A DNA stretch of 20,419 bases, taken from IMG/VR virus record IMGVR_UViG_2565956729_000008, positions 1 to 20,419 of that record. One strand, 5' to 3'. The position numbers were made by a program, and so were the translations under genes. The notes under the pieces were generated by a model. That model searched no databases, was not told the DNA's origin, and was given only the letters and a program-made list of their open reading frames with translations. The first letter of the stretch is position 1, and each line of letters begins with the position of its first letter. This document shows, piece by piece, positions 1 through 20,419 of the stretch. Source of the stretch: a virus (taxonomy: Duplodnaviria > Heunggongvirae > Uroviricota > Caudoviricetes).

Positions 1-891
1 ATGTCGAAACTGAAAACAGACTGGGTGGTCGTAGCCACTTCAGGCCCCACTATCGACGGTCGGGAAATTGATCCAAAGTGGCTGACGGATGCCGCCGAGG
101 TTTATAACCCGGACGAACACACTGCCATGCTCTGGCCGTTTCATGCCAGCGCCGGCTGGCGTGCTTTCACCAATAACTATGGTCTTGTTGATGCACTGAA
201 GGCAGAAAAAGCCGGTGATAAAGTGCAACTGAAAGCCCGCCTGATACCCAACCGCTTTCTGACCGAAGCCAACGAGGCCGGACAAAAACTTTTCACCTCC
301 ATAGAGGTAAAGGAAAACTACCTGGGGACAGGCAAATTCTTTGTATCCGGCATCGCCGTGACTGACACACCGGCCAGCATCAACACCACCCGCCTGCAAT
401 TTTCGCAGGGAGATTCCATTCACATGGGGAATGCGGAAGAACTGAATTTCACGCTGCAGTCTGACGACGAGCAGGCCAAACGCAGTTTCTTTTCCGGTCT
501 TTTCTCCATGGGACGCGACAAACAGGAAAACGATATGAACGAAAAGCAGTTCGGTCAGTTGATGGACGCCATCAACAAAACCGGCGAACGTCTGGGCAAA
601 CTGGAAGAAAACGTCGCGCAGTTCAGCGCGAAGGATGCCACGAAAGATACCGGTGATAACAAACCGGAAGGCAGCGCCGGCGATCAGGGGCAGGACAACG
701 CAGAACAGAACAACAAGGACGAGAAAACCTTCATGCTGACTACTGAGCAGGGCGAAAAGCTGTTCTCCACGGTGAACGCCATCGCGGAGAAAGTCACCAG
801 TATGGAAACCGCATTTGCTGAACTCAGCAAGGATGCCACGAAGCTGCCGGGTAACAATCCGGCCGGTGGCGAAACTTTTAACCTGGTGTAA
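1..891 (+). CDS. O: Capsid scaffolding protein, P2 GpO family
   Basis: 296-aa ORF starting at window base 1. Motifs DGREI, ALKAEK, KLFTSIEV and GIAVTDTPAS match the conserved N-terminal half of P2 GpO scaffolds as I recall them. Acidic, helix-prone C-terminal half. The major capsid gene follows 15 bp downstream, the canonical O-N order. Confidence 0.85.
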   Translation: MSKLKTDWVVVATSGPTIDGREIDPKWLTDAAEVYNPDEHTAMLWPFHASAGWRAFTNNYGLVDALKAEKAGDKVQLKARLIPNRFLTEANEAGQKLFTSIEVKENYLGTGKFFVSGIAVTDTPASINTTRLQFSQGDSIHMGNAEELNFTLQSDDEQAKRSFFSGLFSMGRDKQENDMNEKQFGQLMDAINKTGERLGKLEENVAQFSAKDATKDTGDNKPEGSAGDQGQDNAEQNNKDEKTFMLTTEQGEKLFSTVNAIAEKVTSMETAFAELSKDATKLPGNNPAGGETFNLV

Positions 892-905
892 CCGGAGAGA
901 ACGCA

Positions 906-1919
906 ATGAACATGACACCAGAAGCACAAAAGCTGGTTAACCAGTACCTCAGCGAACTGCAAAAAACATTCAGTGACTGCGCTGTATCAGGTGATCGCAC
1001 TTTTTCCCTGACCGAACCGCGCAGCATTGCCCTGCGTAAAGCCCTGCTGGAAAGCGCGGAGTTTCTGAATTTCACCACCTGCATGGATGTTCCGCACCCG
1101 CAGGGGCAGGTCGTCACCGTGGGCGAATCCACGCTGCGCACTGGTCGCGTGAAAAGTGGTCGTTTCGCCAAAGGTTCGGGCATCAAAGGCAACGAATTCA
1201 AACTCGTTGAAACTGATTCCTGCTGTGTGATCACCTGGGAACAACTCGCCATCTGGGCGAATGCCGGCAGCCCGCAGGAATTTTTCAATCTGATGAACTC
1301 CGCCGCCGTCACCAACTTTGCGCTGGACATGCTGCGCATTGGCTTTAACGGTAAAGAGGCTGCTGAAAACTCTGACCCGGAAAGTCACCCGAACGGCGAA
1401 GACGTCAACATCGGCTGGCATGAAATCGCCAAAAAGTGGGGAAAACAGCCCGGCAATACCTCCCGCATCCTGACGGATGCCGTTACCCTGGGTGAAGGCG
1501 GTGATTATGTCGGCCTTGACGCCATGGCGTCAGATTTGATCCGCACTTACATCCCGGCGCAGTATCACAACGACCCGCGACTTACCGTGCTGGTTGGTGC
1601 TGACCTTGTGGCTGCCGAAGAGCTGCGCCTCTACAACAAAGAAGACAAGCCTACCGAAAAAGTGGCCGCACAGCTGCTGACGAAGAACATTGCGGGCCGC
1701 AAGGCCATCATTCCACCGTTTATGCCGGGCAAGCGTATGGTGGTGACCATGCTGCCAAATCTGCAGATCCTGACGCTGAAGGGTTCCCGCCGTCGTAAAG
1801 CAGAAGATGTGGGCGATCGCAAACAGTTCGAAAACTCATACTGGCGTTACGAGGGGTACGCCCTGGGCGATCCGGATTTATATGCTGCCGTAGATGAGTC
1901 TGCGGTCACCATCGCCTGA
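906..1919 (+). CDS. N: Major capsid protein, P2 GpN family
   Basis: 337-aa ORF with a GGAG ribosome-binding site upstream. Blocks GFNGK..SD and GGDYVGLDA resemble P2 GpN. Length and position between O and M fit. Confidence 0.9.
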   Translation: MNMTPEAQKLVNQYLSELQKTFSDCAVSGDRTFSLTEPRSIALRKALLESAEFLNFTTCMDVPHPQGQVVTVGESTLRTGRVKSGRFAKGSGIKGNEFKLVETDSCCVITWEQLAIWANAGSPQEFFNLMNSAAVTNFALDMLRIGFNGKEAAENSDPESHPNGEDVNIGWHEIAKKWGKQPGNTSRILTDAVTLGEGGDYVGLDAMASDLIRTYIPAQYHNDPRLTVLVGADLVAAEELRLYNKEDKPTEKVAAQLLTKNIAGRKAIIPPFMPGKRMVVTMLPNLQILTLKGSRRRKAEDVGDRKQFENSYWRYEGYALGDPDLYAAVDESAVTIA

Positions 1920-1936
1920 TAAACGGAGCGCACGGT

Positions 1937-2647
1937 ATGCCAACGCCAATGCAGCGACAACGTGCCCGACAGATGGATGAGCGCCGTGCAGCACTCATGA
2001 CCAGAACGGACGGGAGCGCTGTCAGTACAGAGAGCCAGCACATTAAGCTGCTGGCACTGAATAACGACATCAGACAACTGCACAACATGGAGCTGCTGTC
2101 TGACAAGCTGGAATTCAAGCGGAACACGCTGCTGCCCCGCTGGCTGCCACACGCACAGGCTTATCTGGAGGGGGAACGCGTCTATCAGAATCCCATTCTG
2201 GTGTACTGCATCATCTGGCTGTTCGATACCGGGCAGTTTGAGCTGGCGCTGCGGTGGACTGACATTGCCATTGAGCAGGGACAGAAGACGCCGGAGAACT
2301 TCAAAAGCGAGCTGCCAACGTTTGTGGCCCATTTCATTCTTGAATGGGCAGAAACCGAAGCTGAACGCGGGAACAGTATCGCGCCATATTTTCAGCAGGT
2401 GTTTGAAAAAATCCGCGACAAATGGCGTGTGAATGAACGTCTTGCTGCCCGCTACTGGCGCTTTGCAGGCGTCCAGCTGCTGCGCGGCGATGACGGCAAA
2501 CCACTGGCCAGTGCAATTAATGATACGGGGATACTGCAACAGGCTGATCAGTATCTGGAGCGGGCTGCCTGGCTGCATCCAAAAATTCAGGTGAAAACCC
2601 TGCGCCAGCGCATTGCTGCAAGACTGCGCGCGTTGCAGGGCACGTAA
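1937..2647 (+). CDS. M: Terminase small (endonuclease) subunit, P2 GpM family
   Basis: 236-aa ORF directly after N, close to P2 GpM length. Arg-rich N-terminus and an LLP.WLP-type motif resemble GpM-family proteins. GGAG ribosome-binding site precedes the ATG. Confidence 0.75.
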   Translation: MPTPMQRQRARQMDERRAALMTRTDGSAVSTESQHIKLLALNNDIRQLHNMELLSDKLEFKRNTLLPRWLPHAQAYLEGERVYQNPILVYCIIWLFDTGQFELALRWTDIAIEQGQKTPENFKSELPTFVAHFILEWAETEAERGNSIAPYFQQVFEKIRDKWRVNERLAARYWRFAGVQLLRGDDGKPLASAINDTGILQQADQYLERAAWLHPKIQVKTLRQRIAARLRALQGT

Positions 2648-2745
2648 ACGACTCCCAACAACCGGGCGGGCGCGGTGGAGGTGTGCCGGCAAAAGCCATC
2701 AGCACACTGCGGAAACCGGTCAGTCCGCCTTTCCACGGAGTGAGC

Positions 2746-3240
2746 ATGTTTGACGGGAAAAGCATTCACTATCAGCAGGCCATTATTCAGAACGATGGAT
2801 TCTGGCCGGATATTGATGCCGGTGATTTTGAAAAGAGCCGCAGTATCCCCGCCGTCACGTCACACGAAACGGTGCTGACGGCGCTGCTTTGCGCGGTGAC
2901 AGAGATTAACACTGAACTGGCTGCACGCCGTGAATACTGGCAGGAACAGGGCTACATCCGGGCCACTGATATTCCGGGTTACACCGTGTTGCAACCAGAG
3001 CCGCGCAACACGGATGCACAACCTCAACGGATGCAGAACCACATTACAGCACTGTACACCAAGGCTGTGTATGCACGCGCAAAGGCCGATCTTTTGCCGG
3101 AATCTGCCAGCGTGGGGCGGCGCGAGGCGCAGTCATCAACAGAAGCCAGCGAGAGCCGCCGGACGTTGCTGGCTGAAGCAGCCATGGCGGTGCGGGCGCT
3201 GCTGGGCCGACCGCGCGCCTCCATTGCACTGATTGATTAA
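2746..3240 (+). CDS. L: Head completion/stabilisation protein, P2 GpL family
   Basis: The ORF track starts it at 2683, but an in-frame ATG at 2746 follows a GGAG site and gives about 165 aa, close to P2 GpL. Motif FWPDID matches the GpL-family FFPDID region. Confidence 0.75.
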   Translation: MFDGKSIHYQQAIIQNDGFWPDIDAGDFEKSRSIPAVTSHETVLTALLCAVTEINTELAARREYWQEQGYIRATDIPGYTVLQPEPRNTDAQPQRMQNHITALYTKAVYARAKADLLPESASVGRREAQSSTEASESRRTLLAEAAMAVRALLGRPRASIALID

Positions 3241-3249
3241 GGAAATGGT

Positions 3250-3723
3250 ATGACGCAACTCGCCAGCCTGACGGCATTCATTGAAAACAATCTGCCGGCA
3301 CGCGCACGCATTCCGTTCACCAGTGACATGGATGATATCACGCTCGTTCCGTTTACGAAGTCGCTGGGGCACGGGCAGTTATGTACGCAGGTCCGAAAAT
3401 ATACGGCCTTTCTGCGATGGGACGCATGGCCCTATCGTCAGCTCAATCCGGATTTGGTGTTTTCTCTGGTTGAAGCCTGGCTGGCAGATAACGGCGGCGA
3501 CCTGCGCCAGCGCCTGGCACCGGATGCGCCAGCCGTTGACGTCGAAGCGGATGATGAAAATGAAGTGGCATGGCTGGAAATCAGTCTGCCGCTGGTTGAT
3601 CCCATCACGCTGGTTGAGGACGAAAACGGCCCCATCCCCAGAGGCGGGAAACGTTACCGGCTGGAAAAACCTGAAATCTGGGTGGCTCAGGCGCATCAGC
3701 TTCACTGTCAGGTGATGCCATGA
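3250..3723 (+). CDS. Putative tail completion protein (GpR-like)
   Basis: 157-aa acidic protein directly after L, with its stop overlapping the next start (ATGA). Size and weak pattern similarity to P2 GpR. Assignment rests mainly on position and size. Confidence 0.4.
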   Translation: MTQLASLTAFIENNLPARARIPFTSDMDDITLVPFTKSLGHGQLCTQVRKYTAFLRWDAWPYRQLNPDLVFSLVEAWLADNGGDLRQRLAPDAPAVDVEADDENEVAWLEISLPLVDPITLVEDENGPIPRGGKRYRLEKPEIWVAQAHQLHCQVMP

Positions 3724-4433
3724 CGCGCCCCGTGATTAACGAGTCACAACTCCGGCAGGTTCGTCGCGCCATCAGAGAGGCAGAACTTCCACCGGCAAAG
3801 GCCAGAAAGCTGCTGGTTCGCATTGCGAAATACGGCCTGATACCGGCTGCTCGACGCAATGTGAAAGCACAGCGAACACCGGAGGGGGCAGCTTGGGCAC
3901 CACGAAAAAGACCGGATAAAGCCAGCGGCAGGTATAAAAACAAAATGCTGCTGGGACTGCCGAAACTGCTGGCCATCAGGATTGACGGCAACGGGAAAAG
4001 TGTCCGCCTTTTCTTTAAAAAAGGGAATTACAACACCGGCTCTCATGGTGGGGCGGTCGCATGGGTACAACAGCATGGCGCAATCATCAAAGGCCGCGCC
4101 ACAAAGCGCCGGGACAACGAAGCCATGCGCACCCGCCCCGCCACACGACGGCAGGCGGAGCGGCTTCTTTCTCTGGGGTTTCGGGCACCCATCGGAGCGG
4201 TCAGCAAAAAAACCGGACGCAGGGGACGCAGAAAGCCCTCCCTGAAATGGATTATGGAAAACATGAGTATGGCGCAGGCCGGGCTGGTGATCAGCATTCT
4301 GAAAGGCGAGCAGAAAAAGCGTGTATGGGAAATCAAAATCCCCTCCCGCGCATTTCTGGGCGCCAGCGATGCTGAATTTACCCGCATTCTGGAAGCGCAG
4401 TTGCGCAGCCTGCATTACGGCGGCACGAGATAA
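3720..4433 (+). CDS. Putative virion morphogenesis / tail completion protein (GpS-like)
   Basis: 237-aa strongly basic protein, translationally coupled to the preceding gene. The segment GAVAWVQQHGAI resembles the conserved C-terminal motif of phage virion morphogenesis proteins. Position after an R-like gene matches P2 R-S order. Confidence 0.45.
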   Translation: MTRPVINESQLRQVRRAIREAELPPAKARKLLVRIAKYGLIPAARRNVKAQRTPEGAAWAPRKRPDKASGRYKNKMLLGLPKLLAIRIDGNGKSVRLFFKKGNYNTGSHGGAVAWVQQHGAIIKGRATKRRDNEAMRTRPATRRQAERLLSLGFRAPIGAVSKKTGRRGRRKPSLKWIMENMSMAQAGLVISILKGEQKKRVWEIKIPSRAFLGASDAEFTRILEAQLRSLHYGGTR

Positions 4434-4452
4434 CAAAATCAGGAGACAAATT

Positions 4453-5601
4453 ATGACCTGGCCATCTGTCACGATTGAACAGTACAACACGTTCAGTAGC
4501 TCGCCGGACGGCGTGGAAAATACGCTGCTGTTTGTGGGCAATGCACAAAACAACAAAGGTAAGGTTCTGCCGGTCAATGCCAACAGTGATCTGGATGAAT
4601 TGCTGGGAACGAACGCCAGCCCGCTGAAGAATTTCCTTCAGTCAGCACTGACCAATGCCGGACAGAATGCCTTTTTCTATGTTGCCGTTCTGCCGGAAGC
4701 AGGCAGGGGCAAAGAAGCGACGCCAGCCTGCCAGGCATGGCAGAACGCCGTACTGGCGGCTCAGGAAACTGTTTCAGTTGAAGGCGTGGTGATCACCGAG
4801 CCGGTCAGCACGAAGGATGATATCAACGCCATACAGGCGTTACGTCAGACCATCATCAATAAATATCAGCGCCGCATCTGGTTCATCCTGACCATCGCCG
4901 CCAACAACCACAGCAAAACCTGGGCGGAATACGTTGCCGAACTGACCGCACTACAGAAAGGCATTGCAGCCCCGCAGGTCATGCTGGTTCCGGAGATTTT
5001 TGGATTTGAACCGGGCGTTCTTGCTGGTCGCCTGTGTAACAGCGCCGTCACCATTGCTGACAGTCCGGCACGTGTGGCAACCGGGGCGCTGTCCGCACTG
5101 AAAACCACAGAGCGCCCGAAGGACAGCGCGGGACAGGCAATTGATCTCGCCACCCTGCAGGCGCTGGCAACCGCCCGCTACAGCGTGCCCATGTGGTATG
5201 CCGACTATGACGGCCTTTACTGGGCCGACGGCGTGACACTTGAGGTGGAAGGCGGGGACTACAACGTCATCGAACATGTCCGCATTGCTGATAAGGTGGC
5301 GCGCCGCGTACGGCTGATGGCCATCCCCAAAATTGCCGATCGCTCACTGAACAGCACACCGGGCAGCATTGCCGCACATGAAACGCTGTTTGCCCGCCCG
5401 CTGCGTACCATGGCGAAATCCACGCAGATTAACGGTGTCACCTTTCCGGGCGAAGTGAAATCGCCACAAAAAGGCGATGTGGCCATCACCTGGCAGGACG
5501 AAAAGACGGTCAGCATCAGCATTGTTGTCCGCCCTTACGCCTGCCCCAAAACCATCAAAGTGGGCATTCAGCTGGACAAATCTCTGGAGGAGAACGCATG
5601 A
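4453..5601 (+). CDS. Putative contractile tail sheath protein (not the P2 FI family)
   Basis: ATG at 4453 is preceded by AGGAG with 7-nt spacing; the track start at 4321 is an upstream in-frame extension overlapping the previous gene. 382 aa, immediately before a ~150-aa tube-like gene and upstream of chaperone and tape measure, the canonical sheath position. No recognisable similarity to P2 FI. Confidence 0.5.
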   Translation: MTWPSVTIEQYNTFSSSPDGVENTLLFVGNAQNNKGKVLPVNANSDLDELLGTNASPLKNFLQSALTNAGQNAFFYVAVLPEAGRGKEATPACQAWQNAVLAAQETVSVEGVVITEPVSTKDDINAIQALRQTIINKYQRRIWFILTIAANNHSKTWAEYVAELTALQKGIAAPQVMLVPEIFGFEPGVLAGRLCNSAVTIADSPARVATGALSALKTTERPKDSAGQAIDLATLQALATARYSVPMWYADYDGLYWADGVTLEVEGGDYNVIEHVRIADKVARRVRLMAIPKIADRSLNSTPGSIAAHETLFARPLRTMAKSTQINGVTFPGEVKSPQKGDVAITWQDEKTVSISIVVRPYACPKTIKVGIQLDKSLEENA

Positions 5602-6053
5602 CAACCCGCATTAACGGCATGGCCTTTGATGTTTATGTTGGCGGAACGGATATCCGCGTAAAAAACATTTCGCTGGATATCAGCGACGAAAGCGCCGTGG
5701 CCAAAACCCGTGGCATCCCTGACGGCAAACTGCGCGGCCCTGTCAGTGCCGAAGGTGAAATCGAAATGAGTACCCGCAGCTTTAACCAGCTCGGGGAAGT
5801 GGCGGCTCAGGCGGGATCGTGGCGTGACCTGCCGCCAATGGATTTTGTGTTTTACGCCAACACGGGCACCGAAGAAATCCGCGTTGAAGCCTTCGGTTGC
5901 GAGCTGATGCTTTCGAACCTGTTAAGCATTGACACCGAGAGCGCGGATCTGACCACGCACAAAATCAAGTACGTGGTGGCAAGCCCTGACTTTGTGCGTA
6001 TCAACGGCGTGCCCGTTCTCTCAGAGAACGACGTGCGCGGGCTGATGGGGTAA
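5598..6053 (+). CDS. Putative tail tube protein
   Basis: 151-aa ORF, start overlapping the sheath stop (ATGA), GGAGGAG upstream. Size and position typical of myovirus tube proteins. Confidence 0.5.
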   Translation: MTTRINGMAFDVYVGGTDIRVKNISLDISDESAVAKTRGIPDGKLRGPVSAEGEIEMSTRSFNQLGEVAAQAGSWRDLPPMDFVFYANTGTEEIRVEAFGCELMLSNLLSIDTESADLTTHKIKYVVASPDFVRINGVPVLSENDVRGLMG

Positions 6054-6056
6054 ACC

Positions 6057-6353
6057 ATGCAGGAGCATGAACGCACCATCATCACCCTGGGCATTCTGGG
6101 CGGAATCGCTGCCGCAAGTCGGGTGCTGGCTGGCGCAGAACCGATTACGTTGCGGTTGTTTGTGGGCCGAACCCTGCTGGGGAGCGCGCTGGGTGTTTCT
6201 GCCGCCGCCCTGCTGGTTCGCTACCCGAACCTTGACCCACTGGCCATTGCCGGCGCAGGTACCGCAATGGGCGTTGCCGGTTACCAGATTGTGGAAATCT
6301 TCCTGCGCCACATGCGCCGGAAGCTGGACGAAAAAGAGAACAAAGAGGAGTAA
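6057..6353 (+). CDS. Y: Holin, P2 GpY-like
   Basis: 98-aa protein with hydrophobic transmembrane segments and a highly charged C-terminal tail (RRKLDEKENKEE). The stretch VLAGAEPITLRLFVGRTLLG and GYQIVEI resemble the P2 Y holin as I recall it. Lies directly upstream of the endolysin. Confidence 0.75.
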   Translation: MQEHERTIITLGILGGIAAASRVLAGAEPITLRLFVGRTLLGSALGVSAAALLVRYPNLDPLAIAGAGTAMGVAGYQIVEIFLRHMRRKLDEKENKEE

Positions 6354-6358
6354 CCGCA

Positions 6359-6466
6359 ATGCAGTCCCGCAGGGATCAGAAAGCCGCTGCCATTGTCTGG
6401 AAAATTATCCGGGCGTTGTGGCGCTGGTTGCGTAAACCTCAACAACCCCGTAAGGAGCAAAAATGA
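6359..6466 (+). CDS. Small basic amphipathic peptide (35 aa), possible lysis accessory
   Basis: ATG at 6359 through TGA at 6464-6466, translating to MQSRRDQKAAAIVWKIIRALWRWLRKPQQPRKEQK. Its stop overlaps the endolysin start (ATGA). Below the ORF-track size cut-off. Coding status unproven. Confidence 0.25.
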   Translation: MQSRRDQKAAAIVWKIIRALWRWLRKPQQPRKEQK

Positions 6467-6804
6467 AACTCTCCGATAAGCAACAACAATTTACCGTCAT
6501 GATCGGAAAACTCATCCAGTTTGCCCATCAGCGCGGTTATGGCCTGACGTTCGGTGAGGCGTACCGCACGCCAGAGCAGGCAAAACTCAACGCACAAAAG
6601 GGATCAGGCATCACCAACAGTCTGCACTGCCAGCGACTGGCGGTGGATTTTAATCTGTTTATTAACGGTGAATACCAGACCCGCACAGAGGCTTACCGCG
6701 AACTGGGCGAGTACTGGGAATCCCTCGGCGGCACATGGGGCGGTCGTTTTAAAAACCGCCCGGATGGCAATCATTTCAGCCTTGAGCACGACGGTGTGCG
6801 CTGA
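6463..6804 (+). CDS. Endolysin, peptidase M15 / LAS-type zinc metallopeptidase
   Basis: 113 aa with an H-x6-D motif (HCQRLAVD) and a downstream His pair (NHFSLEHD), matching the zinc-binding triad of M15-family cell-wall peptidases. AAGGAG ribosome-binding site upstream. Sits next to the holin. Confidence 0.85.
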   Translation: MKLSDKQQQFTVMIGKLIQFAHQRGYGLTFGEAYRTPEQAKLNAQKGSGITNSLHCQRLAVDFNLFINGEYQTRTEAYRELGEYWESLGGTWGGRFKNRPDGNHFSLEHDGVR

Positions 6805-6810
6805 TTTTAC

Positions 6811-6842
6811 GCTTAATAAGCCTTCCTGCAGGCTTATTAAGC
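6811..6842 (+). terminator. Perfect 12-bp stem / 8-nt loop hairpin after the lysis genes (weak terminator or attenuator)
   Basis: GCTTAATAAGCC-TTCCTGCA-GGCTTATTAAGC, followed by the T-rich stretch CCTCTTATTCTT. It begins 7 bp after the endolysin stop. The T-tract is imperfect, so termination is probably partial. Confidence 0.35.
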
Positions 6843-6868
6843 CCTCTTATTCTTGACATTAACAGGAC

Positions 6869-7162
6869 ATGATGATGAACGATAAAAACACCCAAACCAC
6901 CGCAGAGAACGCCATCACTTTACAGGTCGGCGAGCATGAACTGACGTTTATCCCGACGGTGAAAGACTACAACGACCTGCAGAACGACTTCATGCCGGAC
7001 AATAAAATTGCACCGCTGAAAAACTACCTGCGCCGCATCGTGATTAAAGAGCACCGCGATCTGCTGAACCAGTTGCTGGAAAAACCGGGAATGCCGGCCA
7101 GTCTGGCAACTGCCGTGAATAACGAGTTTGTGCCGGAAGTGGAAATCACCGTAAAAAAATAA
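6869..7162 (+). CDS. Tail assembly chaperone, short form (E/G-like)
   Basis: 97-aa acidic protein immediately upstream of the tape measure. Three consecutive ATGs at 6869-6877 with AGGA at 6864-6867, so the true start is probably 6872 or 6875. Ends GTA AAA AAA TAA. Confidence 0.6.
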   Translation: MMMNDKNTQTTAENAITLQVGEHELTFIPTVKDYNDLQNDFMPDNKIAPLKNYLRRIVIKEHRDLLNQLLEKPGMPASLATAVNNEFVPEVEITVKK

Positions 7163-7350
7163 AAAGCCATCTGAGGGCCATTGATCGCAATGACCTTACC
7201 AGGATGCTGATCCTGCGCCGCCACTGGCTGCCCGGTGAAGATGATTCACCACAGTCACTGGCTGCTGCCGTCTGGCTGGATAACCACTACTGGGAAAATA
7301 TGGGTATCGCCGTCAATAACGGCATTATCCGCGCCTTTAAGGGAACGTAA
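6869..7350 (+). CDS. Tail assembly chaperone, long form via programmed -1 frameshift (E+E'-like)
   Basis: Slippery heptamer A AAA AAA at 7153-7159 sits directly before the zero-frame stop. The -1 frame from 7159 is open for 62 codons (IKSHLRAIDRND...IIRAFKGT) with no ATG, and its TAA at 7348-7350 overlaps the tape-measure ATG at 7350. I checked the frame codon by codon. Confidence 0.55.
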
Positions 7351-9446
7351 TGTCACAACAGCGCCTTGAATTACTTCTTGAACTGACAGACCGCCTGACA
7401 AGGCCGTTACGCGCAGCCGGGCGACAGGTTCAGGGATTTGCTGCAACAAGTCGGGGAGCTTTTCGGGACATTGCTACCGGAGGCGCTGCGCTCTGGGGAG
7501 TGGGTGCAGCCATTCAGGGCGCACTGATGCCAGCCATTGAAATGGACAGGGCGCTCGGTGAGGTGAAATCACTGGGCGTCGCAGAGTCCGGACTGCGTAA
7601 ACTCAGCCGCGCCGCCGTTGATTTCACTATGGAATACGGCGGAGCTGCGCAGGATTTTGTGCGTGCTTCTTACGACATCCAGTCAGCCATTGCCGGGTTA
7701 ACTGACGATGAGCTGTCCCGCTTCACCACCGCATCAGCAACAGTGGCAGCAGCAACCAAATCCAGCAGCCAGACCATTACCGCCTACATGGGCACCATGT
7801 ACGGCATATTTAAAGACCAGGCTGATGCCATGGGAAAAAGTAAATGGGTGGAGCAGATCGCCGGACAAACCGCCACTGCCGTGCAAATGTTTAAAACAAC
7901 CGGCGATAACATGTCAGCGGCATTCACCACACTGGGTGCCAGCGCAAAAGCAGCCGGTATTGATGCGGCCGAGCAGTTCGCCGTACTGGGGCAACTGCAG
8001 GCAACCATGAGTGGCAGCGAGGCTGGTACAAAATATAAATCCTTCCTGGCATCCGTTGGTAAAGCACAGAAAAAGCTGGGGCTTAATTTCGTGAATAAAG
8101 ACGGCACGATGAAAAGTGTTGTCGAGATCATGAAACTTATCAGGGGCAAATTTGGTGATCTGTCAAAAGTGGCTGACTCTGATTTGCTGAAAAGCGCTTT
8201 TGGCTCCGATGAGGCTGTGGCCATGATTAAATTGCTCAATGCAGACATTGGCGGACTGGAAAAGAACATCGCCACGCTGGGCAATATCAAAGGTATGGAT
8301 AAGGCTGTCGAAATGGCACAAGCCATGGCCGATCCGTGGGAACAGGCCGCTGCGATTATTAACGGCATTCGCATTGAAATTGGCACACAACTGTTACCCG
8401 TTCTGTATCCATTCATCCAGAAAAGCAACGAAGGCGGTAAATCCTTTGTTGCCTGGTTGCGTCTGTATCCAAACATCACACGTGCAATCGGCTTATTAAG
8501 CGCGGCACTTATTGGTGTTGCGGCGGTTGGCGCAACGGTCAATATCGTAATGGGGGTGGCGAAATTTATCTGGGTGGGATTACGCATGGTCTGGATGGCC
8601 GCAATCGCACCACTGAAATTAATCATCTTTCTGTATCGTGCCCTGAAAGTGGTTATGCTGGCGTTCTGTGCTACTGCCCGCATGGTCAGGGCATTATATC
8701 TGGCGATGAGTATCGCCATGGGGGCGCACAATGTCAGGGCCAAAATTCAGATTGCACTGCTGAAACTGCAACGCATCGGTATGTGGCTTTATTCTGCCGC
8801 ACTGGGCGCTGCAGCTGTGGCCATGAAAATTTATACCGCTGTTACCGGTGGCGCAGCCGTTGCCACTCAGCTACTTTTCAGCCCGATAACGTTAATCATC
8901 CTGGCACTGGCTGCGCTGGGCGTGGGCATTTATTTTCTGATTACCCGCTGGGATGAGATCAAAGCGGCACTGATGGATACAGCCGCTTTTCAGTGGGTAA
9001 CCAGTGTCATAAAAAATATAGCTGTATGGTTCGGCAATACCTGGAAAGGCATTAAAAGCGGCTGGGATGCCGTTATTAATTATTTTTCCACCCGCTCACC
9101 GCTGGAAATATTTCAGGATTATGTCCGTCTGATTAATAAATTATTTTCAGGACTATGGCGCACAATTATCGGTATGTTCAGCTCAGCATTCAGATGGATT
9201 GCTGACAAGCTGAATATGCTCCCGGGTATAAATATTGATGTACCAGAAATTACAGATAACAGTGAGGGTTCTGTATTAACCGGTGGAAAAGTTATTAGCG
9301 CCGGGCCAGGTGGCATTGCGGCAAAAATGCAAAATAACAGCGACAGCCAGACCACAATTGATAACTCCCGTCGCGTGGTCAATGTCAATGTGCAGGATGC
9401 ATCCCCGGCCCACCTTAATGAATGGATGGAGCTGCATGCATACTGA
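7350..9446 (+). CDS. Tail tape measure protein
   Basis: 698 aa, Ala/Gly-rich and helical in the N-terminal half, with several long hydrophobic segments in the C-terminal half. Positioned directly after the frameshifted chaperone. Confidence 0.85.
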   Translation: MSQQRLELLLELTDRLTRPLRAAGRQVQGFAATSRGAFRDIATGGAALWGVGAAIQGALMPAIEMDRALGEVKSLGVAESGLRKLSRAAVDFTMEYGGAAQDFVRASYDIQSAIAGLTDDELSRFTTASATVAAATKSSSQTITAYMGTMYGIFKDQADAMGKSKWVEQIAGQTATAVQMFKTTGDNMSAAFTTLGASAKAAGIDAAEQFAVLGQLQATMSGSEAGTKYKSFLASVGKAQKKLGLNFVNKDGTMKSVVEIMKLIRGKFGDLSKVADSDLLKSAFGSDEAVAMIKLLNADIGGLEKNIATLGNIKGMDKAVEMAQAMADPWEQAAAIINGIRIEIGTQLLPVLYPFIQKSNEGGKSFVAWLRLYPNITRAIGLLSAALIGVAAVGATVNIVMGVAKFIWVGLRMVWMAAIAPLKLIIFLYRALKVVMLAFCATARMVRALYLAMSIAMGAHNVRAKIQIALLKLQRIGMWLYSAALGAAAVAMKIYTAVTGGAAVATQLLFSPITLIILALAALGVGIYFLITRWDEIKAALMDTAAFQWVTSVIKNIAVWFGNTWKGIKSGWDAVINYFSTRSPLEIFQDYVRLINKLFSGLWRTIIGMFSSAFRWIADKLNMLPGINIDVPEITDNSEGSVLTGGKVISAGPGGIAAKMQNNSDSQTTIDNSRRVVNVNVQDASPAHLNEWMELHAY

Positions 9447-9786
9447 TAAACCGCTTTACATTGATTTGCTTATCACCGGTCGCAATTTCACGCTGAACAG
9501 CGCCGCCGAACCGGTGCTGTGCAACAACAGGGAAAGCATTGCCCAGGACTGCCAGCACGCCATCATTGAAAGCGGACTGGCAACGCGCCTGCTGGCTGAA
9601 AAAAGCCCGACGCTTCGCGCCGACATTATGATGCAGATGACACTGCTGATTGAAGATGATGAGCGCATCACACCCGGCACGGTCAGTGTGACAGAGGAAA
9701 CCCCTCTTTCCGGCCGCCTGCTGATTAGCGCCCACACCGAAGATTTTTTTGATCCCCTGACTTTTACGGTATCTCTTGATGATTAA
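9436..9786 (+). CDS. Putative small baseplate protein (position of GpW/gp25-like wedge)
   Basis: 116 aa. ATG at 9436 is preceded by GGAG and overlaps the tape-measure 3' end; the track start at 9283 is an extension. Size and position before the J-like gene suggest a baseplate wedge protein. Sequence similarity to GpW is weak. Confidence 0.3.
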   Translation: MHTDKPLYIDLLITGRNFTLNSAAEPVLCNNRESIAQDCQHAIIESGLATRLLAEKSPTLRADIMMQMTLLIEDDERITPGTVSVTEETPLSGRLLISAHTEDFFDPLTFTVSLDD

Positions 9787-10963
9787 CGGCAAACCAACCG
9801 CAGATTACGAGCGCATTCTGGCTGATAACGGCATGCCGGTAACAGAAGAACAGGCGCGCACTGAATTTGAGGCCATCGTAAAAGACGAAGGGCTTATCAC
9901 TAACACATCCCGCATGTCGCCGTTCTGGCGGTTGATTACAGCCATTACCACAAAGCCCGTGATGTGGCTTAAAGATGCACTGGTTAATGTGGTAATGAAA
10001 AACCTGTTTCTGGTAAGTGCCAGCGGTGTATTTGTGGATGTTTTCGCATGGGCGGTAAACCTGCAGCGCAAGGCTGCCACGCACGCAGCTGGCGTGATTC
10101 GTTTCACAAAAGACGACATTGATCACGCGGTCACCGTACCGGCTGGTACGCAGATTCAGACAGAACGCATTAACGGCGTGATTTATACGCTGACCGTTGT
10201 CAGGGATACCATTATTCCGGCAGGAACACTCAGCATGAACATCGATGTTTCTGCTGAACAGGCCGGAGCCGGGTTTAACCTCGCGCCGGGGTATTACCGC
10301 ATTCTTCCTGTGGCGATTAATGGTATCGCCGGCGTTGAGAACGACGAAAACTGGCTGACCACGCCGGGGGCCAACGAAGAAAGCGACGACGAACTGCGTG
10401 ATCGCGTTCGCAATCAGTTTAATCTTGCCGGTGCTTATCACACCGACGCTGTTTACCGGGGATTAATTGCCGGTGTTGCCGGCATCAGTGCCGACCGCAT
10501 CTATTTTTTGCATGACGCACCACGCGGCCCCGGCACAGCAAACGCTTACATTCTGCTGGATACCGGCATCGCATCCGGACCGTTCGTTGATGCAGTAAAC
10601 GCATTTATTAACGATGAAGGTCATCACGGACACGGCGATGATTTGCGCTGTTTTTCCATGCCTGAAACGCGCCATGCCCTGACCGTGACACTCTGGCTGT
10701 ATGCAACACTGAACCTCAACGCTGAAGAGATACAGGCTTTATTACGCAACGTAGAGAATCTGGTCCGCTGTGCGTTTCGCGAAAACAGCGATTATGACGT
10801 TCAGAAAACATGGCCGTACAGCCGTTTCAGCATGTCCCGACTGGGCGAAGAGATCCACCAGGTATTTCCGCAGGTGGAATCGGTCACGTTTTCCCTTCCG
10901 GATATTCTCAGCGACCTGGCTGTGCCTCGCCTGGAATCCCTTATCGTGGAGGTGGGGTCATGA
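9779..10963 (+). CDS. Baseplate J-like protein
   Basis: 394 aa from the ATG at 9779 (the track uses a TTG at 9776). Start overlaps the upstream stop. The block ESDDELRDRVRNQF resembles the conserved ESD..R.R...F block of P2 GpJ / Baseplate_J proteins. Confidence 0.7.
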   Translation: MINGKPTADYERILADNGMPVTEEQARTEFEAIVKDEGLITNTSRMSPFWRLITAITTKPVMWLKDALVNVVMKNLFLVSASGVFVDVFAWAVNLQRKAATHAAGVIRFTKDDIDHAVTVPAGTQIQTERINGVIYTLTVVRDTIIPAGTLSMNIDVSAEQAGAGFNLAPGYYRILPVAINGIAGVENDENWLTTPGANEESDDELRDRVRNQFNLAGAYHTDAVYRGLIAGVAGISADRIYFLHDAPRGPGTANAYILLDTGIASGPFVDAVNAFINDEGHHGHGDDLRCFSMPETRHALTVTLWLYATLNLNAEEIQALLRNVENLVRCAFRENSDYDVQKTWPYSRFSMSRLGEEIHQVFPQVESVTFSLPDILSDLAVPRLESLIVEVGS

Positions 10964-11595
10964 ATATTCCGGAGATGCCCGAATTCCCTCTCCCAACCTG
11001 GATGAACAAGGGAGAGCCATTAACACTGGCACATTCTTCACATCGTTACTGGGAGAAGGTCTACAGCTGGCTGACATGGCCACTACAGCAAATTGATGTT
11101 GATACCTGCGCAGAGCCTCTGCTTAACCTGCTGGCCTATCAGCGCAACATCACCCGCTTCAGTGGGGAGCCAGTTTCATTATTTCGCTTAAGGGTAAAAC
11201 ACGCGTTTATCAACGCTCAGGACTCGGGCGAACGTGCCGGCTTCGAACGCATCTTTAAGCGTCTTGGCGTGGGAGAGGTAAAAACCCTGGAACGACAGTT
11301 GCAGCATGACTGGGACGTTATTTTACTGCGCATCAATGACACCCAGTTAAGCGAAAACAATGCCCTGATGATGCAGCTCGTGCGCCAGTATGGCCGTACC
11401 TGCAGGCGCTATTTCTTTCAGGTAATCAATACAACCACTGCCCGGCTGACAGCCGGCACATTTGATGGCCATTACAGGTATCACACAGCAGAAGCAACGG
11501 TGAGAAAGGACACCATCTGGTTAACCGCTTCGCTACAGGCAGGACATTACGGCCTGTCCGTGGAGCATTACACATTACAGGCAGACGAAGCATGA
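10960..11595 (+). CDS. Putative baseplate/tail protein I-like
   Basis: 211 aa from the ATG at 10960, overlapping the J stop (ATGA); the track start at 10810 is an upstream extension. Loose pattern similarity to P2 GpI and the canonical position between J and the fiber gene. Confidence 0.45.
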   Translation: MNIPEMPEFPLPTWMNKGEPLTLAHSSHRYWEKVYSWLTWPLQQIDVDTCAEPLLNLLAYQRNITRFSGEPVSLFRLRVKHAFINAQDSGERAGFERIFKRLGVGEVKTLERQLQHDWDVILLRINDTQLSENNALMMQLVRQYGRTCRRYFFQVINTTTARLTAGTFDGHYRYHTAEATVRKDTIWLTASLQAGHYGLSVEHYTLQADEA

Positions 11596-13460
11596 GCACG
11601 ATTATTACTGAACAGTACGAACACTGGTGTGCGAATCAGCTCATCAGTGGAAAACCTGCGCGCCCGGATACATTTGTTTTTGCATATATTCCGGGACAGG
11701 ATGAATCCGCAGAGATCCCCCGCGATGAGATACTCCCTGATGAATCCATGATTCAGTATCGTGCGCCGGTCACCCAGTACGGCCTCCTGTCGCCGAACGC
11801 GACCGCGTTTTCCATCATTCTGGACACGACAGTCGGCGACTTCGAATACAACTGGATCGGTCTGCTGAACGAAGAAAGCGGCGTGCTCTGCATGATTGCA
11901 CACACACCTCGTCAGCAAAAAATTAAAACAGCGAACGGCGTACAGGGAAACAACCTGATCCGCACATTTTCCATGGAGTTTGACGGCGCAGCCGCAGCAA
12001 TGCATATCGATGTCAGTGCTGATGTCTGGCAGATTGATTTCACTGCACGCCTTGCAGGAATGGATGAGGCCCGCCGGCTGCTGGCGTTTGATCACTACGG
12101 TGAAGCCGCTTTTCTGGGGGATGGTTTTCAGGTCAGCTATCAGGATGGTACCGCTACTGTTGCCGCCGGCGTGGGTTATGTGGGAGGTCTGCGCGTCAGT
12201 CTGCGCGAACCTTACAGCCTGCCGGCTGCGGTCGGGGATACCATTTGGATTGATGCAAGCTGGCAGGGATTTGTTACCGGCGAATGGAATACCGTTTTTA
12301 CGTTCTGCGCCCGCCAGGAACATGCGTCCTATACAGACGGTAACGGCTTCCGACACTTTGTCGCGCCACTTGCGAAACTGACATCAGAAGGCTTACAGGA
12401 TTTACGTCCACAGACGCCCGATGAAGAACAAAGCAATGCACTGGCAGAGCACGAAAAATCCCGCCGTCATCCGGACGCAACACTGAAGGAGAAAGGCTTT
12501 GCGCAGTACAGCAACTCCACCGACAGCGACGCAGAAGACCGCGCCGCCACATCAAAGGCAGTAAAAGCCGCAATGGATAAGGCAAAAGGCGCTGTTGAGC
12601 GTGACGGCGACACCATGACCGGGGAACTGAAAATCCGTGGTGTTAATGCGCTGAGGATTTTCAACGAAGCCTTTGGTCTGATTTTTCGTCGTTCGGAAGA
12701 GTGCCTGCACCTTATCCCTACCAGTGAAGGTCAGGGCGAGAATGGCGATATTGGTCCACTTCGACCGTTCACTATTAATCTGCGGACGGGTGAAATATCC
12801 ATGTCGCATAAAGTGTCTGTTGGCGGCGGTTCTCAGGTCAATGGTGCGCTGGGTATCGGCGTTCAGAACGCGCTGGGCGGAAACTCAATTGCTTTCGGGG
12901 ATAACGATACAGGTATAAAACAAAACGGCGACGGCATTCTGGATGTTTATGCGAATGGACAGCATGTATTTCGTTTCCAGAATGGTGTGGCAATAGCGTT
13001 AAAAAATATTCAGGCCGGAAATGCTAAAAAATTCACGTTATCCAGCGACAACAACTCCACGAAAAACGCAACGTTTAATTTATGGGGTAATTCATCCCGA
13101 CCTGTAGTTGCAGAGCTTGGTGATGATTCCGGCTGGCATTTTTACAGCCAGAGAAATACCGATGGCAGTATCACATTCGCTGTAAACGGACAGATGACCC
13201 CATCAAACTATGGAAATTTCGATGCCCGTTATCAGCAGCGAAATGGCGGCGTGCAGGATGTGCGTTATGGTTCCGAAATGTATTACAACCCGGGAGGTAA
13301 CCAGGTATCCTGGACATTTCGCTCACCTTCAGGCCACGGGTTATCCGGTATTAATGTGCAGGAAACCGGAAGTAATTCGGCAGATAACATCGGCGGCGTG
13401 TATTACCGTCCGCTTCAGAAACTGATTAATGGCACCTGGTATAACGTGGCGAGTGTTTAA
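11592..13460 (+). CDS. Tail fiber protein with a P2 GpH-like C-terminal receptor-binding region
   Basis: 622 aa. AEHEKSRRHPDATLKEKGF and the C-terminal ~200 aa (NALGGNSIAFGDNDTGIKQNGDGILDVYANGQHVFRFQNGVAIALKNIQAG ... LINGTWYNVASV) closely match the P2 GpH C-terminus as I recall it. The N-terminal ~150 aa is of a different type from the P2 H N-terminus. Confidence 0.9.
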   Translation: MSTIITEQYEHWCANQLISGKPARPDTFVFAYIPGQDESAEIPRDEILPDESMIQYRAPVTQYGLLSPNATAFSIILDTTVGDFEYNWIGLLNEESGVLCMIAHTPRQQKIKTANGVQGNNLIRTFSMEFDGAAAAMHIDVSADVWQIDFTARLAGMDEARRLLAFDHYGEAAFLGDGFQVSYQDGTATVAAGVGYVGGLRVSLREPYSLPAAVGDTIWIDASWQGFVTGEWNTVFTFCARQEHASYTDGNGFRHFVAPLAKLTSEGLQDLRPQTPDEEQSNALAEHEKSRRHPDATLKEKGFAQYSNSTDSDAEDRAATSKAVKAAMDKAKGAVERDGDTMTGELKIRGVNALRIFNEAFGLIFRRSEECLHLIPTSEGQGENGDIGPLRPFTINLRTGEISMSHKVSVGGGSQVNGALGIGVQNALGGNSIAFGDNDTGIKQNGDGILDVYANGQHVFRFQNGVAIALKNIQAGNAKKFTLSSDNNSTKNATFNLWGNSSRPVVAELGDDSGWHFYSQRNTDGSITFAVNGQMTPSNYGNFDARYQQRNGGVQDVRYGSEMYYNPGGNQVSWTFRSPSGHGLSGINVQETGSNSADNIGGVYYRPLQKLINGTWYNVASV

Positions 13461-13462
13461 CA

Positions 13463-14020
13463 ATGTTACATTTAAAAAATATTACTGCGGGTAATCCGAA
13501 AACCGCGGAACAATATCAGCTGACAAAACAATATGGTGTCACCTGGCTTTTTTCGGAAGACGGCAAAAACTGGTATGAAGAACAGAAGAACTTTGCCAGT
13601 GACACAATAAAAATGGTTTACTCCGGGGACGGGCGCGTGGTGTGGGTCGGTAAGGATGTGACAGGCATTGAACCCCGTAACGCCAGTGTTATTGAAGTTC
13701 CGGATATTACCGCTAATCGCCGTATTACCGCGCCTGGTTACTGGTTTTACCGCGATGGCAATTTTATCTTCGACTACAAACTTAAAGCGGAAGATGAGCG
13801 TGATGCACTGTTAAAACAGGCCAGTATCATGACCAGCGAATGGGAAAAAGACCTGCTGCTGGGATTAATCAGCGACGAAGACAGGGAAAAACTGAAAGCC
13901 TGCCGTATTTATACAAAAACGTTACGGGAGATGACATTCAGCCAGGTTACAGATAAAGCATCGTATGCCACAATTGTATGGCCGGAATTACCGCAGGATA
14001 TTAACGAGAATAAAAAATAA
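13463..14020 (+). CDS. Tail fiber assembly chaperone (GpG/Tfa family)
   Basis: 185 aa immediately downstream of the fiber gene. The C-terminal motif VWPELP matches the conserved WP..P ending of Tfa chaperones. Confidence 0.8.
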   Translation: MLHLKNITAGNPKTAEQYQLTKQYGVTWLFSEDGKNWYEEQKNFASDTIKMVYSGDGRVVWVGKDVTGIEPRNASVIEVPDITANRRITAPGYWFYRDGNFIFDYKLKAEDERDALLKQASIMTSEWEKDLLLGLISDEDREKLKACRIYTKTLREMTFSQVTDKASYATIVWPELPQDINENKK

Positions 14021-16548
14021 TGAGCGCGCTGTTGACGAAAGCATTTGAGAAATGGGTTGCTGAATGTGCCGCCAGTAATTTACCGGCGCGACCTGACTCC
14101 ATTGTTTTTGCACTGATGGAAAGGGAACCATCCAGAAATGATGAAGTTGTCCCTCCTGAAAAAATCACACACACGGTAAATAATCTGCGCTATGGAAAAC
14201 TGGATCCAAACAGCATTGTCTGTAGTGCCGTTGTTGCTGATAACGAGACATTCACTTACGACTGGATTTGCCTGGTCCATCAACCCAGCAACACACTCTG
14301 CGGCGTAATTAAAACCCCGGTTCGTCACAAACTGACCGGCGAAACACTTATCCGCAATTTTGCTGTTATTTATAGCGGACTGGCTCAGGCTGCACACATT
14401 ACTGTTCCTCCTGAAAGCTGGCAAACAGACATCTCGCAGGAGCTGAAAACAATTCAGGGTTTTATCAGCGATCACATAGCAGTATCAACCCGTTATGCGG
14501 TTACCGAAGCTAATAAGCAGTTTTTGTCCATGCAGATAACCCACGGGCGTTATTCAGGGATCTGGCGCTATCTTAATTCAACCGGGGGTATTAACTGGTA
14601 TTTTTTGTTTCTTGCAATGTATGAAAGCGAAGGTAAAGCCTTTTCTCTCAGGGACAGACTCGTTATTTGTGAAAAAGCCTTTCGTCTCGGTATAACAGCG
14701 CCATTCATGACGAATTTCCGCTATGAAGCCGGACAGCATGTGATGATTAACAGCACGCTATTTTTTGTAAATATCGCCGGCATTACTGGAGAAACCACAC
14801 CTGATATCAGTAGCATCTTACAAGGTGAGTTTATTTATACAGGTTCCGCTGTTCTTGAATGTCTCGGGAAGACCAGTAAAGAGATCCCGTCATCATGGTC
14901 ATGGTTCTTTACCGATGTGGCCGCTGATTTATATTCACCGGTTGCCCCTGATTCTACAGACAGTTACCCATCCCTCTGGTTTGCCTGTATTGCTGAAATT
15001 GCAGACGCTTCGTGGTTACAGACCCCTTCAGGGCTCGGCAATCATTCCAGATGGGAAATTATCAGACTGGTAGCGGAAAATAATATTTTACGTCAGCTAA
15101 ATACTGACGCAAATCTGGTAAACGTCTTTCAGGGAAACGTTGCTCCCGGTAATACTCATTACGCGCAATGTTTTTGTCAGGATAATGCCGAAGTGTATGC
15201 CGGTTTACGGGCCCTGGTCTTTCTGGCCGGACTGGTTAATGACTCTGATGCTGCCTCGCAATATTCCAACGCAATGAAAACAATTAAAACAGGGTTGCTG
15301 GCATTATTTGTTCCGGGCCAGAACAGATTCAAGACGTATTACAATGAAGCTGATTACCCCGATACCCCGGGCGATGCGCGTTTTGTGCAAAAAGACCGAT
15401 TCTCTGTGGCTCCGTGGCGCTTTGGTGTGCTGAATACGCCTGCTGAACAGGCACAATATGGACTATCCGTTCTGGATGCCATCCAGAAAGATTATCCCGA
15501 TTTATTTACATCGGATTACGCAGGCATTGATACTTTCGCCATGAGCGACTTTTTTGCATTCGTGGCAAAAGTTACAGCCTCACAGACCGCCGCAACAACA
15601 GCTCTCCGTCGTCTGCAGATCAGAAAAACTGCCGCCGTAACAATTTCAGATATTGCATCAGCAATGTCAGTTTCAGCATGGGGATCAGTCCCCTGCATGA
15701 GTACACGCGACTTTATACGAATTAATGGTCGCTCCGTTGTTGGAGATGAAGATATTGTCTTTCCGGAAAGAGAAATCCGGCACATTACCCCCGTCAATAA
15801 CGCCCAGGTGGTTGTGGATAACCTCAACAATGACACCGTATTGTTTATTGATAATGACTCTGCACTTTCATATCTCCAGTTCAAAATAGCGCCGGGGCTG
15901 GTTGATGGTTGCCGCCTGTCAATCACACCGAAAAGGGACGTGACGAGAACATCATTTCTTACGCAGGATGCGCAGGTTTCAGATGCTCCGGAAGCGTTAT
16001 TTGCAGGGAAAAACGTTACATTTACGTACAATGCAACAACGCAAACATGGCACAGAAACTTTGTACCTGCAGTTTCTTCTGCTGCTACAAATTTATTGAA
16101 AAAACAATCAGAATCTCTGTTTGTTGATGGCGCTCACCCGATCATCCCCAAAATGCTTGTAAGCACCCTGAACTCCAGTCTGGATTCATTTAAAAGCCTG
16201 CCCGATGGTTCGCGTGTTTATACCCTGAAGCTGGATGTATCAAACCCCGTCGGGCAATCCTCAGTTGGCGGCATCGGAATCGCTGTTTCAGCGCAGATTG
16301 AGCCGCGTTATCTCTATCAGAACCAGAACCGACAGTACATTCCAGCGCAGTATTTTGTCAGCTCTGTCTCTGCAAATGCGCGAACAATCACTATCGGAAT
16401 ACAGGTGGTGATGCCTGATAAACCTTACTATGCACTGGATATGTCAACACTGGAAGAAATTGCCGGCGCAGATAATGGGTTGCTCCCCTGTGTTGTGGTT
16501 ATAAAAACACTTGCAGGGACAACGTTGCGTCAGAACGGAATGGGATAA
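14020..16548 (+). CDS. Second tail fiber / receptor-binding protein candidate
   Basis: 842 aa, start overlapping the Tfa stop (TAATGA). Residues 1-140 align with the N-terminus of the fiber at 11592 (shared E.W.A, PARPD..VFA, Y.WI.L, S..LC, TP, LIR.F, AA.HI.V, WQ.D). The remainder is unrelated: a helix-rich central region and a beta-rich Ser/Thr/Asn-rich C-terminus. Confidence 0.55.
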   Translation: MSALLTKAFEKWVAECAASNLPARPDSIVFALMEREPSRNDEVVPPEKITHTVNNLRYGKLDPNSIVCSAVVADNETFTYDWICLVHQPSNTLCGVIKTPVRHKLTGETLIRNFAVIYSGLAQAAHITVPPESWQTDISQELKTIQGFISDHIAVSTRYAVTEANKQFLSMQITHGRYSGIWRYLNSTGGINWYFLFLAMYESEGKAFSLRDRLVICEKAFRLGITAPFMTNFRYEAGQHVMINSTLFFVNIAGITGETTPDISSILQGEFIYTGSAVLECLGKTSKEIPSSWSWFFTDVAADLYSPVAPDSTDSYPSLWFACIAEIADASWLQTPSGLGNHSRWEIIRLVAENNILRQLNTDANLVNVFQGNVAPGNTHYAQCFCQDNAEVYAGLRALVFLAGLVNDSDAASQYSNAMKTIKTGLLALFVPGQNRFKTYYNEADYPDTPGDARFVQKDRFSVAPWRFGVLNTPAEQAQYGLSVLDAIQKDYPDLFTSDYAGIDTFAMSDFFAFVAKVTASQTAATTALRRLQIRKTAAVTISDIASAMSVSAWGSVPCMSTRDFIRINGRSVVGDEDIVFPEREIRHITPVNNAQVVVDNLNNDTVLFIDNDSALSYLQFKIAPGLVDGCRLSITPKRDVTRTSFLTQDAQVSDAPEALFAGKNVTFTYNATTQTWHRNFVPAVSSAATNLLKKQSESLFVDGAHPIIPKMLVSTLNSSLDSFKSLPDGSRVYTLKLDVSNPVGQSSVGGIGIAVSAQIEPRYLYQNQNRQYIPAQYFVSSVSANARTITIGIQVVMPDKPYYALDMSTLEEIAGADNGLLPCVVVIKTLAGTTLRQNGMG

Positions 16549-16572
16549 CATTTGAACGTACAGGAAAATGAG

Positions 16573-17295
16573 ATGAAATATTCTGTATGGGAGCACGCCA
16601 TTCTGCGCCCGGCCCCCATGGCCATCACCTGTTCAATGGTTTGCCTCCATCCATGGTCAGAAAATACGGGAAACATTACACCATCGGGGCGTTATCTCAG
16701 CCCGGATAATGCTGTATCCGCGCTTTTACCTTATCTGACAGAAAGCACTGAAAAAGACGTTGTGGCGCTGTTATTTTGCGCCCCGTCTGCAGGCGAGTTT
16801 TTATCACTGGCCAGACAGTTTTCAGGTGCACTTCCATTGCCGGAAGTGGGAAGAATGTCCCGCATGATCTCCAGCCAGCTTTCGCTGGCCGTGAGTAAAA
16901 TGCAGCTCCCTGCAAAACCTGTAACCACACTTCCTGCAGAGGTCACGCTGTCCACACAGACCATCCGCAGCATGACGCGGGCAGCGACTATTGCGCAGGC
17001 TGCGATCCCGACCGCTGTATCTCCGGAAACATTATCCTCGTCTCTGAATCAGTTCAGAATCGCGAGAGATAAGGCACTACAGGAAATCACCGACCAGCAG
17101 GCCGCAATTCAGAAAAACACGTGTCCGGTGTGGCGTTTTTTTTATACGGGCACACTAAATCAGGTTGCAGCACTGATAAAAAAAAATATTCCACATCCGG
17201 AATGGGTTTTTACAGCTGTGATGCTGTTTGTCGGTAATGATCTTTCATCACTAAGAGAATCACTACATGACCCAGATGATCGTTCTTGCACTTGA
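16573..17295 (+). CDS. Hypothetical protein (orphan, no recognisable family)
   Basis: About 240 aa from the ATG at 16573, preceded by AGGAAAA; the track uses a TTG at 16552. Tightly packed between the second fiber gene and the U-like gene with a 3' overlap. Low-complexity Ser/Thr/Ala-rich middle region. Confidence 0.4.
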   Translation: MKYSVWEHAILRPAPMAITCSMVCLHPWSENTGNITPSGRYLSPDNAVSALLPYLTESTEKDVVALLFCAPSAGEFLSLARQFSGALPLPEVGRMSRMISSQLSLAVSKMQLPAKPVTTLPAEVTLSTQTIRSMTRAATIAQAAIPTAVSPETLSSSLNQFRIARDKALQEITDQQAAIQKNTCPVWRFFYTGTLNQVAALIKKNIPHPEWVFTAVMLFVGNDLSSLRESLHDPDDRSCT

Positions 17296-17842
17296 CGGGG
17301 AAGCCATTCTGTTACGCAACATCATCGTCAGCGCCACCATGCAACTACCGGATAAAGATATGTCCGGACAGTCAACCAGCACCACCAGTGCCCAGCAGGG
17401 AAGCAAGGCTAAAGAGCTGCGTGTATCAGGCGTCATTGATTTTAATGATGAAGCTGTTCTGACCCGTATATTTCAGCTTGCAGAAGCCACAGAAAGCAAC
17501 GGGGCTAAAAAAACATACCGCATCGCCAACGCTACTGCTAAGGCGATTAATATGCGACAGGGTGTTTTTTCGGGCGGCATTGATGCCACGGAACAACAGG
17601 GCAAGATGCACTGGCAGGTCACCTTTACTCTCAGGGAAAAATTAAGCGTGCCGGAAAAAGCATCGGCACGCAGTGGCTCACAGAAAACAATCGCAAAGCA
17701 GCAAACACAGAACGGCAGTGAGCAGGCACCGGATAAAGGAATGAATACCCAGGAGACTTTCTGGAAAAATATCAATGATGGTATTGGCTCCGGGCTGGAC
17801 TGGATTGGCATCGGGAGCGTGAAAGAGGAAGGGAAAACATGA
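17267..17842 (+). CDS. Putative tail protein (GpU-like)
   Basis: 191 aa; alternative start at 17276 (MIVLALDGE). Loose pattern resemblance to P2 GpU. Directly precedes the hub/spike-like gene, as U precedes D in P2. Confidence 0.4.
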   Translation: MTQMIVLALDGEAILLRNIIVSATMQLPDKDMSGQSTSTTSAQQGSKAKELRVSGVIDFNDEAVLTRIFQLAEATESNGAKKTYRIANATAKAINMRQGVFSGGIDATEQQGKMHWQVTFTLREKLSVPEKASARSGSQKTIAKQQTQNGSEQAPDKGMNTQETFWKNINDGIGSGLDWIGIGSVKEEGKT

Positions 17843-19536
17843 AGTTAATCCAACGTTGCATGATTAATGGCGAGCTGGCGGAAATTGCCGATATCAGCCT
17901 TGTCCTTACCCTGAATGCTGCCGGTCGCGGCTTCATTTCTGTTAATAATCTGTCACCGGAAAAAAGCCTTGCCGGCGCAATGATACAAATTGATCTCGGC
18001 CGTAATGGTGAGGCATGGCGCTATTTCTCCGGCTACATTGAGCGCGATCAACCCGCCGAAAATGGCTCACGCCGCCTTTTTATCCGTGAAGCAGCTGCCG
18101 TGCTGGATTTTGATTTCCCCTGCTCCATGCAACATCCAACGTTACGGGATGTACTCGATAATCTGGGTAAACAAAGCGGCATCGTTTTCATCACGCCAGA
18201 TGCAGATTACGTCAGCACACCGACACCTTACATCACCCACAGCGGCAGCGGAGCACAACTGCTCAGCCAGCTGGGGCGAGCATTCAGTATCAGCGATTAC
18301 GTCTGGCATCCAATGCCGGACGGTTCCGTATTTGTGGGAAGTGCACCGGATTCACGGTTTGCCAGTATTACCATGCCGGATATTCCGCAGCAGTACACAC
18401 TCGGACAAAGCGGCGGAAACAGCATCGACATCATGTTTATGGAAACTGTGCGACCGGGCGTGAACCTTCCGGCCGGGCGCATTACCCGTGTAGCCCTCAA
18501 CAACGAGAAAATGACCCTGACATGGGAACGCCTTACCGCCACGGGTAGCCCTGTTTCCAAATCACCATTACGCAGACAGATGGAAACACAGTTCCCGGAA
18601 CTGGCCAGCGGCACTCTGCATACCCGACTGGCGCGCGTCATTGCCCCAACGGAATCCGTCACCCTGGGCGATATTGCCGACAGCTTCCGCCCACGCTACG
18701 CCGTCGATGTGCAACTGCTTGATGAGAACGGCAACGATAAAAGCGATACGCCTGTTTATCCGGCAGTACCACTCCCCGTCCCGATGGCTGGTAGCGAAGC
18801 GGGATGTTTTGCCTACCCGCCGGCAGGCACCATCGTGGAAATATCCAACATTGAAGGGCGACCGGATAAACCTGTCATCAGGCAAATCTTACCCGCGGGC
18901 CATAACCTGCCTGATGTAAAGCCCGGCGAACAGCTGCAGCAACAGCGCGCAGAGGTGTTTCAGCGCGTCACGACTGACGGAAGCTGGCACAGAGAAACTG
19001 ACCAGCAAATCAGGGAGCATTCAGCCAGGCGAACCATTAACAGCGATCAGGAAGAACGCACAACAACAACCAGAACAACAACAGTCCAAGCAAACGACAT
19101 AACCAGTGTTCTTGGTACCAGTAAGCTGATGACAGGCCAGACAGAACACCTTACTACCGGCAATTATGCGATCGCAGCCGGTGAGCATATCCAGATGGTA
19201 GCGCAGGATTTGCTGACTCAACTCAAAGGGGCGATATCCACCATTGAGCATGACCTCACCGAAAACGTGGGAGGCCGCAGAACATGCAGGGCGGACGGAG
19301 GTCTGGAGTTTACCGCCCCGACAGTATTTATTGGTCGCGGTGGCTCGCGGGAAAAATCCGGGCTTAACCTGCTGACATTGCTGATCGATATTCTGGACCT
19401 GGTTCAGTTGCTGGCCACACATACAGCAAACCACACCCATAGCAACACTGGCACGCCAATGAACAGCGGCGAACTTGCCGCAGATGCCCTGCAGGCAACG
19501 AGCCTGCGCGAAAAATACGGCGACATTATCGCCTGA
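17839..19536 (+). CDS. Putative baseplate hub / central spike protein (GpD/GpV-like)
   Basis: 565 aa, start overlapping the upstream stop (ATGA). Last gene before a strong terminator. C-terminal THTANHTHSNTGTP resembles the His-x-His apex motif of P2 GpV-type spikes. Its length suggests a fused hub-spike architecture. This is an inference. Confidence 0.45.
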   Translation: MKLIQRCMINGELAEIADISLVLTLNAAGRGFISVNNLSPEKSLAGAMIQIDLGRNGEAWRYFSGYIERDQPAENGSRRLFIREAAAVLDFDFPCSMQHPTLRDVLDNLGKQSGIVFITPDADYVSTPTPYITHSGSGAQLLSQLGRAFSISDYVWHPMPDGSVFVGSAPDSRFASITMPDIPQQYTLGQSGGNSIDIMFMETVRPGVNLPAGRITRVALNNEKMTLTWERLTATGSPVSKSPLRRQMETQFPELASGTLHTRLARVIAPTESVTLGDIADSFRPRYAVDVQLLDENGNDKSDTPVYPAVPLPVPMAGSEAGCFAYPPAGTIVEISNIEGRPDKPVIRQILPAGHNLPDVKPGEQLQQQRAEVFQRVTTDGSWHRETDQQIREHSARRTINSDQEERTTTTRTTTVQANDITSVLGTSKLMTGQTEHLTTGNYAIAAGEHIQMVAQDLLTQLKGAISTIEHDLTENVGGRRTCRADGGLEFTAPTVFIGRGGSREKSGLNLLTLLIDILDLVQLLATHTANHTHSNTGTPMNSGELAADALQATSLREKYGDIIA

Positions 19537-19575
19537 ACACCAGACATAAAAGCCACATAAACGCCCCATCACATA

Positions 19576-19600
19576 ACGCACGGTCCCGGCCGTGCGTTTT
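19576..19600 (+). terminator. Rho-independent terminator at the end of the late operon
   Basis: ACGCACGG-tcccgg-CCGTGCGT followed by TTTT: a GC-rich 8-bp stem, short loop and U-tract, 40 bp after the last tail gene stop. Confidence 0.7.
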
Positions 19601-19856
19601 CCTATCCACCACCTGATTAATGCGTTCTGCGTGCCATTCTGGTGCTGTATGCGCACACCGCGTAAACGGTGTGACGTAAAGCGTGAGGTGACGTAAACCG
19701 CGCTACCCCCTCCAACCCGCGGGTTTTGTGTTGAAACGCTTTTTCAGTTTTCTGGCGTGCAAAAATGACCGCCAGCCAGCGCAGTAACTGGGGGGAAAGC
19801 GAAGTTCTGAAATTTCACACTTTGAAATTTTTTGCAATTTTAAGAGAGATTTTTTC

Positions 19857-20067
19857 GATCGCATAAATGGCAGGAGAAACAAAACAGACTGATATTAAAA
19901 GAGTTTTCATACTTTACGCGAGACAAAAAACGATCACGAAAGGATCGCATCAAACAACCATCAGACAAAGAAGCCAGACACGGCGCGGCCTGCACAAAAT
20001 TAACGGGTAAAATAAAACTGAAAAAAGGATCACAACAGGGCGACGATCGCATCATAAAGATCGGCAT
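19857..20067. repeat. GATC-containing direct repeats in an A-rich non-coding region
   Basis: Four copies of GATCG(G)CAT-AAA: GATCGCATAAA at 19857, GATCGCATCAAA at 19943, GATCGCATCATAAA at 20045 and GATCGGCATAAAA at 20059. Seven GATC sites fall within 19857-20116. Confidence 0.4.
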
Positions 20068-20096
20068 AAAAGGTTCAACTGGATAAGGTTATGCAA

Positions 20097-20126
20097 TTGA
20101 AACAGAAGAGATGATCAGGCTAGAAT
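20097..20126 (+). promoter_or_regulatory. Candidate sigma70 promoter for the hok-like transcript
   Basis: TTGAAA (20097-20102), 18-bp spacer, TAGAAT (20121-20126). A GATC lies in the spacer. Predicted start site is about 145 nt upstream of the hok-like ATG, consistent with the long structured leaders of hok-family mRNAs. Confidence 0.3.
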
Positions 20127-20258
20127 CGCTGCGGGTGCCTTTCGGCTGATGGTCGGAGGGTAAGCCCGAAGGCCGGATGTGGAAAGGCCCCGGAAAACAT
20201 TTTCTGTTTAACCGAGGCCCTATCCCGTCTACCTAGCAAGTGACAGGTTAGCGCCTCC

Positions 20259-20372
20259 ATGAAAAAGGAGCAAGCGCTATGTCGCAAAAATCGCTTACGG
20301 CCATCACGTTCTGCGCGACGGTCATCCTTATCATCTGGATGTTGCACGGTTCGCTGTGTGAAATACGGATGA
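20259..20372 (+). CDS. Possible mok-like overlapping reading frame
   Basis: ATG at 20259 opens a 37-codon frame that overlaps the hok-like ORF in another frame and ends at TGA 20370-20372. Arrangement is reminiscent of mok/hok translational coupling. It is shorter than canonical mok. Confidence 0.25.
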   Translation: MKKEQALCRKNRLRPSRSARRSSLSSGCCTVRCVKYG

Positions 20373-20419
20373 GCTTCTGGGGTGCGGAGTTTGCGGCGTT
20401 CTTACAATGTAAACAGTAA
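20279..20419 (+). CDS. hok: Hok/Gef-family type I toxin (small membrane protein)
   Basis: 46-aa ORF, MSQKSLTAITFCATVILIIWMLHGSLCEIRMSFWGAEFAAFLQCKQ. Hydrophobic transmembrane N-terminus with C-A-T-V-I, then SLCEIR identical to the plasmid R1 Hok core, and an EVAAF-like EFAAF. GGAG ribosome-binding site 8 nt upstream. Absent from the ORF track because of its size. Confidence 0.8.
   Translation: MSQKSLTAITFCATVILIIWMLHGSLCEIRMSFWGAEFAAFLQCKQ

Follow-up and report, generated by a model that had tools for sequence, protein, structure and literature searches.

An Escherichia coli prophage late region combining a P2-type head with a predicted HP1-type contractile tail

The late genes of the E. coli prophage in IMG/VR virus record IMGVR_UViG_2565956729_000008 raise the question of whether a head and a contractile tail of different descent were brought together in this genome or long before it. 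A preliminary description of the window (the whole 20,419-nucleotide stretch of DNA analysed) had recognised head genes in P2 order followed by a rearranged tail module, and had read this as modular exchange between a P2-type head and a different contractile-tail lineage. Our analysis indicates, with a probability of about 0.9, that positions 1-19536 are the complete late region (virion structure and lysis) of a temperate prophage of E. coli belonging to the HP1 subgroup of Peduoviridae, and that the pairing of a P2-type head with an HP1-type tail was probably inherited from the common ancestor of that subgroup rather than made in this genome.

Head, tail and baseplate genes

The region holds 21 tightly packed late genes, all on the plus strand and with intact reading frames (Table 1), each with a Pfam or PHROG assignment consistent with an HP1-type P2-like late operon. 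Every gene described earlier is present on that strand and in the order given (ORF calls and Pfam), including the P2-like head genes in the order O-N-M-L. The block of sheath, tube, lysis, chaperone and tape-measure genes does precede the baseplate and fibre block, unlike the order in P2 (gene coordinates compared with the P2 and 186 orders). From these assignments, the capsid would be built from the O scaffold/protease, N capsid, M small terminase and L head-completion proteins, with R and S forming the neck. The HP1-type contractile tail would consist of the DUF2586 sheath, the orf24 tube, a chaperone with a short form and a long one made by -1 frameshifting, and the tape measure; its baseplate would comprise the DUF2590, J-like, I-like, orf33, orf34 and VgrG-like hub/spike proteins, and the tail would bear two kinds of fibre. 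The holin and M15 endolysin, encoded between tube and chaperone, would lyse the cell.

Table 1. Features called in the window, with the evidence for each
Feature	Position	Strand	Evidence
gpO-like capsid scaffold/protease	1..891	+	Pfam Phage_GPO E 8e-40; 38% identity to HP1 orf17, 34% to P2 O
gpN-like major capsid protein (P2 family)	906..1919	+	Pfam Phage_cap_P2 E 1e-82; identity 59% ESSI-2, 30% HP1, 28% P2
gpM-like small terminase subunit	1937..2647	+	Pfam Phage_term_smal E 1e-35
gpL-like head completion/head-tail adaptor	2746..3240	+	Pfam Phage_GPL E 7e-28; start codon chosen after annotation of E. coli homologue
gpR-like tail terminator	3250..3723	+	Pfam P2_Phage_GpR E 8e-16; PHROG 65 tail terminator; hhalign vs P2 R probability 42%
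gpS-like tail completion/neck protein	3720..4433	+	Pfam Phage_tail_S E 7e-9; hhalign vs P2 S probability 97%
HP1-type contractile tail sheath (DUF2586)	4453..5601	+	Pfam DUF2586 E 3e-129; PHROG 907 tail sheath; 47% identity to HP1 orf23
Predicted HP1-type tail tube (orf24 family)	5598..6053	+	Pfam Phage_HP1_Orf24 E 2e-50; 50% identity to HP1 orf24; directly 3' of sheath
Holin (P2 gpY family)	6057..6353	+	Pfam Phage_holin_3_2 E 6e-28; 43% identity to P2 Y; no HP1 match
35-aa ORF between holin and endolysin	6359..6466	+	Called as gene in loci L010-L013, L016-L017
M15 peptidase endolysin	6463..6804	+	Pfam Peptidase_M15_4 E 1e-11; 77% identity to ESSI-2; no HP1 or P2 match
13-bp perfect hairpin between lysis and tail chaperone genes	6811..6842	+	Terminator scan
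Tail assembly chaperone, short form	6869..7162	+	Pfam Phage_TAC_10 E 3e-25; 39% identity to HP1 orf26
-1 frameshift site A AAA AAA (7153-7159) and 63-codon extension giving putative long chaperone	7153..7350	+	Sequence, three-frame translation
Tail tape measure protein	7350..9446	+	Pfam PhageMin_Tail E 2e-29; 40% identity to HP1 orf27
DUF2590 baseplate protein (HP1 orf28, gpW position)	9436..9786	+	Pfam DUF2590 E 1e-35; 57% identity to HP1
Baseplate J/gp47-like wedge protein	9779..10963	+	Pfam Baseplate_J E 1e-31; hhalign probability 95% vs Mu gp47, 9% vs P2 J
gpI-like baseplate protein	10960..11595	+	Pfam Tail_P2_I E 1e-4; PHROG 1228; 48% identity to HP1 orf30
Tail fibre 1	11592..13460	+	Pfam Phage_tail_fib and Phage_fiber_2
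Tail fibre assembly chaperone	13463..14020	+	Pfam Caudo_TAP E 3e-22; identity 48% Mu U', 42% P2 G
Tail fibre 2, 842 aa	14020..16548	+	HP1-type collar domain; distal body common to other prophage fibres
HP1 orf33-like protein	16573..17295	+	28% identity to HP1 orf33, same position; PHROG 1677
Predicted HP1 ORF34-family baseplate protein (earlier 'U')	17267..17842	+	Pfam HP1_ORF34 E 2e-53; 46% identity to HP1 orf34
Putative HP1 orf35-like baseplate hub/spike (VgrG-like)	17839..19536	+	PHROG 2258 baseplate protein E 7e-234; 38% identity to HP1 orf35
GC-rich hairpin followed by T run	19576..19601	+	Read from sequence
hok/gef-family toxin gene (moron), beyond 19536	20279..20419	+	Gene call; PF01848 HOK_GEF, weak

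The sheath and tube had been described as unlike P2 FI and FII, and this was borne out: neither had a P2 or 186 match by tblastn at E<=1e-3 or a Pfam FI (Phage_sheath_1) or FII (Phage_tube) assignment, and shallow profile comparison with FI/FII gave probabilities <2%. For the tube, neither tblastn nor hhalign linked it to P2 FII or Mu M, and its predicted role derives from family name, position and weak similarity. The AlphaFold2 model of the sheath (pLDDT 76) had 38 Foldseek matches in the PDB at E<=1e-3, every one a contractile sheath; as modelled, the DUF2586 protein has a genuine contractile-sheath fold, at only 8-16% identity to solved sheath structures. The tail proteins share 38-57% identity with those of HP1 and have no P2 or 186 match, which is how the HP1 subgroup is recognised in PMC10612066 (Table 2 of that paper).

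The preliminary description had also placed U and the hub/spike at the far end of the region. Their position was correct; both names are putative. The label U comes from the Pfam family HP1_ORF34 ('HP1 ORF34 baseplate complex protein') and from HHpred work reported in PMC10612066; our shallow profile test gave no similarity between the orf34-like protein and P2 U. The hub/spike label comes from weak VgrG, gp5 and Phage_base_V matches at residues 311-445 of the orf35-like protein, in which hub and spike appear to be fused as in VgrG. The orf33-like protein matched no Pfam family. For orf33, orf34 and orf35 alike, the proposed roles draw on family names, position and weak similarities.

Age of the head-tail pairing

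Outside the exchangeable cassettes, all genes are collinear with those of HP1, ESSI-2, phiO18P, phi3 and K139 at 23-68% identity (monotonic tblastn matches). The same holds for IMG/VR loci, 80/80 of which are collinear with the late region; a P2-family capsid was found in 66 of the 70 with enough upstream DNA, and every intact locus has a P2-type head. The pairing extends to all five distant metagenomic DUF2586 contigs, which carry the order Q/P-O-N-M-L-R-S-sheath-tube-chaperone-tape measure-DUF2590-J, P2-type head included. Their sheaths share only 28-45% identity with the query P0343, which is in turn 28% identical to the sheath studied here. The head genes are nearer to those of HP1-group phages than to those of P2 (identity to ESSI-2 and P2, respectively: N 59% and 28%, M 46% and 26%, L 41% and 21%; tblastn), which argues against a P2 head having recently been joined to a foreign tail here, and GC content is even (0.52-0.58) across the head-tail boundary.

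The split between the HP1 and P2 subgroups, and the much deeper divergence of their tails, were documented in 2023, when ancient acquisition of a much older tail module by one branch was proposed (PMC10612066). Since the arrangement seen here is the canonical HP1-subgroup architecture, the exchange suggested by the preliminary description is plausible only as this ancient, family-wide and already published event, and the mosaic is not peculiar to positions 1-19536. Equally, sheath and tube cannot be called ordinary FI/FII homologues, nor is the gene order universal among P2-like phages.

Exchange may never have taken place: HP1- and P2-type tails could descend vertically from one P2-like ancestor, the tail genes having diverged and been reshuffled faster than the head genes. 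Faint profile similarity to P2 is indeed retained (hhalign probabilities of 42% for R, 97% for S, 9% for J and 21% for I), and Pfam assigns P2_Phage_GpR, Phage_tail_S and Tail_P2_I. However, median identity to HP1 is higher in the tail (about 47%) than in the head (about 37%), whereas against P2 the tail is undetectable and the head retains 21-34%. The J-like protein is also a far better match to Mu gp47 than to P2 J, the DUF2586 family is closed (288 clusters at 50% identity) and shows no gradation towards FI, and the sheath timetree in PMC10612066 puts the HP1/P2 split as deep as the myovirus radiation. Purely vertical descent is therefore unlikely in our judgement.

It is considerably less probable that the locus is a defective remnant or a domesticated tailocin-like cluster rather than a functional phage. 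Tail clusters of HP1 type that lack a head are known (locus L043 is one) and the second fibre is pseudogenised in some relatives, but here no late reading frame is broken, the genes remain closely spaced, and head and packaging genes are present. The E. coli assembly of origin contains at least three near-identical copies of the prophage at different sites, which suggests recent activity. A copy in that assembly, locus L017, is 100% identical to positions 1-10891; upstream it carries an Ogr/Delta activator, a P2 A-type replication gene, and portal and large terminase genes divergent from O. Integrase, repressor and Cox are additionally present in an E. coli prophage of roughly 91% identity. 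A headless R-type tailocin was rejected on the presence of O, N, M and L, with portal and terminase upstream in the identical copy. Finally, a recent mosaic, formed in E. coli from a P2-proper head module and an unrelated myovirus tail, would account for head genes that match P2 and 186 and tail genes that do not, but it is very improbable given the closer kinship of the head genes to the HP1 group, the uniform GC content, and the same pairing and order in five reference genera, the 80 IMG/VR loci and the five very distant relatives.

Exchangeable cassettes and expression

Recent mosaicism in this DNA is confined to the usual hot spots, namely the fibre tips, fibre 2, the lysis genes and hok. 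Fibre 1 is chimeric, its N-terminal collar domain being of HP1 type and its tip P2 gpH-like (residues 416-622, 62% identical to the gpH C-terminus); positions 12562-13911 are 91-93% identical in nucleotide sequence to fibre genes of unrelated phages. Fibre 2 is the one unusual component of the late region, and some relatives have a pseudogenised second fibre. Its N-terminal residues 1-154 are 36% identical to fibre 1, and an E. coli protein with PF08400 at its N-terminus shares 79% identity with residues 132-842. The sole example of a homologue in a complete genome, of 992 aa, sits in a Mu-type tail cluster, and the body (roughly 700 residues) was not found in any deposited phage. Residues 160-550 were modelled as a helical toroid at a pLDDT of about 90, with a weak match to (alpha/alpha)6 glycoside hydrolases and a Pfam MGH1-like_GH match (E 0.003). 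Speculatively, the body might belong to a class of polysaccharide-degrading receptor-binding proteins that is not beta-helical and not yet described, moving as a cassette between unrelated myovirus tails; unusually relaxed integration could explain the three or more prophage copies.

Within the lysis cassette no spanin gene was recognised, and the 35-aa ORF had no match in NCBIfam. The hairpin that follows is a possible partial terminator. Downstream, a slippery heptamer and an overlapping -1 ORF are consistent with the frameshift conserved in tail chaperones; the extension corresponds to an ORF annotated 'DUF6890' in relatives and ends in TAATG, overlapping the tape-measure start.

The 21 genes would be transcribed as one long rightward operon that begins at the divergent P/O promoter region immediately before position 1, presumably driven by the Ogr/Delta-type zinc-finger activator encoded upstream. 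Since no intergenic gap is big enough for an internal late promoter, a single operon is most likely; motif scans found no enrichment of promoter-like or Ogr-box-like motifs inside the late region. The hairpin and T run beyond position 19536 are probably the late-operon terminator. Further on, positions 20121-20419 are about 92% identical in nucleotide sequence to hok/mok regions of P2-type phages, with no Rfam match at the hok region.

Comparison with named phages

In Mu, as here, the sheath-tube-chaperone-tape measure genes lie ahead of the baseplate and fibre genes. A Mu-like tail module was nevertheless rejected: matches are limited to the J-like protein and the fibre chaperone, the sheath, tube, hub and spike show no similarity, the head genes are unrelated, and the hub/spike, which precedes W/J/I in Mu, here follows the fibres.

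P2 (Peduovirus) and 186 (Eganvirus) belong to the same family. They share homologous O, N, M, L and S genes with this prophage, arranged alike (21-39% identity), and the only other sequence matches are the holin (38-43%), the fibre tip (62%, gpH) and the fibre chaperone (42%, G); the upstream Q/P, Ogr and A-type replication genes match those of L017. Sheath, tube, chaperone, tape measure, W-position protein, orf34 and orf35 showed no sequence or shallow-profile similarity to P2/186. The matches are non-monotonic along the late region. P2 runs L-X-lysis-R-S, with lysis genes between L/X and R, then a V-W-J-I-H-G operon and an FI-FII-E-T-U-D operon, whereas here sheath-tube-lysis-chaperone-tape measure is followed by W/J/I/fibres and then orf33-35, and one VgrG-like protein stands in place of the separate D and V. 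Membership of the P2 subgroup, with a P2/186-type tail, was rejected on this gene order and the absence of FI/FII.

The closest deposited phage genomes are Cronobacter phage ESSI-2 and 'Escherichia phage ESSI2_ev' prophages (Seongnamvirus). All 21 proteins match ESSI-2 collinearly (26-77% identity) and the M15 endolysin is shared (77%), but ESSI-2 has one fibre gene and an Rz-like spanin, unlike this prophage. By ICTV convention, phages of one genus share about 70% nucleotide identity or more genome-wide. In the late region, to which this comparison applies, these genomes reach about 68-71% over only 17-25% of positions 1-8000 and gave no megablast match. Seongnamvirus membership was rejected on these figures, which suggest a distinct genus-level lineage that no phage record in the collection searched represents.

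With Haemophilus phage HP1 (Hpunavirus), the late gene order (orf17-orf35) agrees throughout, reading O N M L R S sheath tube [lysis] chaperone tape-measure orf28 orf29 orf30 fibre fibre-chaperone orf33 orf34 orf35. Of the late proteins, 18/21 match at the corresponding position (23-57% identity), and the DUF2586, Phage_HP1_Orf24, DUF2590 and HP1_ORF34 families are held in common. The differences lie in the E. coli host, the additional second fibre gene, the P2/Mu-type fibre tip and fibre chaperone, and lysis, where a P2 Y-type holin and M15 peptidase take the place of the pinholin, SAR muramidase and Rz-like protein of HP1 (PMC7312051). The 'mosaic' of a P2-type head and a very different contractile tail is thus a known trait of the long-known HP1 branch.

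Gene order of the late region and its HP1-type relatives

The late region is filled by closely packed genes, nearly all of which could be named by Pfam and PHROGs. These assignments and the ORF map agree with the gene content and order given in the preliminary description, a P2-type head followed by a tail module arranged differently from that of P2. The order was identical, gene for gene, to that of orf17 to orf35 of Haemophilus phage HP1. When each window protein was compared by tblastn with eight reference genomes, 18 had collinear matches in HP1 (23–57% identity), and 21 of 21 matched collinearly in Cronobacter phage ESSI-2 (26–77% identity). Matches in Aeromonas phiO18P, Pseudomonas phi3 and Vibrio K139 were also collinear, and the annotated maps of HP1-group reference phages have the same layout. 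In contrast, P2 and 186 were matched only by O, N, M, L, S, the holin and the fibre tip (the fibre chaperone in P2 only). A Mu-like tail was rejected because Mu was matched only by the fibre tip and fibre chaperone, and a tailocin because the head genes O, N, M and L are present. The layout is common in IMG/VR: all 80 loci encoding a related sheath are collinear with the window, and a P2-family capsid gene is found in 66 of the 70 that have at least 5 kb of upstream DNA, the other four being truncated or rearranged elements.

Features of the window and of related loci (positions in the window unless a locus is named)
Feature	Position	Strand	Content	Assigned by
Late genes	1-19536	+	21 genes	Pfam, PHROGs, ORF map
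Head/packaging		+	GPO scaffold, P2-family major capsid, small terminase, GPL head completion	Pfam/PHROG
Neck		+	GpR-like tail terminator, S-like tail completion	Pfam/PHROG
Tail		+	DUF2586 (PHROG 'tail sheath'), Phage_HP1_Orf24 (tube), chaperone Phage_TAC_10, tape measure	Pfam/PHROG
Lysis cassette, between tube and chaperone	6057-6804	+	P2 Y-type holin, M15 peptidase	Pfam/PHROG
Small ORF	6359-6466		35 codons; sole ORF between holin and endolysin
Hairpin after endolysin	6811-6842		13-bp perfect stem
Heptamer A AAA AAA	7153-7159		-1 frame open from here to 7350
TAATG	7350		overlaps tape-measure start
Baseplate		+	DUF2590, Baseplate_J, Tail_P2_I-like protein	Pfam/PHROG
Fibre 1	11592-13460	+	tail-collar fibre	Pfam/PHROG
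Fibre chaperone	13463-14020	+	fibre assembly chaperone	Pfam/PHROG
Fibre 2	14020-16548	+	second tail-collar fibre, 842 residues	Pfam/PHROG
Shared fibre segment	12562-13911		91–93% nt identity to fibre genes of unrelated phages
Distal genes		+	unnamed 240-residue protein, HP1_ORF34 'baseplate complex protein', 565-residue 'baseplate protein' with weak VgrG/gp5 signatures
Putative cargo zone	19537-20419
Hairpin and T run	19576-19601		putative operon end
hok locus	20121-20419		hok/gef toxin gene at 20279-20419, mok-like sequence upstream
Partition pair	L017 4649-5927; L002 8649-9927		ParM/StbA-type actin-like gene and plasmid-stability partner, early region
Palindrome	L017 9893-9920		divergent P/O intergenic region
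Extra gene	L103 14974-19050		1358 aa
Extra gene	L104 10195-11967		590 aa, Phage_RBD_prop domain
Adjacent tail blocks	L043 1-21143		P2-type block and headless HP1-type cluster

Distance of the tail from P2 and persistence of the head–tail pairing

The preliminary description had further stated that the sheath and tube lack recognisable similarity to P2 FI and FII, and both tblastn and shallow hhalign comparisons bore this out. None of the sheath, tube, chaperone, tape measure, DUF2590, J-like, I-like, orf33, orf34 or orf35 proteins had a tblastn match in P2 (threshold E ≤ 1e-3). A 28-sequence sheath alignment reached an hhalign probability of 0.4% with P2 FI, and the sheath, tube, orf28, orf34 and orf35 remained below 3% with their P2, 186 and Mu counterparts, a weak negative because these profiles were shallow (six-sequence HP1-group alignments against references of one or two sequences). 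Deeper HHpred searches are reported to connect these proteins, at ∼13% identity (PMC10612066). With the shallow profiles, faint or clear links were left only for S (97%), R (42%), I (21%) and the J-like protein, which gave 95% with Mu gp47 and only 9% with P2 J. At the level testable here, the sequences place the window tail in what appears to be a lineage different from that of P2.

Modelled with AlphaFold2 (mean pLDDT 76), the DUF2586 protein matched only contractile sheaths in the PDB, from phages, tailocins and contractile injection systems (38 of 38 matches at E ≤ 1e-3, 8–16% identity; top match 3hxl, E 3e-10). In BFVD, phage F108 of the HP1 group gave the closest match, and diverse myovirus sheaths came next. 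Fold matches to sheaths only, at such identities, indicate that the DUF2586 protein is a genuine sheath, at about equal distance from many lineages. A sheath profile search of 1.84 billion representative proteins returned only 288 clusters at E ≤ 1e-3, and the family is closed, with no gradient towards FI-type sheaths. None of the sheath, tube, fibre 2 and orf35 sequences had a significant match in the PDB. Since there is no sequence relative among solved structures and the fold matches are this distant, the widespread HP1-type tail appears to be structurally uncharacterised.

The combination of head and tail had been taken as modular exchange. A recent recombinant between P2 and a foreign tail was rejected, because the head genes are nearer to the HP1 group than to P2 and the pairing is kept in distant relatives. 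N, M and L are 59%, 46% and 41% identical to their ESSI-2 counterparts versus 28%, 26% and 21% for P2, and GC content is unchanged at the head–tail boundary. The contexts of very distant sheaths came from five contigs, those of a DUF2586 representative 28% identical to the window sheath and four relatives of its own, about 28–40% identical to it. All five (5/5) encode portal and/or terminase followed by O, N, M, L, R, S, sheath, tube, chaperone, tape measure, DUF2590 and J. Because the head genes are HP1-like, GC is even and the pairing is stable over great distances, the sequences argue that the pairing is not a mosaic of this genome; modular exchange would be tenable only as an ancient, already published event of the whole family. 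Two distant HP1-type tail clusters, L103 and L104, have an extra large gene between DUF2590 and the J-like gene that is absent from the window.

Peduoviridae have been split by tail-protein similarity into an HP1 group and a P2 group, with a tail module much more divergent than the head, and ancient tail-module replacement was published as the evolutionary reading (PMC10612066, Viruses 2023). The alternative is that the tail diverged uniformly fast. Within the HP1 group, median identity to HP1 is ∼47% for the tail versus ∼37% for the head, yet only the head is detectable in P2, although the tail is the better conserved. These identities favour ancient replacement over uniform fast divergence, but do not prove it. 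The HP1-type tails sampled, down to ∼28% sheath identity, are still joined to a P2-type head, with truncated or rearranged elements as the exceptions, and this persistence bears on a question left open in PMC10612066. In one IMG/VR locus (L043, UViG_3300048856_000141), a headless HP1-type tail cluster is immediately preceded by a P2-type FI-FII-E-T-U-D block with an ogr-like gene. The cluster includes an Ogr-like gene of its own together with R, sheath, tube, chaperone, tape measure, baseplate, fibre and orf33-35, and lacks O/N/M/L/S and lysis genes. Two neighbouring elements could account for the locus; otherwise it is a candidate tailocin or remnant of HP1 type.

Exchange at the fibres, lysis cassette and hok locus

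Real, recent mosaicism is confined to spots other than the head–tail boundary, namely the fibres, the lysis cassette and hok. GC content drops from 0.52–0.58 to 0.45–0.49 at ∼12.5–17.5 kb. Fibre 1 combines an HP1-type N-terminal collar domain with a 207-residue C-terminal end that is 62% identical to P2 gpH; the shared fibre segment at 12562-13911 matches unrelated phages such as phiP27, Rac-SA53 and an Actinobacillus phage, and the fibre chaperone is of the Mu U'/P2 G type. Fibre 2 has the same collar domain as fibre 1 (residues 1–154, 36% identity), joined to a body (residues 132–842) found at 79% identity in E. coli proteins whose N-terminus is a different one, PF08400. No deposited phage carries this body. 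It occurs in one of 5,426 complete E. coli genomes (78% nt identity), as the second fibre of a Mu-type tail cluster, and an origin from lambdoid prophages was rejected on this single complete-genome example. The central domain, modelled as a helical toroid (pLDDT ∼90), has weak similarity to (alpha/alpha)6 glycoside hydrolases from families GH116, GH76, GH52 and GH78 (E 1e-3 to 1e-2), and Pfam gave a sub-threshold MGH1-like GH match. Acidic residues are conserved in fibre 2, D299 and D388 among them being invariant. Related E. coli prophages likewise have a second fibre gene with a collar domain, but its distal part is different (520–690 aa); in the examined relative this gene is a pseudogene. 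Four accessions exist for the exact fibre 2 protein, and its 90%-identity cluster also lists ∼400-residue tyrosine integrases, which probably reflects faulty clustering rather than biology.

The lysis cassette varies among HP1-group phages at the same position (tblastn; PMC7312051). HP1, ESSI-2, phiO18P and phi3 have a spanin, whereas no Rz/Rz1-like gene was recognised in the window cassette (positions 6353 to 6869). After the late operon, the hok locus is ∼92% identical at the nucleotide level to P2-type coliphages (Xuanwuvirus, P88). The window contained no match to any Rfam family, and its end truncates the hok mRNA. DNA past hok differs between prophage copies. The stretch after the late genes is probably a variable cargo zone ahead of the right attachment site.

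Expression signals, prophage copies and relation to known phages

The only gaps in the late region are between M and L (99 nt), between holin and endolysin (with the small ORF) and between endolysin and chaperone (65 nt, with the hairpin). Fewer sigma-70-like promoter sites were found in the window than expected by chance, and P2-type Ogr boxes (TGT-N12-ACA) were not enriched, with five found versus 5.4 expected. With so few gaps and no enriched sites, the region looks like one operon, whose transcription would begin in the divergent P/O promoter region upstream and end at the hairpin and T run. The chaperone gene ends ...GTA AAA AAA TAA, and its slippery heptamer and -1 ORF fit the conserved tail-chaperone frameshift; in relatives, the -1 extension is annotated separately as DUF6890. 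In L017, a locus 100% identical to window 1-10891, the opposite strand encodes the large terminase and portal, and genes for an Ogr/Delta zinc-finger protein, an Rrf2 regulator, a ParM/StbA-type partition pair and P2 A-type replication are also present; an E. coli prophage ∼91% identical to the window has an integrase, repressor and Cox in addition. The partition pair is unusual cargo for an integrating P2-like phage. In the P/O region of L017, ∼80–110 nt upstream of window position 1, lies a near-perfect palindrome, TTTTCGGATATATGCGTATATCCGAAAA, a candidate late-activator site unlike the TGT-N12-ACA of P2. Near this palindrome, 126 nt upstream of O, three scaffolds of E. coli assembly GCA_000488115.1 break off.

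The window is 100% identical to scaffolds of that assembly, its proteins carry E. coli names, and the late region is found on four of the scaffolds (L010, L011, L013 and L017; KI530661–KI530664). Three differ in host flank after hok (xapR/xapB, rpmE/priA and ytfP/tamB sides), and therefore at least three prophage copies lie at different sites of one genome; four copies are uncertain because scaffold 664 overlaps others. L010 and L011 are identical for 279 nt beyond the hok stop, ending in AAAGCGCCCGCAGGCGCTTTTTT, while L013 and the related locus L012 diverge sooner. A fourth prophage site, near copA/ushA, comes from another sample.

Megablast of the late region against deposited phages gave no match to Seongnamvirus members. 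The nearest deposited phages are Seongnamvirus, and membership was rejected at 68–71% nt identity across only 17–25% of the first 8 kb. Thus, no phage record in the collection searched comes within genus range of this E. coli lineage, although 41 of 5,426 complete E. coli genomes carry related prophages (∼91% nt identity, ≥80% coverage). Only the second fibre and the multi-copy prophage might justify more work. For the head–tail mosaic question the finding matters little, since the reading was published in 2023 and the architecture is long known. The window is an ordinary HP1-subgroup member, apparently intact, whose lineage has no sequenced phage isolate in that collection, and its P2-type head with an HP1-type tail has, according to the passage of PMC7312051 that cites Esposito et al. 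1996, been known since the HP1 genome was sequenced.

Follow-up and report, generated by a model that had tools for sequence, protein, structure and literature searches.

A small cationic peptide gene in the spanin-less lysis cassette of an HP1-like coliphage, a candidate for disruptin-like function

No spanin is recognizable in ~13% of the phages of Gram-negative hosts (91 of 677) (PMC6139136). The only alternative outer membrane disruptor with experimental support that we found in the literature is the disruptin gp28 of phage phiKT, a cationic peptide (+7) whose gene lies between those for the endolysin and the holin and which complements lambda Rz/Rz1 amber mutants (10.1101/515445). Its discoverers predicted that unrelated cationic peptides would be found in other spanin-less phages, and they noted that finding others from sequence is hard, the candidates being many and scattered (10.1101/515445).

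Here we analyzed the lysis genes in a 20,419-nt stretch of viral DNA (the window). The original prediction described positions 6057 to 6804 as a two-gene lysis cassette; it overlooked a third gene, a 35-aa ORF at 6359-6466, which lies within this interval. We favor, if tentatively, the reading that 6057-6804 makes up the whole lysis cassette of a temperate coliphage of the HP1-like Peduoviridae, composed of three translationally coupled late genes.

Lysis genes between the tail tube and chaperone genes

The features of the region, in window coordinates, are as follows.

5598..6053, + strand: tail tube gene, 151 aa, the upstream boundary of the cassette (PF10772 Phage_HP1_Orf24, E = 1.7e-50; phrog_1182, tail protein)
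6057..6353, + strand: holin of the P2 gpY family, 98 aa (PF04550 and phrog_175)
6359..6466, + strand: 35-aa ORF, MQSRRDQKAAAIVWKIIRALWRWLRKPQQPRKEQK, a cationic (+9) peptide with a predicted amphipathic helix, candidate disruptin-like outer membrane disruptor
6463..6804, + strand: endolysin, M15 zinc peptidase, 113 aa (PF13539; phrog_1768/465/2649)
6811..6842, + strand: 13-bp perfect hairpin, then CCTCTTATTCTT, terminator- or attenuator-like
6869..7162, + strand: tail assembly chaperone, 97 aa, the downstream boundary of the cassette (PF10963 Phage_TAC_10, E = 2.7e-25)
7204..7350, + strand: DUF6890 ORF (PF21830, E = 1.3e-23)

Only 3 nt separate the tube stop codon from the holin start. Within the chaperone gene, a slippery A AAA AAA at 7150-7156 would allow entry into the -1 frame, which is open from 7123 to 7350 and leads into the DUF6890 ORF; judging from this arrangement, the ORF is probably the -1 frameshift extension of the chaperone. 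An Rfam scan of the window gave no match at the gathering score, and a search for sigma-70-like promoters between 5500 and 7500 found none.

The late-operon order in the window (sheath, tube, lysis genes, chaperone, tape measure, with P2-type head genes upstream) is that of the HP1-like Peduoviridae, and the succession of tube, lysis, and chaperone genes recurs in ESSI-2-like, SI7, YenM_324, and Aeromonas P05B phages. The flanking PF10772 and PF10963 genes bear out the placement of the lysis genes between tube and chaperone, which had been pointed to as an oddity; however, the location is canonical rather than unusual, because HP1 and all HP1-like Peduoviridae examined have their lysis genes there. 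The real anomaly is relative to the close relatives, in which the same endolysin is followed by an overlapped spanin pair. A tailocin or a domesticated cassette in the style of type 10 secretion was ruled out by the presence of capsid, scaffold, terminase, portal, and integrase genes. As a proxy for the whole prophage we used L003, a complete E. coli prophage 94% identical to the window; none of its annotated genes carries a pseudogene flag, and the rest of the prophage looks intact. The element is widespread: of 5426 complete E. coli genomes, 41 have it, as do more than 1000 contigs.

The holin was predicted to be of the P2 Y type, and this held up: it matches PF04550 Phage_holin_3_2 (E = 5.5e-28), the family of gpY itself, as well as the holin family phrog_175, and it shares 43% identity with P2 gpY over 81 aa (E = 3e-25), 44% with the holin of ESSI2_ev239, and 29% (E = 2e-11) with the phiKT holin gp29, another PF04550 member. 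By eye it has three hydrophobic segments and a charged C-terminal tail, and its dN/dS is 0.03-0.07. The holin step of a three-step Gram-negative lysis cassette is thus represented by a protein of a known family with transmembrane segments, which would accumulate in the inner membrane and then form holes at a programmed time.

That the endolysin is an M15 zinc peptidase and not of the P2 K lysozyme type was likewise upheld, by its match to PF13539 Peptidase_M15_4 (E = 1.4e-11) and to the PHROG endolysin families. H55, D62, and H104, which we take to be the zinc ligands from what is known of the M15 family, align with the H, D, and H of the L-Ala-D-Glu peptidases 8q2g and 2vo9. Family and active-site alignment together argue for a peptidoglycan hydrolase with an intact active site. 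Its identity with the endolysins of ESSI2_ev239 and SI7 is 78-81%. Inspection by eye revealed neither a signal nor a SAR sequence, and the enzyme is therefore holin dependent: from the cytoplasm it would cross the holin holes and cleave the peptide stems of the peptidoglycan, probably at L-Ala-D-Glu.

Search for spanins in the prophage and its relatives

The remaining step calls for an i-spanin with a lipobox-bearing o-spanin or for a unimolecular lipoprotein spanin, and neither was detected in the window or in the proxy prophage. A lipobox scan of all six frames of both sequences, in which the known o-spanin of a control phage was recovered as the positive control, yielded no plausible o-spanin. 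Two ORFs came up as candidates when lipobox-containing and Rz1-like frames were sought in 6000-6900, as the original prediction had suggested, and both were rejected. The first, at 6067-6435 in the +1 frame inside the holin gene, contains LPQVGC, but lacks both a basic N-region and a hydrophobic core and is shortened to 86 aa in L003. The second, at 6554-6856 in an alternative frame inside the M15 gene, shows no hydrophobic stretch, and relatives keep it open only as a side effect of the M15 frame. All other lipobox matches in the two sequences were antisense or off-frame within capsid, sheath, tape-measure, or fiber genes. When 134 spanin-like ORFs from downstream of M15 in relatives were used as tblastn queries against the window and L003, there was no spanin match, and the only real matches were to the chaperone and to the alternative frame inside M15. 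The remaining window genes are all assigned to head or tail, and PHROG scans of these, and of five L003 genes (small or hypothetical) that lie beyond the window, returned only head, tail, and unrelated families. The lipobox and tblastn results thus agree with the earlier remark that no Rz/Rz1-like pair or lipoprotein ORF lies nearby, and the three kinds of search found no spanin pair elsewhere in the prophage, as represented by L003.

Lysis might nevertheless depend on a spanin equivalent of another kind, either a protein that spans the periplasm without being a lipoprotein, with its gene elsewhere in the prophage, or spanins provided in trans by other resident prophages. As a rule, E. coli strains harbor lambdoid prophages encoding Rz/Rz1, and the window covers the late region only, the early region being seen only in the 94%-identical proxy. 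Spanins of a different topology or with a different anchor would escape the searches of Kongari et al., as these authors state (PMC6139136). However, the lipobox, spanin tblastn, and PHROG searches left no candidate in either sequence, and spanins in trans would be useless in lytic infection of a nonlysogen; we regard such an equivalent as very improbable.

The relatives were counted as 72 species-level loci encoding an M15 at 64% identity or above. At least 63 of these have an i-spanin and a lipobox o-spanin (LysB/LysC-like, overlapped) directly after M15 and no ORF of the 35-aa type; in the great majority of those loci, the holin gene abuts M15 with no ORF between. The 35-aa-type ORF is confined to a spanin-less clade comprising three sublineages, all without spanins: the window type, found in E. 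coli and E. albertii; that of L173, with 57% peptide identity and a C-terminal tail replaced by another frame; and that of L125, a 41-aa type with 24% peptide identity. Sister phages in the same host species carry an ~80%-identical endolysin together with spanins.

In the window, the ~490-nt slot that holds the spanin genes of relatives corresponds to a 64-nt spacer with the hairpin, while a 110-nt segment with the 35-aa ORF separates holin and M15. The hairpin, which lies where relatives have the spanin genes, has a free energy of -21.1 kcal/mol (z = -4.1), and a terminator-like site was also called there. L125 preserves the fold by two compensatory pair changes, and L173 does so with one G-U pair. 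Since the M15-hairpin-chaperone junction is homologous across the three sublineages and looks like one ancestral event, the link between peptide and spanin absence is an anecdote rather than a statistic. One contig (L032) has neither spanins nor peptide, so spanins can be lost without replacement by a peptide, at least in a genome fragment.

A conserved 35-codon gene between holin and endolysin

The 35-aa ORF is a real protein-coding gene, conserved and under purifying selection. Its ATG lies 5 nt past the holin stop codon and is preceded, 8 nt upstream, by GAGGAG; at the other end, its TGA and the M15 start codon overlap as ATGA. As read from the sequence, it is translationally coupled to both neighbors, and its C-terminal codons hold the Shine-Dalgarno site of M15. 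The ORF is unannotated in the RefSeq record ETEC4077 and listed as "hypothetical protein" in some other records. Its start and amphipathic core are kept in all 32 contigs retrieved through holin or M15; 28 of them have the full-length ORF, and the late stops in the other 4 all spare the helix. Two alleles carry in-frame codon deletions. The dN/dS of the ORF is 0.10-0.38 (Fisher P = 0.0015 in the comparison with L003). Over 22 core codons compared between the window and L173, 17 residues are identical although synonymous sites are near saturation (pS = 0.83, pN = 0.15; Fisher P = 3e-7).

The peptide evolves much faster than its neighbors, with 24-57% identity between sublineages compared with 71-95% for the neighboring genes, and the dS of its gene is unusually high. 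It has no Pfam match at the gathering score and no PHROG or NCBIfam family; a Pfam WRW match (E = 0.0068), far under the gathering score, was taken as chance. Neither tblastn of the 35-aa peptide against 50,697 phage records nor a homologue search with the 41-aa type, which returned itself only, found relatives. An HMMER scan of 1.84 billion representatives recovered the peptide family itself and one new relative, P0034, which led to L173; three long repetitive proteins, each with 12-14 matched stretches, were judged spurious, and the one inspected (P0031) consists of tandem repeats. BLASTP gave no alignment between the 35-aa and 41-aa types. They have in common an AxxVWxhhRxL motif, and 67 of 5000 shuffles score as well; because only this weak local motif supports homology, the L125 ORF is a positional analogue and a possible homologue.

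These features could also be read as signs that spanin loss is tolerated or that lysis is decaying, the ORF serving mainly to link translation of M15 to that of the holin, or having a role outside lysis, and its likeness to antimicrobial peptides being incidental. The low identity between sublineages, the late stops, the high dS, the tail taken from another frame in L173, and the presence of the M15 Shine-Dalgarno site in the C-terminal codons all fit such an account. However, a role in translation only predicts a dN/dS near 1, which the core codons contradict; charge and amphipathicity are retained in all three peptide types (net charge, +7 to +9; hydrophobic moment, 0.51-0.64), the truncations spare the helix, and the prophage is otherwise intact-looking and widespread. 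We consider tolerated loss or decay distinctly unlikely.

Possible role in lysis and comparison with described cassettes

The 35-aa peptide has the physicochemistry of a cationic antimicrobial peptide. AF2 places a helix at residues 5-24 (mean pLDDT, 73), and the hydrophobic moment is 0.64, compared with 0.52-0.55 for melittin, magainin, and gp28. The lipobox scan gave no match in the peptide, and inspection by eye found no Cys, transmembrane segment, or signal sequence. We compared these properties with those given for disruptins, namely, fewer than 80 aa, a charge of at least +4, an alpha-helical and amphipathic structure, and no transmembrane segment, signal peptide, or lipobox (10.1101/515445). 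The peptide agrees in size, charge (+9), and predicted helix, and its gene lies in the lysis cassette of a Gram-negative-host phage with no detected lipoprotein or spanin gene. There is no detectable homology to gp28, as BLASTP gave no alignment and the Smith-Waterman score was equalled in 2190 of 5000 shuffles; the peptide is therefore at most a functional analogue and not a family member. No lysis-regulator family in Pfam, PHROGs, or NCBIfam matched the ORF.

To the question of the missing spanins raised by the original prediction, the 35-aa ORF is the most likely answer. By analogy, its product may be a functional counterpart of gp28, the phiKT disruptin, breaking the outer membrane in place of spanins, a reading that we put just short of even. 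We infer that the peptide would bind membranes and LPS and weaken the outer membrane, which would rupture once the wall is gone; it would thus take the spanin role, as gp28 replaces spanins. More tentative still is the proposal that the ORF establishes a second family of phage disruptins, unrelated to gp28 in sequence, and that the peptide took over when the HP1-like clade lost its LysB/LysC-type pair.

Alternatively, the peptide could be an inner-membrane lysis accessory, acting in holin triggering, timing, or endolysin release, with the outer membrane step passive, through turgor, shear, or low divalent cations. Its gene comes directly after that for the holin, with which it is translationally coupled, and helices of the cationic amphipathic kind bind to the acidic inner leaflet of the cytoplasmic membrane. 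Cells of lambda spanin mutants still lyse when the culture is shaken and no Mg2+ is added. Such mutants accumulate as fragile spherical cells that are stabilized by millimolar Mg2+ (10.1101/515445), and L032 has a spanin-less cassette without any peptide. Two small lysis factors described recently, Lcc6 of LambdaSo and the releasin of Mu (PMC9239132), work at the holin/endolysin level. However, known antiholins and releasins are membrane anchored or are holin isoforms, and the 35-aa peptide, by eye, has no transmembrane segment. The spanin-bearing relatives (at least 63, about 67), with a homologous holin and an ~80%-identical endolysin, manage without such an ORF; because they work without an accessory, a new regulator arising exactly in the spanin-losing clade would be a coincidence. 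An inner-membrane role is thus unlikely, although less so than tolerated loss.

Comparative genomics gives a single well-placed candidate for an outer membrane disruptor, located within the cassette, under purifying selection, and found in precisely the clade whose relatives have the spanins that it lacks. If the disruptin-like reading is true, the disruptin solution arose more than once, temperate myoviruses included, and the clade presents a natural spanin-versus-peptide swap, in which two solutions are interchangeable in evolution. The peptide would then be a very short, genetically tractable lysis protein resembling antimicrobial peptides, with 35 residues in which to study outer membrane breakage from within, and annotation would improve for an ORF that is unannotated or "hypothetical" in thousands of E. 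coli assemblies. Should it be refuted, the clade would be a good system for phage lysis without any outer membrane function.

Compared with LL-37 (37 aa), melittin, and magainin, the 35-aa peptide is phage encoded and cytoplasmic, has no signal or propeptide, and has no homology to them, but it resembles them in size, charge, single amphipathic helix, Trp/Arg-rich face, and range of hydrophobic moment. The P2 cassette (Y-K-lysA-lysB-lysC) has a homologous holin (43% identity), but it follows the head genes L and X and includes lysA and the overlapped LysB/LysC spanins; its endolysin K is annotated only as "endolysin" in the record. HP1, whose record reads tube, hol, lys, Rz-like orf25, orf26, and tape measure, shares the order seen in the window (sheath, tube, holin, endolysin, spanin where present, chaperone, tape measure); it differs in having a PF16080 holin, a lysozyme endolysin (PF00959), and an Rz-like spanin. 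The ESSI-2-like, Evevirus, Irrigatiovirus (SI7), and Tresduoquattuorvirus (YenM_324) Peduoviridae have a P2 Y-family holin (44% identity) and an M15 endolysin (78-81% identity) at the same position. Unlike in the window, their holin gene abuts M15, and after M15 come the genes for a 109-130-aa i-spanin and, overlapped with it, a lipoprotein o-spanin; these spanins match LysC/P2_Rz1 weakly, below the cutoff of each family.

The phiKT cassette, gp27 (endolysin)-gp28 (disruptin)-gp29 (holin), differs in several respects. phiKT is a virulent podovirus, whereas the window belongs to a temperate HP1-like myovirus; its endolysin is a T4-type lysozyme (PF00959) rather than an M15 peptidase; its gene order is the reverse of the holin-peptide-endolysin order seen here; and gp28, at 56 aa, has no sequence similarity to the 35-aa peptide. 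The function of gp28 was shown by experiment, whereas that of the 35-aa peptide we only infer. The likenesses lie in organization and physicochemistry: both holins belong to PF04550 (29% identity), gp28 is also a predicted amphipathic helix without, by eye, a signal or transmembrane segment, its charge of +7 compares with +7 to +9 here, and both cassettes have no lipoprotein or spanin genes and carry a gene for a small cationic peptide between those for holin and endolysin.

Layout of the late region and position of the lysis genes

The late region of a P2/HP1-like prophage fills the window, and all of its genes lie on the + strand.

Features of the late region (coordinates, strand, description)
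Upstream of the sheath, +, head genes in the order scaffold, major capsid, small terminase, adaptor, terminator, completion protein
4453-5601, +, sheath (DUF2586)
5598-6053, +, tube (HP1 Orf24 family)
6057-6353, +, holin, 98 aa (PF04550, phrog_175)
6359-6466, +, small ORF, 35 aa, MQSRRDQKAAAIVWKIIRALWRWLRKPQQPRKEQK, in the 110-nt segment between the holin and M15 genes
6463-6804, +, endolysin, 113 aa (PF13539, Peptidase_M15_4; PHROG endolysin families)
6869-7162, +, tail assembly chaperone, after the lysis region
7204-7350, +, DUF6890 extension, after the chaperone
7350-9446, +, tape measure, then baseplate and fibre genes

Family membership and 43% identity (E 3e-25) to P2 gpY, which belongs to the same Pfam family, bear out the predicted P2-type holin; the HP1 holin is unrelated to it. 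The endolysin is likewise the M15 peptidase that had been proposed. Its alignment with the solved L-Ala-D-Glu peptidases 8q2g and 2vo9 is weak; their conserved H, D, and H fall at the positions of its H55, D62, and H104, which would be the zinc ligands in an M15 enzyme. Inspection by eye found no N-terminal hydrophobic segment in this protein, which should therefore need the holin for exit from the cytoplasm.

The original prediction correctly placed the pair between the tube and chaperone genes, but its view of that position as an oddity does not hold. In P2, the Y-K-lysA-lysB-lysC cassette sits after the head genes, unlike the cassette studied here, and so the arrangement looked odd from a P2 perspective. 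HP1 has an identical order (sheath orf23, tube orf24, hol, lys, Rz-like orf25, orf26, tape measure), and the tube-lysis-chaperone position recurs in ESSI2_ev239, Salmonella phage SI7, Yersinia phage vB_YenM_324, and Aeromonas phage P05B. Lysis genes embedded in the tail operon are thus already known biology.

Of 5,426 complete E. coli genomes, 41 carry an element 94% identical to this one. The copy in strain ETEC4077 (L003), a prophage of ~34.5 kb sited between pheA and raiA, includes integrase, replication, portal, and terminase genes and is therefore a whole phage rather than a tailocin. Since no isolated phage of this lineage occurs in the phage collection (the best phage matches span only 25% of the query region), prophage activity is presumed; the chaperone is less than 50% identical to that of any isolate.

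The chaperone gene ends in GTA AAA AAA TAA, with the slippery A AAA AAA at 7150-7156, and no stop interrupts the -1 frame between 7123 and the end of the DUF6890 ORF. The layout resembles the programmed -1 frameshift that is conserved among tail assembly chaperone genes (P2 E/E', lambda G/GT), in which case DUF6890 would be a frameshift extension of the chaperone, not the separate gene annotated in RefSeq. Farther downstream, at 11592-16548, two successive fibre-like genes (622 and 842 aa) flank a tail-fibre assembly gene; both match phrog_13714/13388/8239 over residues 1 to ~150, and these similar N termini suggest that the receptor-binding module is duplicated or comes in alternative forms. 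A 46-aa Hok/Gef-type small toxin ORF (20279-20419) follows the tail genes at the prophage end and runs to the end of the window. Its homologue in L003 (34207-34347) matches phrog_251 (MokW-like host killing) and precedes a TM2-domain gene and a Com/DNA-methyltransferase pair; an Rfam search gave no hok/sok RNA match at the gathering score.

Absence of spanin genes

The predicted lack of nearby spanins was confirmed, and the search was extended to the whole ETEC4077 prophage, where no spanin pair was found elsewhere. A lipoprotein-signal scan from every start codon in six frames of the window and L003, which recovered the ESSI2_ev239 o-spanin as a control, returned only antisense or off-frame matches within structural genes. 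In tblastn searches of the window, L003, and L004 with 134 spanin-like ORFs taken from 3' of M15 in related loci, real matches were confined to the chaperone and an alternative frame within M15, none of them a spanin. PHROG scans of all other window genes, together with five L003 genes from beyond it that are small or hypothetical, detected no spanin family.

An M15-anchored scan of one genome per bacterial species yielded 78 loci, 72 of them with M15 identity of at least 64%. Directly 3' of M15, at least 63 of these 72 carry an i-spanin-like ORF that has a transmembrane segment at its N terminus, measures ~109-130 aa (in a few loci up to 181 aa), and is overlapped by a lipobox ORF; a few further spanin-bearing loci were apparent on inspection. 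The o-spanin of these relatives matches LysC/P2_Rz1 weakly, below the cutoff of each family. The spanin slot measures ~490 nt in relatives, versus a 64-nt spacer in the window. The absence of spanins is therefore real and, by comparison with close relatives, unusual; it is the actual anomaly.

Between the M15 and chaperone genes, the former spanin slot contains a hairpin of 13 perfectly matched bp and a pyrimidine-rich tail (6811-6842). The hairpin also occurs in contigs of two other sublineages: in L125 (2277-2308) two pairs have changed in a compensatory way (T-A to G-C, A-T to T-A), which preserves the structure, and the M15-chaperone spacer of L173 retains it with a single G-U pair. Possible roles are those of an intrinsic terminator or attenuator that splits the late operon, or of an mRNA-stabilizing element.

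Identity between the window and ESSI2_ev239 is 52% for the tube, 44% for the holin, and 43% for the chaperone, but 78% for M15, whose protein is 78 to 81% identical to those of ESSI-2-like and SI7 phages and whose gene is the main stretch of detectable nucleotide similarity to them. To judge from these alignments, a sharp mosaic boundary lies at the M15 gene ends, and the endolysin seems either to have been exchanged or to be under far tighter constraint than its flanks. The spanins were either deleted or never joined to this M15 copy.

A conserved small gene between holin and endolysin

Holin stop and M15 start adjoin or overlap in the large majority of relatives with spanins, whereas the window has a 110-nt segment between them. 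This segment contains a 35-aa ORF whose ATG, preceded at 8 nt by GAGGAG, lies 5 nt past the holin stop and whose TGA overlaps the M15 ATG (ATGA), the final codons containing the AAGGAG of M15; these signals fit translational coupling to both neighbours. The ORF is unannotated in the ETEC4077 RefSeq record, although exact copies occur on more than 1,000 contigs as "hypothetical protein [Escherichia coli]." It matched no Pfam model at the gathering score and no PHROG or NCBIfam family.

Relatives were retrieved via the holin or M15, not via the ORF itself. Across the resulting 32 contigs of the lineage, the start codon and core are kept in all and the full length in 28, with stops at codon 34 in three contigs and codon 28 in one; in two alleles, 1 and 3 codons are deleted in frame. 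By pairwise Nei-Gojobori estimates, dN/dS ranges over 0.10-0.38, compared with 0.03-0.07 for the holin, M15, and chaperone (window versus L003, Fisher p = 0.0015). An exhaustive HMMER scan added one distant relative, P0034 (39 aa), on L173, where the layout is the same (tube, holin, small ORF, M15, chaperone) and spanins are likewise missing. Over 22 alignable core codons, L173 and the window differ by 11.7 changes at 14 synonymous sites, near saturation, and by 7.3 changes at 49 nonsynonymous sites, with 17 of 22 residues identical (p = 3e-7); this bias is absent from the two other frames. The dN/dS values, in-frame indels, and core-codon test together establish the small ORF as a genuine, selected protein-coding gene whose core helix is constrained and whose ends are not. 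It is a conserved gene inside the cassette that the original prediction had missed, its product resembles a cationic antimicrobial peptide, and it is the most interesting element.

In the third sublineage, also from E. coli (L125/L133; WP_305855007.1), a 41-aa ORF of net charge +9 occupies the same place with GTGA and ATGA overlaps in a locus without spanins. It shares only the motif A-x-x-V-W-x-h-h-R-x-L with the window type, and 67 of 5,000 shuffles scored as well. Peptide identity across sublineages is 57% and 24%, versus 71-95% for the neighbours, indicating fast evolution. The small-ORF dS (0.50-0.61) is 2 to 3 times that of its neighbours (0.14-0.24) in the same prophage pairs, possibly through local recombination, a different origin of the 110-nt segment, or a mutational hotspot.

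Since the M15-hairpin-chaperone junction is homologous across all three sublineages, the link between gaining the peptide and losing the spanins appears to trace to a single ancestral event. An unrelated 2.8-kb contig with Photorhabdus/Xenorhabdus-like flanking genes (L032) lacks both spanins and the small ORF and is an independent spanin loss without the peptide. Its positions 1037-1997 (JAVBKE010000038.1, a MAG) hold an HP1-like tube, holin, M15, and chaperone, together with an AT-rich spacer of 60 nt; the contig is plainly that of an Enterobacterales-type phage, and its "Bacillales" bin is probably mistaken.

Peptide properties and comparison with the phiKT disruptin

All peptide variants carry a net charge of +7 to +9, and by eye the peptide has no Cys, lipobox, or transmembrane segment. 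The AlphaFold2 prediction is one helix at residues 5-24 (mean pLDDT 73, core 86); drawn as a helical wheel, it has K8, K15, R18, R22, R25, and K26 within a ~100-degree arc, and Ile, Val, Leu, Trp, and Ala make up the remainder. Over 18 residues, the window allele has a hydrophobic moment of 0.64 and the other alleles 0.51-0.54, compared with 0.52-0.55 for melittin, magainin, and phiKT gp28 and 0.78 for LL-37. It is possible that such a peptide acts peripherally at the inner membrane, on lysis timing.

The disruptin gp28 of phiKT, a phage without lipoprotein genes, has 56 aa and a charge of +7 and is encoded between endolysin and holin (10.1101/515445). Mg2+-resistant lysis depends on gp28, which also complements lambda Rz/Rz1 amber mutants, binds to membranes (chiefly the outer one), and equals LL-37 in bactericidal activity; the authors of that work expected unrelated cationic peptides in other spanin-less phages (10.1101/515445). 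By their family assignments, the holin would make holes through which the cytoplasmic M15 peptidase would be released. By analogy with gp28, the peptide may then perform the outer-membrane step, a role that we consider plausible, if a little short of probable. No sequence similarity to gp28 was detected, and gp28 is thus at most a functional analogue of the peptide, not a family member. The two cassettes have a further parallel in their holins: that of phiKT, gp29, belongs to PF04550 as well and has 29% identity to the one in the window (E 2e-11). On this comparison, the system would be a holin-endolysin cassette with a putative, nonhomologous disruptin in place of spanins.

Follow-up and report, generated by a model that had tools for sequence, protein, structure and literature searches.

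A candidate disruptin-type lysis peptide encoded between holin and endolysin in a spaninless clade of HP1-like Escherichia coli prophages

A spanin pair consists of an inner-membrane-anchored coiled-coil protein and an outer-membrane lipoprotein, and it fuses both membranes. About 13 to 15% of phages with Gram-negative hosts carry no recognisable spanin (PMC6139136; 10.1101/515445). The founding disruptin, gp28 of phage phiKT, was described by Holt et al. (bioRxiv 10.1101/515445, later J Bacteriol). This protein has 56 aa, a net charge of +7 and a predicted amphipathic helix but no localisation signal, and its gene separates those for endolysin and holin in a phage that lacks spanins (10.1101/515445). 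gp28 complements lambda Rz/Rz1 amber mutants and associates with the outer membrane, and synthetic gp28 is as bactericidal as LL-37 (10.1101/515445). A 2026 paper treats the general use of disruptins by spaninless phages as a question that is still open (PMC12819732).

We analyzed a 20,419-nt stretch of phage DNA, referred to here as the window, from an E. coli prophage. The locus of interest belongs to the tail/lysis block of this HP1-like phage of the Peduoviridae. The gene order of the block is sheath (DUF2586), tube (HP1 Orf24), holin, small open reading frame (ORF), endolysin, tail assembly chaperone (TAC), DUF6890, and tape measure. Holin and endolysin are separated by 109 nt, the largest gap in the gene-dense part of the window (1-19536), and this gap is filled by the small ORF, with its ATG at 6359, 35 codons, and a TGA at 6464-6466 (Table 1). 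The GAGGAG Shine-Dalgarno sequence of the small ORF lies within the final holin codons, 8 nt 5' of the ATG, and is kept in all loci that bear the ORF (termed “type A”). At its other end, the stop codon of the small ORF overlaps the endolysin ATG (6463-6465) in an ATGA, and the endolysin's own Shine-Dalgarno sequence, AAGGAG (6452-6457), falls inside the final codons of the small ORF. The endolysin is without a SAR or signal sequence.

Table 1. Features of the small ORF and its lysis cassette, in window coordinates
Feature	Coordinates	Strand	Description or basis
Small ORF, 35 aa, MQSRRDQKAAAIVWKIIRALWRWLRKPQQPRKEQK	6359..6466	+	candidate disruptin-like lysis peptide; ORF list and sequence
Shine-Dalgarno GAGGAG for small ORF	6345..6350	+	read from sequence
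Holin, 98 aa, PF04550 Phage_holin_3_2	6057..6353	+	Pfam E=5.5e-28; PHROG 175 'holin' E=1.3e-32
Endolysin, 113 aa, M15_4 metallopeptidase	6463..6804	+	Pfam PF13539 E=1.4e-11; PHROG endolysin families
Predicted amphipathic alpha-helix, codons 3-24	6365..6430	+	AlphaFold2, helical wheel, hydrophobic moment
Basic tail RKPQQPRKEQK, codons 25-35, predicted disordered	6431..6463	+	low pLDDT; carries endolysin AAGGAG
Endolysin-to-TAC spacer, 64 nt, 13-bp hairpin	6805..6868	.	site of ~430 nt overlapped Rz/Rz1 in sister phages

The peptide has a net charge of +9, with 11 Lys and Arg residues, 2 acidic residues, 3 Trp, and no Cys. AlphaFold2 modeled a single helix at residues 3-24, with a block-mean pLDDT of 89 over residues 11-20; the basic tail beyond it was predicted to be disordered. 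In helical-wheel projection, the Lys and Arg residues of the core all fall within an arc of ~100 degrees, and W14, W21, and W23 lie on a broad hydrophobic face. The maximum hydrophobic moment was 0.78, compared to 0.45+/-0.12 in shuffled sequences (p=0.0055) and 0.89 for LL-37 by the same measure. We found no transmembrane segment, signal peptide, or lipobox in the peptide (max KD(19)=0.36; longest uncharged run, 6 residues). As judged from sequence and predicted structure, it has the physico-chemistry of a cationic antimicrobial peptide. The original prediction had placed a 35-aa, Trp/Arg-rich amphipathic helix between a holin and an endolysin and had coupled it to the endolysin start. Both parts held up, the first through the exact translation, the AlphaFold2 helix, and the moment of 0.78, and the second through the PF04550 and M15_4 neighbors and the ATGA overlap.

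An open frame of 35 codons is by itself unremarkable. Therefore, we collected relatives of the locus: 41 complete E. coli genomes (~94% identity), 80 IMG/VR loci found via the endolysin, 10 loci with the identical peptide, 43 metagenome loci, and E. albertii. The comparison set the window against a group of sister phages (ESSI2_ev239, Cronobacter phage ESSI-2, Salmonella phage SI7, and many IMG/VR contigs) that are syntenic with it and whose endolysins are 75-81% identical to that of the window. In the sister phages (“type B”), the holin stop overlaps the endolysin start, and there is no small ORF. Instead, an overlapped i-spanin/o-spanin pair comes immediately after the endolysin and ends at the TAC start; its Rz has an N-terminal transmembrane segment and its Rz1 a lipobox. 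The distance from endolysin to TAC reflects this difference, being 68-100 nt in type A and 464-507 nt in type B loci. HP1, HP2, and K139 likewise have two-component spanins, as reported by Kongari et al. (PMC6139136).

We searched for a spanin elsewhere in the ORF-bearing phages. The prophage of E. coli RM10740 (pheA to raiA, ~34 kb) encodes a holin and an endolysin, and its annotation lists no spanin. A lipobox screen of the window and the RM10740 prophage yielded no o-spanin or u-spanin candidate, while both positive controls, BamD and the Rz1 of ESSI2_ev239, were recovered. Using three sister-phage Rz/Rz1 spanin proteins as queries, tblastn gave nothing significant in the window or in the full prophage. 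All remaining proteins of the window are head or tail proteins. Across non-identical loci, 30 had a cationic small ORF and no Rz, and 53 had Rz/Rz1, no small ORF, and a holin abutting the endolysin. Four off-diagonal loci were produced by the screening criterion itself and are explained by ORFs lying out of frame within the holin gene or by the Q27* allele described below. Since the ORF-bearing loci form one monophyletic clade, this complementarity of ORF and spanin reflects a single evolutionary exchange, and the loci do not count as independent replicates. More distant PF04550 holins (P2-like, L105-L140) all stand in holin-lysozyme-Rz-Rz1 cassettes that lack the small ORF, and thus the arrangement is not general to this holin family.

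The spacer between endolysin and TAC contains a hairpin at 6811-6842 with a perfect 13-bp stem (GCTTAATAAGCC..GGCTTATTAAGC). Two diverged loci, L033 and L141, have hairpins at the same site of the spacer, although their stem sequences differ. The hairpin may be a terminator, an attenuator, or a stabiliser left at the former Rz/Rz1 site. Just downstream, the TAC ORF (6869-7162) terminates on A_AAA_AAA (7153-7159), and the -1 frame is open onward through the DUF6890 ORF (7204-7350), which abuts the start of the tape measure. This looks like a programmed -1 frameshift pair of the lambda G/GT or P2 E/E+E' type, in which case DUF6890 would be a frameshift extension and not an independent gene. At the far end of the window, ~740 nt of non-coding DNA (19537-20278) separates the last baseplate gene from a small hydrophobic, Hok/Gef-like ORF (MSQKSLTAITFCATVILIIWMLHGSLCEIR...) at 20279-20419 that runs to the window end. 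It is probably a type I toxin-antitoxin moron, as a Hok/Gef gene is annotated at the corresponding position of the RM10740 prophage.

While comparing the ORF-bearing loci, we identified three diverged lineages (the window type, L141, and L033/L104). All three have, at the same site, a peptide with a net charge of +7 to +9 and an amphipathic, Trp-bearing helix, and a spanin was found in none of them. In L141, the holin is 83%, the endolysin 95%, and the peptide (P0008) 57% identical to the window sequences; this peptide has a charge of +8 and keeps all three Trp residues. The corresponding values for L033/L104 are 73%, 87%, and ~25-30%. L033, L104, and the RefSeq entry WP_305855007.1 have a 41-aa ORF whose start overlaps the holin stop (GTGA) and whose stop overlaps the endolysin start (ATGA), and the L033 peptide keeps the amphipathic helix and one Trp, with a charge of +9. 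Homology between the window and L033 peptides is weakly supported (local alignment p=0.014-0.018; BLAST finds nothing).

Apart from the peptide's own family and the L033 type, an exhaustive profile search of 1.84 billion representative proteins yielded a single new lineage, P0008 at locus L141; the top match of that search, P0006, is a repetitive, unrelated protein and was discarded. A word-index protein search retrieved close variants and one frameshifted allele only. Scanning genome contigs with the holin added E. albertii only, and scanning viral contigs with the L033 holin found that locus itself only. The degenerate DNA pattern WKI[IL]R[AT]LW matched known type A contigs in IMG/VR and otherwise gave chance matches only. 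With the peptide as query, no Pfam, PHROGs, or NCBIfam entry scored above threshold; Pfam WRW (E=0.0068) and DUF6332 (E=0.061) were below the curated cutoff and were judged spurious. Among 50,697 phage records, tblastn found no match to the peptide, and no isolated phage had the small-ORF arrangement, which was seen in prophages only. The peptide and the endolysin had no match in a sequence search of the PDB, and a full-text literature search with the peptide sequence found no paper.

Taken together, we believe that the small ORF encodes a disruptin-type lysis peptide, a reading to which we assign a probability of roughly 0.55. We describe it as a functional analogue of phiKT gp28 and not a homologue because the two have no sequence similarity (BLASTP, no alignment at E<=100). 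At 35 aa and +9, the peptide falls within the size and charge range of a disruptin (<80 aa, cationic, >= +4). Its alpha-helix is predicted to be amphipathic, it is free of signal sequence, transmembrane segment, and lipobox, and its gene sits inside the lysis cassette beside holin and endolysin. The phage genome is without a spanin by the bioinformatic measures of annotation, lipobox screen, and tblastn. The peptide itself was rejected as a spanin of either kind. A two-component spanin does not fit a peptide with no transmembrane segment, Cys, or lipobox and no similarity to the sister Rz/Rz1, and a unimolecular spanin of the T1 gp11 type does not fit one with neither a lipoprotein signal nor a C-terminal transmembrane segment.

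In our model, the peptide would be co-translated with holin and endolysin from the late tail/lysis transcript. The PF04550 holin would open the inner membrane, and the M15 endolysin would degrade the cell wall. Made in the cytoplasm without an export signal, the peptide could reach the periplasmic face of the outer membrane after holin triggering. There, its Lys/Arg face would bind the anionic lipid/LPS surface and its Trp-rich face would insert, so that the outer membrane is destabilised. The Rz/Rz1 complex does this final lysis step in the sister phages, and the small-ORF clade has lost it. Translation in vivo, localisation, and the outer-membrane-disrupting activity of the peptide are what we infer from these comparisons. 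The original prediction had suggested an outer-membrane disruptor that substitutes for spanins. That suggestion has gained comparative support, in that the ORF clade is spaninless and its closest relatives have Rz/Rz1 without the ORF, while the activity stays a proposed one.

Several points count against the disruptin reading. Spanins are dispensable in shaken laboratory culture, and so a spaninless phage need not have a replacement. The prophage-only occurrence weighs on the same side, as do the single swap behind the ORF/spanin complementarity, the lack of sequence similarity to gp28, the frameshifted allele P0004 (5 contigs), and the build of the peptide, which is much shorter than gp28 (35 versus 56 aa) and has a single helix. 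In addition, such strong basicity could instead serve in binding nucleic acid or the acidic tail of the holin.

The acidic tail also enters into the idea of a lysis-timing regulator, in which an antiholin-like peptide attaches to the inner membrane from the cytoplasmic side, or to the holin C-terminus, and delays or sharpens triggering. The small ORF directly follows the holin, its start overlaps the holin stop in L033 and L141, and a dual-start motif is absent from the holin itself. Acidic residues mark the holin C-terminus (DEKENKEE), against +9 for the peptide. However, known antiholins are membrane proteins, namely, holin isoforms, T4 RI, and P2 LysA. The small peptide has no transmembrane segment, is unrelated to the holin, and is read from a separate cistron in another frame than the single-start holin. 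Furthermore, sister phages whose holins are equally single-start have no small ORF, and an antiholin would leave the loss of Rz/Rz1 unexplained. The antiholin option named in the original prediction is thus disfavored on three counts (no transmembrane segment, no relation to the holin, missing spanins unaccounted for), and we consider it unlikely.

Inspection of the L141 locus brought out a likeness between the small ORF and the endolysin. The ORF there begins MKLTDRQQKRAAIAWKIL and the endolysin MKLSDKQQQFTVMIGKLI (MKLTDRQQ versus MKLSDKQQQ; 5001-5120 versus 5107-5230). The two are colinear from residue 1 over 19 residues (Smith-Waterman p=0.0004 versus shuffles), and 35/75 nt are identical without gaps (codon-shuffle p=0.001). 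In the other lineages, ORF and endolysin align in nearly the same register (within one residue), which is not significant for any of them individually. Profile-profile comparison placed peptide positions 1-13 onto endolysin positions 1-13 (P=0.0024, probability 12%). The L141 alignment and the profile-profile match suggest that the small ORF may have been born by partial tandem duplication of the endolysin 5' end, including its Shine-Dalgarno sequence. An alternative to this origin is later gene conversion in L141 alone.

The same likeness would suit an accessory peptide derived from the N-terminal helix of the endolysin, one that chaperones, inhibits, or tethers the M15 endolysin until release. 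Ms6 Gp1, encoded upstream of lysA, occupies a similar position. Such a role is consistent with the translational coupling of the small ORF to the endolysin, with the colinearity of residues 1-19 in L141, and with a top profile-profile match that runs N-terminus to N-terminus. Nevertheless, the sister endolysins, which are 75-81% identical and of the same length, function without a small ORF. The core of the peptide has become a Trp/Arg amphipathic helix that does not resemble the endolysin helix, and the missing spanins would again be unexplained. An endolysin accessory peptide is, in our view, quite unlikely.

Substitutions in the small ORF speak to whether the peptide itself matters. Within the close clade, we identified 12 nucleotide haplotypes of the ORF. 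The pN/pS was 0.19 in its frame compared to 1.03 and 0.91 in the other two frames, with 0.07 for the holin and 0.064 for the endolysin. By site, 14 variants were synonymous and 13 nonsynonymous, whereas ~21% synonymous would be expected under neutrality (binomial p=3.8e-4), and most replacements were conservative (R/K/H, I/V, A/V, E/D). Against L141, the peptide core had a pN of 0.19 and a pS of 0.72, at which synonymous sites are saturated. Both indels are in frame, one of 3 nt (L031, 34 aa) and one of 9 nt (L101, delta-QQP, 32 aa). These patterns lead us to regard the small ORF as a real protein-coding gene under purifying selection. The frame is thereby conserved among relatives, which the original prediction had named as a check (pN/pS 0.19, in-frame indels), with one exception on 5 contigs, the P0004 allele, which is frameshifted after residue 20. 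A 122-aa ORF at 6067-6435 (+), which lies across the holin gene in a different frame and extends into the small ORF, was rejected as a composition artefact because its length varies in relatives (53-128 aa) and its pN/pS is ~1 across the small-ORF region, the only part of it tested.

Natural alleles also divide the peptide into its two parts. The nonsense alleles Q27* (27 aa; L017 / L143) and Q34* (33 aa; 182 contigs) lose the tail only, and in L141 a 1-nt shift alters the tail. As all natural alleles other than the frameshifted P0004 retain the helix, the tail appears dispensable. A tail that is the least constrained part of the protein, with the endolysin Shine-Dalgarno sequence inside it and an ATGA overlap at its end, would be expected of a leader ORF, for which translation alone matters. 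The ORF would then deliver ribosomes to the endolysin start and set the ratio of holin to endolysin, and the peptide would be functionless. This does not accord with purifying selection at the amino acid level on the helix core or with charge and amphipathicity kept across three diverged lineages. Termination in Q27* and Q34* is no longer coupled to the endolysin start, yet both alleles persist, with 182 contigs carrying the 33-aa form, and type B phages couple holin directly to endolysin with no leader at all. We therefore hold a pure leader to be very unlikely. A structured RNA or a non-functional spacer open by chance is highly improbable: a 35-codon open frame is not rare by chance and PGAP leaves the RM10740 ORF unannotated, but the region has no Rfam match at E<=1 and an RNA fold z-score of -1.2, which is not significant, and its substitution pattern is frame specific and its indels are in frame.

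Returning to the disruptin reading, we can join it to the proposed origin of the ORF. The locus would then represent a second, independently evolved disruptin family. In it, a Trp/Arg-rich peptide of 27-35 residues would have originated when the endolysin 5' end was partially duplicated in tandem, and would have assumed the task of disrupting the outer membrane, allowing Rz/Rz1 to be lost completely from one clade of temperate HP1-like E. coli prophages. We put this fuller account forward tentatively, at somewhat under an even chance.

The ORF has been recorded before. The exact peptide has a gene call in 202 blocks from public assemblies and is deposited as ERA33284.1, 'hypothetical protein H001_02463 [Escherichia coli UMEA 3955-1]', and a commoner variant, UniProt/UniRef A0A2X6GE95_ECOLX, is found on at least 1000 contigs. 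On the other hand, PGAP leaves the gap empty in RefSeq strain RM10740 (L004) yet annotates the 41-aa form in some E. coli (WP_305855007.1). Annotation of the small ORF is inconsistent across databases. The expectation that gene finders would miss it applies to PGAP in RM10740 but fails in general, given the 202 assembly blocks and the deposited entry. What is already known is thus an ORF deposited as a hypothetical protein, and what is new is a candidate function as a non-homologous, disruptin-type peptide.

To our knowledge, phiKT gp28 is the only disruptin that has been characterised. The locus described here offers a clean test case in E. coli, as the peptide gene and Rz/Rz1 are mutually exclusive in close syntenic prophages and near-isogenic natural controls would be available in the spanin-bearing sister phages. 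At this length the peptide can be synthesised, and its natural 27- and 33-aa truncations map a minimal core. If the disruptin reading is true, disruptins would be a recurrent convergent solution that extends to temperate myoviruses and is not confined to one podovirus. It would also supply a search rule, namely, a small cationic ORF coupled to the endolysin where Rz/Rz1 is missing, and it would add both a new Trp/Arg-rich membrane-active peptide and a case of gene birth from an endolysin fragment.

Small genes beside a holin or endolysin are found in other phages, and lambda S107, T4 RI, P2 LysA, LambdaSo Lcc6, and Mu releasin are likewise so placed. These antiholins and lysis accessory proteins are membrane-anchored, whereas the window peptide is without a transmembrane segment. 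The Rz/Rz1 pairs of ESSI-2 (Evevirus), SI7 (Irrigatiovirus), HP1, and K139 belong to the same lysis cassette in phages that are otherwise syntenic (PMC6139136). Theirs is the function that the window peptide is proposed to replace. With neither transmembrane segment nor lipobox, the peptide cannot span the periplasm as a spanin pair does. In length, charge, and hydrophobic moment it is in the same range as LL-37, and the chemistry of its Trp/Arg-rich face at a membrane interface can be likened to that of the lactoferricin or tritrpticin types. It differs from the cationic antimicrobial peptides in being phage-encoded, made inside the target cell, and proposed to act from inside at lysis, and it has no sequence relationship to them.

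The closest comparison is with phiKT. Both gp28 and the window peptide are small and highly cationic (+7 and +9), with a predicted amphipathic helix and no signal sequence, transmembrane segment, or lipobox. They differ in build, the window peptide having 35 aa in a single Trp/Arg-rich helix with a disordered tail and gp28 having 56 aa in a longer, multi-cluster form. They differ also in the phage, a temperate HP1/P2-like myovirus prophage as opposed to a virulent podovirus, and in gene order, which is holin-peptide-endolysin in the window and endolysin-peptide-holin in phiKT. In both, the peptide gene lies between the endolysin and a holin of the PF04550 family, and spanins are absent. The window holin aligns with the gp29 holin of phiKT (L097 21283-21666) at 29% identity over 75 aa (E=2e-11). 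With both holins in the PF04550 family, the known disruptin gene of phiKT and the candidate disruptin gene of the window adjoin the same holin type.

What the first reader, a model, noticed from the sequence alone, without database searches (positions are those of the whole stretch)
7153..7350. Programmed -1 frameshift in the tail chaperone
A seven-A run at 7153-7159 sits directly before the zero-frame stop. The -1 frame is open for exactly 62 codons, has no start codon of its own, and ends on a TAA that overlaps the tape-measure ATG. This is the conserved chaperone frameshift of tailed phages (lambda G/GT, P2 E/E'), here in an unusually clean form with the stop codon adjacent to the slip site.
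Basis: partly seen in the sequence, partly recalled or inferred. Interest (0 to 1): 0.45.

Follow-up and report, generated by a model that had tools for sequence, protein, structure and literature searches.

The report
Tail chaperone -1 frameshift, HP1-like prophage
This is the ordinary, well-known trick by which tailed phages make a short and a long version of their tail-assembly chaperone by letting a few ribosomes slip back one base, found here in an HP1-like prophage whose slipped-frame part public databases still list as a separate protein of unknown function.

Summary
The sequence features are real. The 97-codon chaperone gene (6869-7162, Pfam Phage_TAC_10) ends GTA AAA AAA TAA, so A_AAA_AAA (7153-7159) is a slippery heptamer in the correct phase. 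The -1 frame runs from there to a TAA (7348-7350) that overlaps the tape-measure ATG (7350).

Two details are wrong. The extension is 63 codons, not 62. It also contains an in-frame ATG at 7204, which RefSeq uses to call a separate 48-aa "DUF6890 family protein".

Comparative evidence strongly supports a programmed -1 ribosomal frameshift:
- In 24 of 24 diverse HP1-group phages (Haemophilus, Pasteurella, Vibrio, Aeromonas, Pseudomonas, Pseudoalteromonas, enterics; 30-65% protein identity) the heptamer A_AAA_AAN is in phase. In the 23 compared column by column, T-AAAAAA is invariant.
- The DUF6890 domain always lies in the -1 frame.
- Codon periodicity switches frame exactly at the heptamer.
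- No start codon of its own is conserved.

The arrangement works like lambda G/GT and P2 E/E+E', but shows no detectable sequence homology to either. One related phage record (ACA1) already annotates this frameshift. It is a new member of a known kind, of low interest. The only added value is that DUF6890/phrog_7050 should be read as the frameshift extension of Phage_TAC_10 chaperones. No experiment was done.

The parts
6869..7162 (+). Tail assembly chaperone gene (G/E-like short product, 97 aa; start could also be ATG 6872 or 6875)
   Evidence: ORF list and translation. Pfam Phage_TAC_10 E = 2.7e-25, 88.8 bits against a cut-off of 25.7. phrog_1214. Annotated 'putative phage tail assembly chaperone' in 95%-identical E. 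coli prophages.
7153..7159 (+). Slippery heptamer A_AAA_AAA in X_XXY_YYZ phase (zero frame GTA AAA AAA)
   Evidence: Sequence. A_AAA_AAN in phase in 24/24 relatives, with T-AAAAAA invariant in 23/23 aligned loci. It is kept in Aeromonas and Pseudomonas phages, where AAA is only 10-23% of Lys codons and GTA 6-14% of Val codons. A7 identical in 26 matched sequences, window plus close relatives.
7160..7162 (+). Zero-frame stop TAA directly after the heptamer (ends the short product; possible pause element)
   Evidence: Sequence. The stop is adjacent in 21/24 relatives. It is maintained through the rare Ile codon ATA, or through CTA/CTG, as the first -1 codon.
7159..7350 (+). -1 frame extension: 63 codons plus TAA. 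With the chaperone it gives a predicted 160-aa fusion, ...EITVKK-IKSHLRAIDRN...
   Evidence: Translation. tblastn finds it in the -1 frame in every related locus. Third-position wobble pattern in the -1 frame starts right after the heptamer.
7213..7344 (+). DUF6890 domain (PF21830; phrog_7050) within the extension; inferred T/E'-like domain
   Evidence: Pfam DUF6890 E = 1.7e-22 to 2.9e-23 on extension residues 19-62. phrog_7050 E = 1e-28. In a library of 1.84 billion representative proteins it is found only as small stand-alone calls of 28-67 aa with variable N-termini.
7204..7206 (+). In-frame ATG inside the extension, used by automatic annotation as the start of a 48-aa 'DUF6890 family protein'; probably just an internal Met codon
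   Evidence: RefSeq annotation of the 95%-identical locus. The upstream sequence atgaccttaccagg has no Shine-Dalgarno at normal spacing (read by eye). In 5 of 24 relatives the first ATG/GTG/TTG of the extension comes only at codon 24-52, inside the domain (P05B, Yen324, Edwardsiella ictaluri, ACA1, PY3).
7172..7198 (+). Predicted RNA hairpin 12 nt downstream of the heptamer (possible weak stimulator; not established)
   Evidence: MFE fold of 7153-7260: -31.2 kcal/mol, z = -2.3. It sits only at the 15th percentile of local 50-nt windows. No consensus structure and no significant covariation in the enteric clade.
7350..9446 (+). Tape measure protein gene, whose ATG overlaps the stop of the extension (TAATG)
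   Evidence: ORF list. Pfam PhageMin_Tail E = 1.5e-29. Annotated as tape measure in relatives.
5598..6053 (+). Tail tube gene (context: inferred binding partner of the extension domain, by analogy with lambda gpV/T)
   Evidence: Pfam Phage_HP1_Orf24 E = 1.7e-50. The partner role is inference from the lambda model summarised in PMC5009743.

Best explanation
The window carries the tail module of an HP1-like (Peduoviridae) prophage of enterobacteria.

Inferred mechanism:
- Most ribosomes translating the chaperone gene (6869-7162) stop at TAA 7160 and release a 97-aa chaperone, equivalent to lambda gpG or P2 gpE.
- A minority slip back one nucleotide on A_AAA_AAA (7153-7159). The two tRNA-Lys re-pair from AAA-AAA to AAA-AAA one base upstream.
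- These ribosomes read ATA AAA AGC... in the -1 frame for 63 more codons and terminate at TAA 7348, which overlaps the tape-measure start.
- The result is a 160-aa fusion of Phage_TAC_10 and DUF6890.

Inferred function, by analogy with lambda G/GT: both products coat the tape-measure protein through the shared N-terminal part. The DUF6890 extension recruits the tail tube protein, so that tube and sheath polymerise around the tape measure. Neither product would stay in the virion. The fixed low slip rate would set the ratio of short to long product.

Shown here: the anatomy, the domain identities, and strong evolutionary conservation of the slip site, the frame relationship and -1 frame coding.

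Inferred, not shown: that the fusion is made, its abundance, and its binding partners.
For: - The heptamer is in correct phase and the stop is adjacent. The -1 ORF ends at the tape-measure ATG.
- The upstream ORF is Phage_TAC_10, the extension is DUF6890, and the next gene is the tape measure.
- tblastn finds both halves in two frames in 52 phage records.
- In 24/24 representative loci the extension is in the -1 frame and A_AAA_AAN is in phase. T-AAAAAA is invariant in the 23 aligned loci, while flanking codons vary and protein identity falls to 30-40%.
- The heptamer persists against codon bias in GC-rich hosts.
- Column information by codon position is [1.06, 1.29, 0.46] in frame 0 upstream. 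It is [0.87, 1.00, 0.41] in frame -1 for the 45 nt directly after the heptamer. So the linker, which precedes any possible own start in the window, is under protein-coding selection in the -1 frame.
- The -1 frame is closed by a stop only 10-40 nt upstream of the zero-frame stop in all 23 tabulated loci.
- Own start codons are not conserved.
- DUF6890 never occurs as an in-frame domain of a larger protein among 40 representative clusters.
- The GenBank record of the related phage ACA1 already annotates a joined CDS with 'projected programmed frameshift analogous to P2'.
- The general G/GT mechanism and its wide conservation are summarised in PMC5009743.
Against: - There is no experimental evidence for the fusion protein in this phage group. 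None was found in four targeted full-text searches.
- The window does contain an in-frame ATG (7204) that could in principle give an independent 48-aa product.
- In E. coli, A_AAA_AAA is much less shift-prone than A_AAA_AAG (PMC5009743).
- No convincing stimulatory RNA structure or upstream Shine-Dalgarno element could be shown for this window.
- There is no detectable sequence homology to the experimentally studied G/GT or E/E+E' proteins. The functions assigned to the two domains therefore rest on synteny and analogy.
Confidence: 0.85

Rival explanations
1. DUF6890 is an independent small gene, as RefSeq annotates it. It would be translated from its own start (ATG 7204 in the window) into a 48-aa protein. 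The A-run before the chaperone stop would be incidental.
For: - An in-frame ATG lies at 7204.
- NCBI's pipeline and several phage records annotate a stand-alone 46-59-aa protein.
- All 40 representative database entries are small stand-alone calls.
- Codon 16 of the extension is ATG, GTG or TTG in 12 of the 24 loci.
Against: - Five of 24 relatives have no ATG/GTG/TTG before codon 24-52 of the extension, that is inside the domain.
- The annotated N-termini vary.
- No Shine-Dalgarno lies at functional spacing before 7204 (read by eye).
- Coding periodicity in the -1 frame begins at the heptamer, 45 nt before this ATG.
- The heptamer is invariant at synonymous sites against codon bias, which an independent gene would not require.
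Confidence: 0.04
2. The same fusion protein is made mainly by transcriptional slippage. RNA polymerase would add one extra A in the A7 run, giving mRNAs with A8 that read straight through into the DUF6890 frame.
For: - A homopolymeric A7 run is present.
- An A8 transcript would encode exactly the same ...VKKIKSHLR... product (worked out from the sequence).
- Transcriptional slippage on A/T runs is a known route to frameshifted products in bacteria (topic of PMC5009743).
Against: - Eleven of 24 relatives have only A6 (A_AAA_AAC or A_AAA_AAG), and none has more than A7.
- What is conserved is the ribosomal heptamer with a free Z position, not run length.
- From my own knowledge, not checked here: efficient bacterial RNA polymerase slippage generally needs runs of about 8-9 or more.
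Confidence: 0.06
3. The slip is termination-coupled single-tRNA slippage rather than classical tandem slippage. With tRNA-Lys (or tRNA-Asn) in the P site and the adjacent stop codon waiting in the A site, slow release-factor recruitment lets the P-site tRNA slide back one base. The stop would be part of the signal. The product is identical.
For: - The zero-frame stop is adjacent to the heptamer in 21/24 loci.
- It is kept by using the locally rare Ile codon ATA in 12/13 A7 loci (ATA is 0-16% of Ile codons in most of them).
- It is kept by CTA/CTG in all A_AAA_AAC loci.
- Two of the three loci without an adjacent stop carry A_AAA_AAG, the heptamer that is intrinsically most shift-prone in E. 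coli (PMC5009743).
Against: - The full heptamer, including the wobble A of the Val/Leu codon at position 1, is invariant. Single-tRNA slippage would not need this.
- ACA1 has A_AAA_AAA without an adjacent stop.
- The adjacency could instead reflect a constraint on the C-terminus of the short protein.
- The loci are phylogenetically related, so the counts overstate independence.
Confidence: 0.15
4. This is an artefact or pseudogene. A single chaperone-DUF6890 gene would have been split by a one-base homopolymer error or mutation in this sequence.
For: Homopolymer runs are typical sites of sequencing and replication indels.
Against: - The identical A7+TAA is found in all 26 sequences (window plus close relatives from independent assemblies) that matched the junction pattern.
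- The two-frame arrangement is found in all 24 divergent phages, including classical isolates such as HP1, K139, F108 and phiO18P.
- No in-frame full-length version exists among the database representatives.
Confidence: 0.01

Closest known systems
Phage P2 E / E+E' tail chaperone frameshift (Christie et al. 2002, PMID 12426340, cited in the ACA1 record; annotated in NC_001895)
   Same: - Both are in the same virus family (Peduoviridae), with a contractile tail.
- A roughly 91-97-aa chaperone ORF lies immediately before the tape-measure gene.
- A homopolymeric -1 heptamer sits at its end (P2: T_TTT_TTG; here: A_AAA_AAA).
- A roughly 57-63-codon -1 extension ends in an overlap with the tape-measure start.
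- In both, the extension is also mis-called as a small stand-alone protein by automatic annotation ('GpE family phage tail protein' there, 'DUF6890 family protein' here).
   Different: - The Pfam families differ. P2 has Phage_TAC_7 + Phage_P2_GpE; this locus has Phage_TAC_10 + DUF6890.
- Profile comparison gives no significant similarity (E = 0.24-0.35).
- The P2 zero-frame stop is 6 codons after the heptamer; here it is adjacent.
- Here the lysis cassette (holin, M15 endolysin) sits between the tube and chaperone genes.
Phage lambda G / GT
   Same: The logic is the same. A low-level -1 slip near the end of the chaperone gene yields a fusion, and its extension ends at the tape-measure gene. 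The mechanistic model is that G coats the tape measure and the T domain recruits the tube protein, at a ratio of about 30:1 (PMC5009743).
   Different: - Lambda is a siphovirus.
- Its heptamer is G_GGA_AAG.
- G is 140 aa and T 144 aa, against 97 and 63 here.
- There is no sequence similarity.
- The function of the DUF6890 domain is untested.
Pseudoalteromonas phage ACA1 gp36/gp36a (OR438928) and HP1 orf26
   Same: Both are true homologues (Phage_TAC_10 + DUF6890, 33-43% identity) with the same heptamer position. The ACA1 record already annotates the joined frameshift CDS.
   Different: - In ACA1 the zero frame runs 7 codons past the heptamer.
- The HP1 record annotates only orf26 and leaves the extension unannotated.
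- Neither has experimental evidence that I could find.
E. coli dnaX gamma/tau frameshift (A_AAA_AAG)
   Same: Both use a lysine-codon heptamer in a gamma-proteobacterial host, read by the single tRNA-Lys (PMC5009743).
   Different: dnaX uses the much shiftier A_AAG A-site codon, plus an upstream Shine-Dalgarno and a downstream hairpin, to reach about 50%. Here the heptamer is the weaker A_AAA_AAA, no stimulators could be demonstrated, and the -1 product is extended rather than truncated.

Membership tests
G/GT-type tail assembly chaperone with programmed -1 frameshift (functional class of Xu, Hendrix & Duda 2004) | Pair of overlapping ORFs located between the tail tube gene and the tape-measure gene, directly upstream of the latter | tested here: met
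   Gene order is tube 5598-6053, holin, M15 endolysin, chaperone 6869-7162, extension to 7350, tape measure 7350-9446. A lysis cassette is inserted between tube and chaperone, as in HP1.
G/GT-type tail assembly chaperone with programmed -1 frameshift (functional class of Xu, Hendrix & Duda 2004) | Slippery heptamer X_XXY_YYZ in zero-frame phase within the overlap | tested here: met
   A_AAA_AAA at 7153-7159 with zero-frame codons GTA AAA AAA. A_AAA_AAN is in phase in 24/24 relatives.
G/GT-type tail assembly chaperone with programmed -1 frameshift (functional class of Xu, Hendrix & Duda 2004) | Second ORF in the -1 frame without a conserved start codon or ribosome-binding site of its own | tested here: met
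   The extension is in the -1 frame in all loci. Start codons are not conserved, and in 5/24 the first one lies inside the domain (codon 24-52). The window's ATG 7204 lacks a Shine-Dalgarno.
G/GT-type tail assembly chaperone with programmed -1 frameshift (functional class of Xu, Hendrix & Duda 2004) | The arrangement is conserved among relatives despite sequence divergence, with coding selection in the new frame from the slip site onward | tested here: met
   24/24 loci across 8 or more host genera share it. Periodicity switches frame at the heptamer.
G/GT-type tail assembly chaperone with programmed -1 frameshift (functional class of Xu, Hendrix & Duda 2004) | Fusion protein actually produced at low ratio and required for tail assembly | not testable with these tools
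   Needs a reporter assay, proteomics or genetics. Four targeted literature searches found no experimental report for this group.
Pfam Phage_TAC_10 (PF10963) | HMM score above the gathering threshold over the full model | tested here: met
   88.8 bits against a cut-off of 25.7, model positions 1-82 of 82.
Pfam DUF6890 (PF21830) | HMM score above the gathering threshold over the full model | tested here: met
   79.3-81.8 bits against a cut-off of 23.6, model positions 1-44 of 44, on the -1 frame extension.
P2 E/E+E' sequence family (Phage_TAC_7 + Phage_P2_GpE) | Detectable sequence or profile homology to P2 gpE and the E' extension | tested here: not met
   No Pfam hit to PF10109 or PF06528 in the extensions scanned at E up to 10, nor in the full fusion at E up to 0.01. 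hhalign of a 24-sequence family profile against P2 E+E' gave E = 0.24, and against a GpE-family alignment E = 0.35. It is an analogue, not a member.
Lambda G/GT sequence family | Detectable sequence or profile homology to lambda gpG/gpT | tested here: not met
   hhalign E = 0.52 for the fusion and 0.09 for the extension against T.
Transcriptional-slippage recoding sites | Long homopolymeric run (about 8-9 or more A/T) conserved as a run rather than as a phased heptamer | tested here: not met
   A7 here, A6 in 11/24 relatives, never more than 7. The length threshold itself comes from my own knowledge.
Stimulated -1 frameshift sites (dnaX/IS type) | Conserved downstream hairpin or pseudoknot 5-9 nt after the heptamer, and/or an upstream Shine-Dalgarno-like element | tested here: inconclusive
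   - The window hairpin 7172-7198 has a 12-nt spacer and z = -2.3, but lies only at the 15th percentile locally.
- 9/23 loci fall below the 10th percentile, chiefly the Vibrio group.
- There is no consensus structure and no significant covariation.
- An upstream GGAG-like motif occurs in only some loci.

The most novel reading that the evidence does not exclude
The stop codon placed directly after the heptamer is an integral, selected part of the frameshift signal in HP1-group phages. It would act as a termination pause that boosts slippage on the intrinsically weak heptamers A_AAA_AAA and A_AAA_AAC. It would become dispensable where the strong A_AAA_AAG is used (Pseudomonas phages).

DUF6890 would then be an obligately frameshift-accessed tube-recruiting domain that never exists as an in-frame domain or as an independent protein.

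The evidence is only correlative:
- 21/24 loci have an adjacent stop.
- The rare ATA codon is used in 12/13 A7 loci.
- Two of the three exceptions have A_AAA_AAG.
Probability: 0.2. Interest if true: 0.35.

Novelty: new member of a known kind. Interest (0 to 1): 0.2.

Why it matters
The main value is for annotation. RefSeq/PGAP, Pfam (DUF6890) and PHROGs (phrog_1214 and phrog_7050, both 'unknown function') treat the two halves as unrelated small proteins. The comparative evidence here says DUF6890 is the -1 frameshift extension of Phage_TAC_10 chaperones throughout HP1-like Peduoviridae. On that reading it is the functional counterpart of lambda T and P2 E'.

This gives a testable function to a domain of unknown function. 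It would also let gene callers annotate a joined CDS in many prophages of Escherichia, Salmonella, Yersinia, Vibrio, Aeromonas, Haemophilus and Pseudomonas.

Biologically it adds nothing new in kind. The conserved tail-chaperone frameshift has been known since 1993 and 2004.

Tried and rejected
- **Homology to known chaperones.** hhalign of a 24-sequence fusion profile, and of the extension profile, against P2 E+E', lambda GT and a 60-sequence GpE-family alignment gave nothing significant (E = 0.07-0.5). A by-eye 'HW.P.E...SL....W' resemblance between DUF6890 and P2 E' is therefore not claimed.\n- **Structure.** AlphaFold2 on the chaperone with a 9-sequence alignment gave pLDDT 53 and pTM 0.32, which is too poor for fold searches, so none was run. 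A sequence search of PDB gave nothing below E = 0.45.\n- **Downstream stimulatory RNA.**\n - The single-sequence fold suggested a hairpin.\n - It is not exceptional against local background.\n - RNAalifold found no consensus structure.\n - Pair counting showed no significant covariation: 84-148 of 500 shuffles reached the observed values.\n - Hairpins in other lineages are not in the same register.\n- **Upstream Shine-Dalgarno-like stimulator.** A GGAG/GGAA motif 8-12 nt upstream is only partly conserved and coincides with conserved Glu-Ile codons. It is not claimed.\n- **Natural in-frame fusions as 'Rosetta stone' evidence.**\n - None was found among the 40 representative clusters.\n - The one fused protein found (P0004, Salmonella) is a 185-nt deletion derivative lacking half the chaperone, not a true fusion.\n- **Literature.** There were no papers for 'DUF6890' or 'PF10963'. 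Nothing was found on HP1 with frameshift and chaperone. The P2 paper (PMID 12426340) is not held. The ACA1 paper does not discuss the frameshift in its text.\n- **Nucleotide search of the phage collection.** megablast of the region found no close phage. Close relatives are prophages in E. coli genomes and IMG/VR contigs.\n- **NCBIfam.** No model matches either half.
Full report
**1. What is in the sequence**

Region 6869-7162 (+) is a 97-codon ORF ending ...GAA ATC ACC GTA AAA AAA TAA.
- The seven-A run is at 7153-7159, exactly as reported.
- In the zero frame it reads GT-A AAA AAA. It is therefore a canonical X_XXY_YYZ slippery heptamer (A_AAA_AAA) in the right phase.
- The stop TAA (7160-7162) is the next codon.
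- The -1 frame ends at TAA 7348-7350. This shares its last A with the ATG (7350) of a 698-codon gene.

Two details in the finding are wrong.
- The extension has 63 sense codons after the slip (7159-7347), and 75 codons between the flanking -1 frame stops at 7120 and 7348. It is not 62.
- The -1 frame does contain a start codon, an in-frame ATG at 7204.

An A7 run is not unusual in itself. The window has 9 matches, against 7.2 +/- 3.5 in shuffles.

**2. Gene identities and context**

- Pfam identifies the 97-aa ORF as a tail assembly chaperone (Phage_TAC_10, E = 2.7e-25).
- The downstream gene is a tape measure protein (PhageMin_Tail, E = 1.5e-29).
- The -1 frame extension is DUF6890 (E = 1.7e-22, full model).
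- Upstream lie a DUF2586 sheath-like protein, an HP1 Orf24-type tube protein, a holin and an M15 endolysin.
- Further upstream are the P2-type scaffold, capsid, small terminase, head completion, gpR and gpS genes.
- Downstream are baseplate J, a P2 gpI-like protein, tail fibres and a fibre assembly protein.
- The window is therefore the late region of an HP1-like member of the Peduoviridae.
- The 1.3 kb around the finding is 95% identical to prophages in 41 of 5,426 complete E. coli genomes. RefSeq annotates those as two separate genes, 'putative phage tail assembly chaperone' and a 48-aa 'DUF6890 family protein' starting at the equivalent of ATG 7204.
- PHROGs lists both halves as 'unknown function' (phrog_1214, phrog_7050). 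NCBIfam has no model for either.

**3. Comparative test of the frameshift**

tblastn of the hypothetical 160-aa fusion against 50,697 phage records found 76 records. In 52 of them both halves are present as two pieces. The hosts were Vibrio, Escherichia, Pseudoalteromonas, Pseudomonas, Salmonella, Pasteurella, Aeromonas, Haemophilus, Yersinia and Cronobacter.

I fetched 18 of these, among them HP1, K139, F108, phiO18P, phi3, ACA1, SI7, ESSI2-like and YenM324. I added Edwardsiella and IMG/VR relatives.

- In every locus the extension lies in the -1 frame relative to the chaperone.
- In 24 of 24 representative loci the chaperone ORF carries [G/C]TA AAA AAN in phase.
- The -1 frame opens only 10-40 nt upstream of the zero-frame stop and closes at or just before the tape-measure start.
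- In a gap-free nucleotide alignment of 23 loci, positions -1 to +5 (T-AAAAAA) are invariant. Position 7 is A (13), C (8) or G (2). Neighbouring codons vary freely, and the proteins are only 30-65% identical.
- The heptamer is maintained against codon bias. In the Aeromonas and Pseudomonas phages AAA is only 10-23% of Lys codons and GTA 6-14% of Val codons.
- Column information by codon position is [1.06, 1.29, 0.46] in frame 0 upstream of the heptamer.
- It becomes [0.87, 1.00, 0.41] in frame -1 for the 45 nt immediately downstream. It is [1.04, 1.22, 0.45] over the DUF6890 domain.
- Protein-coding selection therefore switches frame exactly at the heptamer. It covers the linker that precedes any possible independent start in the window.
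- The A7+TAA is identical in the 26 sequences (window plus close relatives) that matched the junction pattern, which excludes a homopolymer sequencing error.

**4. The stand-alone-gene rival**

- Codon 16 of the extension is a hydrophobic position. It happens to be ATG in the window and in several relatives, and GTG or TTG in others.
- In five loci (Aeromonas P05B, Yersinia YenM324, Edwardsiella ictaluri, and Pseudoalteromonas ACA1 and PY3) the first ATG/GTG/TTG appears only at codon 24-52. That is inside the DUF6890 domain, which begins at codon 19.
- The window's ATG is preceded by ...ccttaccagg, which has no properly spaced Shine-Dalgarno (read by eye).
- Database entries for DUF6890 are all 28-67-aa calls with ragged N-termini. 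This is what gene finders produce when they take the first available start in an ORF that has none of its own.
- I rate independent initiation as the main route at about 4%.

**5. Mechanism**

The conserved element is the phased heptamer with a free Z position. This is the signature of ribosomal tandem slippage.
- Transcriptional slippage would yield the same protein. However, 11 of 24 relatives have only A6 and none has more than A7.
- In E. coli, A_AAA_AAA and A_AAA_AAC are much less shift-prone than A_AAA_AAG (PMC5009743). That fits the low-level frameshift typical of G/GT systems: about 30:1 in lambda and 2-3-fold higher in P2 (PMC5009743).
- I could not establish a stimulator.
  - A hairpin is predicted at 7172-7198 (z = -2.3), but it is only at the 15th percentile of local windows.
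  - It shows no significant covariation.
  - Strong hairpins 0-8 nt after the heptamer do exist in the Vibrio lineage and a few others: 9 of 23 loci fall below the 10th percentile.
- One pattern may be meaningful. The zero-frame stop is adjacent to the heptamer in 21 of 24 loci.
  - It is kept there by the locally rare Ile codon ATA in 12 of 13 A7 loci, and by CTA or CTG in all A_AAA_AAC loci.
  - Two of the three exceptions have the strong heptamer A_AAA_AAG.
  - This could mean the stop is part of the signal, or simply that the short protein must end at KK/KN.
  - The loci are not phylogenetically independent, so I treat this as a hypothesis.

**6. Function (inferred)**

The model comes from lambda (PMC5009743).
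- The shared chaperone part would bind the tape measure protein.
- The frameshift-only domain (here DUF6890) would recruit the tube protein (5598-6053) to start polymerisation.
- Both products would leave the finished tail.
- None of this is shown for the HP1 group.

**7. Comparison with known systems**

- P2 E/E+E' (NC_001895) has the same layout. It has a 91-aa E, the heptamer T_TTT_TTG, a 57-codon -1 extension overlapping the tape-measure start, and an extension that RefSeq also calls separately ('GpE family phage tail protein').
- The families differ, however. P2 has Phage_TAC_7 + Phage_P2_GpE; this locus has Phage_TAC_10 + DUF6890.
- Profile comparisons with P2 E+E', the GpE family and lambda GT are all non-significant.
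- So it works like G/GT and E/E+E' without being a sequence member of either family.
- Within its own family, the GenBank record of Pseudoalteromonas phage ACA1 already carries a joined CDS 'projected programmed frameshift analogous to that in phage P2'. The idea is therefore not new even for this group.
- I recall that Xu et al. 2004 surveyed myoviruses including P2-like phages, but I could not check whether HP1 was listed.

**8. Verdict**

- It is a new member of a known kind.
- Its only added value is to reclassify DUF6890/phrog_7050 as the frameshift extension of Phage_TAC_10 chaperones.
- Interest is 0.2.

Noticed in passing
window 7027-7036 and 7212-7221; protein P0004: A 10-bp direct repeat, CCTGCGCCGC, occurs in the chaperone (frame 0, LRR) and again in the DUF6890 region (frame -1, LRR), 185 nt apart. 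A Salmonella Montevideo protein (P0004, 96 aa) is exactly the deletion product between these repeats. It is an in-frame fusion of chaperone residues 1-54 to DUF6890, presumably from a defective prophage.
   Followed up: partly
window 6811-6842 (gap 6805-6868): A perfect 13-bp inverted repeat (GCTTAATAAGCCT..AGGCTTATTAAGC) with a weak T-tail lies between the M15 endolysin and the chaperone gene. Relatives carry Rz-like spanin genes at this position, but this prophage and its E. coli relatives have none annotated.
   Followed up: no
window 17136-17143 and 17178-17186: A T8 run and an A9 run lie inside ORF 16552-17295 (phrog_31292/phrog_1677, unknown function), close to its overlap with ORF 17267-17842. 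These are longer homopolymers than the one in the finding and could be slippage-prone.
   Followed up: no
L039, L041, L045, L040 (Vibrio phages), about 2-40 nt after the heptamer: The Vibrio members have very stable 9-14-bp hairpins starting 2-7 nt after A_AAA_AAA (-21 to -27 kcal/mol, below the 1st percentile of local windows). This suggests a lineage-specific frameshift stimulator that the enteric clade lacks.
   Followed up: partly
L048 (K139, NC_003313) 632-1210; L031 (HP1) 1456-1634: Public records of classical phages mis-annotate or omit this locus. K139 orf30 as annotated (193 aa) runs through the chaperone gene and begins far upstream of it, and the DUF6890 extension is unannotated. 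HP1 annotates orf26 only. The sequence shows CTA AAA AAC TAA in K139 and GTA AAA AAC TAA in HP1, each followed by DUF6890 in the -1 frame.
   Followed up: partly
24 related loci, first codon after the heptamer: The first -1 codon is the rare Ile codon ATA in 12/13 A7 loci, and CTA or CTG in all A_AAA_AAC loci. This keeps a zero-frame stop adjacent in 21/24. Two of the three loci without an adjacent stop use A_AAA_AAG.
   Followed up: partly
window 6869-6877: The chaperone ORF begins with three consecutive ATG codons after AGGAC. Database homologues are annotated with 93-97 aa, so the true start (6869, 6872 or 6875) is ambiguous.
   Followed up: no

Follow-up and report, generated by a model that had tools for sequence, protein, structure and literature searches.

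The window, the whole 20,419-nucleotide stretch of viral DNA analysed here, belongs to an HP1/P2-like (Peduoviridae-type) prophage of the E. coli group and encodes two fibres. The second of these (fibre 2; 14020..16548, + strand) is, in our assessment, rather likely to be truly a second receptor-binding protein, virion-borne and of the tailspike type, carrying a barrel that binds and probably cleaves glycans. Receptor-binding proteins determine the host range of phages and are exchanged when phages, tailocins and diagnostic probes are engineered. The association of a normal tail-fibre anchor with a glycosidase-like barrel is a rare design among them; to our knowledge, the characterised tailspike enzymes are nearly all beta-helices or beta-propellers.

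Fibre 2 gene, its neighbours and its anchor

Fibre 2, of 842 aa as an earlier note on this DNA had stated, is encoded by an open reading frame with an ATG start and is located in a tail and baseplate operon on the + strand. This operon encodes a gpJ-like (9776-10963) and a gpI-like (10960-11595) baseplate wedge protein (9776..11595; PF04865 and PF09684), directly upstream of the fibre genes; a gpH-like primary tail fibre of 622 aa (fibre 1; 11592..13460; PF12571 and PF03406), orthologous to the sole fibre of Salmonella phage SI7 and sharing 47% identity with the N-terminus of SI7 gp20 in its anchor; the tail-fibre assembly chaperone (Tfa) of fibre 1 (13463..14020; PF02413, 79.7 bits; phrog_136), which the note had also recognised; fibre 2 itself; a conserved 247-aa baseplate-region protein (16552..17295; phrog_1677); and an HP1_ORF34-family baseplate protein (17267-17842) followed by a 565-aa baseplate/hub protein (17839-19536), this last pair (17267..19536) giving PF25759 at 181 bits, phrog_2258 and a weak similarity to VgrG. 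The start codon of fibre 2 overlaps the stop codon of the Tfa gene (TAATG) and no + strand terminator was seen near it; fibre 2 would be expressed from the late tail operon, in translational coupling with the Tfa gene. The GC content of fibre 2 is 0.46-0.48, against 0.53-0.58 in the head genes, and its GC3 is 0.42-0.46, against 0.61-0.66, which bears out the impression that it is AT-richer. A single PHROG, phrog_33169 ('unknown function'), covers fibre 2, over its full length, and NCBIfam has no family for either fibre 2 or the 247-aa protein.

This 247-aa protein had been described as an orphan, but it is a conserved gene of the baseplate region that single-fibre SI7 carries as well, at the same position (gp22; 32% identity, E=1e-31), and it shares 74% identity with its counterpart in related E. 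coli prophages. It was considered as a Tfa-like chaperone for fibre 2 and rejected, being kept in single-fibre phages and devoid of PF02413. Fibre switching of the Min/Cin type by an invertible segment was likewise ruled out, as neither long inverted repeats nor an invertase are present here.

The anchor of fibre 2 (aa 1-142; 14020..14445, +) is a PF12571 tail-fibre N-terminal domain and a diverged paralogue of the anchor of fibre 1. The note had claimed that the two proteins share about 140 aa at the N-terminus and have unrelated bodies, and had called for a pairwise alignment; the similarity held, with 36% identity (BLASTP, E=1e-23) between residues 1-154 of fibre 1 and residues 1-142 of fibre 2, and nothing better than E=0.86 between the rest of fibre 1 and fibre 2. 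Both anchors score above the Pfam gathering cut-off of PF12571 (23 bits), fibre 1 at 101.8 bits and fibre 2 at 38.2 bits (residues 3-146, profile positions 7-150 of 150), and the location of fibre 2 among baseplate genes also agrees with membership of this family. In the full-length AF2 monomer model, pLDDT is below 50 over residues 1-159, because few of the aligned sequences have this anchor.

The two-fibre layout, which had been thought unusual, is the norm for this prophage lineage: at least 41 complete E. coli genomes have the second-fibre slot. The anchor of the second fibre is 81% identical in related E. coli prophages and the bodies differ, so that, as far as sequences tell, second-fibre bodies are interchangeable in this lineage. 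In one of these prophages (L002), the similarity stops at aa 142, and the 352-aa partner gene of its split second-fibre variant has no match to the C-terminal domain of fibre 2. The boundaries of the Megablast matches (gene nt 1-404 for anchor-type matches, nt 437-2524 for the body-type match) and alignment A1, in which the common core begins at 'GFIxDH', place the anchor/body recombination junction at aa ~135-146 (14423..14456, +). The anchor of fibre 2 also shares 72-75% identity with those of the other second-fibre variants listed, against only 36% with that of fibre 1; it thus forms a conserved class of its own, which suggests a long coexistence with fibre 1 and a specialised contact. Its docking partners are presumed to be gpJ and gpI, because of what is established for the P2 and R-type pyocin baseplates, and the two anchors, at 36% identity, could use either a common docking site or separate ones, on a tail that may be branched or not.

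Fold of the body and candidate active site

The body of fibre 2 is composed of a helical neck (aa 157-170), an (alpha/alpha)6-barrel glycoside-hydrolase-like core (aa ~190-555; 14587..15684, +) with a beta-strand insertion (aa 225-283; 14692..14868, +; strands E76-134 of the body model), a beta-sandwich domain 1 (aa ~585-671; 15772..16032, +) and a C-terminal beta-sandwich domain 2 (aa ~711-835; 16150..16524, +; pLDDT 82-97 in 10-residue block means). The helix-rich central region that had been noticed earlier is seen in the predicted models, where its twelve-helix barrel superposes on known members of the (alpha/alpha)6-barrel (six-hairpin) glycosidase fold. The beta-strand insertion is possibly a small carbohydrate-binding motif; its profile match to the chitin-binding domain of chitinase A1 is non-significant (E=0.78), and this was the sole weak match in a sequence search of the PDB with fibre 2 alone and with a 60-sequence family profile, neither of which gave anything significant. 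The unit of beta-sandwich domain 1 is present in three copies in homologues P0008 and P0009. Beta-sandwich domain 2 is an independent module with a distinct set of matches (such as P0031, P0123 and P0124, over query residues 535-692), and it also occurs in barrel-less fibre proteins.

Two motifs of the barrel are strongly conserved. The first, PDSxDxY (aa 310-316, with D311 and D314; 14947..14967, +), is kept in 45-47 of the 48 core-containing homologues over which conservation was counted and is invariant in alignment A1. The second, QDNxE (aa 387-391; 15178..15192, +), contains D388 and E391, kept in 46 of these homologues, and starts an inner barrel helix (residues 386-405 in the predicted models). 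Enzymes of the (alpha/alpha)6 type usually have their catalytic residues at the start of inner helices, and D388 and E391 are candidate catalytic carboxylates. More broadly, 42-47 of the 48 homologues, down to about 20-25% identity, retain D299, D311, D314, D388, E391, D504 and D544. A match to PF22422 (MGH1-like glycoside hydrolase domain, GH63-like) also starts at QDNxE. Of 60 family members, 11 gave this match, with E=1.3e-5 at best; the score is 17.8-18.2 bits for fibre 2 and 25.4 bits for its best relative, against a gathering cut-off of 27 bits; fibre 2 is therefore not to be filed as a member of PF22422.

We infer from these features that the barrel cleaves a glycan. Alternatively, fibre 2 could be a virion-borne receptor-binding protein whose barrel is a non-catalytic, lectin-like domain that binds polysaccharide without cleaving it, a reading that we consider unlikely, although it is the most credible of the rivals. 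The sub-threshold score of the Pfam match and the lack of sequence similarity to any solved enzyme are in its favour, and the two additional beta-sandwich domains could do the binding instead. However, the carboxylates, including those of QDNxE, which opens an inner helix, are kept in very distant homologues, the closest structural neighbours of the barrel are all active hydrolases or transferases, and the module takes the position of an enzymatic tailspike in an epsilon15-like prophage, all of which argue for catalysis.

Mobility of the barrel module and proposed function

Close homologues of the barrel are found on at least five anchor types, including lambda-Stf-like and P2-gpH-like ones. 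Indeed, the core is fused to PF08400, PF12571, PF03906 (T7 fibre N-terminal), collagen-like, epsilon15-tailspike-like and P1-like N-termini, and each homologue examined bears a phage tail-fibre or tailspike anchor. The N-termini of P0027, P0029 and P0030 are those that appear to resemble the epsilon15 tailspike anchor. In a P2-like prophage (L004), the barrel protein (P0008) is the only fibre at the gpH position and is not accompanied by Tfa; in another locus (L005), P0029 alone stands at the tailspike position, upstream of the lysis cassette; and the order of a fibre and Tfa followed by a barrel protein recurs in two unrelated myovirus tail modules (L001 and L009). Fibre 2 and its homologues thus have what defines tailspike or depolymerase receptor-binding proteins, namely an enzyme-like head on interchangeable anchors, at the gene position of a receptor-binding protein; as a receptor-binding module, the barrel is mobile. 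In cultured phages, the matches obtained with Megablast and tblastn were confined to the anchor (26-33% identity), the body having none; the barrel family is absent from the cultured phages of INPHARED, no plasmid matched fibre 2, and none of 27 pattern matches in GTDB representative genomes was confirmed. In the BFVD viral fold search, no entry covers the barrel, the only matches being short ones to the beta domains. The literature consulted holds nothing specific on GH63, glucoamylase or six-hairpin tailspikes, nor on dual-fibre P2-like phages.

In the proposed mechanism, the PF12571 domain (aa 1-142) would attach fibre 2, presumably as a trimer, to the gpJ/gpI baseplate wedge, and the body, from helical neck to second beta-sandwich domain, would be a mobile cassette that folds without a chaperone of the Tfa type. 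The barrel would bind, and most probably cleave, a cell-surface polysaccharide, be it the O-antigen, the capsule or some other glycan of the envelope. Fibre 2 would thereby recognise or clear the glycan layer, fibre 1 with its Tfa would engage its own receptor, and recombination at the anchor/body junction would alter the host range.

The two fibres could also be in competition for one set of six baseplate sites, either giving mosaic virions or making fibre 2 a decoy or regulator that cuts the number of functional primary fibres. This appears improbable. The PF12571 anchor type common to both fibres, the lack of any extra adaptor gene and the size of gpJ and gpI, about the same as in single-fibre SI7, are consistent with such competition, but the separate conservation of the fibre 2 anchor argues against it. 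The decoy role, which the earlier note had raised, is unsupported, since other prophages use the barrel module as their only fibre or tailspike; moreover, a conserved, enzyme-like body of 700 aa would be needless in a pure decoy. That fibre 2 could be a free polysaccharide hydrolase with a vestigial anchor, released at lysis or acting in the lysogen, is highly improbable: glycan hydrolases could conceivably have a part in lysis, but the gene lies within the tail/baseplate operon in coupling with Tfa, its anchor still exceeds the PF12571 threshold, and no homologue examined is without a fibre or tailspike anchor.

A tailspike-type second receptor-binding protein therefore remains our preferred reading of fibre 2. 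A more ambitious version, in which the two anchors sit at separate places on a P2/HP1-type baseplate, so that the contractile tail truly bears two receptor-binding proteins, and the barrel founds a new glycoside hydrolase family specific for an enterobacterial surface glycan, moving Tfa-free between myo-, sipho- and podovirus anchors, is put forward only tentatively. If true, an (alpha/alpha)6 head found on at least five anchor types and independent of Tfa would make a specificity module that is both compact and portable, and the barrel could define a new CAZy family. The locus is also a tractable natural baseplate of the P2/HP1 type with two paralogous fibre anchors, which could show how a six-fold wedge fits two sets of receptor-binding proteins. 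Since the modular dual-receptor-binding principle is known already, as is the fold class, the advance would be incremental and not conceptual.

Comparison with known systems

Compared with known (alpha/alpha)6-barrel glycoside hydrolases (GH15 glucoamylase and dextran dextrinase, the endo-mannanase MmpH, GH63/PF22422, GH37, GH8 and GH78), the barrel of fibre 2 shares only 9-13% identity and differs by its beta-rich insertion and its fusion to phage anchors. Phage depolymerases of the 'alpha/alpha toroid' class belong to the same rare fold class. They are known from computational catalogues, which predict them for 11 of 984 INPHARED depolymerase folds (DepoScope, PMC11326577) and for 29 sequences (<1%) in a survey of Klebsiella prophages (PMC12491483); the fibre 2 family, in contrast, is absent from INPHARED cultured phages, and its barrel has no match in BFVD.

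Fibre 2 resembles P2 gpH and the R-type pyocin fibre in its N-terminal PF12571, in its gene position downstream of gpJ/gpI, within the baseplate operon of a contractile tail, and in the modularity of the bodies. It differs from P2 gpH with its Tfa (gpG) by lacking the PF03406 repeat, a gp37-like tip and a Tfa, and so does not correspond to a Tfa-dependent fibrous fibre of the P2 gpH or T4 gp37 type (PF03406 or a gp37-like tip, with an adjacent PF02413); its body is predicted to be a globular (alpha/alpha)6 barrel instead of a fibrous shaft. Phage SI7 (Irrigatiovirus, Peduoviridae) and other HP1-type modules have the same gene order (sheath, tube, TMP, DUF2590, J, I, fibre, Tfa, gp22-like, ORF34-like, hub), and the gpI of SI7 is 52% identical to that of the window. 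This cultured relative has one fibre, whereas in the window and in the related E. coli prophages, Tfa and the gp22-like gene are separated by an inserted additional fibre gene.

In multi-receptor phages of the SP6/K1-5, KP32 and CBA120 types, the tailspikes have a common N-terminal anchor. Fibre 2 shares with these phages, and with the epsilon15 tailspike, the principle of a conserved anchor with an exchangeable enzymatic head. Their heads, however, are beta-helix or beta-propeller enzymes used with dedicated adaptors, whereas fibre 2 combines a paralogue of a P2-type anchor with an enzyme-like (alpha/alpha)6 head.

Gene order and the two fibre genes

The window spans the late genes, for head and tail, of an Escherichia-group prophage with a P2 head and an HP1-type tail. 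About 88% of the window is matched, at about 91% identity, by prophages in at least 41 complete E. coli genomes. The head genes (capsid scaffold, major capsid protein, small terminase, then a head completion protein) are followed by a sheath (DUF2586 type) and a tube, a holin and an endolysin, a tape-measure protein and a DUF2590 protein, baseplate J (gpJ) and baseplate I (gpI), fibre 1, its Tfa chaperone and fibre 2, and then by a 247-aa gene, an HP1_ORF34-family gene and a 565-aa hub or baseplate protein. At the protein level, an IMG/VR contig (L006) matches the fibre 2 core with 100% identity, and its ORFs are arranged in the same way over the portion it covers.

Three further features were recorded in this region. 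The longest gpI-like ORF (10810-11595) codes for 261 aa and overlaps gpJ by about 150 nt; its true start is probably 10960, because RefSeq relatives are annotated with a shorter form of 211 aa abutting gpJ (10960-11595). The 565-aa protein (17839-19536) corresponds to phrog_2258, with weak VgrG tip similarity (TIGR01646, E=3e-4), a gene of the matched region in one E. coli genome, probably its equivalent, is annotated as T6SS Vgr family, and the product presumably forms the tail's hub or spike. The window ends with a Hok/Gef (MokW-like host-killing) toxin locus (20121-20419), about 90-92% identical to Xuanwuvirus/P88-type phage loci and annotated as Hok/Gef in an E. coli relative.

The ORF at 14020-16548 (+ strand) codes for the 842 aa of fibre 2. 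The earlier note held that this product shares about 140 N-terminal residues with the fibre at 11592 and then diverges, and the pairwise alignment it proposed bears this out: BLASTP gave a single significant segment (fibre 1 residues 1-154 against fibre 2 residues 1-142, 36% identity, E=1e-23) and only noise elsewhere (E 0.86 or worse). Both N-termini pass the Pfam threshold of PF12571. The 622-aa gpH-like fibre 1 (11592-13460, + strand) additionally carries a PF03406 fibre repeat and does have its own chaperone, as had been noticed, namely the PF02413 Tfa gene directly downstream (13463-14020, + strand), whose stop codon is overlapped by the fibre 2 ATG (TAATG). Neither a + strand terminator-like site nor a long inverted repeat was found in the fibre-gene interval, which places the fibre 2 gene in the late operon; a location in an invertible segment is ruled out by the lack of long inverted repeats. 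Identity to the one fibre of the cultured Salmonella phage SI7 is 47% for the fibre 1 anchor and 32% for the fibre 2 anchor; fibre 1 is therefore its orthologue, and fibre 2 is a paralogue that has diverged.

The second-fibre slot and its mosaic surroundings

The 247-aa ORF that follows fibre 2 (16552-17295, + strand), regarded in the earlier note as an orphan, is in fact conserved: it shares 74% identity with the same-position gene of the E. coli prophage L002 and 32% (E=1e-31) with SI7 gp22. A fibre 2-specific gene is thereby ruled out, as SI7 has a single fibre. Indeed, the tail module of SI7 is the same as that of the window but with one fibre (fibre, Tfa, gp22, gp23, gp24), so that fibre 2 has been inserted after Tfa, ahead of three conserved genes of the baseplate region.

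This second-fibre slot is typical for the prophage lineage. In L002, the anchor of the second gene is 81% identical to that of fibre 2 over 142 residues, after which similarity ends sharply. A protein search retrieved dozens of 90%-identity clusters from E. coli, E. marmotae, E. ruysiae, Salmonella and Citrobacter, with anchors 72-75% identical to that of fibre 2 and total lengths of 474 to 811 aa. Megablast placed the anchor/body junction at gene nt 404-437 (about aa 135-146). Eight second-fibre proteins (285-811 aa, including the L002 gene product and its 352-aa partner) showed no Pfam domain other than PF12571. Among the INPHARED cultured phages, neither the fibre 2-type anchor nor the body was found, the best match being about 33% identical and limited to the anchor. 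In L002 (E. coli RIVM_C019217 prophage, 16853-18793) the slot is divided between two genes, one for a 285-aa PF12571 anchor protein and one for a 352-aa hypothetical protein, which has no Pfam domain and is unrelated to the fibre 2 C-terminus; the fibre there may be in two parts, or its gene may have been disrupted.

The impression that fibre 2 is AT-richer than the head genes was confirmed by its GC content (0.46-0.48 versus 0.53-0.58) and GC3 (0.42-0.46 versus 0.61-0.66). The low-GC tract extends from about 12600, in the fibre 1 tip, to about 17300, and spans at least two independently mosaic cassettes. One of them, where the GC drop begins, is 12562-13911 (fibre 1 tip and most of Tfa), about 91-93% identical to Stx phage phiP27, Actinobacillus phage vB_Apl-pPE4 and Rac-SA53; no close match to the remainder of the window was found in cultured phages. 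A 31-nt direct repeat (77% identical) has one copy in distal fibre 1 (12999-13029, encoding LKNIQAGNAKK) and the other at the very start of Tfa (13472-13502, encoding LKNITAGNPKT), and may mark a site of frequent recombination or be left over from a cassette exchange.

Predicted fold of the fibre 2 body

The AlphaFold2 model of residues 150-842, built from a 60-sequence alignment (mean pLDDT 87.1), comprises a helical neck (aa 157-170), a barrel made up of 11 to 13 helices (aa ~190-555), in line with the helix-rich central region noticed earlier, a beta-sandwich after a flexible linker (aa ~585-671) and a C-terminal beta-sandwich after a second, disordered linker (aa ~711-835). Foldseek, one of the searches suggested in the earlier note, pointed to a fold: almost all of the top 50 PDB matches are (alpha/alpha)6 enzymes, the exceptions being few, weak and low-TM, three of them fibre, tailspike or pilus proteins. 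Structural comparison of the body model scored 22.6 with dextran dextrinase 9ju0 (299 residues aligned, 3.0 A), 21.1 with the methylmannose-polysaccharide endo-hydrolase MmpH (7qsj), 20.9 with the bacterial GH15 glucoamylase 1lf6, and 15-20 with GH8, GH63 (YgjK), GH37, GH78, GH76, GH52, GH94-type phosphorylases and others. The sole clue at the sequence level is a sub-threshold match to the GH63-like family PF22422 (18 bits in fibre 2), which 11 of the 60 family members match (best E 1.3e-5); no solved structure matching the barrel family profile was found. Seven carboxylates (D299, D311, D314, D388, E391, D504 and D544), including the motifs PDSxDxY and QDNxE, are kept in 42-47 of the 48 core-containing homologues, down to about 20-25% identity; D388 and E391 are candidate residues for a putative catalytic activity of the barrel.

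Two smaller elements were observed. A beta-rich insertion within the barrel (aa 225-283, window 14692-14868) gave a non-significant profile match (E=0.78) to the chitinase A1 chitin-binding domain, resting on the pattern Y-x-x-G-x-x-V...G-K-x-F, and may be a small CBM5/12-like element. A beta-sandwich unit of about 100 aa (RHITPxNNAQVV...LSYLQF...YNA..W, window 15772-16032) occurs once in fibre 2 and as three tandem copies in the homologues P0008 and P0009 (alignments A1 and A3), and resembles a spacer or binding repeat of variable length.

The barrel as a mobile module and its proposed role

The barrel family is small, with 72 representatives (E<=1e-3) in a set of 1.84 billion proteins. Different partner proteins are found with its core (aa 150-560) than with the C-terminal domain (aa 685-842), and the two are therefore independent modules. 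According to alignment A1 and to Pfam and PHROG scans, the core occurs on a lambda-Stf-like PF08400 anchor (79% identical body), on P2-gpH-type PF12571 and T7-fibre PF03906 anchors, and fused to collagen-like and other 'tail protein' anchors; the N-termini of P0027, P0029 and P0030 are presumably epsilon15-tailspike-like, and those of P0009 and P0026 are taken to be P1-S-like. A canonical P2-type prophage (L004) has the 1063-aa barrel protein P0008 as its sole fibre, located directly after gpI and without Tfa, and in L005 a 723-aa version is the only large gene preceding the holin/endolysin cassette, i.e. in tailspike position. The order fibre, Tfa, barrel protein is found in a Mu-like E. coli prophage (L001) and in another baseplate-J prophage (L009), where a DUF4376 protein (L009 10027-10593) comes after the barrel protein (903 aa, PF08400 anchor). 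DUF4376 often occurs in tail-fibre assembly proteins, so some family members may use a helper, others being clearly without one. Judged from sequence and gene context, these arrangements show a module that would work as a true receptor-binding protein (RBP), recurs as a second RBP and would be independent of the Tfa chaperone, which argues strongly against the earlier idea of fibre 2 as a decoy.

A mode of action can be proposed from what the analysis establishes (anchor homology, operon position, barrel fold, modular exchange and RBP contexts). The fibre 2 anchor would trimerise and dock on the gpJ/gpI wedge, by analogy with the docked anchor trimer of P2 and R-type pyocins; the barrel would bind, and probably hydrolyse, a surface glycan, the beta-sandwiches could contribute binding or trimer stability, and fibre 1 would engage a second receptor. 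gpJ and gpI are about equal in size to their counterparts in SI7, which has one fibre, and the window shows no additional adaptor gene.

Phages with two or more RBPs on common anchors are well known, as is the horizontal exchange of enzymatic heads. The barrel family itself carries no functional annotation. The only PHROG over the barrel core, phrog_33169, is annotated as 'unknown function', no NCBIfam model and no Pfam model of its own passed for this family, and no matching barrel was found in the BFVD viral set. Computational catalogues list 'alpha/alpha toroid' depolymerase folds as rare, with 1.1% of the depolymerase folds of cultured phages (PMC11326577) and less than 1% in Klebsiella prophages (PMC12491483). 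Fibre 2 offers a clean, testable case of a chaperone-independent tailspike head with a predicted (alpha/alpha)6 fold, in a tail whose P2/HP1-type baseplate has two paralogous fibre anchors.

Follow-up and report, generated by a model that had tools for sequence, protein, structure and literature searches.

A conserved GATC-bearing non-coding module beside the cos site of HP1-like prophages, possibly subject to Dam methylation

Features of the locus

The sequence analysed here (the window, 20 419 nucleotides in its full length) belongs to an HP1-like prophage of the P2 family. A cluster of GATC sites close to its end constitutes the distal half of a non-coding module of about 330–420 bp, which starts at cos, after the last baseplate gene. 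A Mu-like identity, suggested by the occurrence of two relatives at different chromosomal sites and by Com, was rejected in view of the P2-type integrase, gpA, ogr and Q-P-O-N-M genes. The features of the region are listed below in the order of their positions, with the basis of each in brackets. Offsets with a plus sign are counted from the cos anchor; the strand is given where one applies.

19575..19600, + strand: terminator-like hairpin, AACGCACGG...CCGTGCGTT with a T run, ending the tail/baseplate operon (perfect 9-bp inverted repeat)
19661..19697, + strand: three CGTAAA boxes (19661, 19675, 19692) upstream of the cos cut (repeat search)
about 19699..19728: cos core CGCGCTACCCCCTCCAACCCGCGGGTTTTG, presumed cohesive-end cut site (phage record ends, cosL annotations)
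19740..19752: TTTTTCAGTTTTC, first CTGAAA-type box past cos (offset +43/+44 from the cos anchor)
19769..19795: GC-rich dyad CCGCCAG...CTGGGGGG (conserved family-wide)
19805..19841: box array TTCTGAAATTTCACACTTTGAAATTTTTTGCAATTTT, putative terminase (cosB-like) recognition boxes (repeat spacing, retention in satellites)
19857..19860: GATC at +158, remnant of 'pair 1' (GGATC-N6/7-GGATC in most relatives)
19889..19922: conserved block CTGATATTAAAAGAG...CATACTTTACGCGAG (cross-genus alignment)
19931..19947: GATC 'pair 2', CGATCACGAAAGGATCG, with GATC at 19932 and 19943, 11 bp apart (offsets +233/+244)
19970..19995: conserved block GAAGCCAGACACGGCGCGGCCTGCAC (alignment of relatives)
20014..20027: last CTGAAA box, AAAACTGAAAAAAG, end of the family-wide module (alignment)
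20027..20064: lineage-specific GATC group 20028, 20045 and 20059 (alignment)
20097..20126, + strand: hok promoter-like site TTGAAA-18-TAGAAT with the non-conserved GATC 20113 (promoter scan)
20133..20419, + strand: hok/sok cassette, with leader and sok region at 20133–20292 and the Hok coding sequence at 20279–20419 (Rfam, Pfam)

The GATC cluster

Seven GATC sites (19857, 19932, 19943, 20028, 20045, 20059 and 20113) are found in the 260 bp between 19857 and 20116. The whole window carries 60 such sites, or one per 340 bp, which gives an expectation of 0.76 per 260 bp. The Poisson probability of at least seven sites is 1.6e-5 per 260-bp window and about 1.2e-3 after correction for some 79 windows. 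In a scan of the whole window, the next-densest 260 bp outside the locus contain three sites. The density several-fold above background announced by the original prediction is thus confirmed by a direct count, and the cluster clearly exceeds the window-wide level. The sites at 19932 and 19943 form the sole GATC pair with a spacing of 9–13 bp in the 20.4-kb window.

The stretch is also A-rich, as had been stated: 113 of its 260 plus-strand nucleotides (43%) are A. The absence of a convincing open reading frame was likewise borne out, since it is overlapped only by short mechanical reading frames. The homologous stretch is present in 51 Escherichia coli genomes, and no RefSeq feature lies under it among the matches listed. 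In the cross-genus alignment, spacers vary and indels occur in a manner that coding would not allow; the stretch is therefore non-coding. Rfam searches with the window region (in E-value mode) and with 14 related loci yielded no family matching the module. The matches recorded in those searches were to sok, tRNA, tmRNA and one unrelated small RNA, all of them outside the module.

Four copies of a longer direct repeat had been described within the cluster. Three exact copies of GATCGCAT are indeed present, at 19857, 19943 and 20045, together with a variant copy, GATCGGCAT, at 20059; the whole window contains four copies of GATCGCAT against 1.14 expected. However, relatives that are about 90 per cent identical (L001, L002 and L008) retain a single copy each and keep only the GATC cores. 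The GATCGCAT-AAA direct repeat was consequently rejected as a functional unit: the longer motif is not conserved even between such close sequences.

The hok/sok cassette is cargo downstream of the module

The GATC at 20113 does lie, as had been noted, in the 18-bp spacer of the promoter-like site in front of hok, but it is not conserved, E. coli relatives reading AACC at this place. Together with the location of the cluster upstream of that site, it could suggest that Dam controls the hok promoter, or that hok is subject to a phase switch of the pap/agn43 type. This is the least credible of all the explanations weighed here. The site 20113 is missing from relatives about 90 per cent identical, dozens of relatives without hok possess the conserved GATC sites, and the satellite of E. 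coli 52F4 possesses hok with the same promoter and no GATC. No OxyR, LexA or Ogr-dyad motif occurs in 19540–20130, an OxyR half-site being absent even with up to two mismatches allowed.

The proposed link between the cluster and the hok promoter is therefore not upheld: 20113 varies, and the module exists in relatives devoid of hok. Nor is the module conserved jointly with the cassette, as the hok loci of other phages align with the window (about 92% identity) from 20131 onward only, and the hok of the 52F4 satellite has no GATC upstream. The hok/sok cassette, identified by a Pfam HOK_GEF match on Hok and by an Rfam sok match whose 39.7 bits fall short of the gathering score (59), is cargo: it lies downstream of the module by chance and does not belong to it. 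This side of the locus is ordinary.

The cos site and the putative terminase boxes

The position of the cohesive-end cut is indicated by several phages. The record ends of ESSI2_ev129 and SW5 fall inside the block homologous to 19699–19728 (GGCGCTAC/ACCGCACCCGCC), cosL is annotated at the same relative place in HP1 and phiO18P, and C5a carries the cos block at both ends of its record. On the upstream side, the terminator-like hairpin at 19575–19600 is kept in relatives and in the 52F4 satellite, and K139 has an annotated terminator at the same place. The three CGTAAA boxes have their counterparts in ACGTAAAA/ACGAAA boxes in all relatives, HP1 included; an inverted copy, TTTACG, is found in the window at 19913–19918.

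On the other side of the cut, almost every relative, HP1, F108 and C5a among them, has its first CTGAAA-type box at +43/+44. It is followed by the dyad CGCCAG-N-CGCGCC-N-CTGG(C/G)G, kept across the family and in Pseudomonas phages; its CGCCAG...CTGGCG arms are nearly invariant, so that a search for covariation was uninformative. The window reads CCAGCGC within 19769–19795 where most relatives have CCGCGCC, the inverse of which, GGCGCGG, is included in the GAAGCCAGACACGGCGCGGCCTGCAC block. In variant A, the box array that comes next is composed of four boxes about 10 bp apart, at +116, 125, 135 and 145. TTGCAAA boxes replace the CTGAAA type in variant B and SW5, and GTGAAA boxes do so in the Pseudomonas phages. 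The array is retained in all P4-like satellites, and P2 and 186 have TGCAT/TTGCA boxes at the same position relative to cos. Further along, the GATATTAAAGG...TTTTACGTGGG block is conserved from Enterobacterales to Pasteurella and Pseudoalteromonas (in C5a, a GATC immediately follows its TTTACGTGAGG block), and most relatives and satellites carry AAACTGAAA between about +300 and +323.

A small terminase of the gpM type (PF05944) is encoded in the family, and the array directly adjoins the cohesive-end cut located by record ends and cosL annotations. Judging from these sequence features, the CTGAAA/TTGCAA-type boxes are most likely the recognition region of the small terminase, equivalent to cosB. 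Cos and the boxes would then be the likely minimal packaging signal of the HP1-like prophage family, which would help in annotating the family, in designing transducing particles or cosmids, and in distinguishing satellites from their helpers. A binding site for IHF in the module was considered and not adopted: some 8 of the 62 loci have the strict consensus WATCAANNNNTTR, at about +181 and just upstream of the block equivalent to 19889–19922, and the window contains no match even with one mismatch.

Given its position, the module might instead be an accessory arm of the attachment site, with Cox, IHF or Int sites that help integration or excision. In relatives without cargo, the att core lies only about 100–250 bp away and is followed by int, and proteins of the Cox/Apl type bind arrays with a periodicity of about 10 bp. 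We nevertheless hold this to be very improbable. In the window lineage (L003), the att repeat is 2.3 kb away, past hok, TM2 and the com-MTase genes, and the early switch region contains no similar boxes. The module is the same in phages that differ in integrase, arm sites and integration site (pheA/raiA, flk, tRNA genes, smf/def region). In HP1, the mapped attP (251–694) starts just 250 bp past cosL and excludes the module.

Conservation of GATC sites across phages and hosts

The module was found in HP1-like Peduoviridae of Enterobacterales, Vibrio, Aeromonas, Pasteurella, Haemophilus and Pseudoalteromonas, and the GATC signature is shared by K139, phiO18P, F108, HP1 and Pseudoalteromonas C5a. 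The 450 bp that follow cos in 62 genome loci contain 247 GATC sites, against 67.6 expected from dinucleotide shuffles. The sites recur within 1 bp at fixed offsets: 31, 158, 169 and 233 in variant A; 31, 205, 226, 345 and 356 in variant B; 105, 158, 233, 244 and 330 in the type represented by the window. All of them are on one side of the cut; relatives have one at +31, and the first in the window is at +158. Among 83 phage modules, the interval from +140 to +260 contains at least two GATC sites in 58 and none in nine, and the feature is thus dispensable in some phages.

Five sites of the window (19857, 19932, 19943, 20028 and 20045) are conserved in its E. coli and E. albertii relatives; 20113 is not, and 20059 is unique to the window. 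All 32 variant-A loci, like the window lineage, have GATC at +157/158, which is replaced in satellites. The GATC at +233 is kept in 27 of the 32 variant-A loci and is paired in L021, L042, L087 and Edwardsiella. The last of these also has GATC-N7-GATC at the place of 20028 and 20045. Pairs are frequent in general, often 11 bp apart, with N6–N8 spacers in most relatives; the 6–8-bp spacer is variable and the GATC core invariant. The minimal binding unit of SeqA consists of at least two GATC sites that face the same side of the helix and are separated by one turn or a few. Helical phasing is seen for the conserved offsets (R 0.94–0.98 at 10.65–10.85 bp, P 0.001–0.016); it is not significant in distant phages, nor for the full set of seven sites of the window.

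Clustered GATC on one helical face, repeated boxes and AT-rich DNA are also found at oriC and at P1 oriR, where SeqA sequesters the DNA. A replication origin or iterons had been envisaged here as well. This part of the original prediction was abandoned; we consider it even less probable than an attachment-site arm. No DnaA box was found in 19540–20130, where the best candidate is a single hit with one mismatch, and no initiator gene adjoins the module. The nicking protein of the gpA/Rep type is encoded elsewhere, in the early operon about 25 kb away, and the replication origin of P2-like phages lies inside the gpA/Rep gene. Furthermore, in satellites that encode a primase of their own, the boxes persist and the GATC sites do not.

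A different possibility is that the (G)GATC repeats extend the box array as sites for a sequence-specific protein encoded by the phage, the small terminase or another, and that methylation is irrelevant. The base before GATC is G in 28–32 of the 32 pair-1 sites, as might be expected if a specific protein recognized a motif of 5 bp; the GATC pair carries on the periodicity of about 10–11 bp of the four boxes; and the lack of GATC in satellites and in the Pseudomonas phages could reflect proteins of differing specificity. On the other hand, the boxes drift (CTGAAA, TTGCAAA, GTGAAA), as expected of a protein and a DNA site that co-evolve, whereas the GATC core is fixed from Enterobacterales to Vibrio, Pasteurella and Pseudoalteromonas. 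The flanks of the sites vary with the lineage (CGATCA, TGATCA, AGATCT, GGATCG). A fixed core amid drifting boxes and flanks is what one would expect if the reader were conserved among the hosts and not among the phages. We consider a phage-encoded protein a decidedly unlikely explanation.

Satellites and Pseudomonas phages as natural controls

The P4-like satellites offer a natural comparison. They are recognized by a P4-type integrase, an alpha-like primase and a zinc finger protein of the delta/ogr type, and their cos region is nearly identical to that of the helper. All six distinct satellites in IMG/VR retain cos and the CTGAAA-type boxes and have no GATC between +140 and +260; the same is true of the E. 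coli 52F4 satellite. For the contrast with the 83 phage modules, a hypergeometric estimate worked by hand from the counts gives P of about 9e-6, with relatedness ignored. The number of boxes between +100 and +160 is about 3.75 in satellites against 3.62 in phages, and two satellites (L122 and L146) have extra TTTCAG boxes at the position of the pair. The GATC element sets helper phages apart from the P4-like satellites, which exploit the terminase of these helpers. These satellites are presumably still packaged, so GATC would not be needed for recognition by the terminase, and any role that it has must be modulatory.

The hosts of the GATC-bearing phages belong to orders that possess Dam and SeqA, and within our sample the sites occur only in phages of hosts of this clade, the Dam-less comparison consisting of two closely related Pseudomonas phages, effectively one lineage. 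To our knowledge, the genus Pseudomonas has no Dam. The two phages keep cos, the boxes and the dyad; their modules contain no GATC, which is frequent elsewhere in their genomes.

These comparisons lend support to the view that the GATC sites behave as if they were read by a Dam/SeqA system. The original prediction of a Dam/SeqA-type cluster is retained in part, on the grounds of the non-random density, the core conserved at fixed offsets, the pairs one helical turn apart and the host clade; its connections with hok and with an origin are not retained. It had also overlooked the cos site beside the cluster.

Possible roles of the GATC sites

The sites might serve transcription sensitive to Dam and SeqA, the GATC pairs regulating a promoter within the module, either a leftward one with GATC in its −35 element or one activated by SeqA as is lambda pR. 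The target could be a non-coding transcript, read-through over cos, or the downstream cargo/int region. Several observations agree with this. A minus-strand motif (T/G)TGATC-17-TAGAAT/TATAAT overlaps the GATC at +233 in about 12 loci, mostly of Xenorhabdus; the window has a minus-strand promoter-like site at 20078–20051; its 19932/19943 pair can form a terminator-like hairpin; and satellites, with their own regulation, could do without such control. Yet the promoter-like sites are weak matches in AT-rich DNA and concern a minority of loci: a scan of 62 modules revealed no promoter-like site recurring in more than about a quarter of them, and the version in the window scores 3–4 of 6 per hexamer. 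No Rfam family matches the module, and the genes downstream vary among relatives (hok, tum-like or none). The GATC pairs of relatives form no extended stems; as only the palindromic GATC cores could pair there, the 19932/19943 hairpin was discarded as a minus-strand terminator. We regard transcriptional control as unlikely, though less so than recognition by a phage-encoded protein.

The explanation that we prefer, with a confidence somewhat short of even, is that the GATC sites near cos are read by Dam and SeqA and that their methylation state modulates the terminase complex at cos. Its link to packaging comes from the adjacency to cos and from the satellite comparison. We infer from the sequences that GATC methylation, its reading by SeqA or by the terminase, and packaging as the process affected may be connected as follows. 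The box array past cos would be the docking region of the phage small terminase. The GATC sites, interleaved with the boxes and just beyond them (19857, the one-turn pair 19932/19943, and 20028/20045), would be methylated and read by the Dam/SeqA system of the host, and possibly methylated by a phage Dam where one is encoded. Un- or hemimethylated just after replication and fully methylated later, they may alter the assembly or the activity of the terminase at cos according to their state. The logic would be that of the Dam-regulated pac site of P1, here in a cos phage. Satellites that parasitize the same terminase would have dropped GATC, some acquiring extra boxes instead, and would be packaged independently of methylation.

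A more specific version can be formulated, in which SeqA, for example, bound to hemimethylated GATC pairs, delays or orders the packaging of HP1-like cos phages, and the satellites have deleted this gate to out-compete their helper. In this precise form, the proposal is rather doubtful, if a shade more plausible than transcriptional control. Such a gate would represent a previously unrecognized axis of conflict between helpers and satellites.

If methylation does act at this site, control of packaging by methylation would reach beyond one classic case, P1 pac, to a large and widespread group of cos phages that comprises HP1, K139, phages resembling ESSI-2, and numerous prophages found in Enterobacterales, Vibrio, Pasteurellaceae and Aeromonas. 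The Dam-like methyltransferases often carried by such phages would thereby gain a concrete role. A Dam is reported for HP1 itself, and what such phage enzymes do has been described as poorly understood (PMC7556043). The methyltransferase of the window lineage is a Com-linked PF01555 enzyme, which need not recognize GATC; the early methyltransferase orf8 of K139 has weak Pfam support that places it in no class.

Comparison with known systems

A literature search revealed no description of GATC near cos in P2-, HP1- or K139-like phages, older subscription papers on HP1 and P2 cos being outside its scope. One close parallel is the pac site of P1, which carries seven GATC hexamers and an IHF site, and at which adenine methylation controls cleavage (PMC10028697). 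P1 has clustered GATC within its packaging site, some about 11–12 bp apart (PMC10028697), and the module has it next to cos; members of the HP1-like family are reported to encode their own Dam. In P1, the methylation state times the cleavage of DNA (PMC10028697); a similar function of the module is a proposal by analogy. The two systems also differ. P1 is a headful (pac) phage, whereas the module belongs to cos phages; the P1 hexamers lie on both sides of the cut, and the GATC sites of the module on one side only. The hexamers are binding sites of the pacase, unlike the GATC sites of the module, which are lacking in 9 of the 83 phage modules and in satellites using the same terminase; the latter argues that GATC is not the primary recognition element.

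Clusters bound by SeqA at oriC and P1 oriR resemble the module in their same-face GATC pairs, in a density several-fold over background and in their Dam/SeqA-clade hosts. The module, however, is not at an origin, has no DnaA boxes and contains far fewer sites than oriC. The pap, agn43, gtr and opvAB switches also have few GATC sites in non-coding DNA, sometimes on prophages, and their methylation pattern is read by a DNA-binding protein. In contrast to them, the module has no conserved regulated gene and no OxyR motif, and its position is fixed relative to cos and not to a promoter.

Like cosB of lambda, the module extends over some 100–300 bp beside the nick, with repeated boxes in bent AT-rich DNA, and is kept by elements that depend on the terminase. 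The cosB of lambda is composed of R sites for the small terminase subunit and the IHF site I1, whereas an IHF consensus is found in a minority of the loci studied here, and neither the boxes nor the terminase, which is of the P2 gpM type (PF05944), are related to those of lambda. We know of no Dam-site component in lambda cosB.

As regards P2 and P4, the P4-like satellites likewise share a nearly identical cos region with their helper, here an HP1-type phage in which cos is situated after the baseplate gene and before attP/int, and not beside the portal gene Q. The inspected part of the cos-adjoining region of P2 and 186 contains no GATC. Repeated TGCA-type boxes are present in both phages in the last 150 bp or so before the cohesive end, as in the module.

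Position of the GATC cluster

The window covers the late half of a P2-family prophage, with genes for a GPO-type scaffold, a P2-type capsid, the sheath and tape measure, and the baseplate and tail fibres. The product of its last structural gene (17839-19536) is a Vgr/gp5-like baseplate hub; going by the homologues of this protein, the phage belongs to the HP1-like branch of Peduoviridae, together with HP1/HP2, K139, phiO18P, F108, ESSI-2, SW5 and Pseudomonas phi3. Between this gene and a hok/sok cassette that starts at about 20131, the original prediction had reported a GATC-dense, A-rich region (19857-20116) with four direct repeats. All seven predicted GATC are present, against 0.76 expected in 260 bp (Poisson P = 1.6e-5; about 1.2e-3 corrected for all windows), and the + strand is 43% A. 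The whole window has 60 GATC (1 per 340 bp), no more than dinucleotide shuffles, and at most three in any 260-bp stretch elsewhere. The repeats were also found (GATCGCAT three times and GATCGGCAT once); however, the longer motif GATCGCAT-AAA is single-copy in relatives about 90% identical and is therefore not the conserved unit. The GATC at 20113 lies in the spacer of a hok promoter-like site (TTGAAA-18-TAGAAT, 20097-20126). Sites, repeats and promoter-spacer GATC being located as described, the description itself was accurate.

Table. GATC sites of the window and their distance from cos.
19857: +158; pair 1, down to one site
19932 / 19943: +233 / +244; pair 2, intact
20028 / 20045: +329 / +346; lineage-specific pair, also in E. 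coli, E. albertii and Edwardsiella relatives
20059: +360; private to the window sequence
20113: +414; private to the window sequence

The cos site was located as follows:
19661-19728: cos site, three CGTAAA boxes, then the core CGCGCTACCCCCTCCAACCCGCGGGTTTTG, after the last baseplate gene

The ESSI2_ev129 record terminates with ...AAACGGCGCTAC, just inside an assembly adapter, and the SW5 record ends with ...GGCGCTACACCGC and restarts with GCACCCGCCTGC...; the homologous block GTAAACCGCGCTACCCCCTCCAACCCGCGGG occupies 19693-19724 in the window. The annotated cosL of HP1 and phiO18P has the same position with respect to the hub gene, and the C5a record has the cos block at both ends. Together these place cos at about 19699-19728. 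The GATC-dense region lies 158-417 bp beyond it. In P2, by contrast, cos is beside the portal gene; the family-consensus reverse strand GGCGGGTGCGGTGTAGTGC has a loose likeness to the 19-nt P2 cohesive end GGCGAGGCGGGGAAAGCAC (about 10/19 by eye). In the ESSI2_ev129 genome (NC_049394.1, 1-50), a Nextera mosaic-end sequence (CTGTCTCTTATACACATCT) directly follows the phage physical end and is an untrimmed adapter in a RefSeq genome.

A conserved cos-proximal module

Hub proteins 45-95% identical to that of the window were aligned, and from this alignment 80 loci were retrieved, one genome per species. The GATC positions 3' of the hub gene have the same spacing in dozens of genera and belong to a module of approximately 330-420 bp (alignment and context listing).

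Table. Elements of the module, in order.
1: ACGTAAA boxes
2: cos core
3: TTTCAG box
4: GC-rich dyad (CGCCAG...CTGGCG)
5: four CTGAAA-type boxes, spaced by about 10 bp
6: GATC pair (GGATC-N6/7-GGATC)
7: block GATATTAAAGG...TTTTACGTGGG
8: second GATC or GATC pair
9: GCCAG...GGCGCGG
10: final AAACTGAAA box, beyond which the sequences diverge

Three variants are distinguished by box sequence (CTGAAA, TTGCAAA and mixed, the last in the window), and GATC occurs at fixed cos offsets in all of them. In the 450 bp after cos, 62 loci have 247 GATC versus 67.6 expected. Within pairs, GATC is invariant and the spacer variable; the conserved offsets share a helical phase. The window-type module was found in 51 E. 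coli genomes.

Dam-sensitive transcription inside the module, for which there are weak and patchy promoter matches, is an unlikely explanation. Relatives share no consistent Rfam family, promoter or ORF in the module, and RefSeq has no annotated feature there in any match listed. In SW5 itself, two annotated hypothetical CDSs (18-182 and 352-558) fall within the module and are probably spurious. A replication origin, another reading suggested for the GATC cluster, is highly improbable: DnaA boxes are absent from the region, and the Rep gene lies in another part of the genome. That the module is an accessory arm of att is scarcely more probable and was rejected on distance, integrase swapping and the mapped attP of HP1, which starts 250 bp beyond cosL.

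Inverted repeats with widely separated, interleaved arms flank the box and GATC region of the window: ACGTAAA...TTTACGT, with some 220 bp between the arms (19692-19697 versus 19913-19918), and CCGCGCC...GGCGCGG, whose arms are some 190 bp apart in relatives (window positions 19769-19795 and 19970-19995). Proteins might bind such repeats as paired sites and so loop the DNA.

Distribution among hosts

The GATC signature, including a near-identical GATCTGAAAGGATCG, is found in K139, phiO18P, F108, HP1 and C5a. The orders to which their hosts belong are those with Dam and SeqA.

Table. GATC positions after cos in related phages.
K139 (Vibrio): 180/190, 257/278
phiO18P (Aeromonas): 93, 111/121, 311
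F108 (Pasteurella): 87/100, 150
HP1 (Haemophilus): 112, 163
C5a (Pseudoalteromonas): 102, 109, 119, 229

The Pseudomonas comparison comprises phi3 and PaBSM, two phages close to each other. Both keep the cos core, GTGAAA boxes and dyad, directly followed by integrase arm sites. In phi3 the region has one GATC, about 200 bp after cos, and PaBSM has none from position 2222 to the integrase gene; their neighbouring genes have one every 85-140 bp or so. P2 and 186, whose cos location differs from that of the window, have TGCA-type boxes and, in the stretch read before the cohesive ends, no GATC.

Helper phages and satellites

In E. coli 52F4, a P4-like satellite lies beside hpt (L091, 4400-10219). 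It carries a hypothetical gene and the module, then hok and an ogr/delta-like gene, and genes for a P4-type integrase and a toprim primase. In the cos part it is about 95% identical to the window. The boxes are retained, as are the block GATATT...TACTTTACG and the final CTGAAA box; all window GATCs are substituted. This satellite-type module occurs in about nine complete E. coli genomes.

IMG/VR was scanned with the 19-nt cos core, and all 120 loci obtained were classified.

Table. GATC at +140 to +260 in distinct modules.
Phage (baseplate gene upstream), 83 modules: mean 2.08; at least two in 58/83, none in 9/83
P4-like satellite, 6 modules: 0 in 6/6

The hypergeometric P, worked by hand from module counts and ignoring relatedness, is about 9e-6. 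Two satellites have extra TTTCAG boxes exactly at the position of the phages' GATC pair. Since satellites keep cos and boxes without GATCs, cos and boxes are probably the requirement for using this terminase, and the GATCs are a helper-specific addition. Nine phage modules also lack them (L093, L100, L117 and L168 among others); these phages may be defective, may have swapped the segment with satellites or may rely on a different control.

Control of hok by the cluster, which the GATC in its promoter spacer might suggest, is the least credible reading: this GATC is private to the window, and the satellite hok has the same promoter, yet every window GATC is substituted there.

Three other compact IMG/VR elements (L104, L152 and L128) share the cos core and the boxes and have no GATC pairs. 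In L128, terminase- and scaffold-like genes end some 70 bp ahead of cos; in both L104 and L152, a truncated module is directly followed by a common 285-aa gene. These elements may represent additional kinds of satellite, or phages whose tail module differs.

Possible function of the GATC pairs

Box sequences drift between lineages, whereas the GATC core is constant across host orders. The drift is as expected if the boxes co-evolve with a phage protein, most simply a gpM-type small terminase. The constancy points to a reader conserved in the hosts, namely Dam methylation with a methylation-sensitive binder such as SeqA, which as a minimal target needs a pair of GATCs spaced by about one turn. 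A phage protein reading GGATC whatever its methylation state would account for the conserved G at -1, but the same constancy makes it rather improbable. The sites are very probably conserved, functional, Dam-related and part of the cos-proximal module rather than of hok.

The closest precedent is the P1 pac site, where the packaging site is made up of GATC hexamers and an IHF site, and adenine methylation governs cleavage (PMC10028697); unlike there, the GATCs described here cannot be primary terminase sites. A Dam of its own is reported for HP1, and what phage Dam enzymes do is described as poorly understood (PMC7556043). K139 has an early methyltransferase, and the window lineage a Com-linked PF01555 enzyme. 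From box drift, GATC constancy, the pac precedent and these methyltransferases, we tentatively propose that the cos complex is linked by the GATC pairs to methylation and, through it, to replication state, a possible mechanism in which satellites would have shed the methylation gate. Methylation-linked packaging sites are known as a kind (P1 pac); their occurrence in cos phages and the helper versus satellite contrast would be new. A literature search, which the older HP1 and P2 cos papers lay beyond, retrieved no description of this element.

Gene order and neighbouring cargo

A complete relative in E. coli ETEC4077, with 27-bp att repeats at both ends, starts with int, repressor, gpA-type replication endonuclease, ParM/ParR and ogr, followed by portal, terminase, scaffold, capsid, gpM, tail and baseplate hub, then the intergenic region, hok, TM2, Com, DNA methyltransferase and attR. 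In locus L003, the integrating P2-family prophage has ParM/ParR-like partition genes at 14582-15860, and at its right end (40513-41461) a Com zinc-ribbon regulator overlaps a PF01555 DNA methyltransferase, an arrangement resembling Mu com-mom.

Cargo after the module varies: hok (the window and a Mixta locus), a LexA box with a tum-like ORF (several loci), or none. The arm sites of the integrase come next, with an att core that is often a tRNA gene. In SW5, TGTGGACA direct repeats (about 421-445 and 618-642) look like integrase arm sites on either side of the att core. The distantly related Mixta mediterraneensis locus (L016, 6211-6367) has hok/sok after the module and before att, the slot that the cassette occupies in the window (Rfam sok, 91 bits); the window's own sok match, 39.7, is below the gathering score of 59. 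Five loci (L013, L022, L023, L033 and L087) have perfect LexA-box-like palindromes (CTGT-N8-ACAG, e.g. TACTGTATATTTATACAGT) about 330-420 bp past the cos anchor, followed in the hok slot by an ORF of about 95 aa (MRRFSLNGALFMF...), which recalls the LexA-controlled tum of phage 186. In two E. coli relatives (L001 and L002, about 6490-6620), some 85 bp are inserted after the last GATC pair and before the hok promoter. The insert has one further GATC and a GC-rich hairpin (CCGGCGCGAACGCCGG); the window has a shorter, different sequence at this place (20050-20095).

Follow-up and report, generated by a model that had tools for sequence, protein, structure and literature searches.

The hok gene and its product

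At its right-hand edge the window, by which we mean the whole stretch of 20,419 nucleotides analysed here (IMG/VR record IMGVR_UViG_2565956729_000008), carries a toxin gene of the Hok/Gef type, preceded by a promoter-like site and a long mRNA leader and accompanied by a predicted antisense RNA gene (Table 1). A toxin locus of this kind past the prophage late genes had been proposed in the original prediction, and Pfam, PHROG, RNA-family, synteny and structure evidence agree on it. The 46-residue product (MSQKSLTAITFCATVILIIWMLHGSLCEIRMSFWGAEFAAFLQCKQ) displays the two motifs by which it had been recognised, CATVI (residues 12-16) and SLCEIR (residues 25-30), along with a hydrophobic stretch (LTAITFCATVILIIWML), in keeping with the hydrophobic N-terminal helix of these peptides of about 45-55 residues, and the pattern C..T....LCE....E.

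Profile searches placed the peptide in the family, with matches far better than chance. The Pfam model HOK_GEF (PF01848), the check that had been suggested for it, matched residues 7-44 on profile positions 5-42 of 42, at 28.4 bits (gathering score 22; E 1.2e-6), and PHROG 251, a phage 'moron' family described as 'MokW-like host killing', matched with 80.4 bits (E 1.4e-22). The NCBIfam models for the HokA equivalog (NF007290; 35.1 bits, cut-off 89) and for a Hok subfamily (NF007279; 21.6 bits, cut-off 73) both scored far below their cut-offs. We accordingly class the predicted peptide as a Hok that is neither HokA nor another named orthologue. The locus had been called unannotated, which is true of the ORF track but not of the public databases: an identical 46-residue protein is named 'Hok/Gef family protein [Escherichia coli]' in NCBI, and RefSeq E. 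coli genomes as well as phage P88 contain annotated relatives that differ by one residue. Alignment with Hok of plasmid R1 revealed 15 invariant positions in common, including the SLCEIR core and C12, T14, L26, C27, E28 and E37, the last six of which correspond to the conserved logo positions C16, T18, L30, C31, E32 and E41 among 1264 surveyed Hok peptides (bioRxiv 10.1101/2025.08.07.668861). Neither this peptide nor its A13V relative occurs in the supplementary text of that Hok catalogue preprint, as far as the text was available (bioRxiv 10.1101/2025.08.07.668861).

Among 40 distinct homologous loci the hok frame is 44-46 codons long and shows a ratio of synonymous to non-synonymous alternative codons of 27:36, as against 10:56 and 7:58 in the other two frames. 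The synonymous share being far above that of either alternative, hok is the frame under purifying selection. In one copy, that of the Stx2a phage Stx2_707 (L094), hok is frameshifted by one additional G in a G-run close to its 3' end, giving a predicted 44-residue product with an altered C-terminus in which the toxin is possibly inactivated.

Table 1. Features of the hok/sok locus, in window coordinates
Feature	Position	Strand	Remarks
hok promoter	20097..20126	+	predicted, sigma-70-like; -35 TTGAAA 20097-20102, 18-nt spacer, -10 TAGAAT 20121-20126
Antisense 75-aa ORF (ORF track)	20120..20347	-	judged spurious
hok mRNA 5' leader	20133..20278	+	likely +1 at G20133; RF01794 match
tac box GGGUGCCUU(UCGGCU)	20133-20147	+	5' end of leader
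Predicted Sok antitoxin RNA, ~57 nt	20181..20237 (~20237 to ~20181)	-	homology to sokB, by which the ends are placed
Predicted sok promoter	20245..20273	-	-35 TTGCTC 20273-20268, 17-nt spacer, -10 TAACCT 20250-20245
SD-sequestering hairpin AGCGCCUCC-(loop AUGAAAAA)-GGAG-CAA-GCGCU	20250..20278	+	hok SD GGAG 20267-20270
'mok-like' 37-codon ORF	20259..20372	+	overlaps hok; probably fortuitous
hok toxin gene	20279..20419	+	46 codons + stop; GGAG 8 nt 5' of ATG

Promoter and leader of the hok mRNA

The hok promoter-like site scores 10 of 12 consensus matches in a consensus scan (5819-5848 of contig L002, corresponding to the window positions in Table 1). Given where this site positions the +1, transcription likely starts at G20133, 146 nt 5' of the hok ATG, in good agreement with the promoter that had been predicted about 145 nt upstream. 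The extent of the locus nonetheless had to be revised: hok itself lies where it had been placed, but promoter and leader start about 160 nt 5' of position 20259, at which the locus had been made to begin. Relatives with unrelated flanks differ in promoter sequence but keep a TTGNNN / TA(G/A)A(T/A)T pair equally far from +1, and homology to the copies in Stx phages and P88-type phages starts 0-3 nt from 20133.

The leader is matched over the full length of the Rfam model RF01794 ('sok'; window 20133-20292, plus strand; model 1-157) with 39.7 bits and an E-value of 2.8e-7, below the gathering score of 59. This model recovers the reference loci on the sense strand, namely hokC of E. coli K-12 (118 bits), hokB of K-12 (110 bits) and an R1-type hok (87 bits). 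Because all three are matched on the hok strand, what RF01794 actually models is the hok-mRNA leader in sense orientation, from +1 as far as the hok AUG. The score in the window is far from the 110-118 bits of hokB and hokC; sister copies in P88 and 933W reach 47.9 and 35.6 bits.

Fold-back of the full-length transcript

The window ends with the last base of the hok stop codon (20419) and holds the first 287 nt of a predicted mRNA of approximately 408 nt, of which some 120 nt of 3' UTR lie beyond it in the source genome. We read this part from L002, a contig 100% identical to the last 6141 nt of the window. Downstream of hok it contains a strong hairpin (GACGGGGGAGCAAUCCCCCGUC, +297..+318), a box AAGGCACCC at +345..+353 (58-66 nt past the hok stop and the window end) and an intrinsic terminator (AACCCGCAGCGUAAAAACUGCGGGUUUUCUUUUU). 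The box is complementary to the 5' tac element GGGUGCCUU and is the candidate fbi element. In the predicted fold of the 408-nt RNA (-176.6 kcal/mol, z -8.6), nucleotides 1-15 are paired with +339..+353.

Such a tac/fbi fold-back is the defining trait of hok mRNAs (PMC9841398), and long-range closure of the full-length mRNA is what folding predicts here. The pairing of leader and 3' end that had been proposed as a check was thus found, with its 3' partner outside the window. An RNAalifold consensus of 40 distinct homologues retained this closing helix; pairs were broken in no more than single sequences, and the one-sided changes were all wobble-compatible. Both boxes are near-invariant within the clade, and covariation support comes only from comparison between clades: GGGUGCCUU/AAGGCACCC here corresponds to GGGUGCC/GGCACCC (+351-357) in hokB and to GGCGCUU/AAGCGCC (+385-391) in R1. 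The hairpin GACGGGGGAGCAAUCCCCCGUC shows compensatory changes, with GC replaced by AU in 13 sequences and AU replaced by GC or CG in 11, and could serve to stop 3' trimming. When an RNA truncated at the 3' side (+1..+324, fbi removed) was folded, the Shine-Dalgarno (SD) sequence was not freed; tac paired locally with nucleotides 19-35, and the SD hairpin persisted.

Among the 80 IMG/VR loci retrieved, 27 (L016, L021, L024 and others) end 3 nt past the last hok sense codon, as the window does. This suggests that provirus boundaries are routinely trimmed at the last called gene, with loss of the hok 3' UTR and of the 279 nt proximal to attR. Gene callers and provirus-boundary tools that cut the locus at the hok stop lose the 3' UTR that controls the toxin, with fbi and the terminator.

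A predicted antisense Sok gene

In K-12, the annotated genes sokC and sokB are antisense to the central part of the hok-mRNA leader, and the same arrangement is seen on the minus strand of the window. The predicted Sok has a single-stranded 5' tail (GCUAGGUAGACGG), followed by a hairpin GGCCUCGGUUAAACA-GAAAA-UGUUUUCCGGGGCC and then UUUCC; it folds with -25.6 kcal/mol (z -3.6) into a free 5' tail and a single long hairpin. It is identical to annotated K-12 sokB at 39 of 61 aligned positions (64%), and the two also agree in the 5' heptamer GCUAGGU and in the flanks of the terminator. The layout of its promoter matches that of sokB (TTGCCG-17-TAAGAT) and of sokC, 5' of their annotated starts. The complements of both promoter hexamers are invariant in the 40 distinct homologues, but the same bases form the hok SD and anti-SD, so that this conservation is not independent evidence. 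We placed the Sok-like gene at the coordinates in Table 1 because its promoter, 5' heptamer, terminator and fold match the sokB/sokC pattern. The search for an antisense Sok-like RNA that had been called for thus yielded, at the level of sequence, a cis-encoded gene that is complementary to the leader and has a promoter and a terminator of its own.

The SD hairpin and the overlapping reading frames

The hok SD is held in a local hairpin that appears in the minimum-free-energy and centroid folds of both the full-length and the truncated RNA; among homologues its stems are invariant and its loop is variable. This hairpin bears on the overlapping frame that the original prediction had regarded as mok-like. 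The 37-codon ORF does exist, but its ATG (20259-20261, +127) lies in the variable loop of the conserved hairpin and occurs only in the variant to which the window belongs (L002-L009), the position being CCG, CCA, CTG, CCT or TCA in 36 other distinct homologues. The ORF has no SD and no Pfam family match, and its frame is unconstrained, with 9 synonymous to 52 non-synonymous changes. Since the ATG is variant-specific, sits in a hairpin loop and lacks an SD, and since the frame is unconstrained, we reject it as mok; it is probably fortuitous.

A search for a canonical mok gave no start codon within the Sok target, and the GTG at 20241 reaches a stop after three codons. An overlapping ORF starting 5' of hok is absent in 21 of 45 distinct flanked relatives, and in a subset of relatives an ORF begins with TTG at +101/102, where mok canonically lies. 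About 30 nt separate the end of the predicted Sok duplex (20181-20237) from the hok SD 3' of it. In contrast to R1, translation of hok here appears to use the gene's own strong SD and not a mok leader ORF.

Over hok the ORF track reports instead an antisense ORF of 75 residues, which is present as described. It has no family match (best Pfam E-value 0.16; no PHROG), and the antisense frame measures 1-46 codons in most relatives and up to 87 in others. On account of this lack of a family match and of a frame that is interrupted or varies in length in most relatives, we regard the predicted ORF as spurious. ORF tracks with a length cut-off show this spurious ORF in place of hok.

The upstream spacer

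The toxin locus had been described as lying immediately beyond the late operon. It does lie past the late genes, but a non-coding spacer of 596 nt (19537-20132) separates the last baseplate gene from the start of the hok transcript. No Rfam, Pfam or PHROG match was found in this spacer, and three small ORFs within it were rejected as genes, having no Pfam or PHROG match and no conservation. GATC (Dam) sites cluster at 19851-20150, where 300 nt contain 7 of them, while the window averages 2.9 per kb and the other 300-nt bins have at most 3; three of the sites in the spacer (19857, 19943 and 20045) stand in a repeated motif GATCGCAT[AC]A.

Prophage context and integration sites

The window comprises the late region of an HP1/P88-like (P2/HP1-like; Peduoviridae) prophage, with genes for scaffold, major capsid, small terminase, sheath, tape measure, baseplate and fibres. 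Its last 6141 nt are 100% identical to two contigs (L002 and L008) of the E. coli assembly GCA_000488115.1 that differ in their host flanks. In different E. coli assemblies, the tail genes, the spacer and a gene for an identical Hok adjoin xapR, rpmE, serS and glpQ. The host is E. coli, complete genomes of which match the rpmE-priA flank at 100% identity.

Prophage and host sequences diverge 279 nt past the hok stop, directly after AAAGCGCCCGCAGGCGCTTTTT. This 22-mer, the attR core, has exactly the sequence of the native serS terminator of E. coli K-12. Unoccupied sites could be retrieved for both rpmE and serS; the one at rpmE, in strain D8, has a look-alike terminator, AAAGCGCCGTGCGGCGCTTTTTT. 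The original prediction had left it undecided whether the locus is bacterial flank or phage cargo. The cassette accompanies the prophage at no fewer than four insertion sites, its place being 279 nt inside attR, and this settles the question in favour of phage cargo (a moron) just inside attR and against bacterial flank.

Several features of this end of the prophage deserve mention in their own right. The right junction coincides with a terminator hairpin (6398-6420 in L002 and L008; also in L003, L007, L099 and L100), with look-alikes beside rpmE, xapR and glpQ. Assembly GCA_000488115.1 holds two copies of the prophage at two secondary terminator sites, identical over the 6.4 kb of prophage DNA compared. 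Two identical copies in one genome might be taken for the mark of a Mu-like transposable phage, a reading ruled out both by the P2/HP1-like gene content and by the site-specific junctions at terminator hairpins resembling the serS terminator. Outside the window, between the hok terminator and attR, lies a second terminator-like hairpin on the minus strand (AAAGCTCACAGTTCCTATGCTGTGGGCTTT; L002 6292-6321), after which comes a direct ATGGAC...ATGGAC repeat (L002 6340-6360) that could represent arm-type sites of the integrase. Further upstream are two large tail-fibre genes (14020-16548 and 11592-13460) with related N-termini (PHROG 13714/13388/8239), each followed by a small ORF. Relatives with an identical hok differ in their fibre modules (L003-L009 versus L002), which suggests that fibre cassettes are swapped while the module downstream of them (baseplate gene, spacer and hok) stays constant.

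Related cassettes in other phages

In P88-like phages (Xuanwuvirus) and IMG/VR proviruses, the cassette is 88-93% identical to that of the window at the RNA level; the PHROG 251 copies of the P88-like phages belong to the same clade, their peptide differing by one residue (A13V). To this clade also belong the PHROG 251 copies next to lom in Stx phages (933W and Sp5/VT2-Sakai). In Stx phages the cassette is 75-81% identical, and the homologous stretch covers exactly +1 to +353, where fbi ends; the cassette is placed after lom, and its other flanks are unrelated. Compared with the window, the P88-like and Stx copies have unrelated flanks, promoter sequence and downstream terminator, and the ATG at +127 is found only in the window variant. 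From these comparisons, the cassette itself is judged to move among phages. Homology running exactly from +1 to fbi might bring to mind RNA-mediated transfer; this was ruled out, relatives keeping -10/-35 hexamers at a fixed distance 5' of +1.

The Stx-phage copy lies directly after lom (L092; 45511-45865 in 933W, and likewise in VT2-Sakai/Sp5) and is unannotated in several records. Sp5 appears to carry at least two different hok/sok loci, the lom-linked copy being distinct from hokW-sokW.

A predicted type I toxin-antitoxin cassette carried as phage cargo

The hok/sok system is a textbook type I toxin-antitoxin system. We consider it very probable that the locus is an intact cassette of this type, which an HP1/P88-like (Peduoviridae) E. 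coli prophage has at its right end as accessory cargo (a moron). The evidence lies in the family membership of the peptide, the promoter-like sites, the homology of leader and Sok to annotated loci, the predicted closure of the 5' and 3' ends and the cargo status of the cassette. Toxicity, processing, Sok instability and biological role are attributed to it by analogy with the R1 and K-12 paradigm.

On this model, a constitutive promoter at 20097-20126 would produce the ~408-nt hok mRNA from G20133. Its tac element (GGGUGCCUU...) would pair with fbi (AAGGCACCC) and close the molecule, a local hairpin burying the hok ribosome-binding site, such that the stable mRNA would remain silent. By analogy with R1 hok, slow trimming from the 3' end would then remove fbi and let the RNA refold into a translatable, Sok-binding form. 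An abundant, short and unstable Sok (~57 nt, from ~20237 to ~20181 on the minus strand) would pair with the leader and either block expression or trigger cleavage. Should sok transcription stop, be it through loss of the prophage, shut-off of the host by an infecting phage or induction of the prophage, Sok would decay first. The 46-residue Hok would then be made, enter the inner membrane and collapse or depolarise it.

The role of such a cassette could be prophage addiction, superinfection exclusion or help in lysis, if related systems are a guide. One alternative, which we hold with somewhat less than even confidence, is that the cassette works but serves mainly something other than prophage addiction, either aiding lysis and phage release on induction or excluding superinfecting phages. 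In keeping with this, hokW-sokW doubles the release of Sp5 after mitomycin C and R1 hok/sok lowers the plating of T4 (PMC8621323), and the cassette occupies a moron position beside attR. Against it, the characterised hokW is a different locus, which would make any transfer of function indirect. This alternative bears on the biological role alone and can stand alongside the mechanism set out above.

Several chromosomal hok loci of K-12 are inactive, and intactness of sequence is not proof of activity. The locus might likewise be a decayed, non-functional relic, perhaps toxic if forced but never expressed, and carried as neutral prophage baggage; we judge this improbable. The points that count against an intact cassette are the RF01794 score of the leader below the gathering threshold (39.7 against 59), the NCBIfam scores far below their cut-offs, the missing canonical mok start, with no mok conserved, the predicted Sok duplex, which stops 30 nt short of the hok SD, covariation of tac and fbi confined to comparisons between clades, and the fold of the truncated RNA, in which the SD hairpin persists and the SD stays buried; the frameshift of hok in one Stx-phage copy (L094) also fits a relic. 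Decay is, however, hard to reconcile with the state of the control elements: promoter, tac, fbi, SD, anti-SD, sok promoter and terminator are intact and near-invariant in 40 distinct copies from unrelated phages. The purifying selection on the hok frame speaks against it too, as does the homologous block extending exactly from +1 to fbi across phage types, which is expected if selection preserves a working RNA. Further, 42 of 45 diverse Hok homologues tested were toxic (bioRxiv 10.1101/2025.08.07.668861).

That the real gene is the antisense 75-residue ORF or the 37-residue mok-like ORF, with the similarity to Hok incidental, can be dismissed: both ORFs exist in the window, but neither has a family match, the antisense frame shrinks to 1-46 codons in the majority of relatives, only one variant has the mok-like ATG, and substitutions in those frames are overwhelmingly non-synonymous.

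The finding of an intact hok/sok cassette in a prophage is, in its general form, already known: hok genes show enrichment in prophages, with thousands catalogued in IMG/VR (bioRxiv 10.1101/2025.08.07.668861), and the exact peptide is already annotated. Its significance lies mainly in correct annotation, and the one mildly new angle appears to be a phage clade without mok.

Comparison with known hok/sok systems

The only phage-borne hok/sok locus studied experimentally is hokW-sokW of Sakai prophage 5 (Sp5), for which toxicity, antagonism by Sok and inner-membrane location of the toxin have been shown (PMC8621323). Like the locus described here, it is a phage-encoded type I toxin-antitoxin system. 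HokW, however, has 51 residues, starts with MKQQKAM and has the leader GGGUGCUUGAGGCUAUCUGCC, as given by the published primers (PMC8621323); it is a different locus and not orthologous to the cassette in the window. The same primers rule out reading the label 'MokW-like' of PHROG 251 as orthology with the characterised hokW-sokW. Because hokW is a non-orthologous locus, its role is not simply transferable to this cassette.

The chromosomal hokB/sokB and hokC/sokC loci of K-12 resemble the window locus closely in architecture. In common with it they have a leader of about 146-150 nt starting with GGGUGC(C/U)U, a 3' box at about +345..+357 complementary to the 5' box, and an antisense Sok of 57-59 nt whose -35 element overlaps the hok SD. 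As in the predicted Sok of the window, sokB has GCUAGGU at its 5' end and a terminator of the form GGCCUCGG...CCGGGGCC. The window locus differs from them in being phage-borne and not chromosomal and in coding for a 46-residue peptide that ends in AAFLQCKQ. In K-12, the starts of mokB and mokC fall within the Sok target, some 57 nt 5' of hok; the window has no corresponding AUG.

The paradigm for the mechanism proposed here is hok/sok (parB) of plasmid R1, with its stable folded-back mRNA (tac/fbi), 3' processing, unstable antisense Sok and membrane toxin (PMC9841398). R1 Hok has 33% identity to the window Hok; the two have the SLCEIR core in common, and the 5' and 3' boxes of the two mRNAs co-vary. 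In R1 the fbi element lies 7 nt from the 3' end (+385-391 of 398), compared with about 55 nt 5' of the end of the terminator in the window locus. R1 requires translation of mok for hok expression, whereas the clade to which the window locus belongs has no conserved mok and a strong SD of hok's own. One might tentatively view the phage Hok clade (P88-like, HP1-like and Stx) as a mok-less form of hok/sok, in which hok would rely on its own SD and an anti-SD hairpin, with Sok pairing entirely upstream; we consider this doubtful on balance. As Sok pairs wholly 5' of the SD hairpin, it would in such a mok-less system act by cleavage or refolding and not by blocking a leader ORF. If true, this would amount to a different wiring of the classic hok/sok switch, and a clade without conserved mok offers a convenient natural test of whether the coupling to mok seen in R1 is dispensable.
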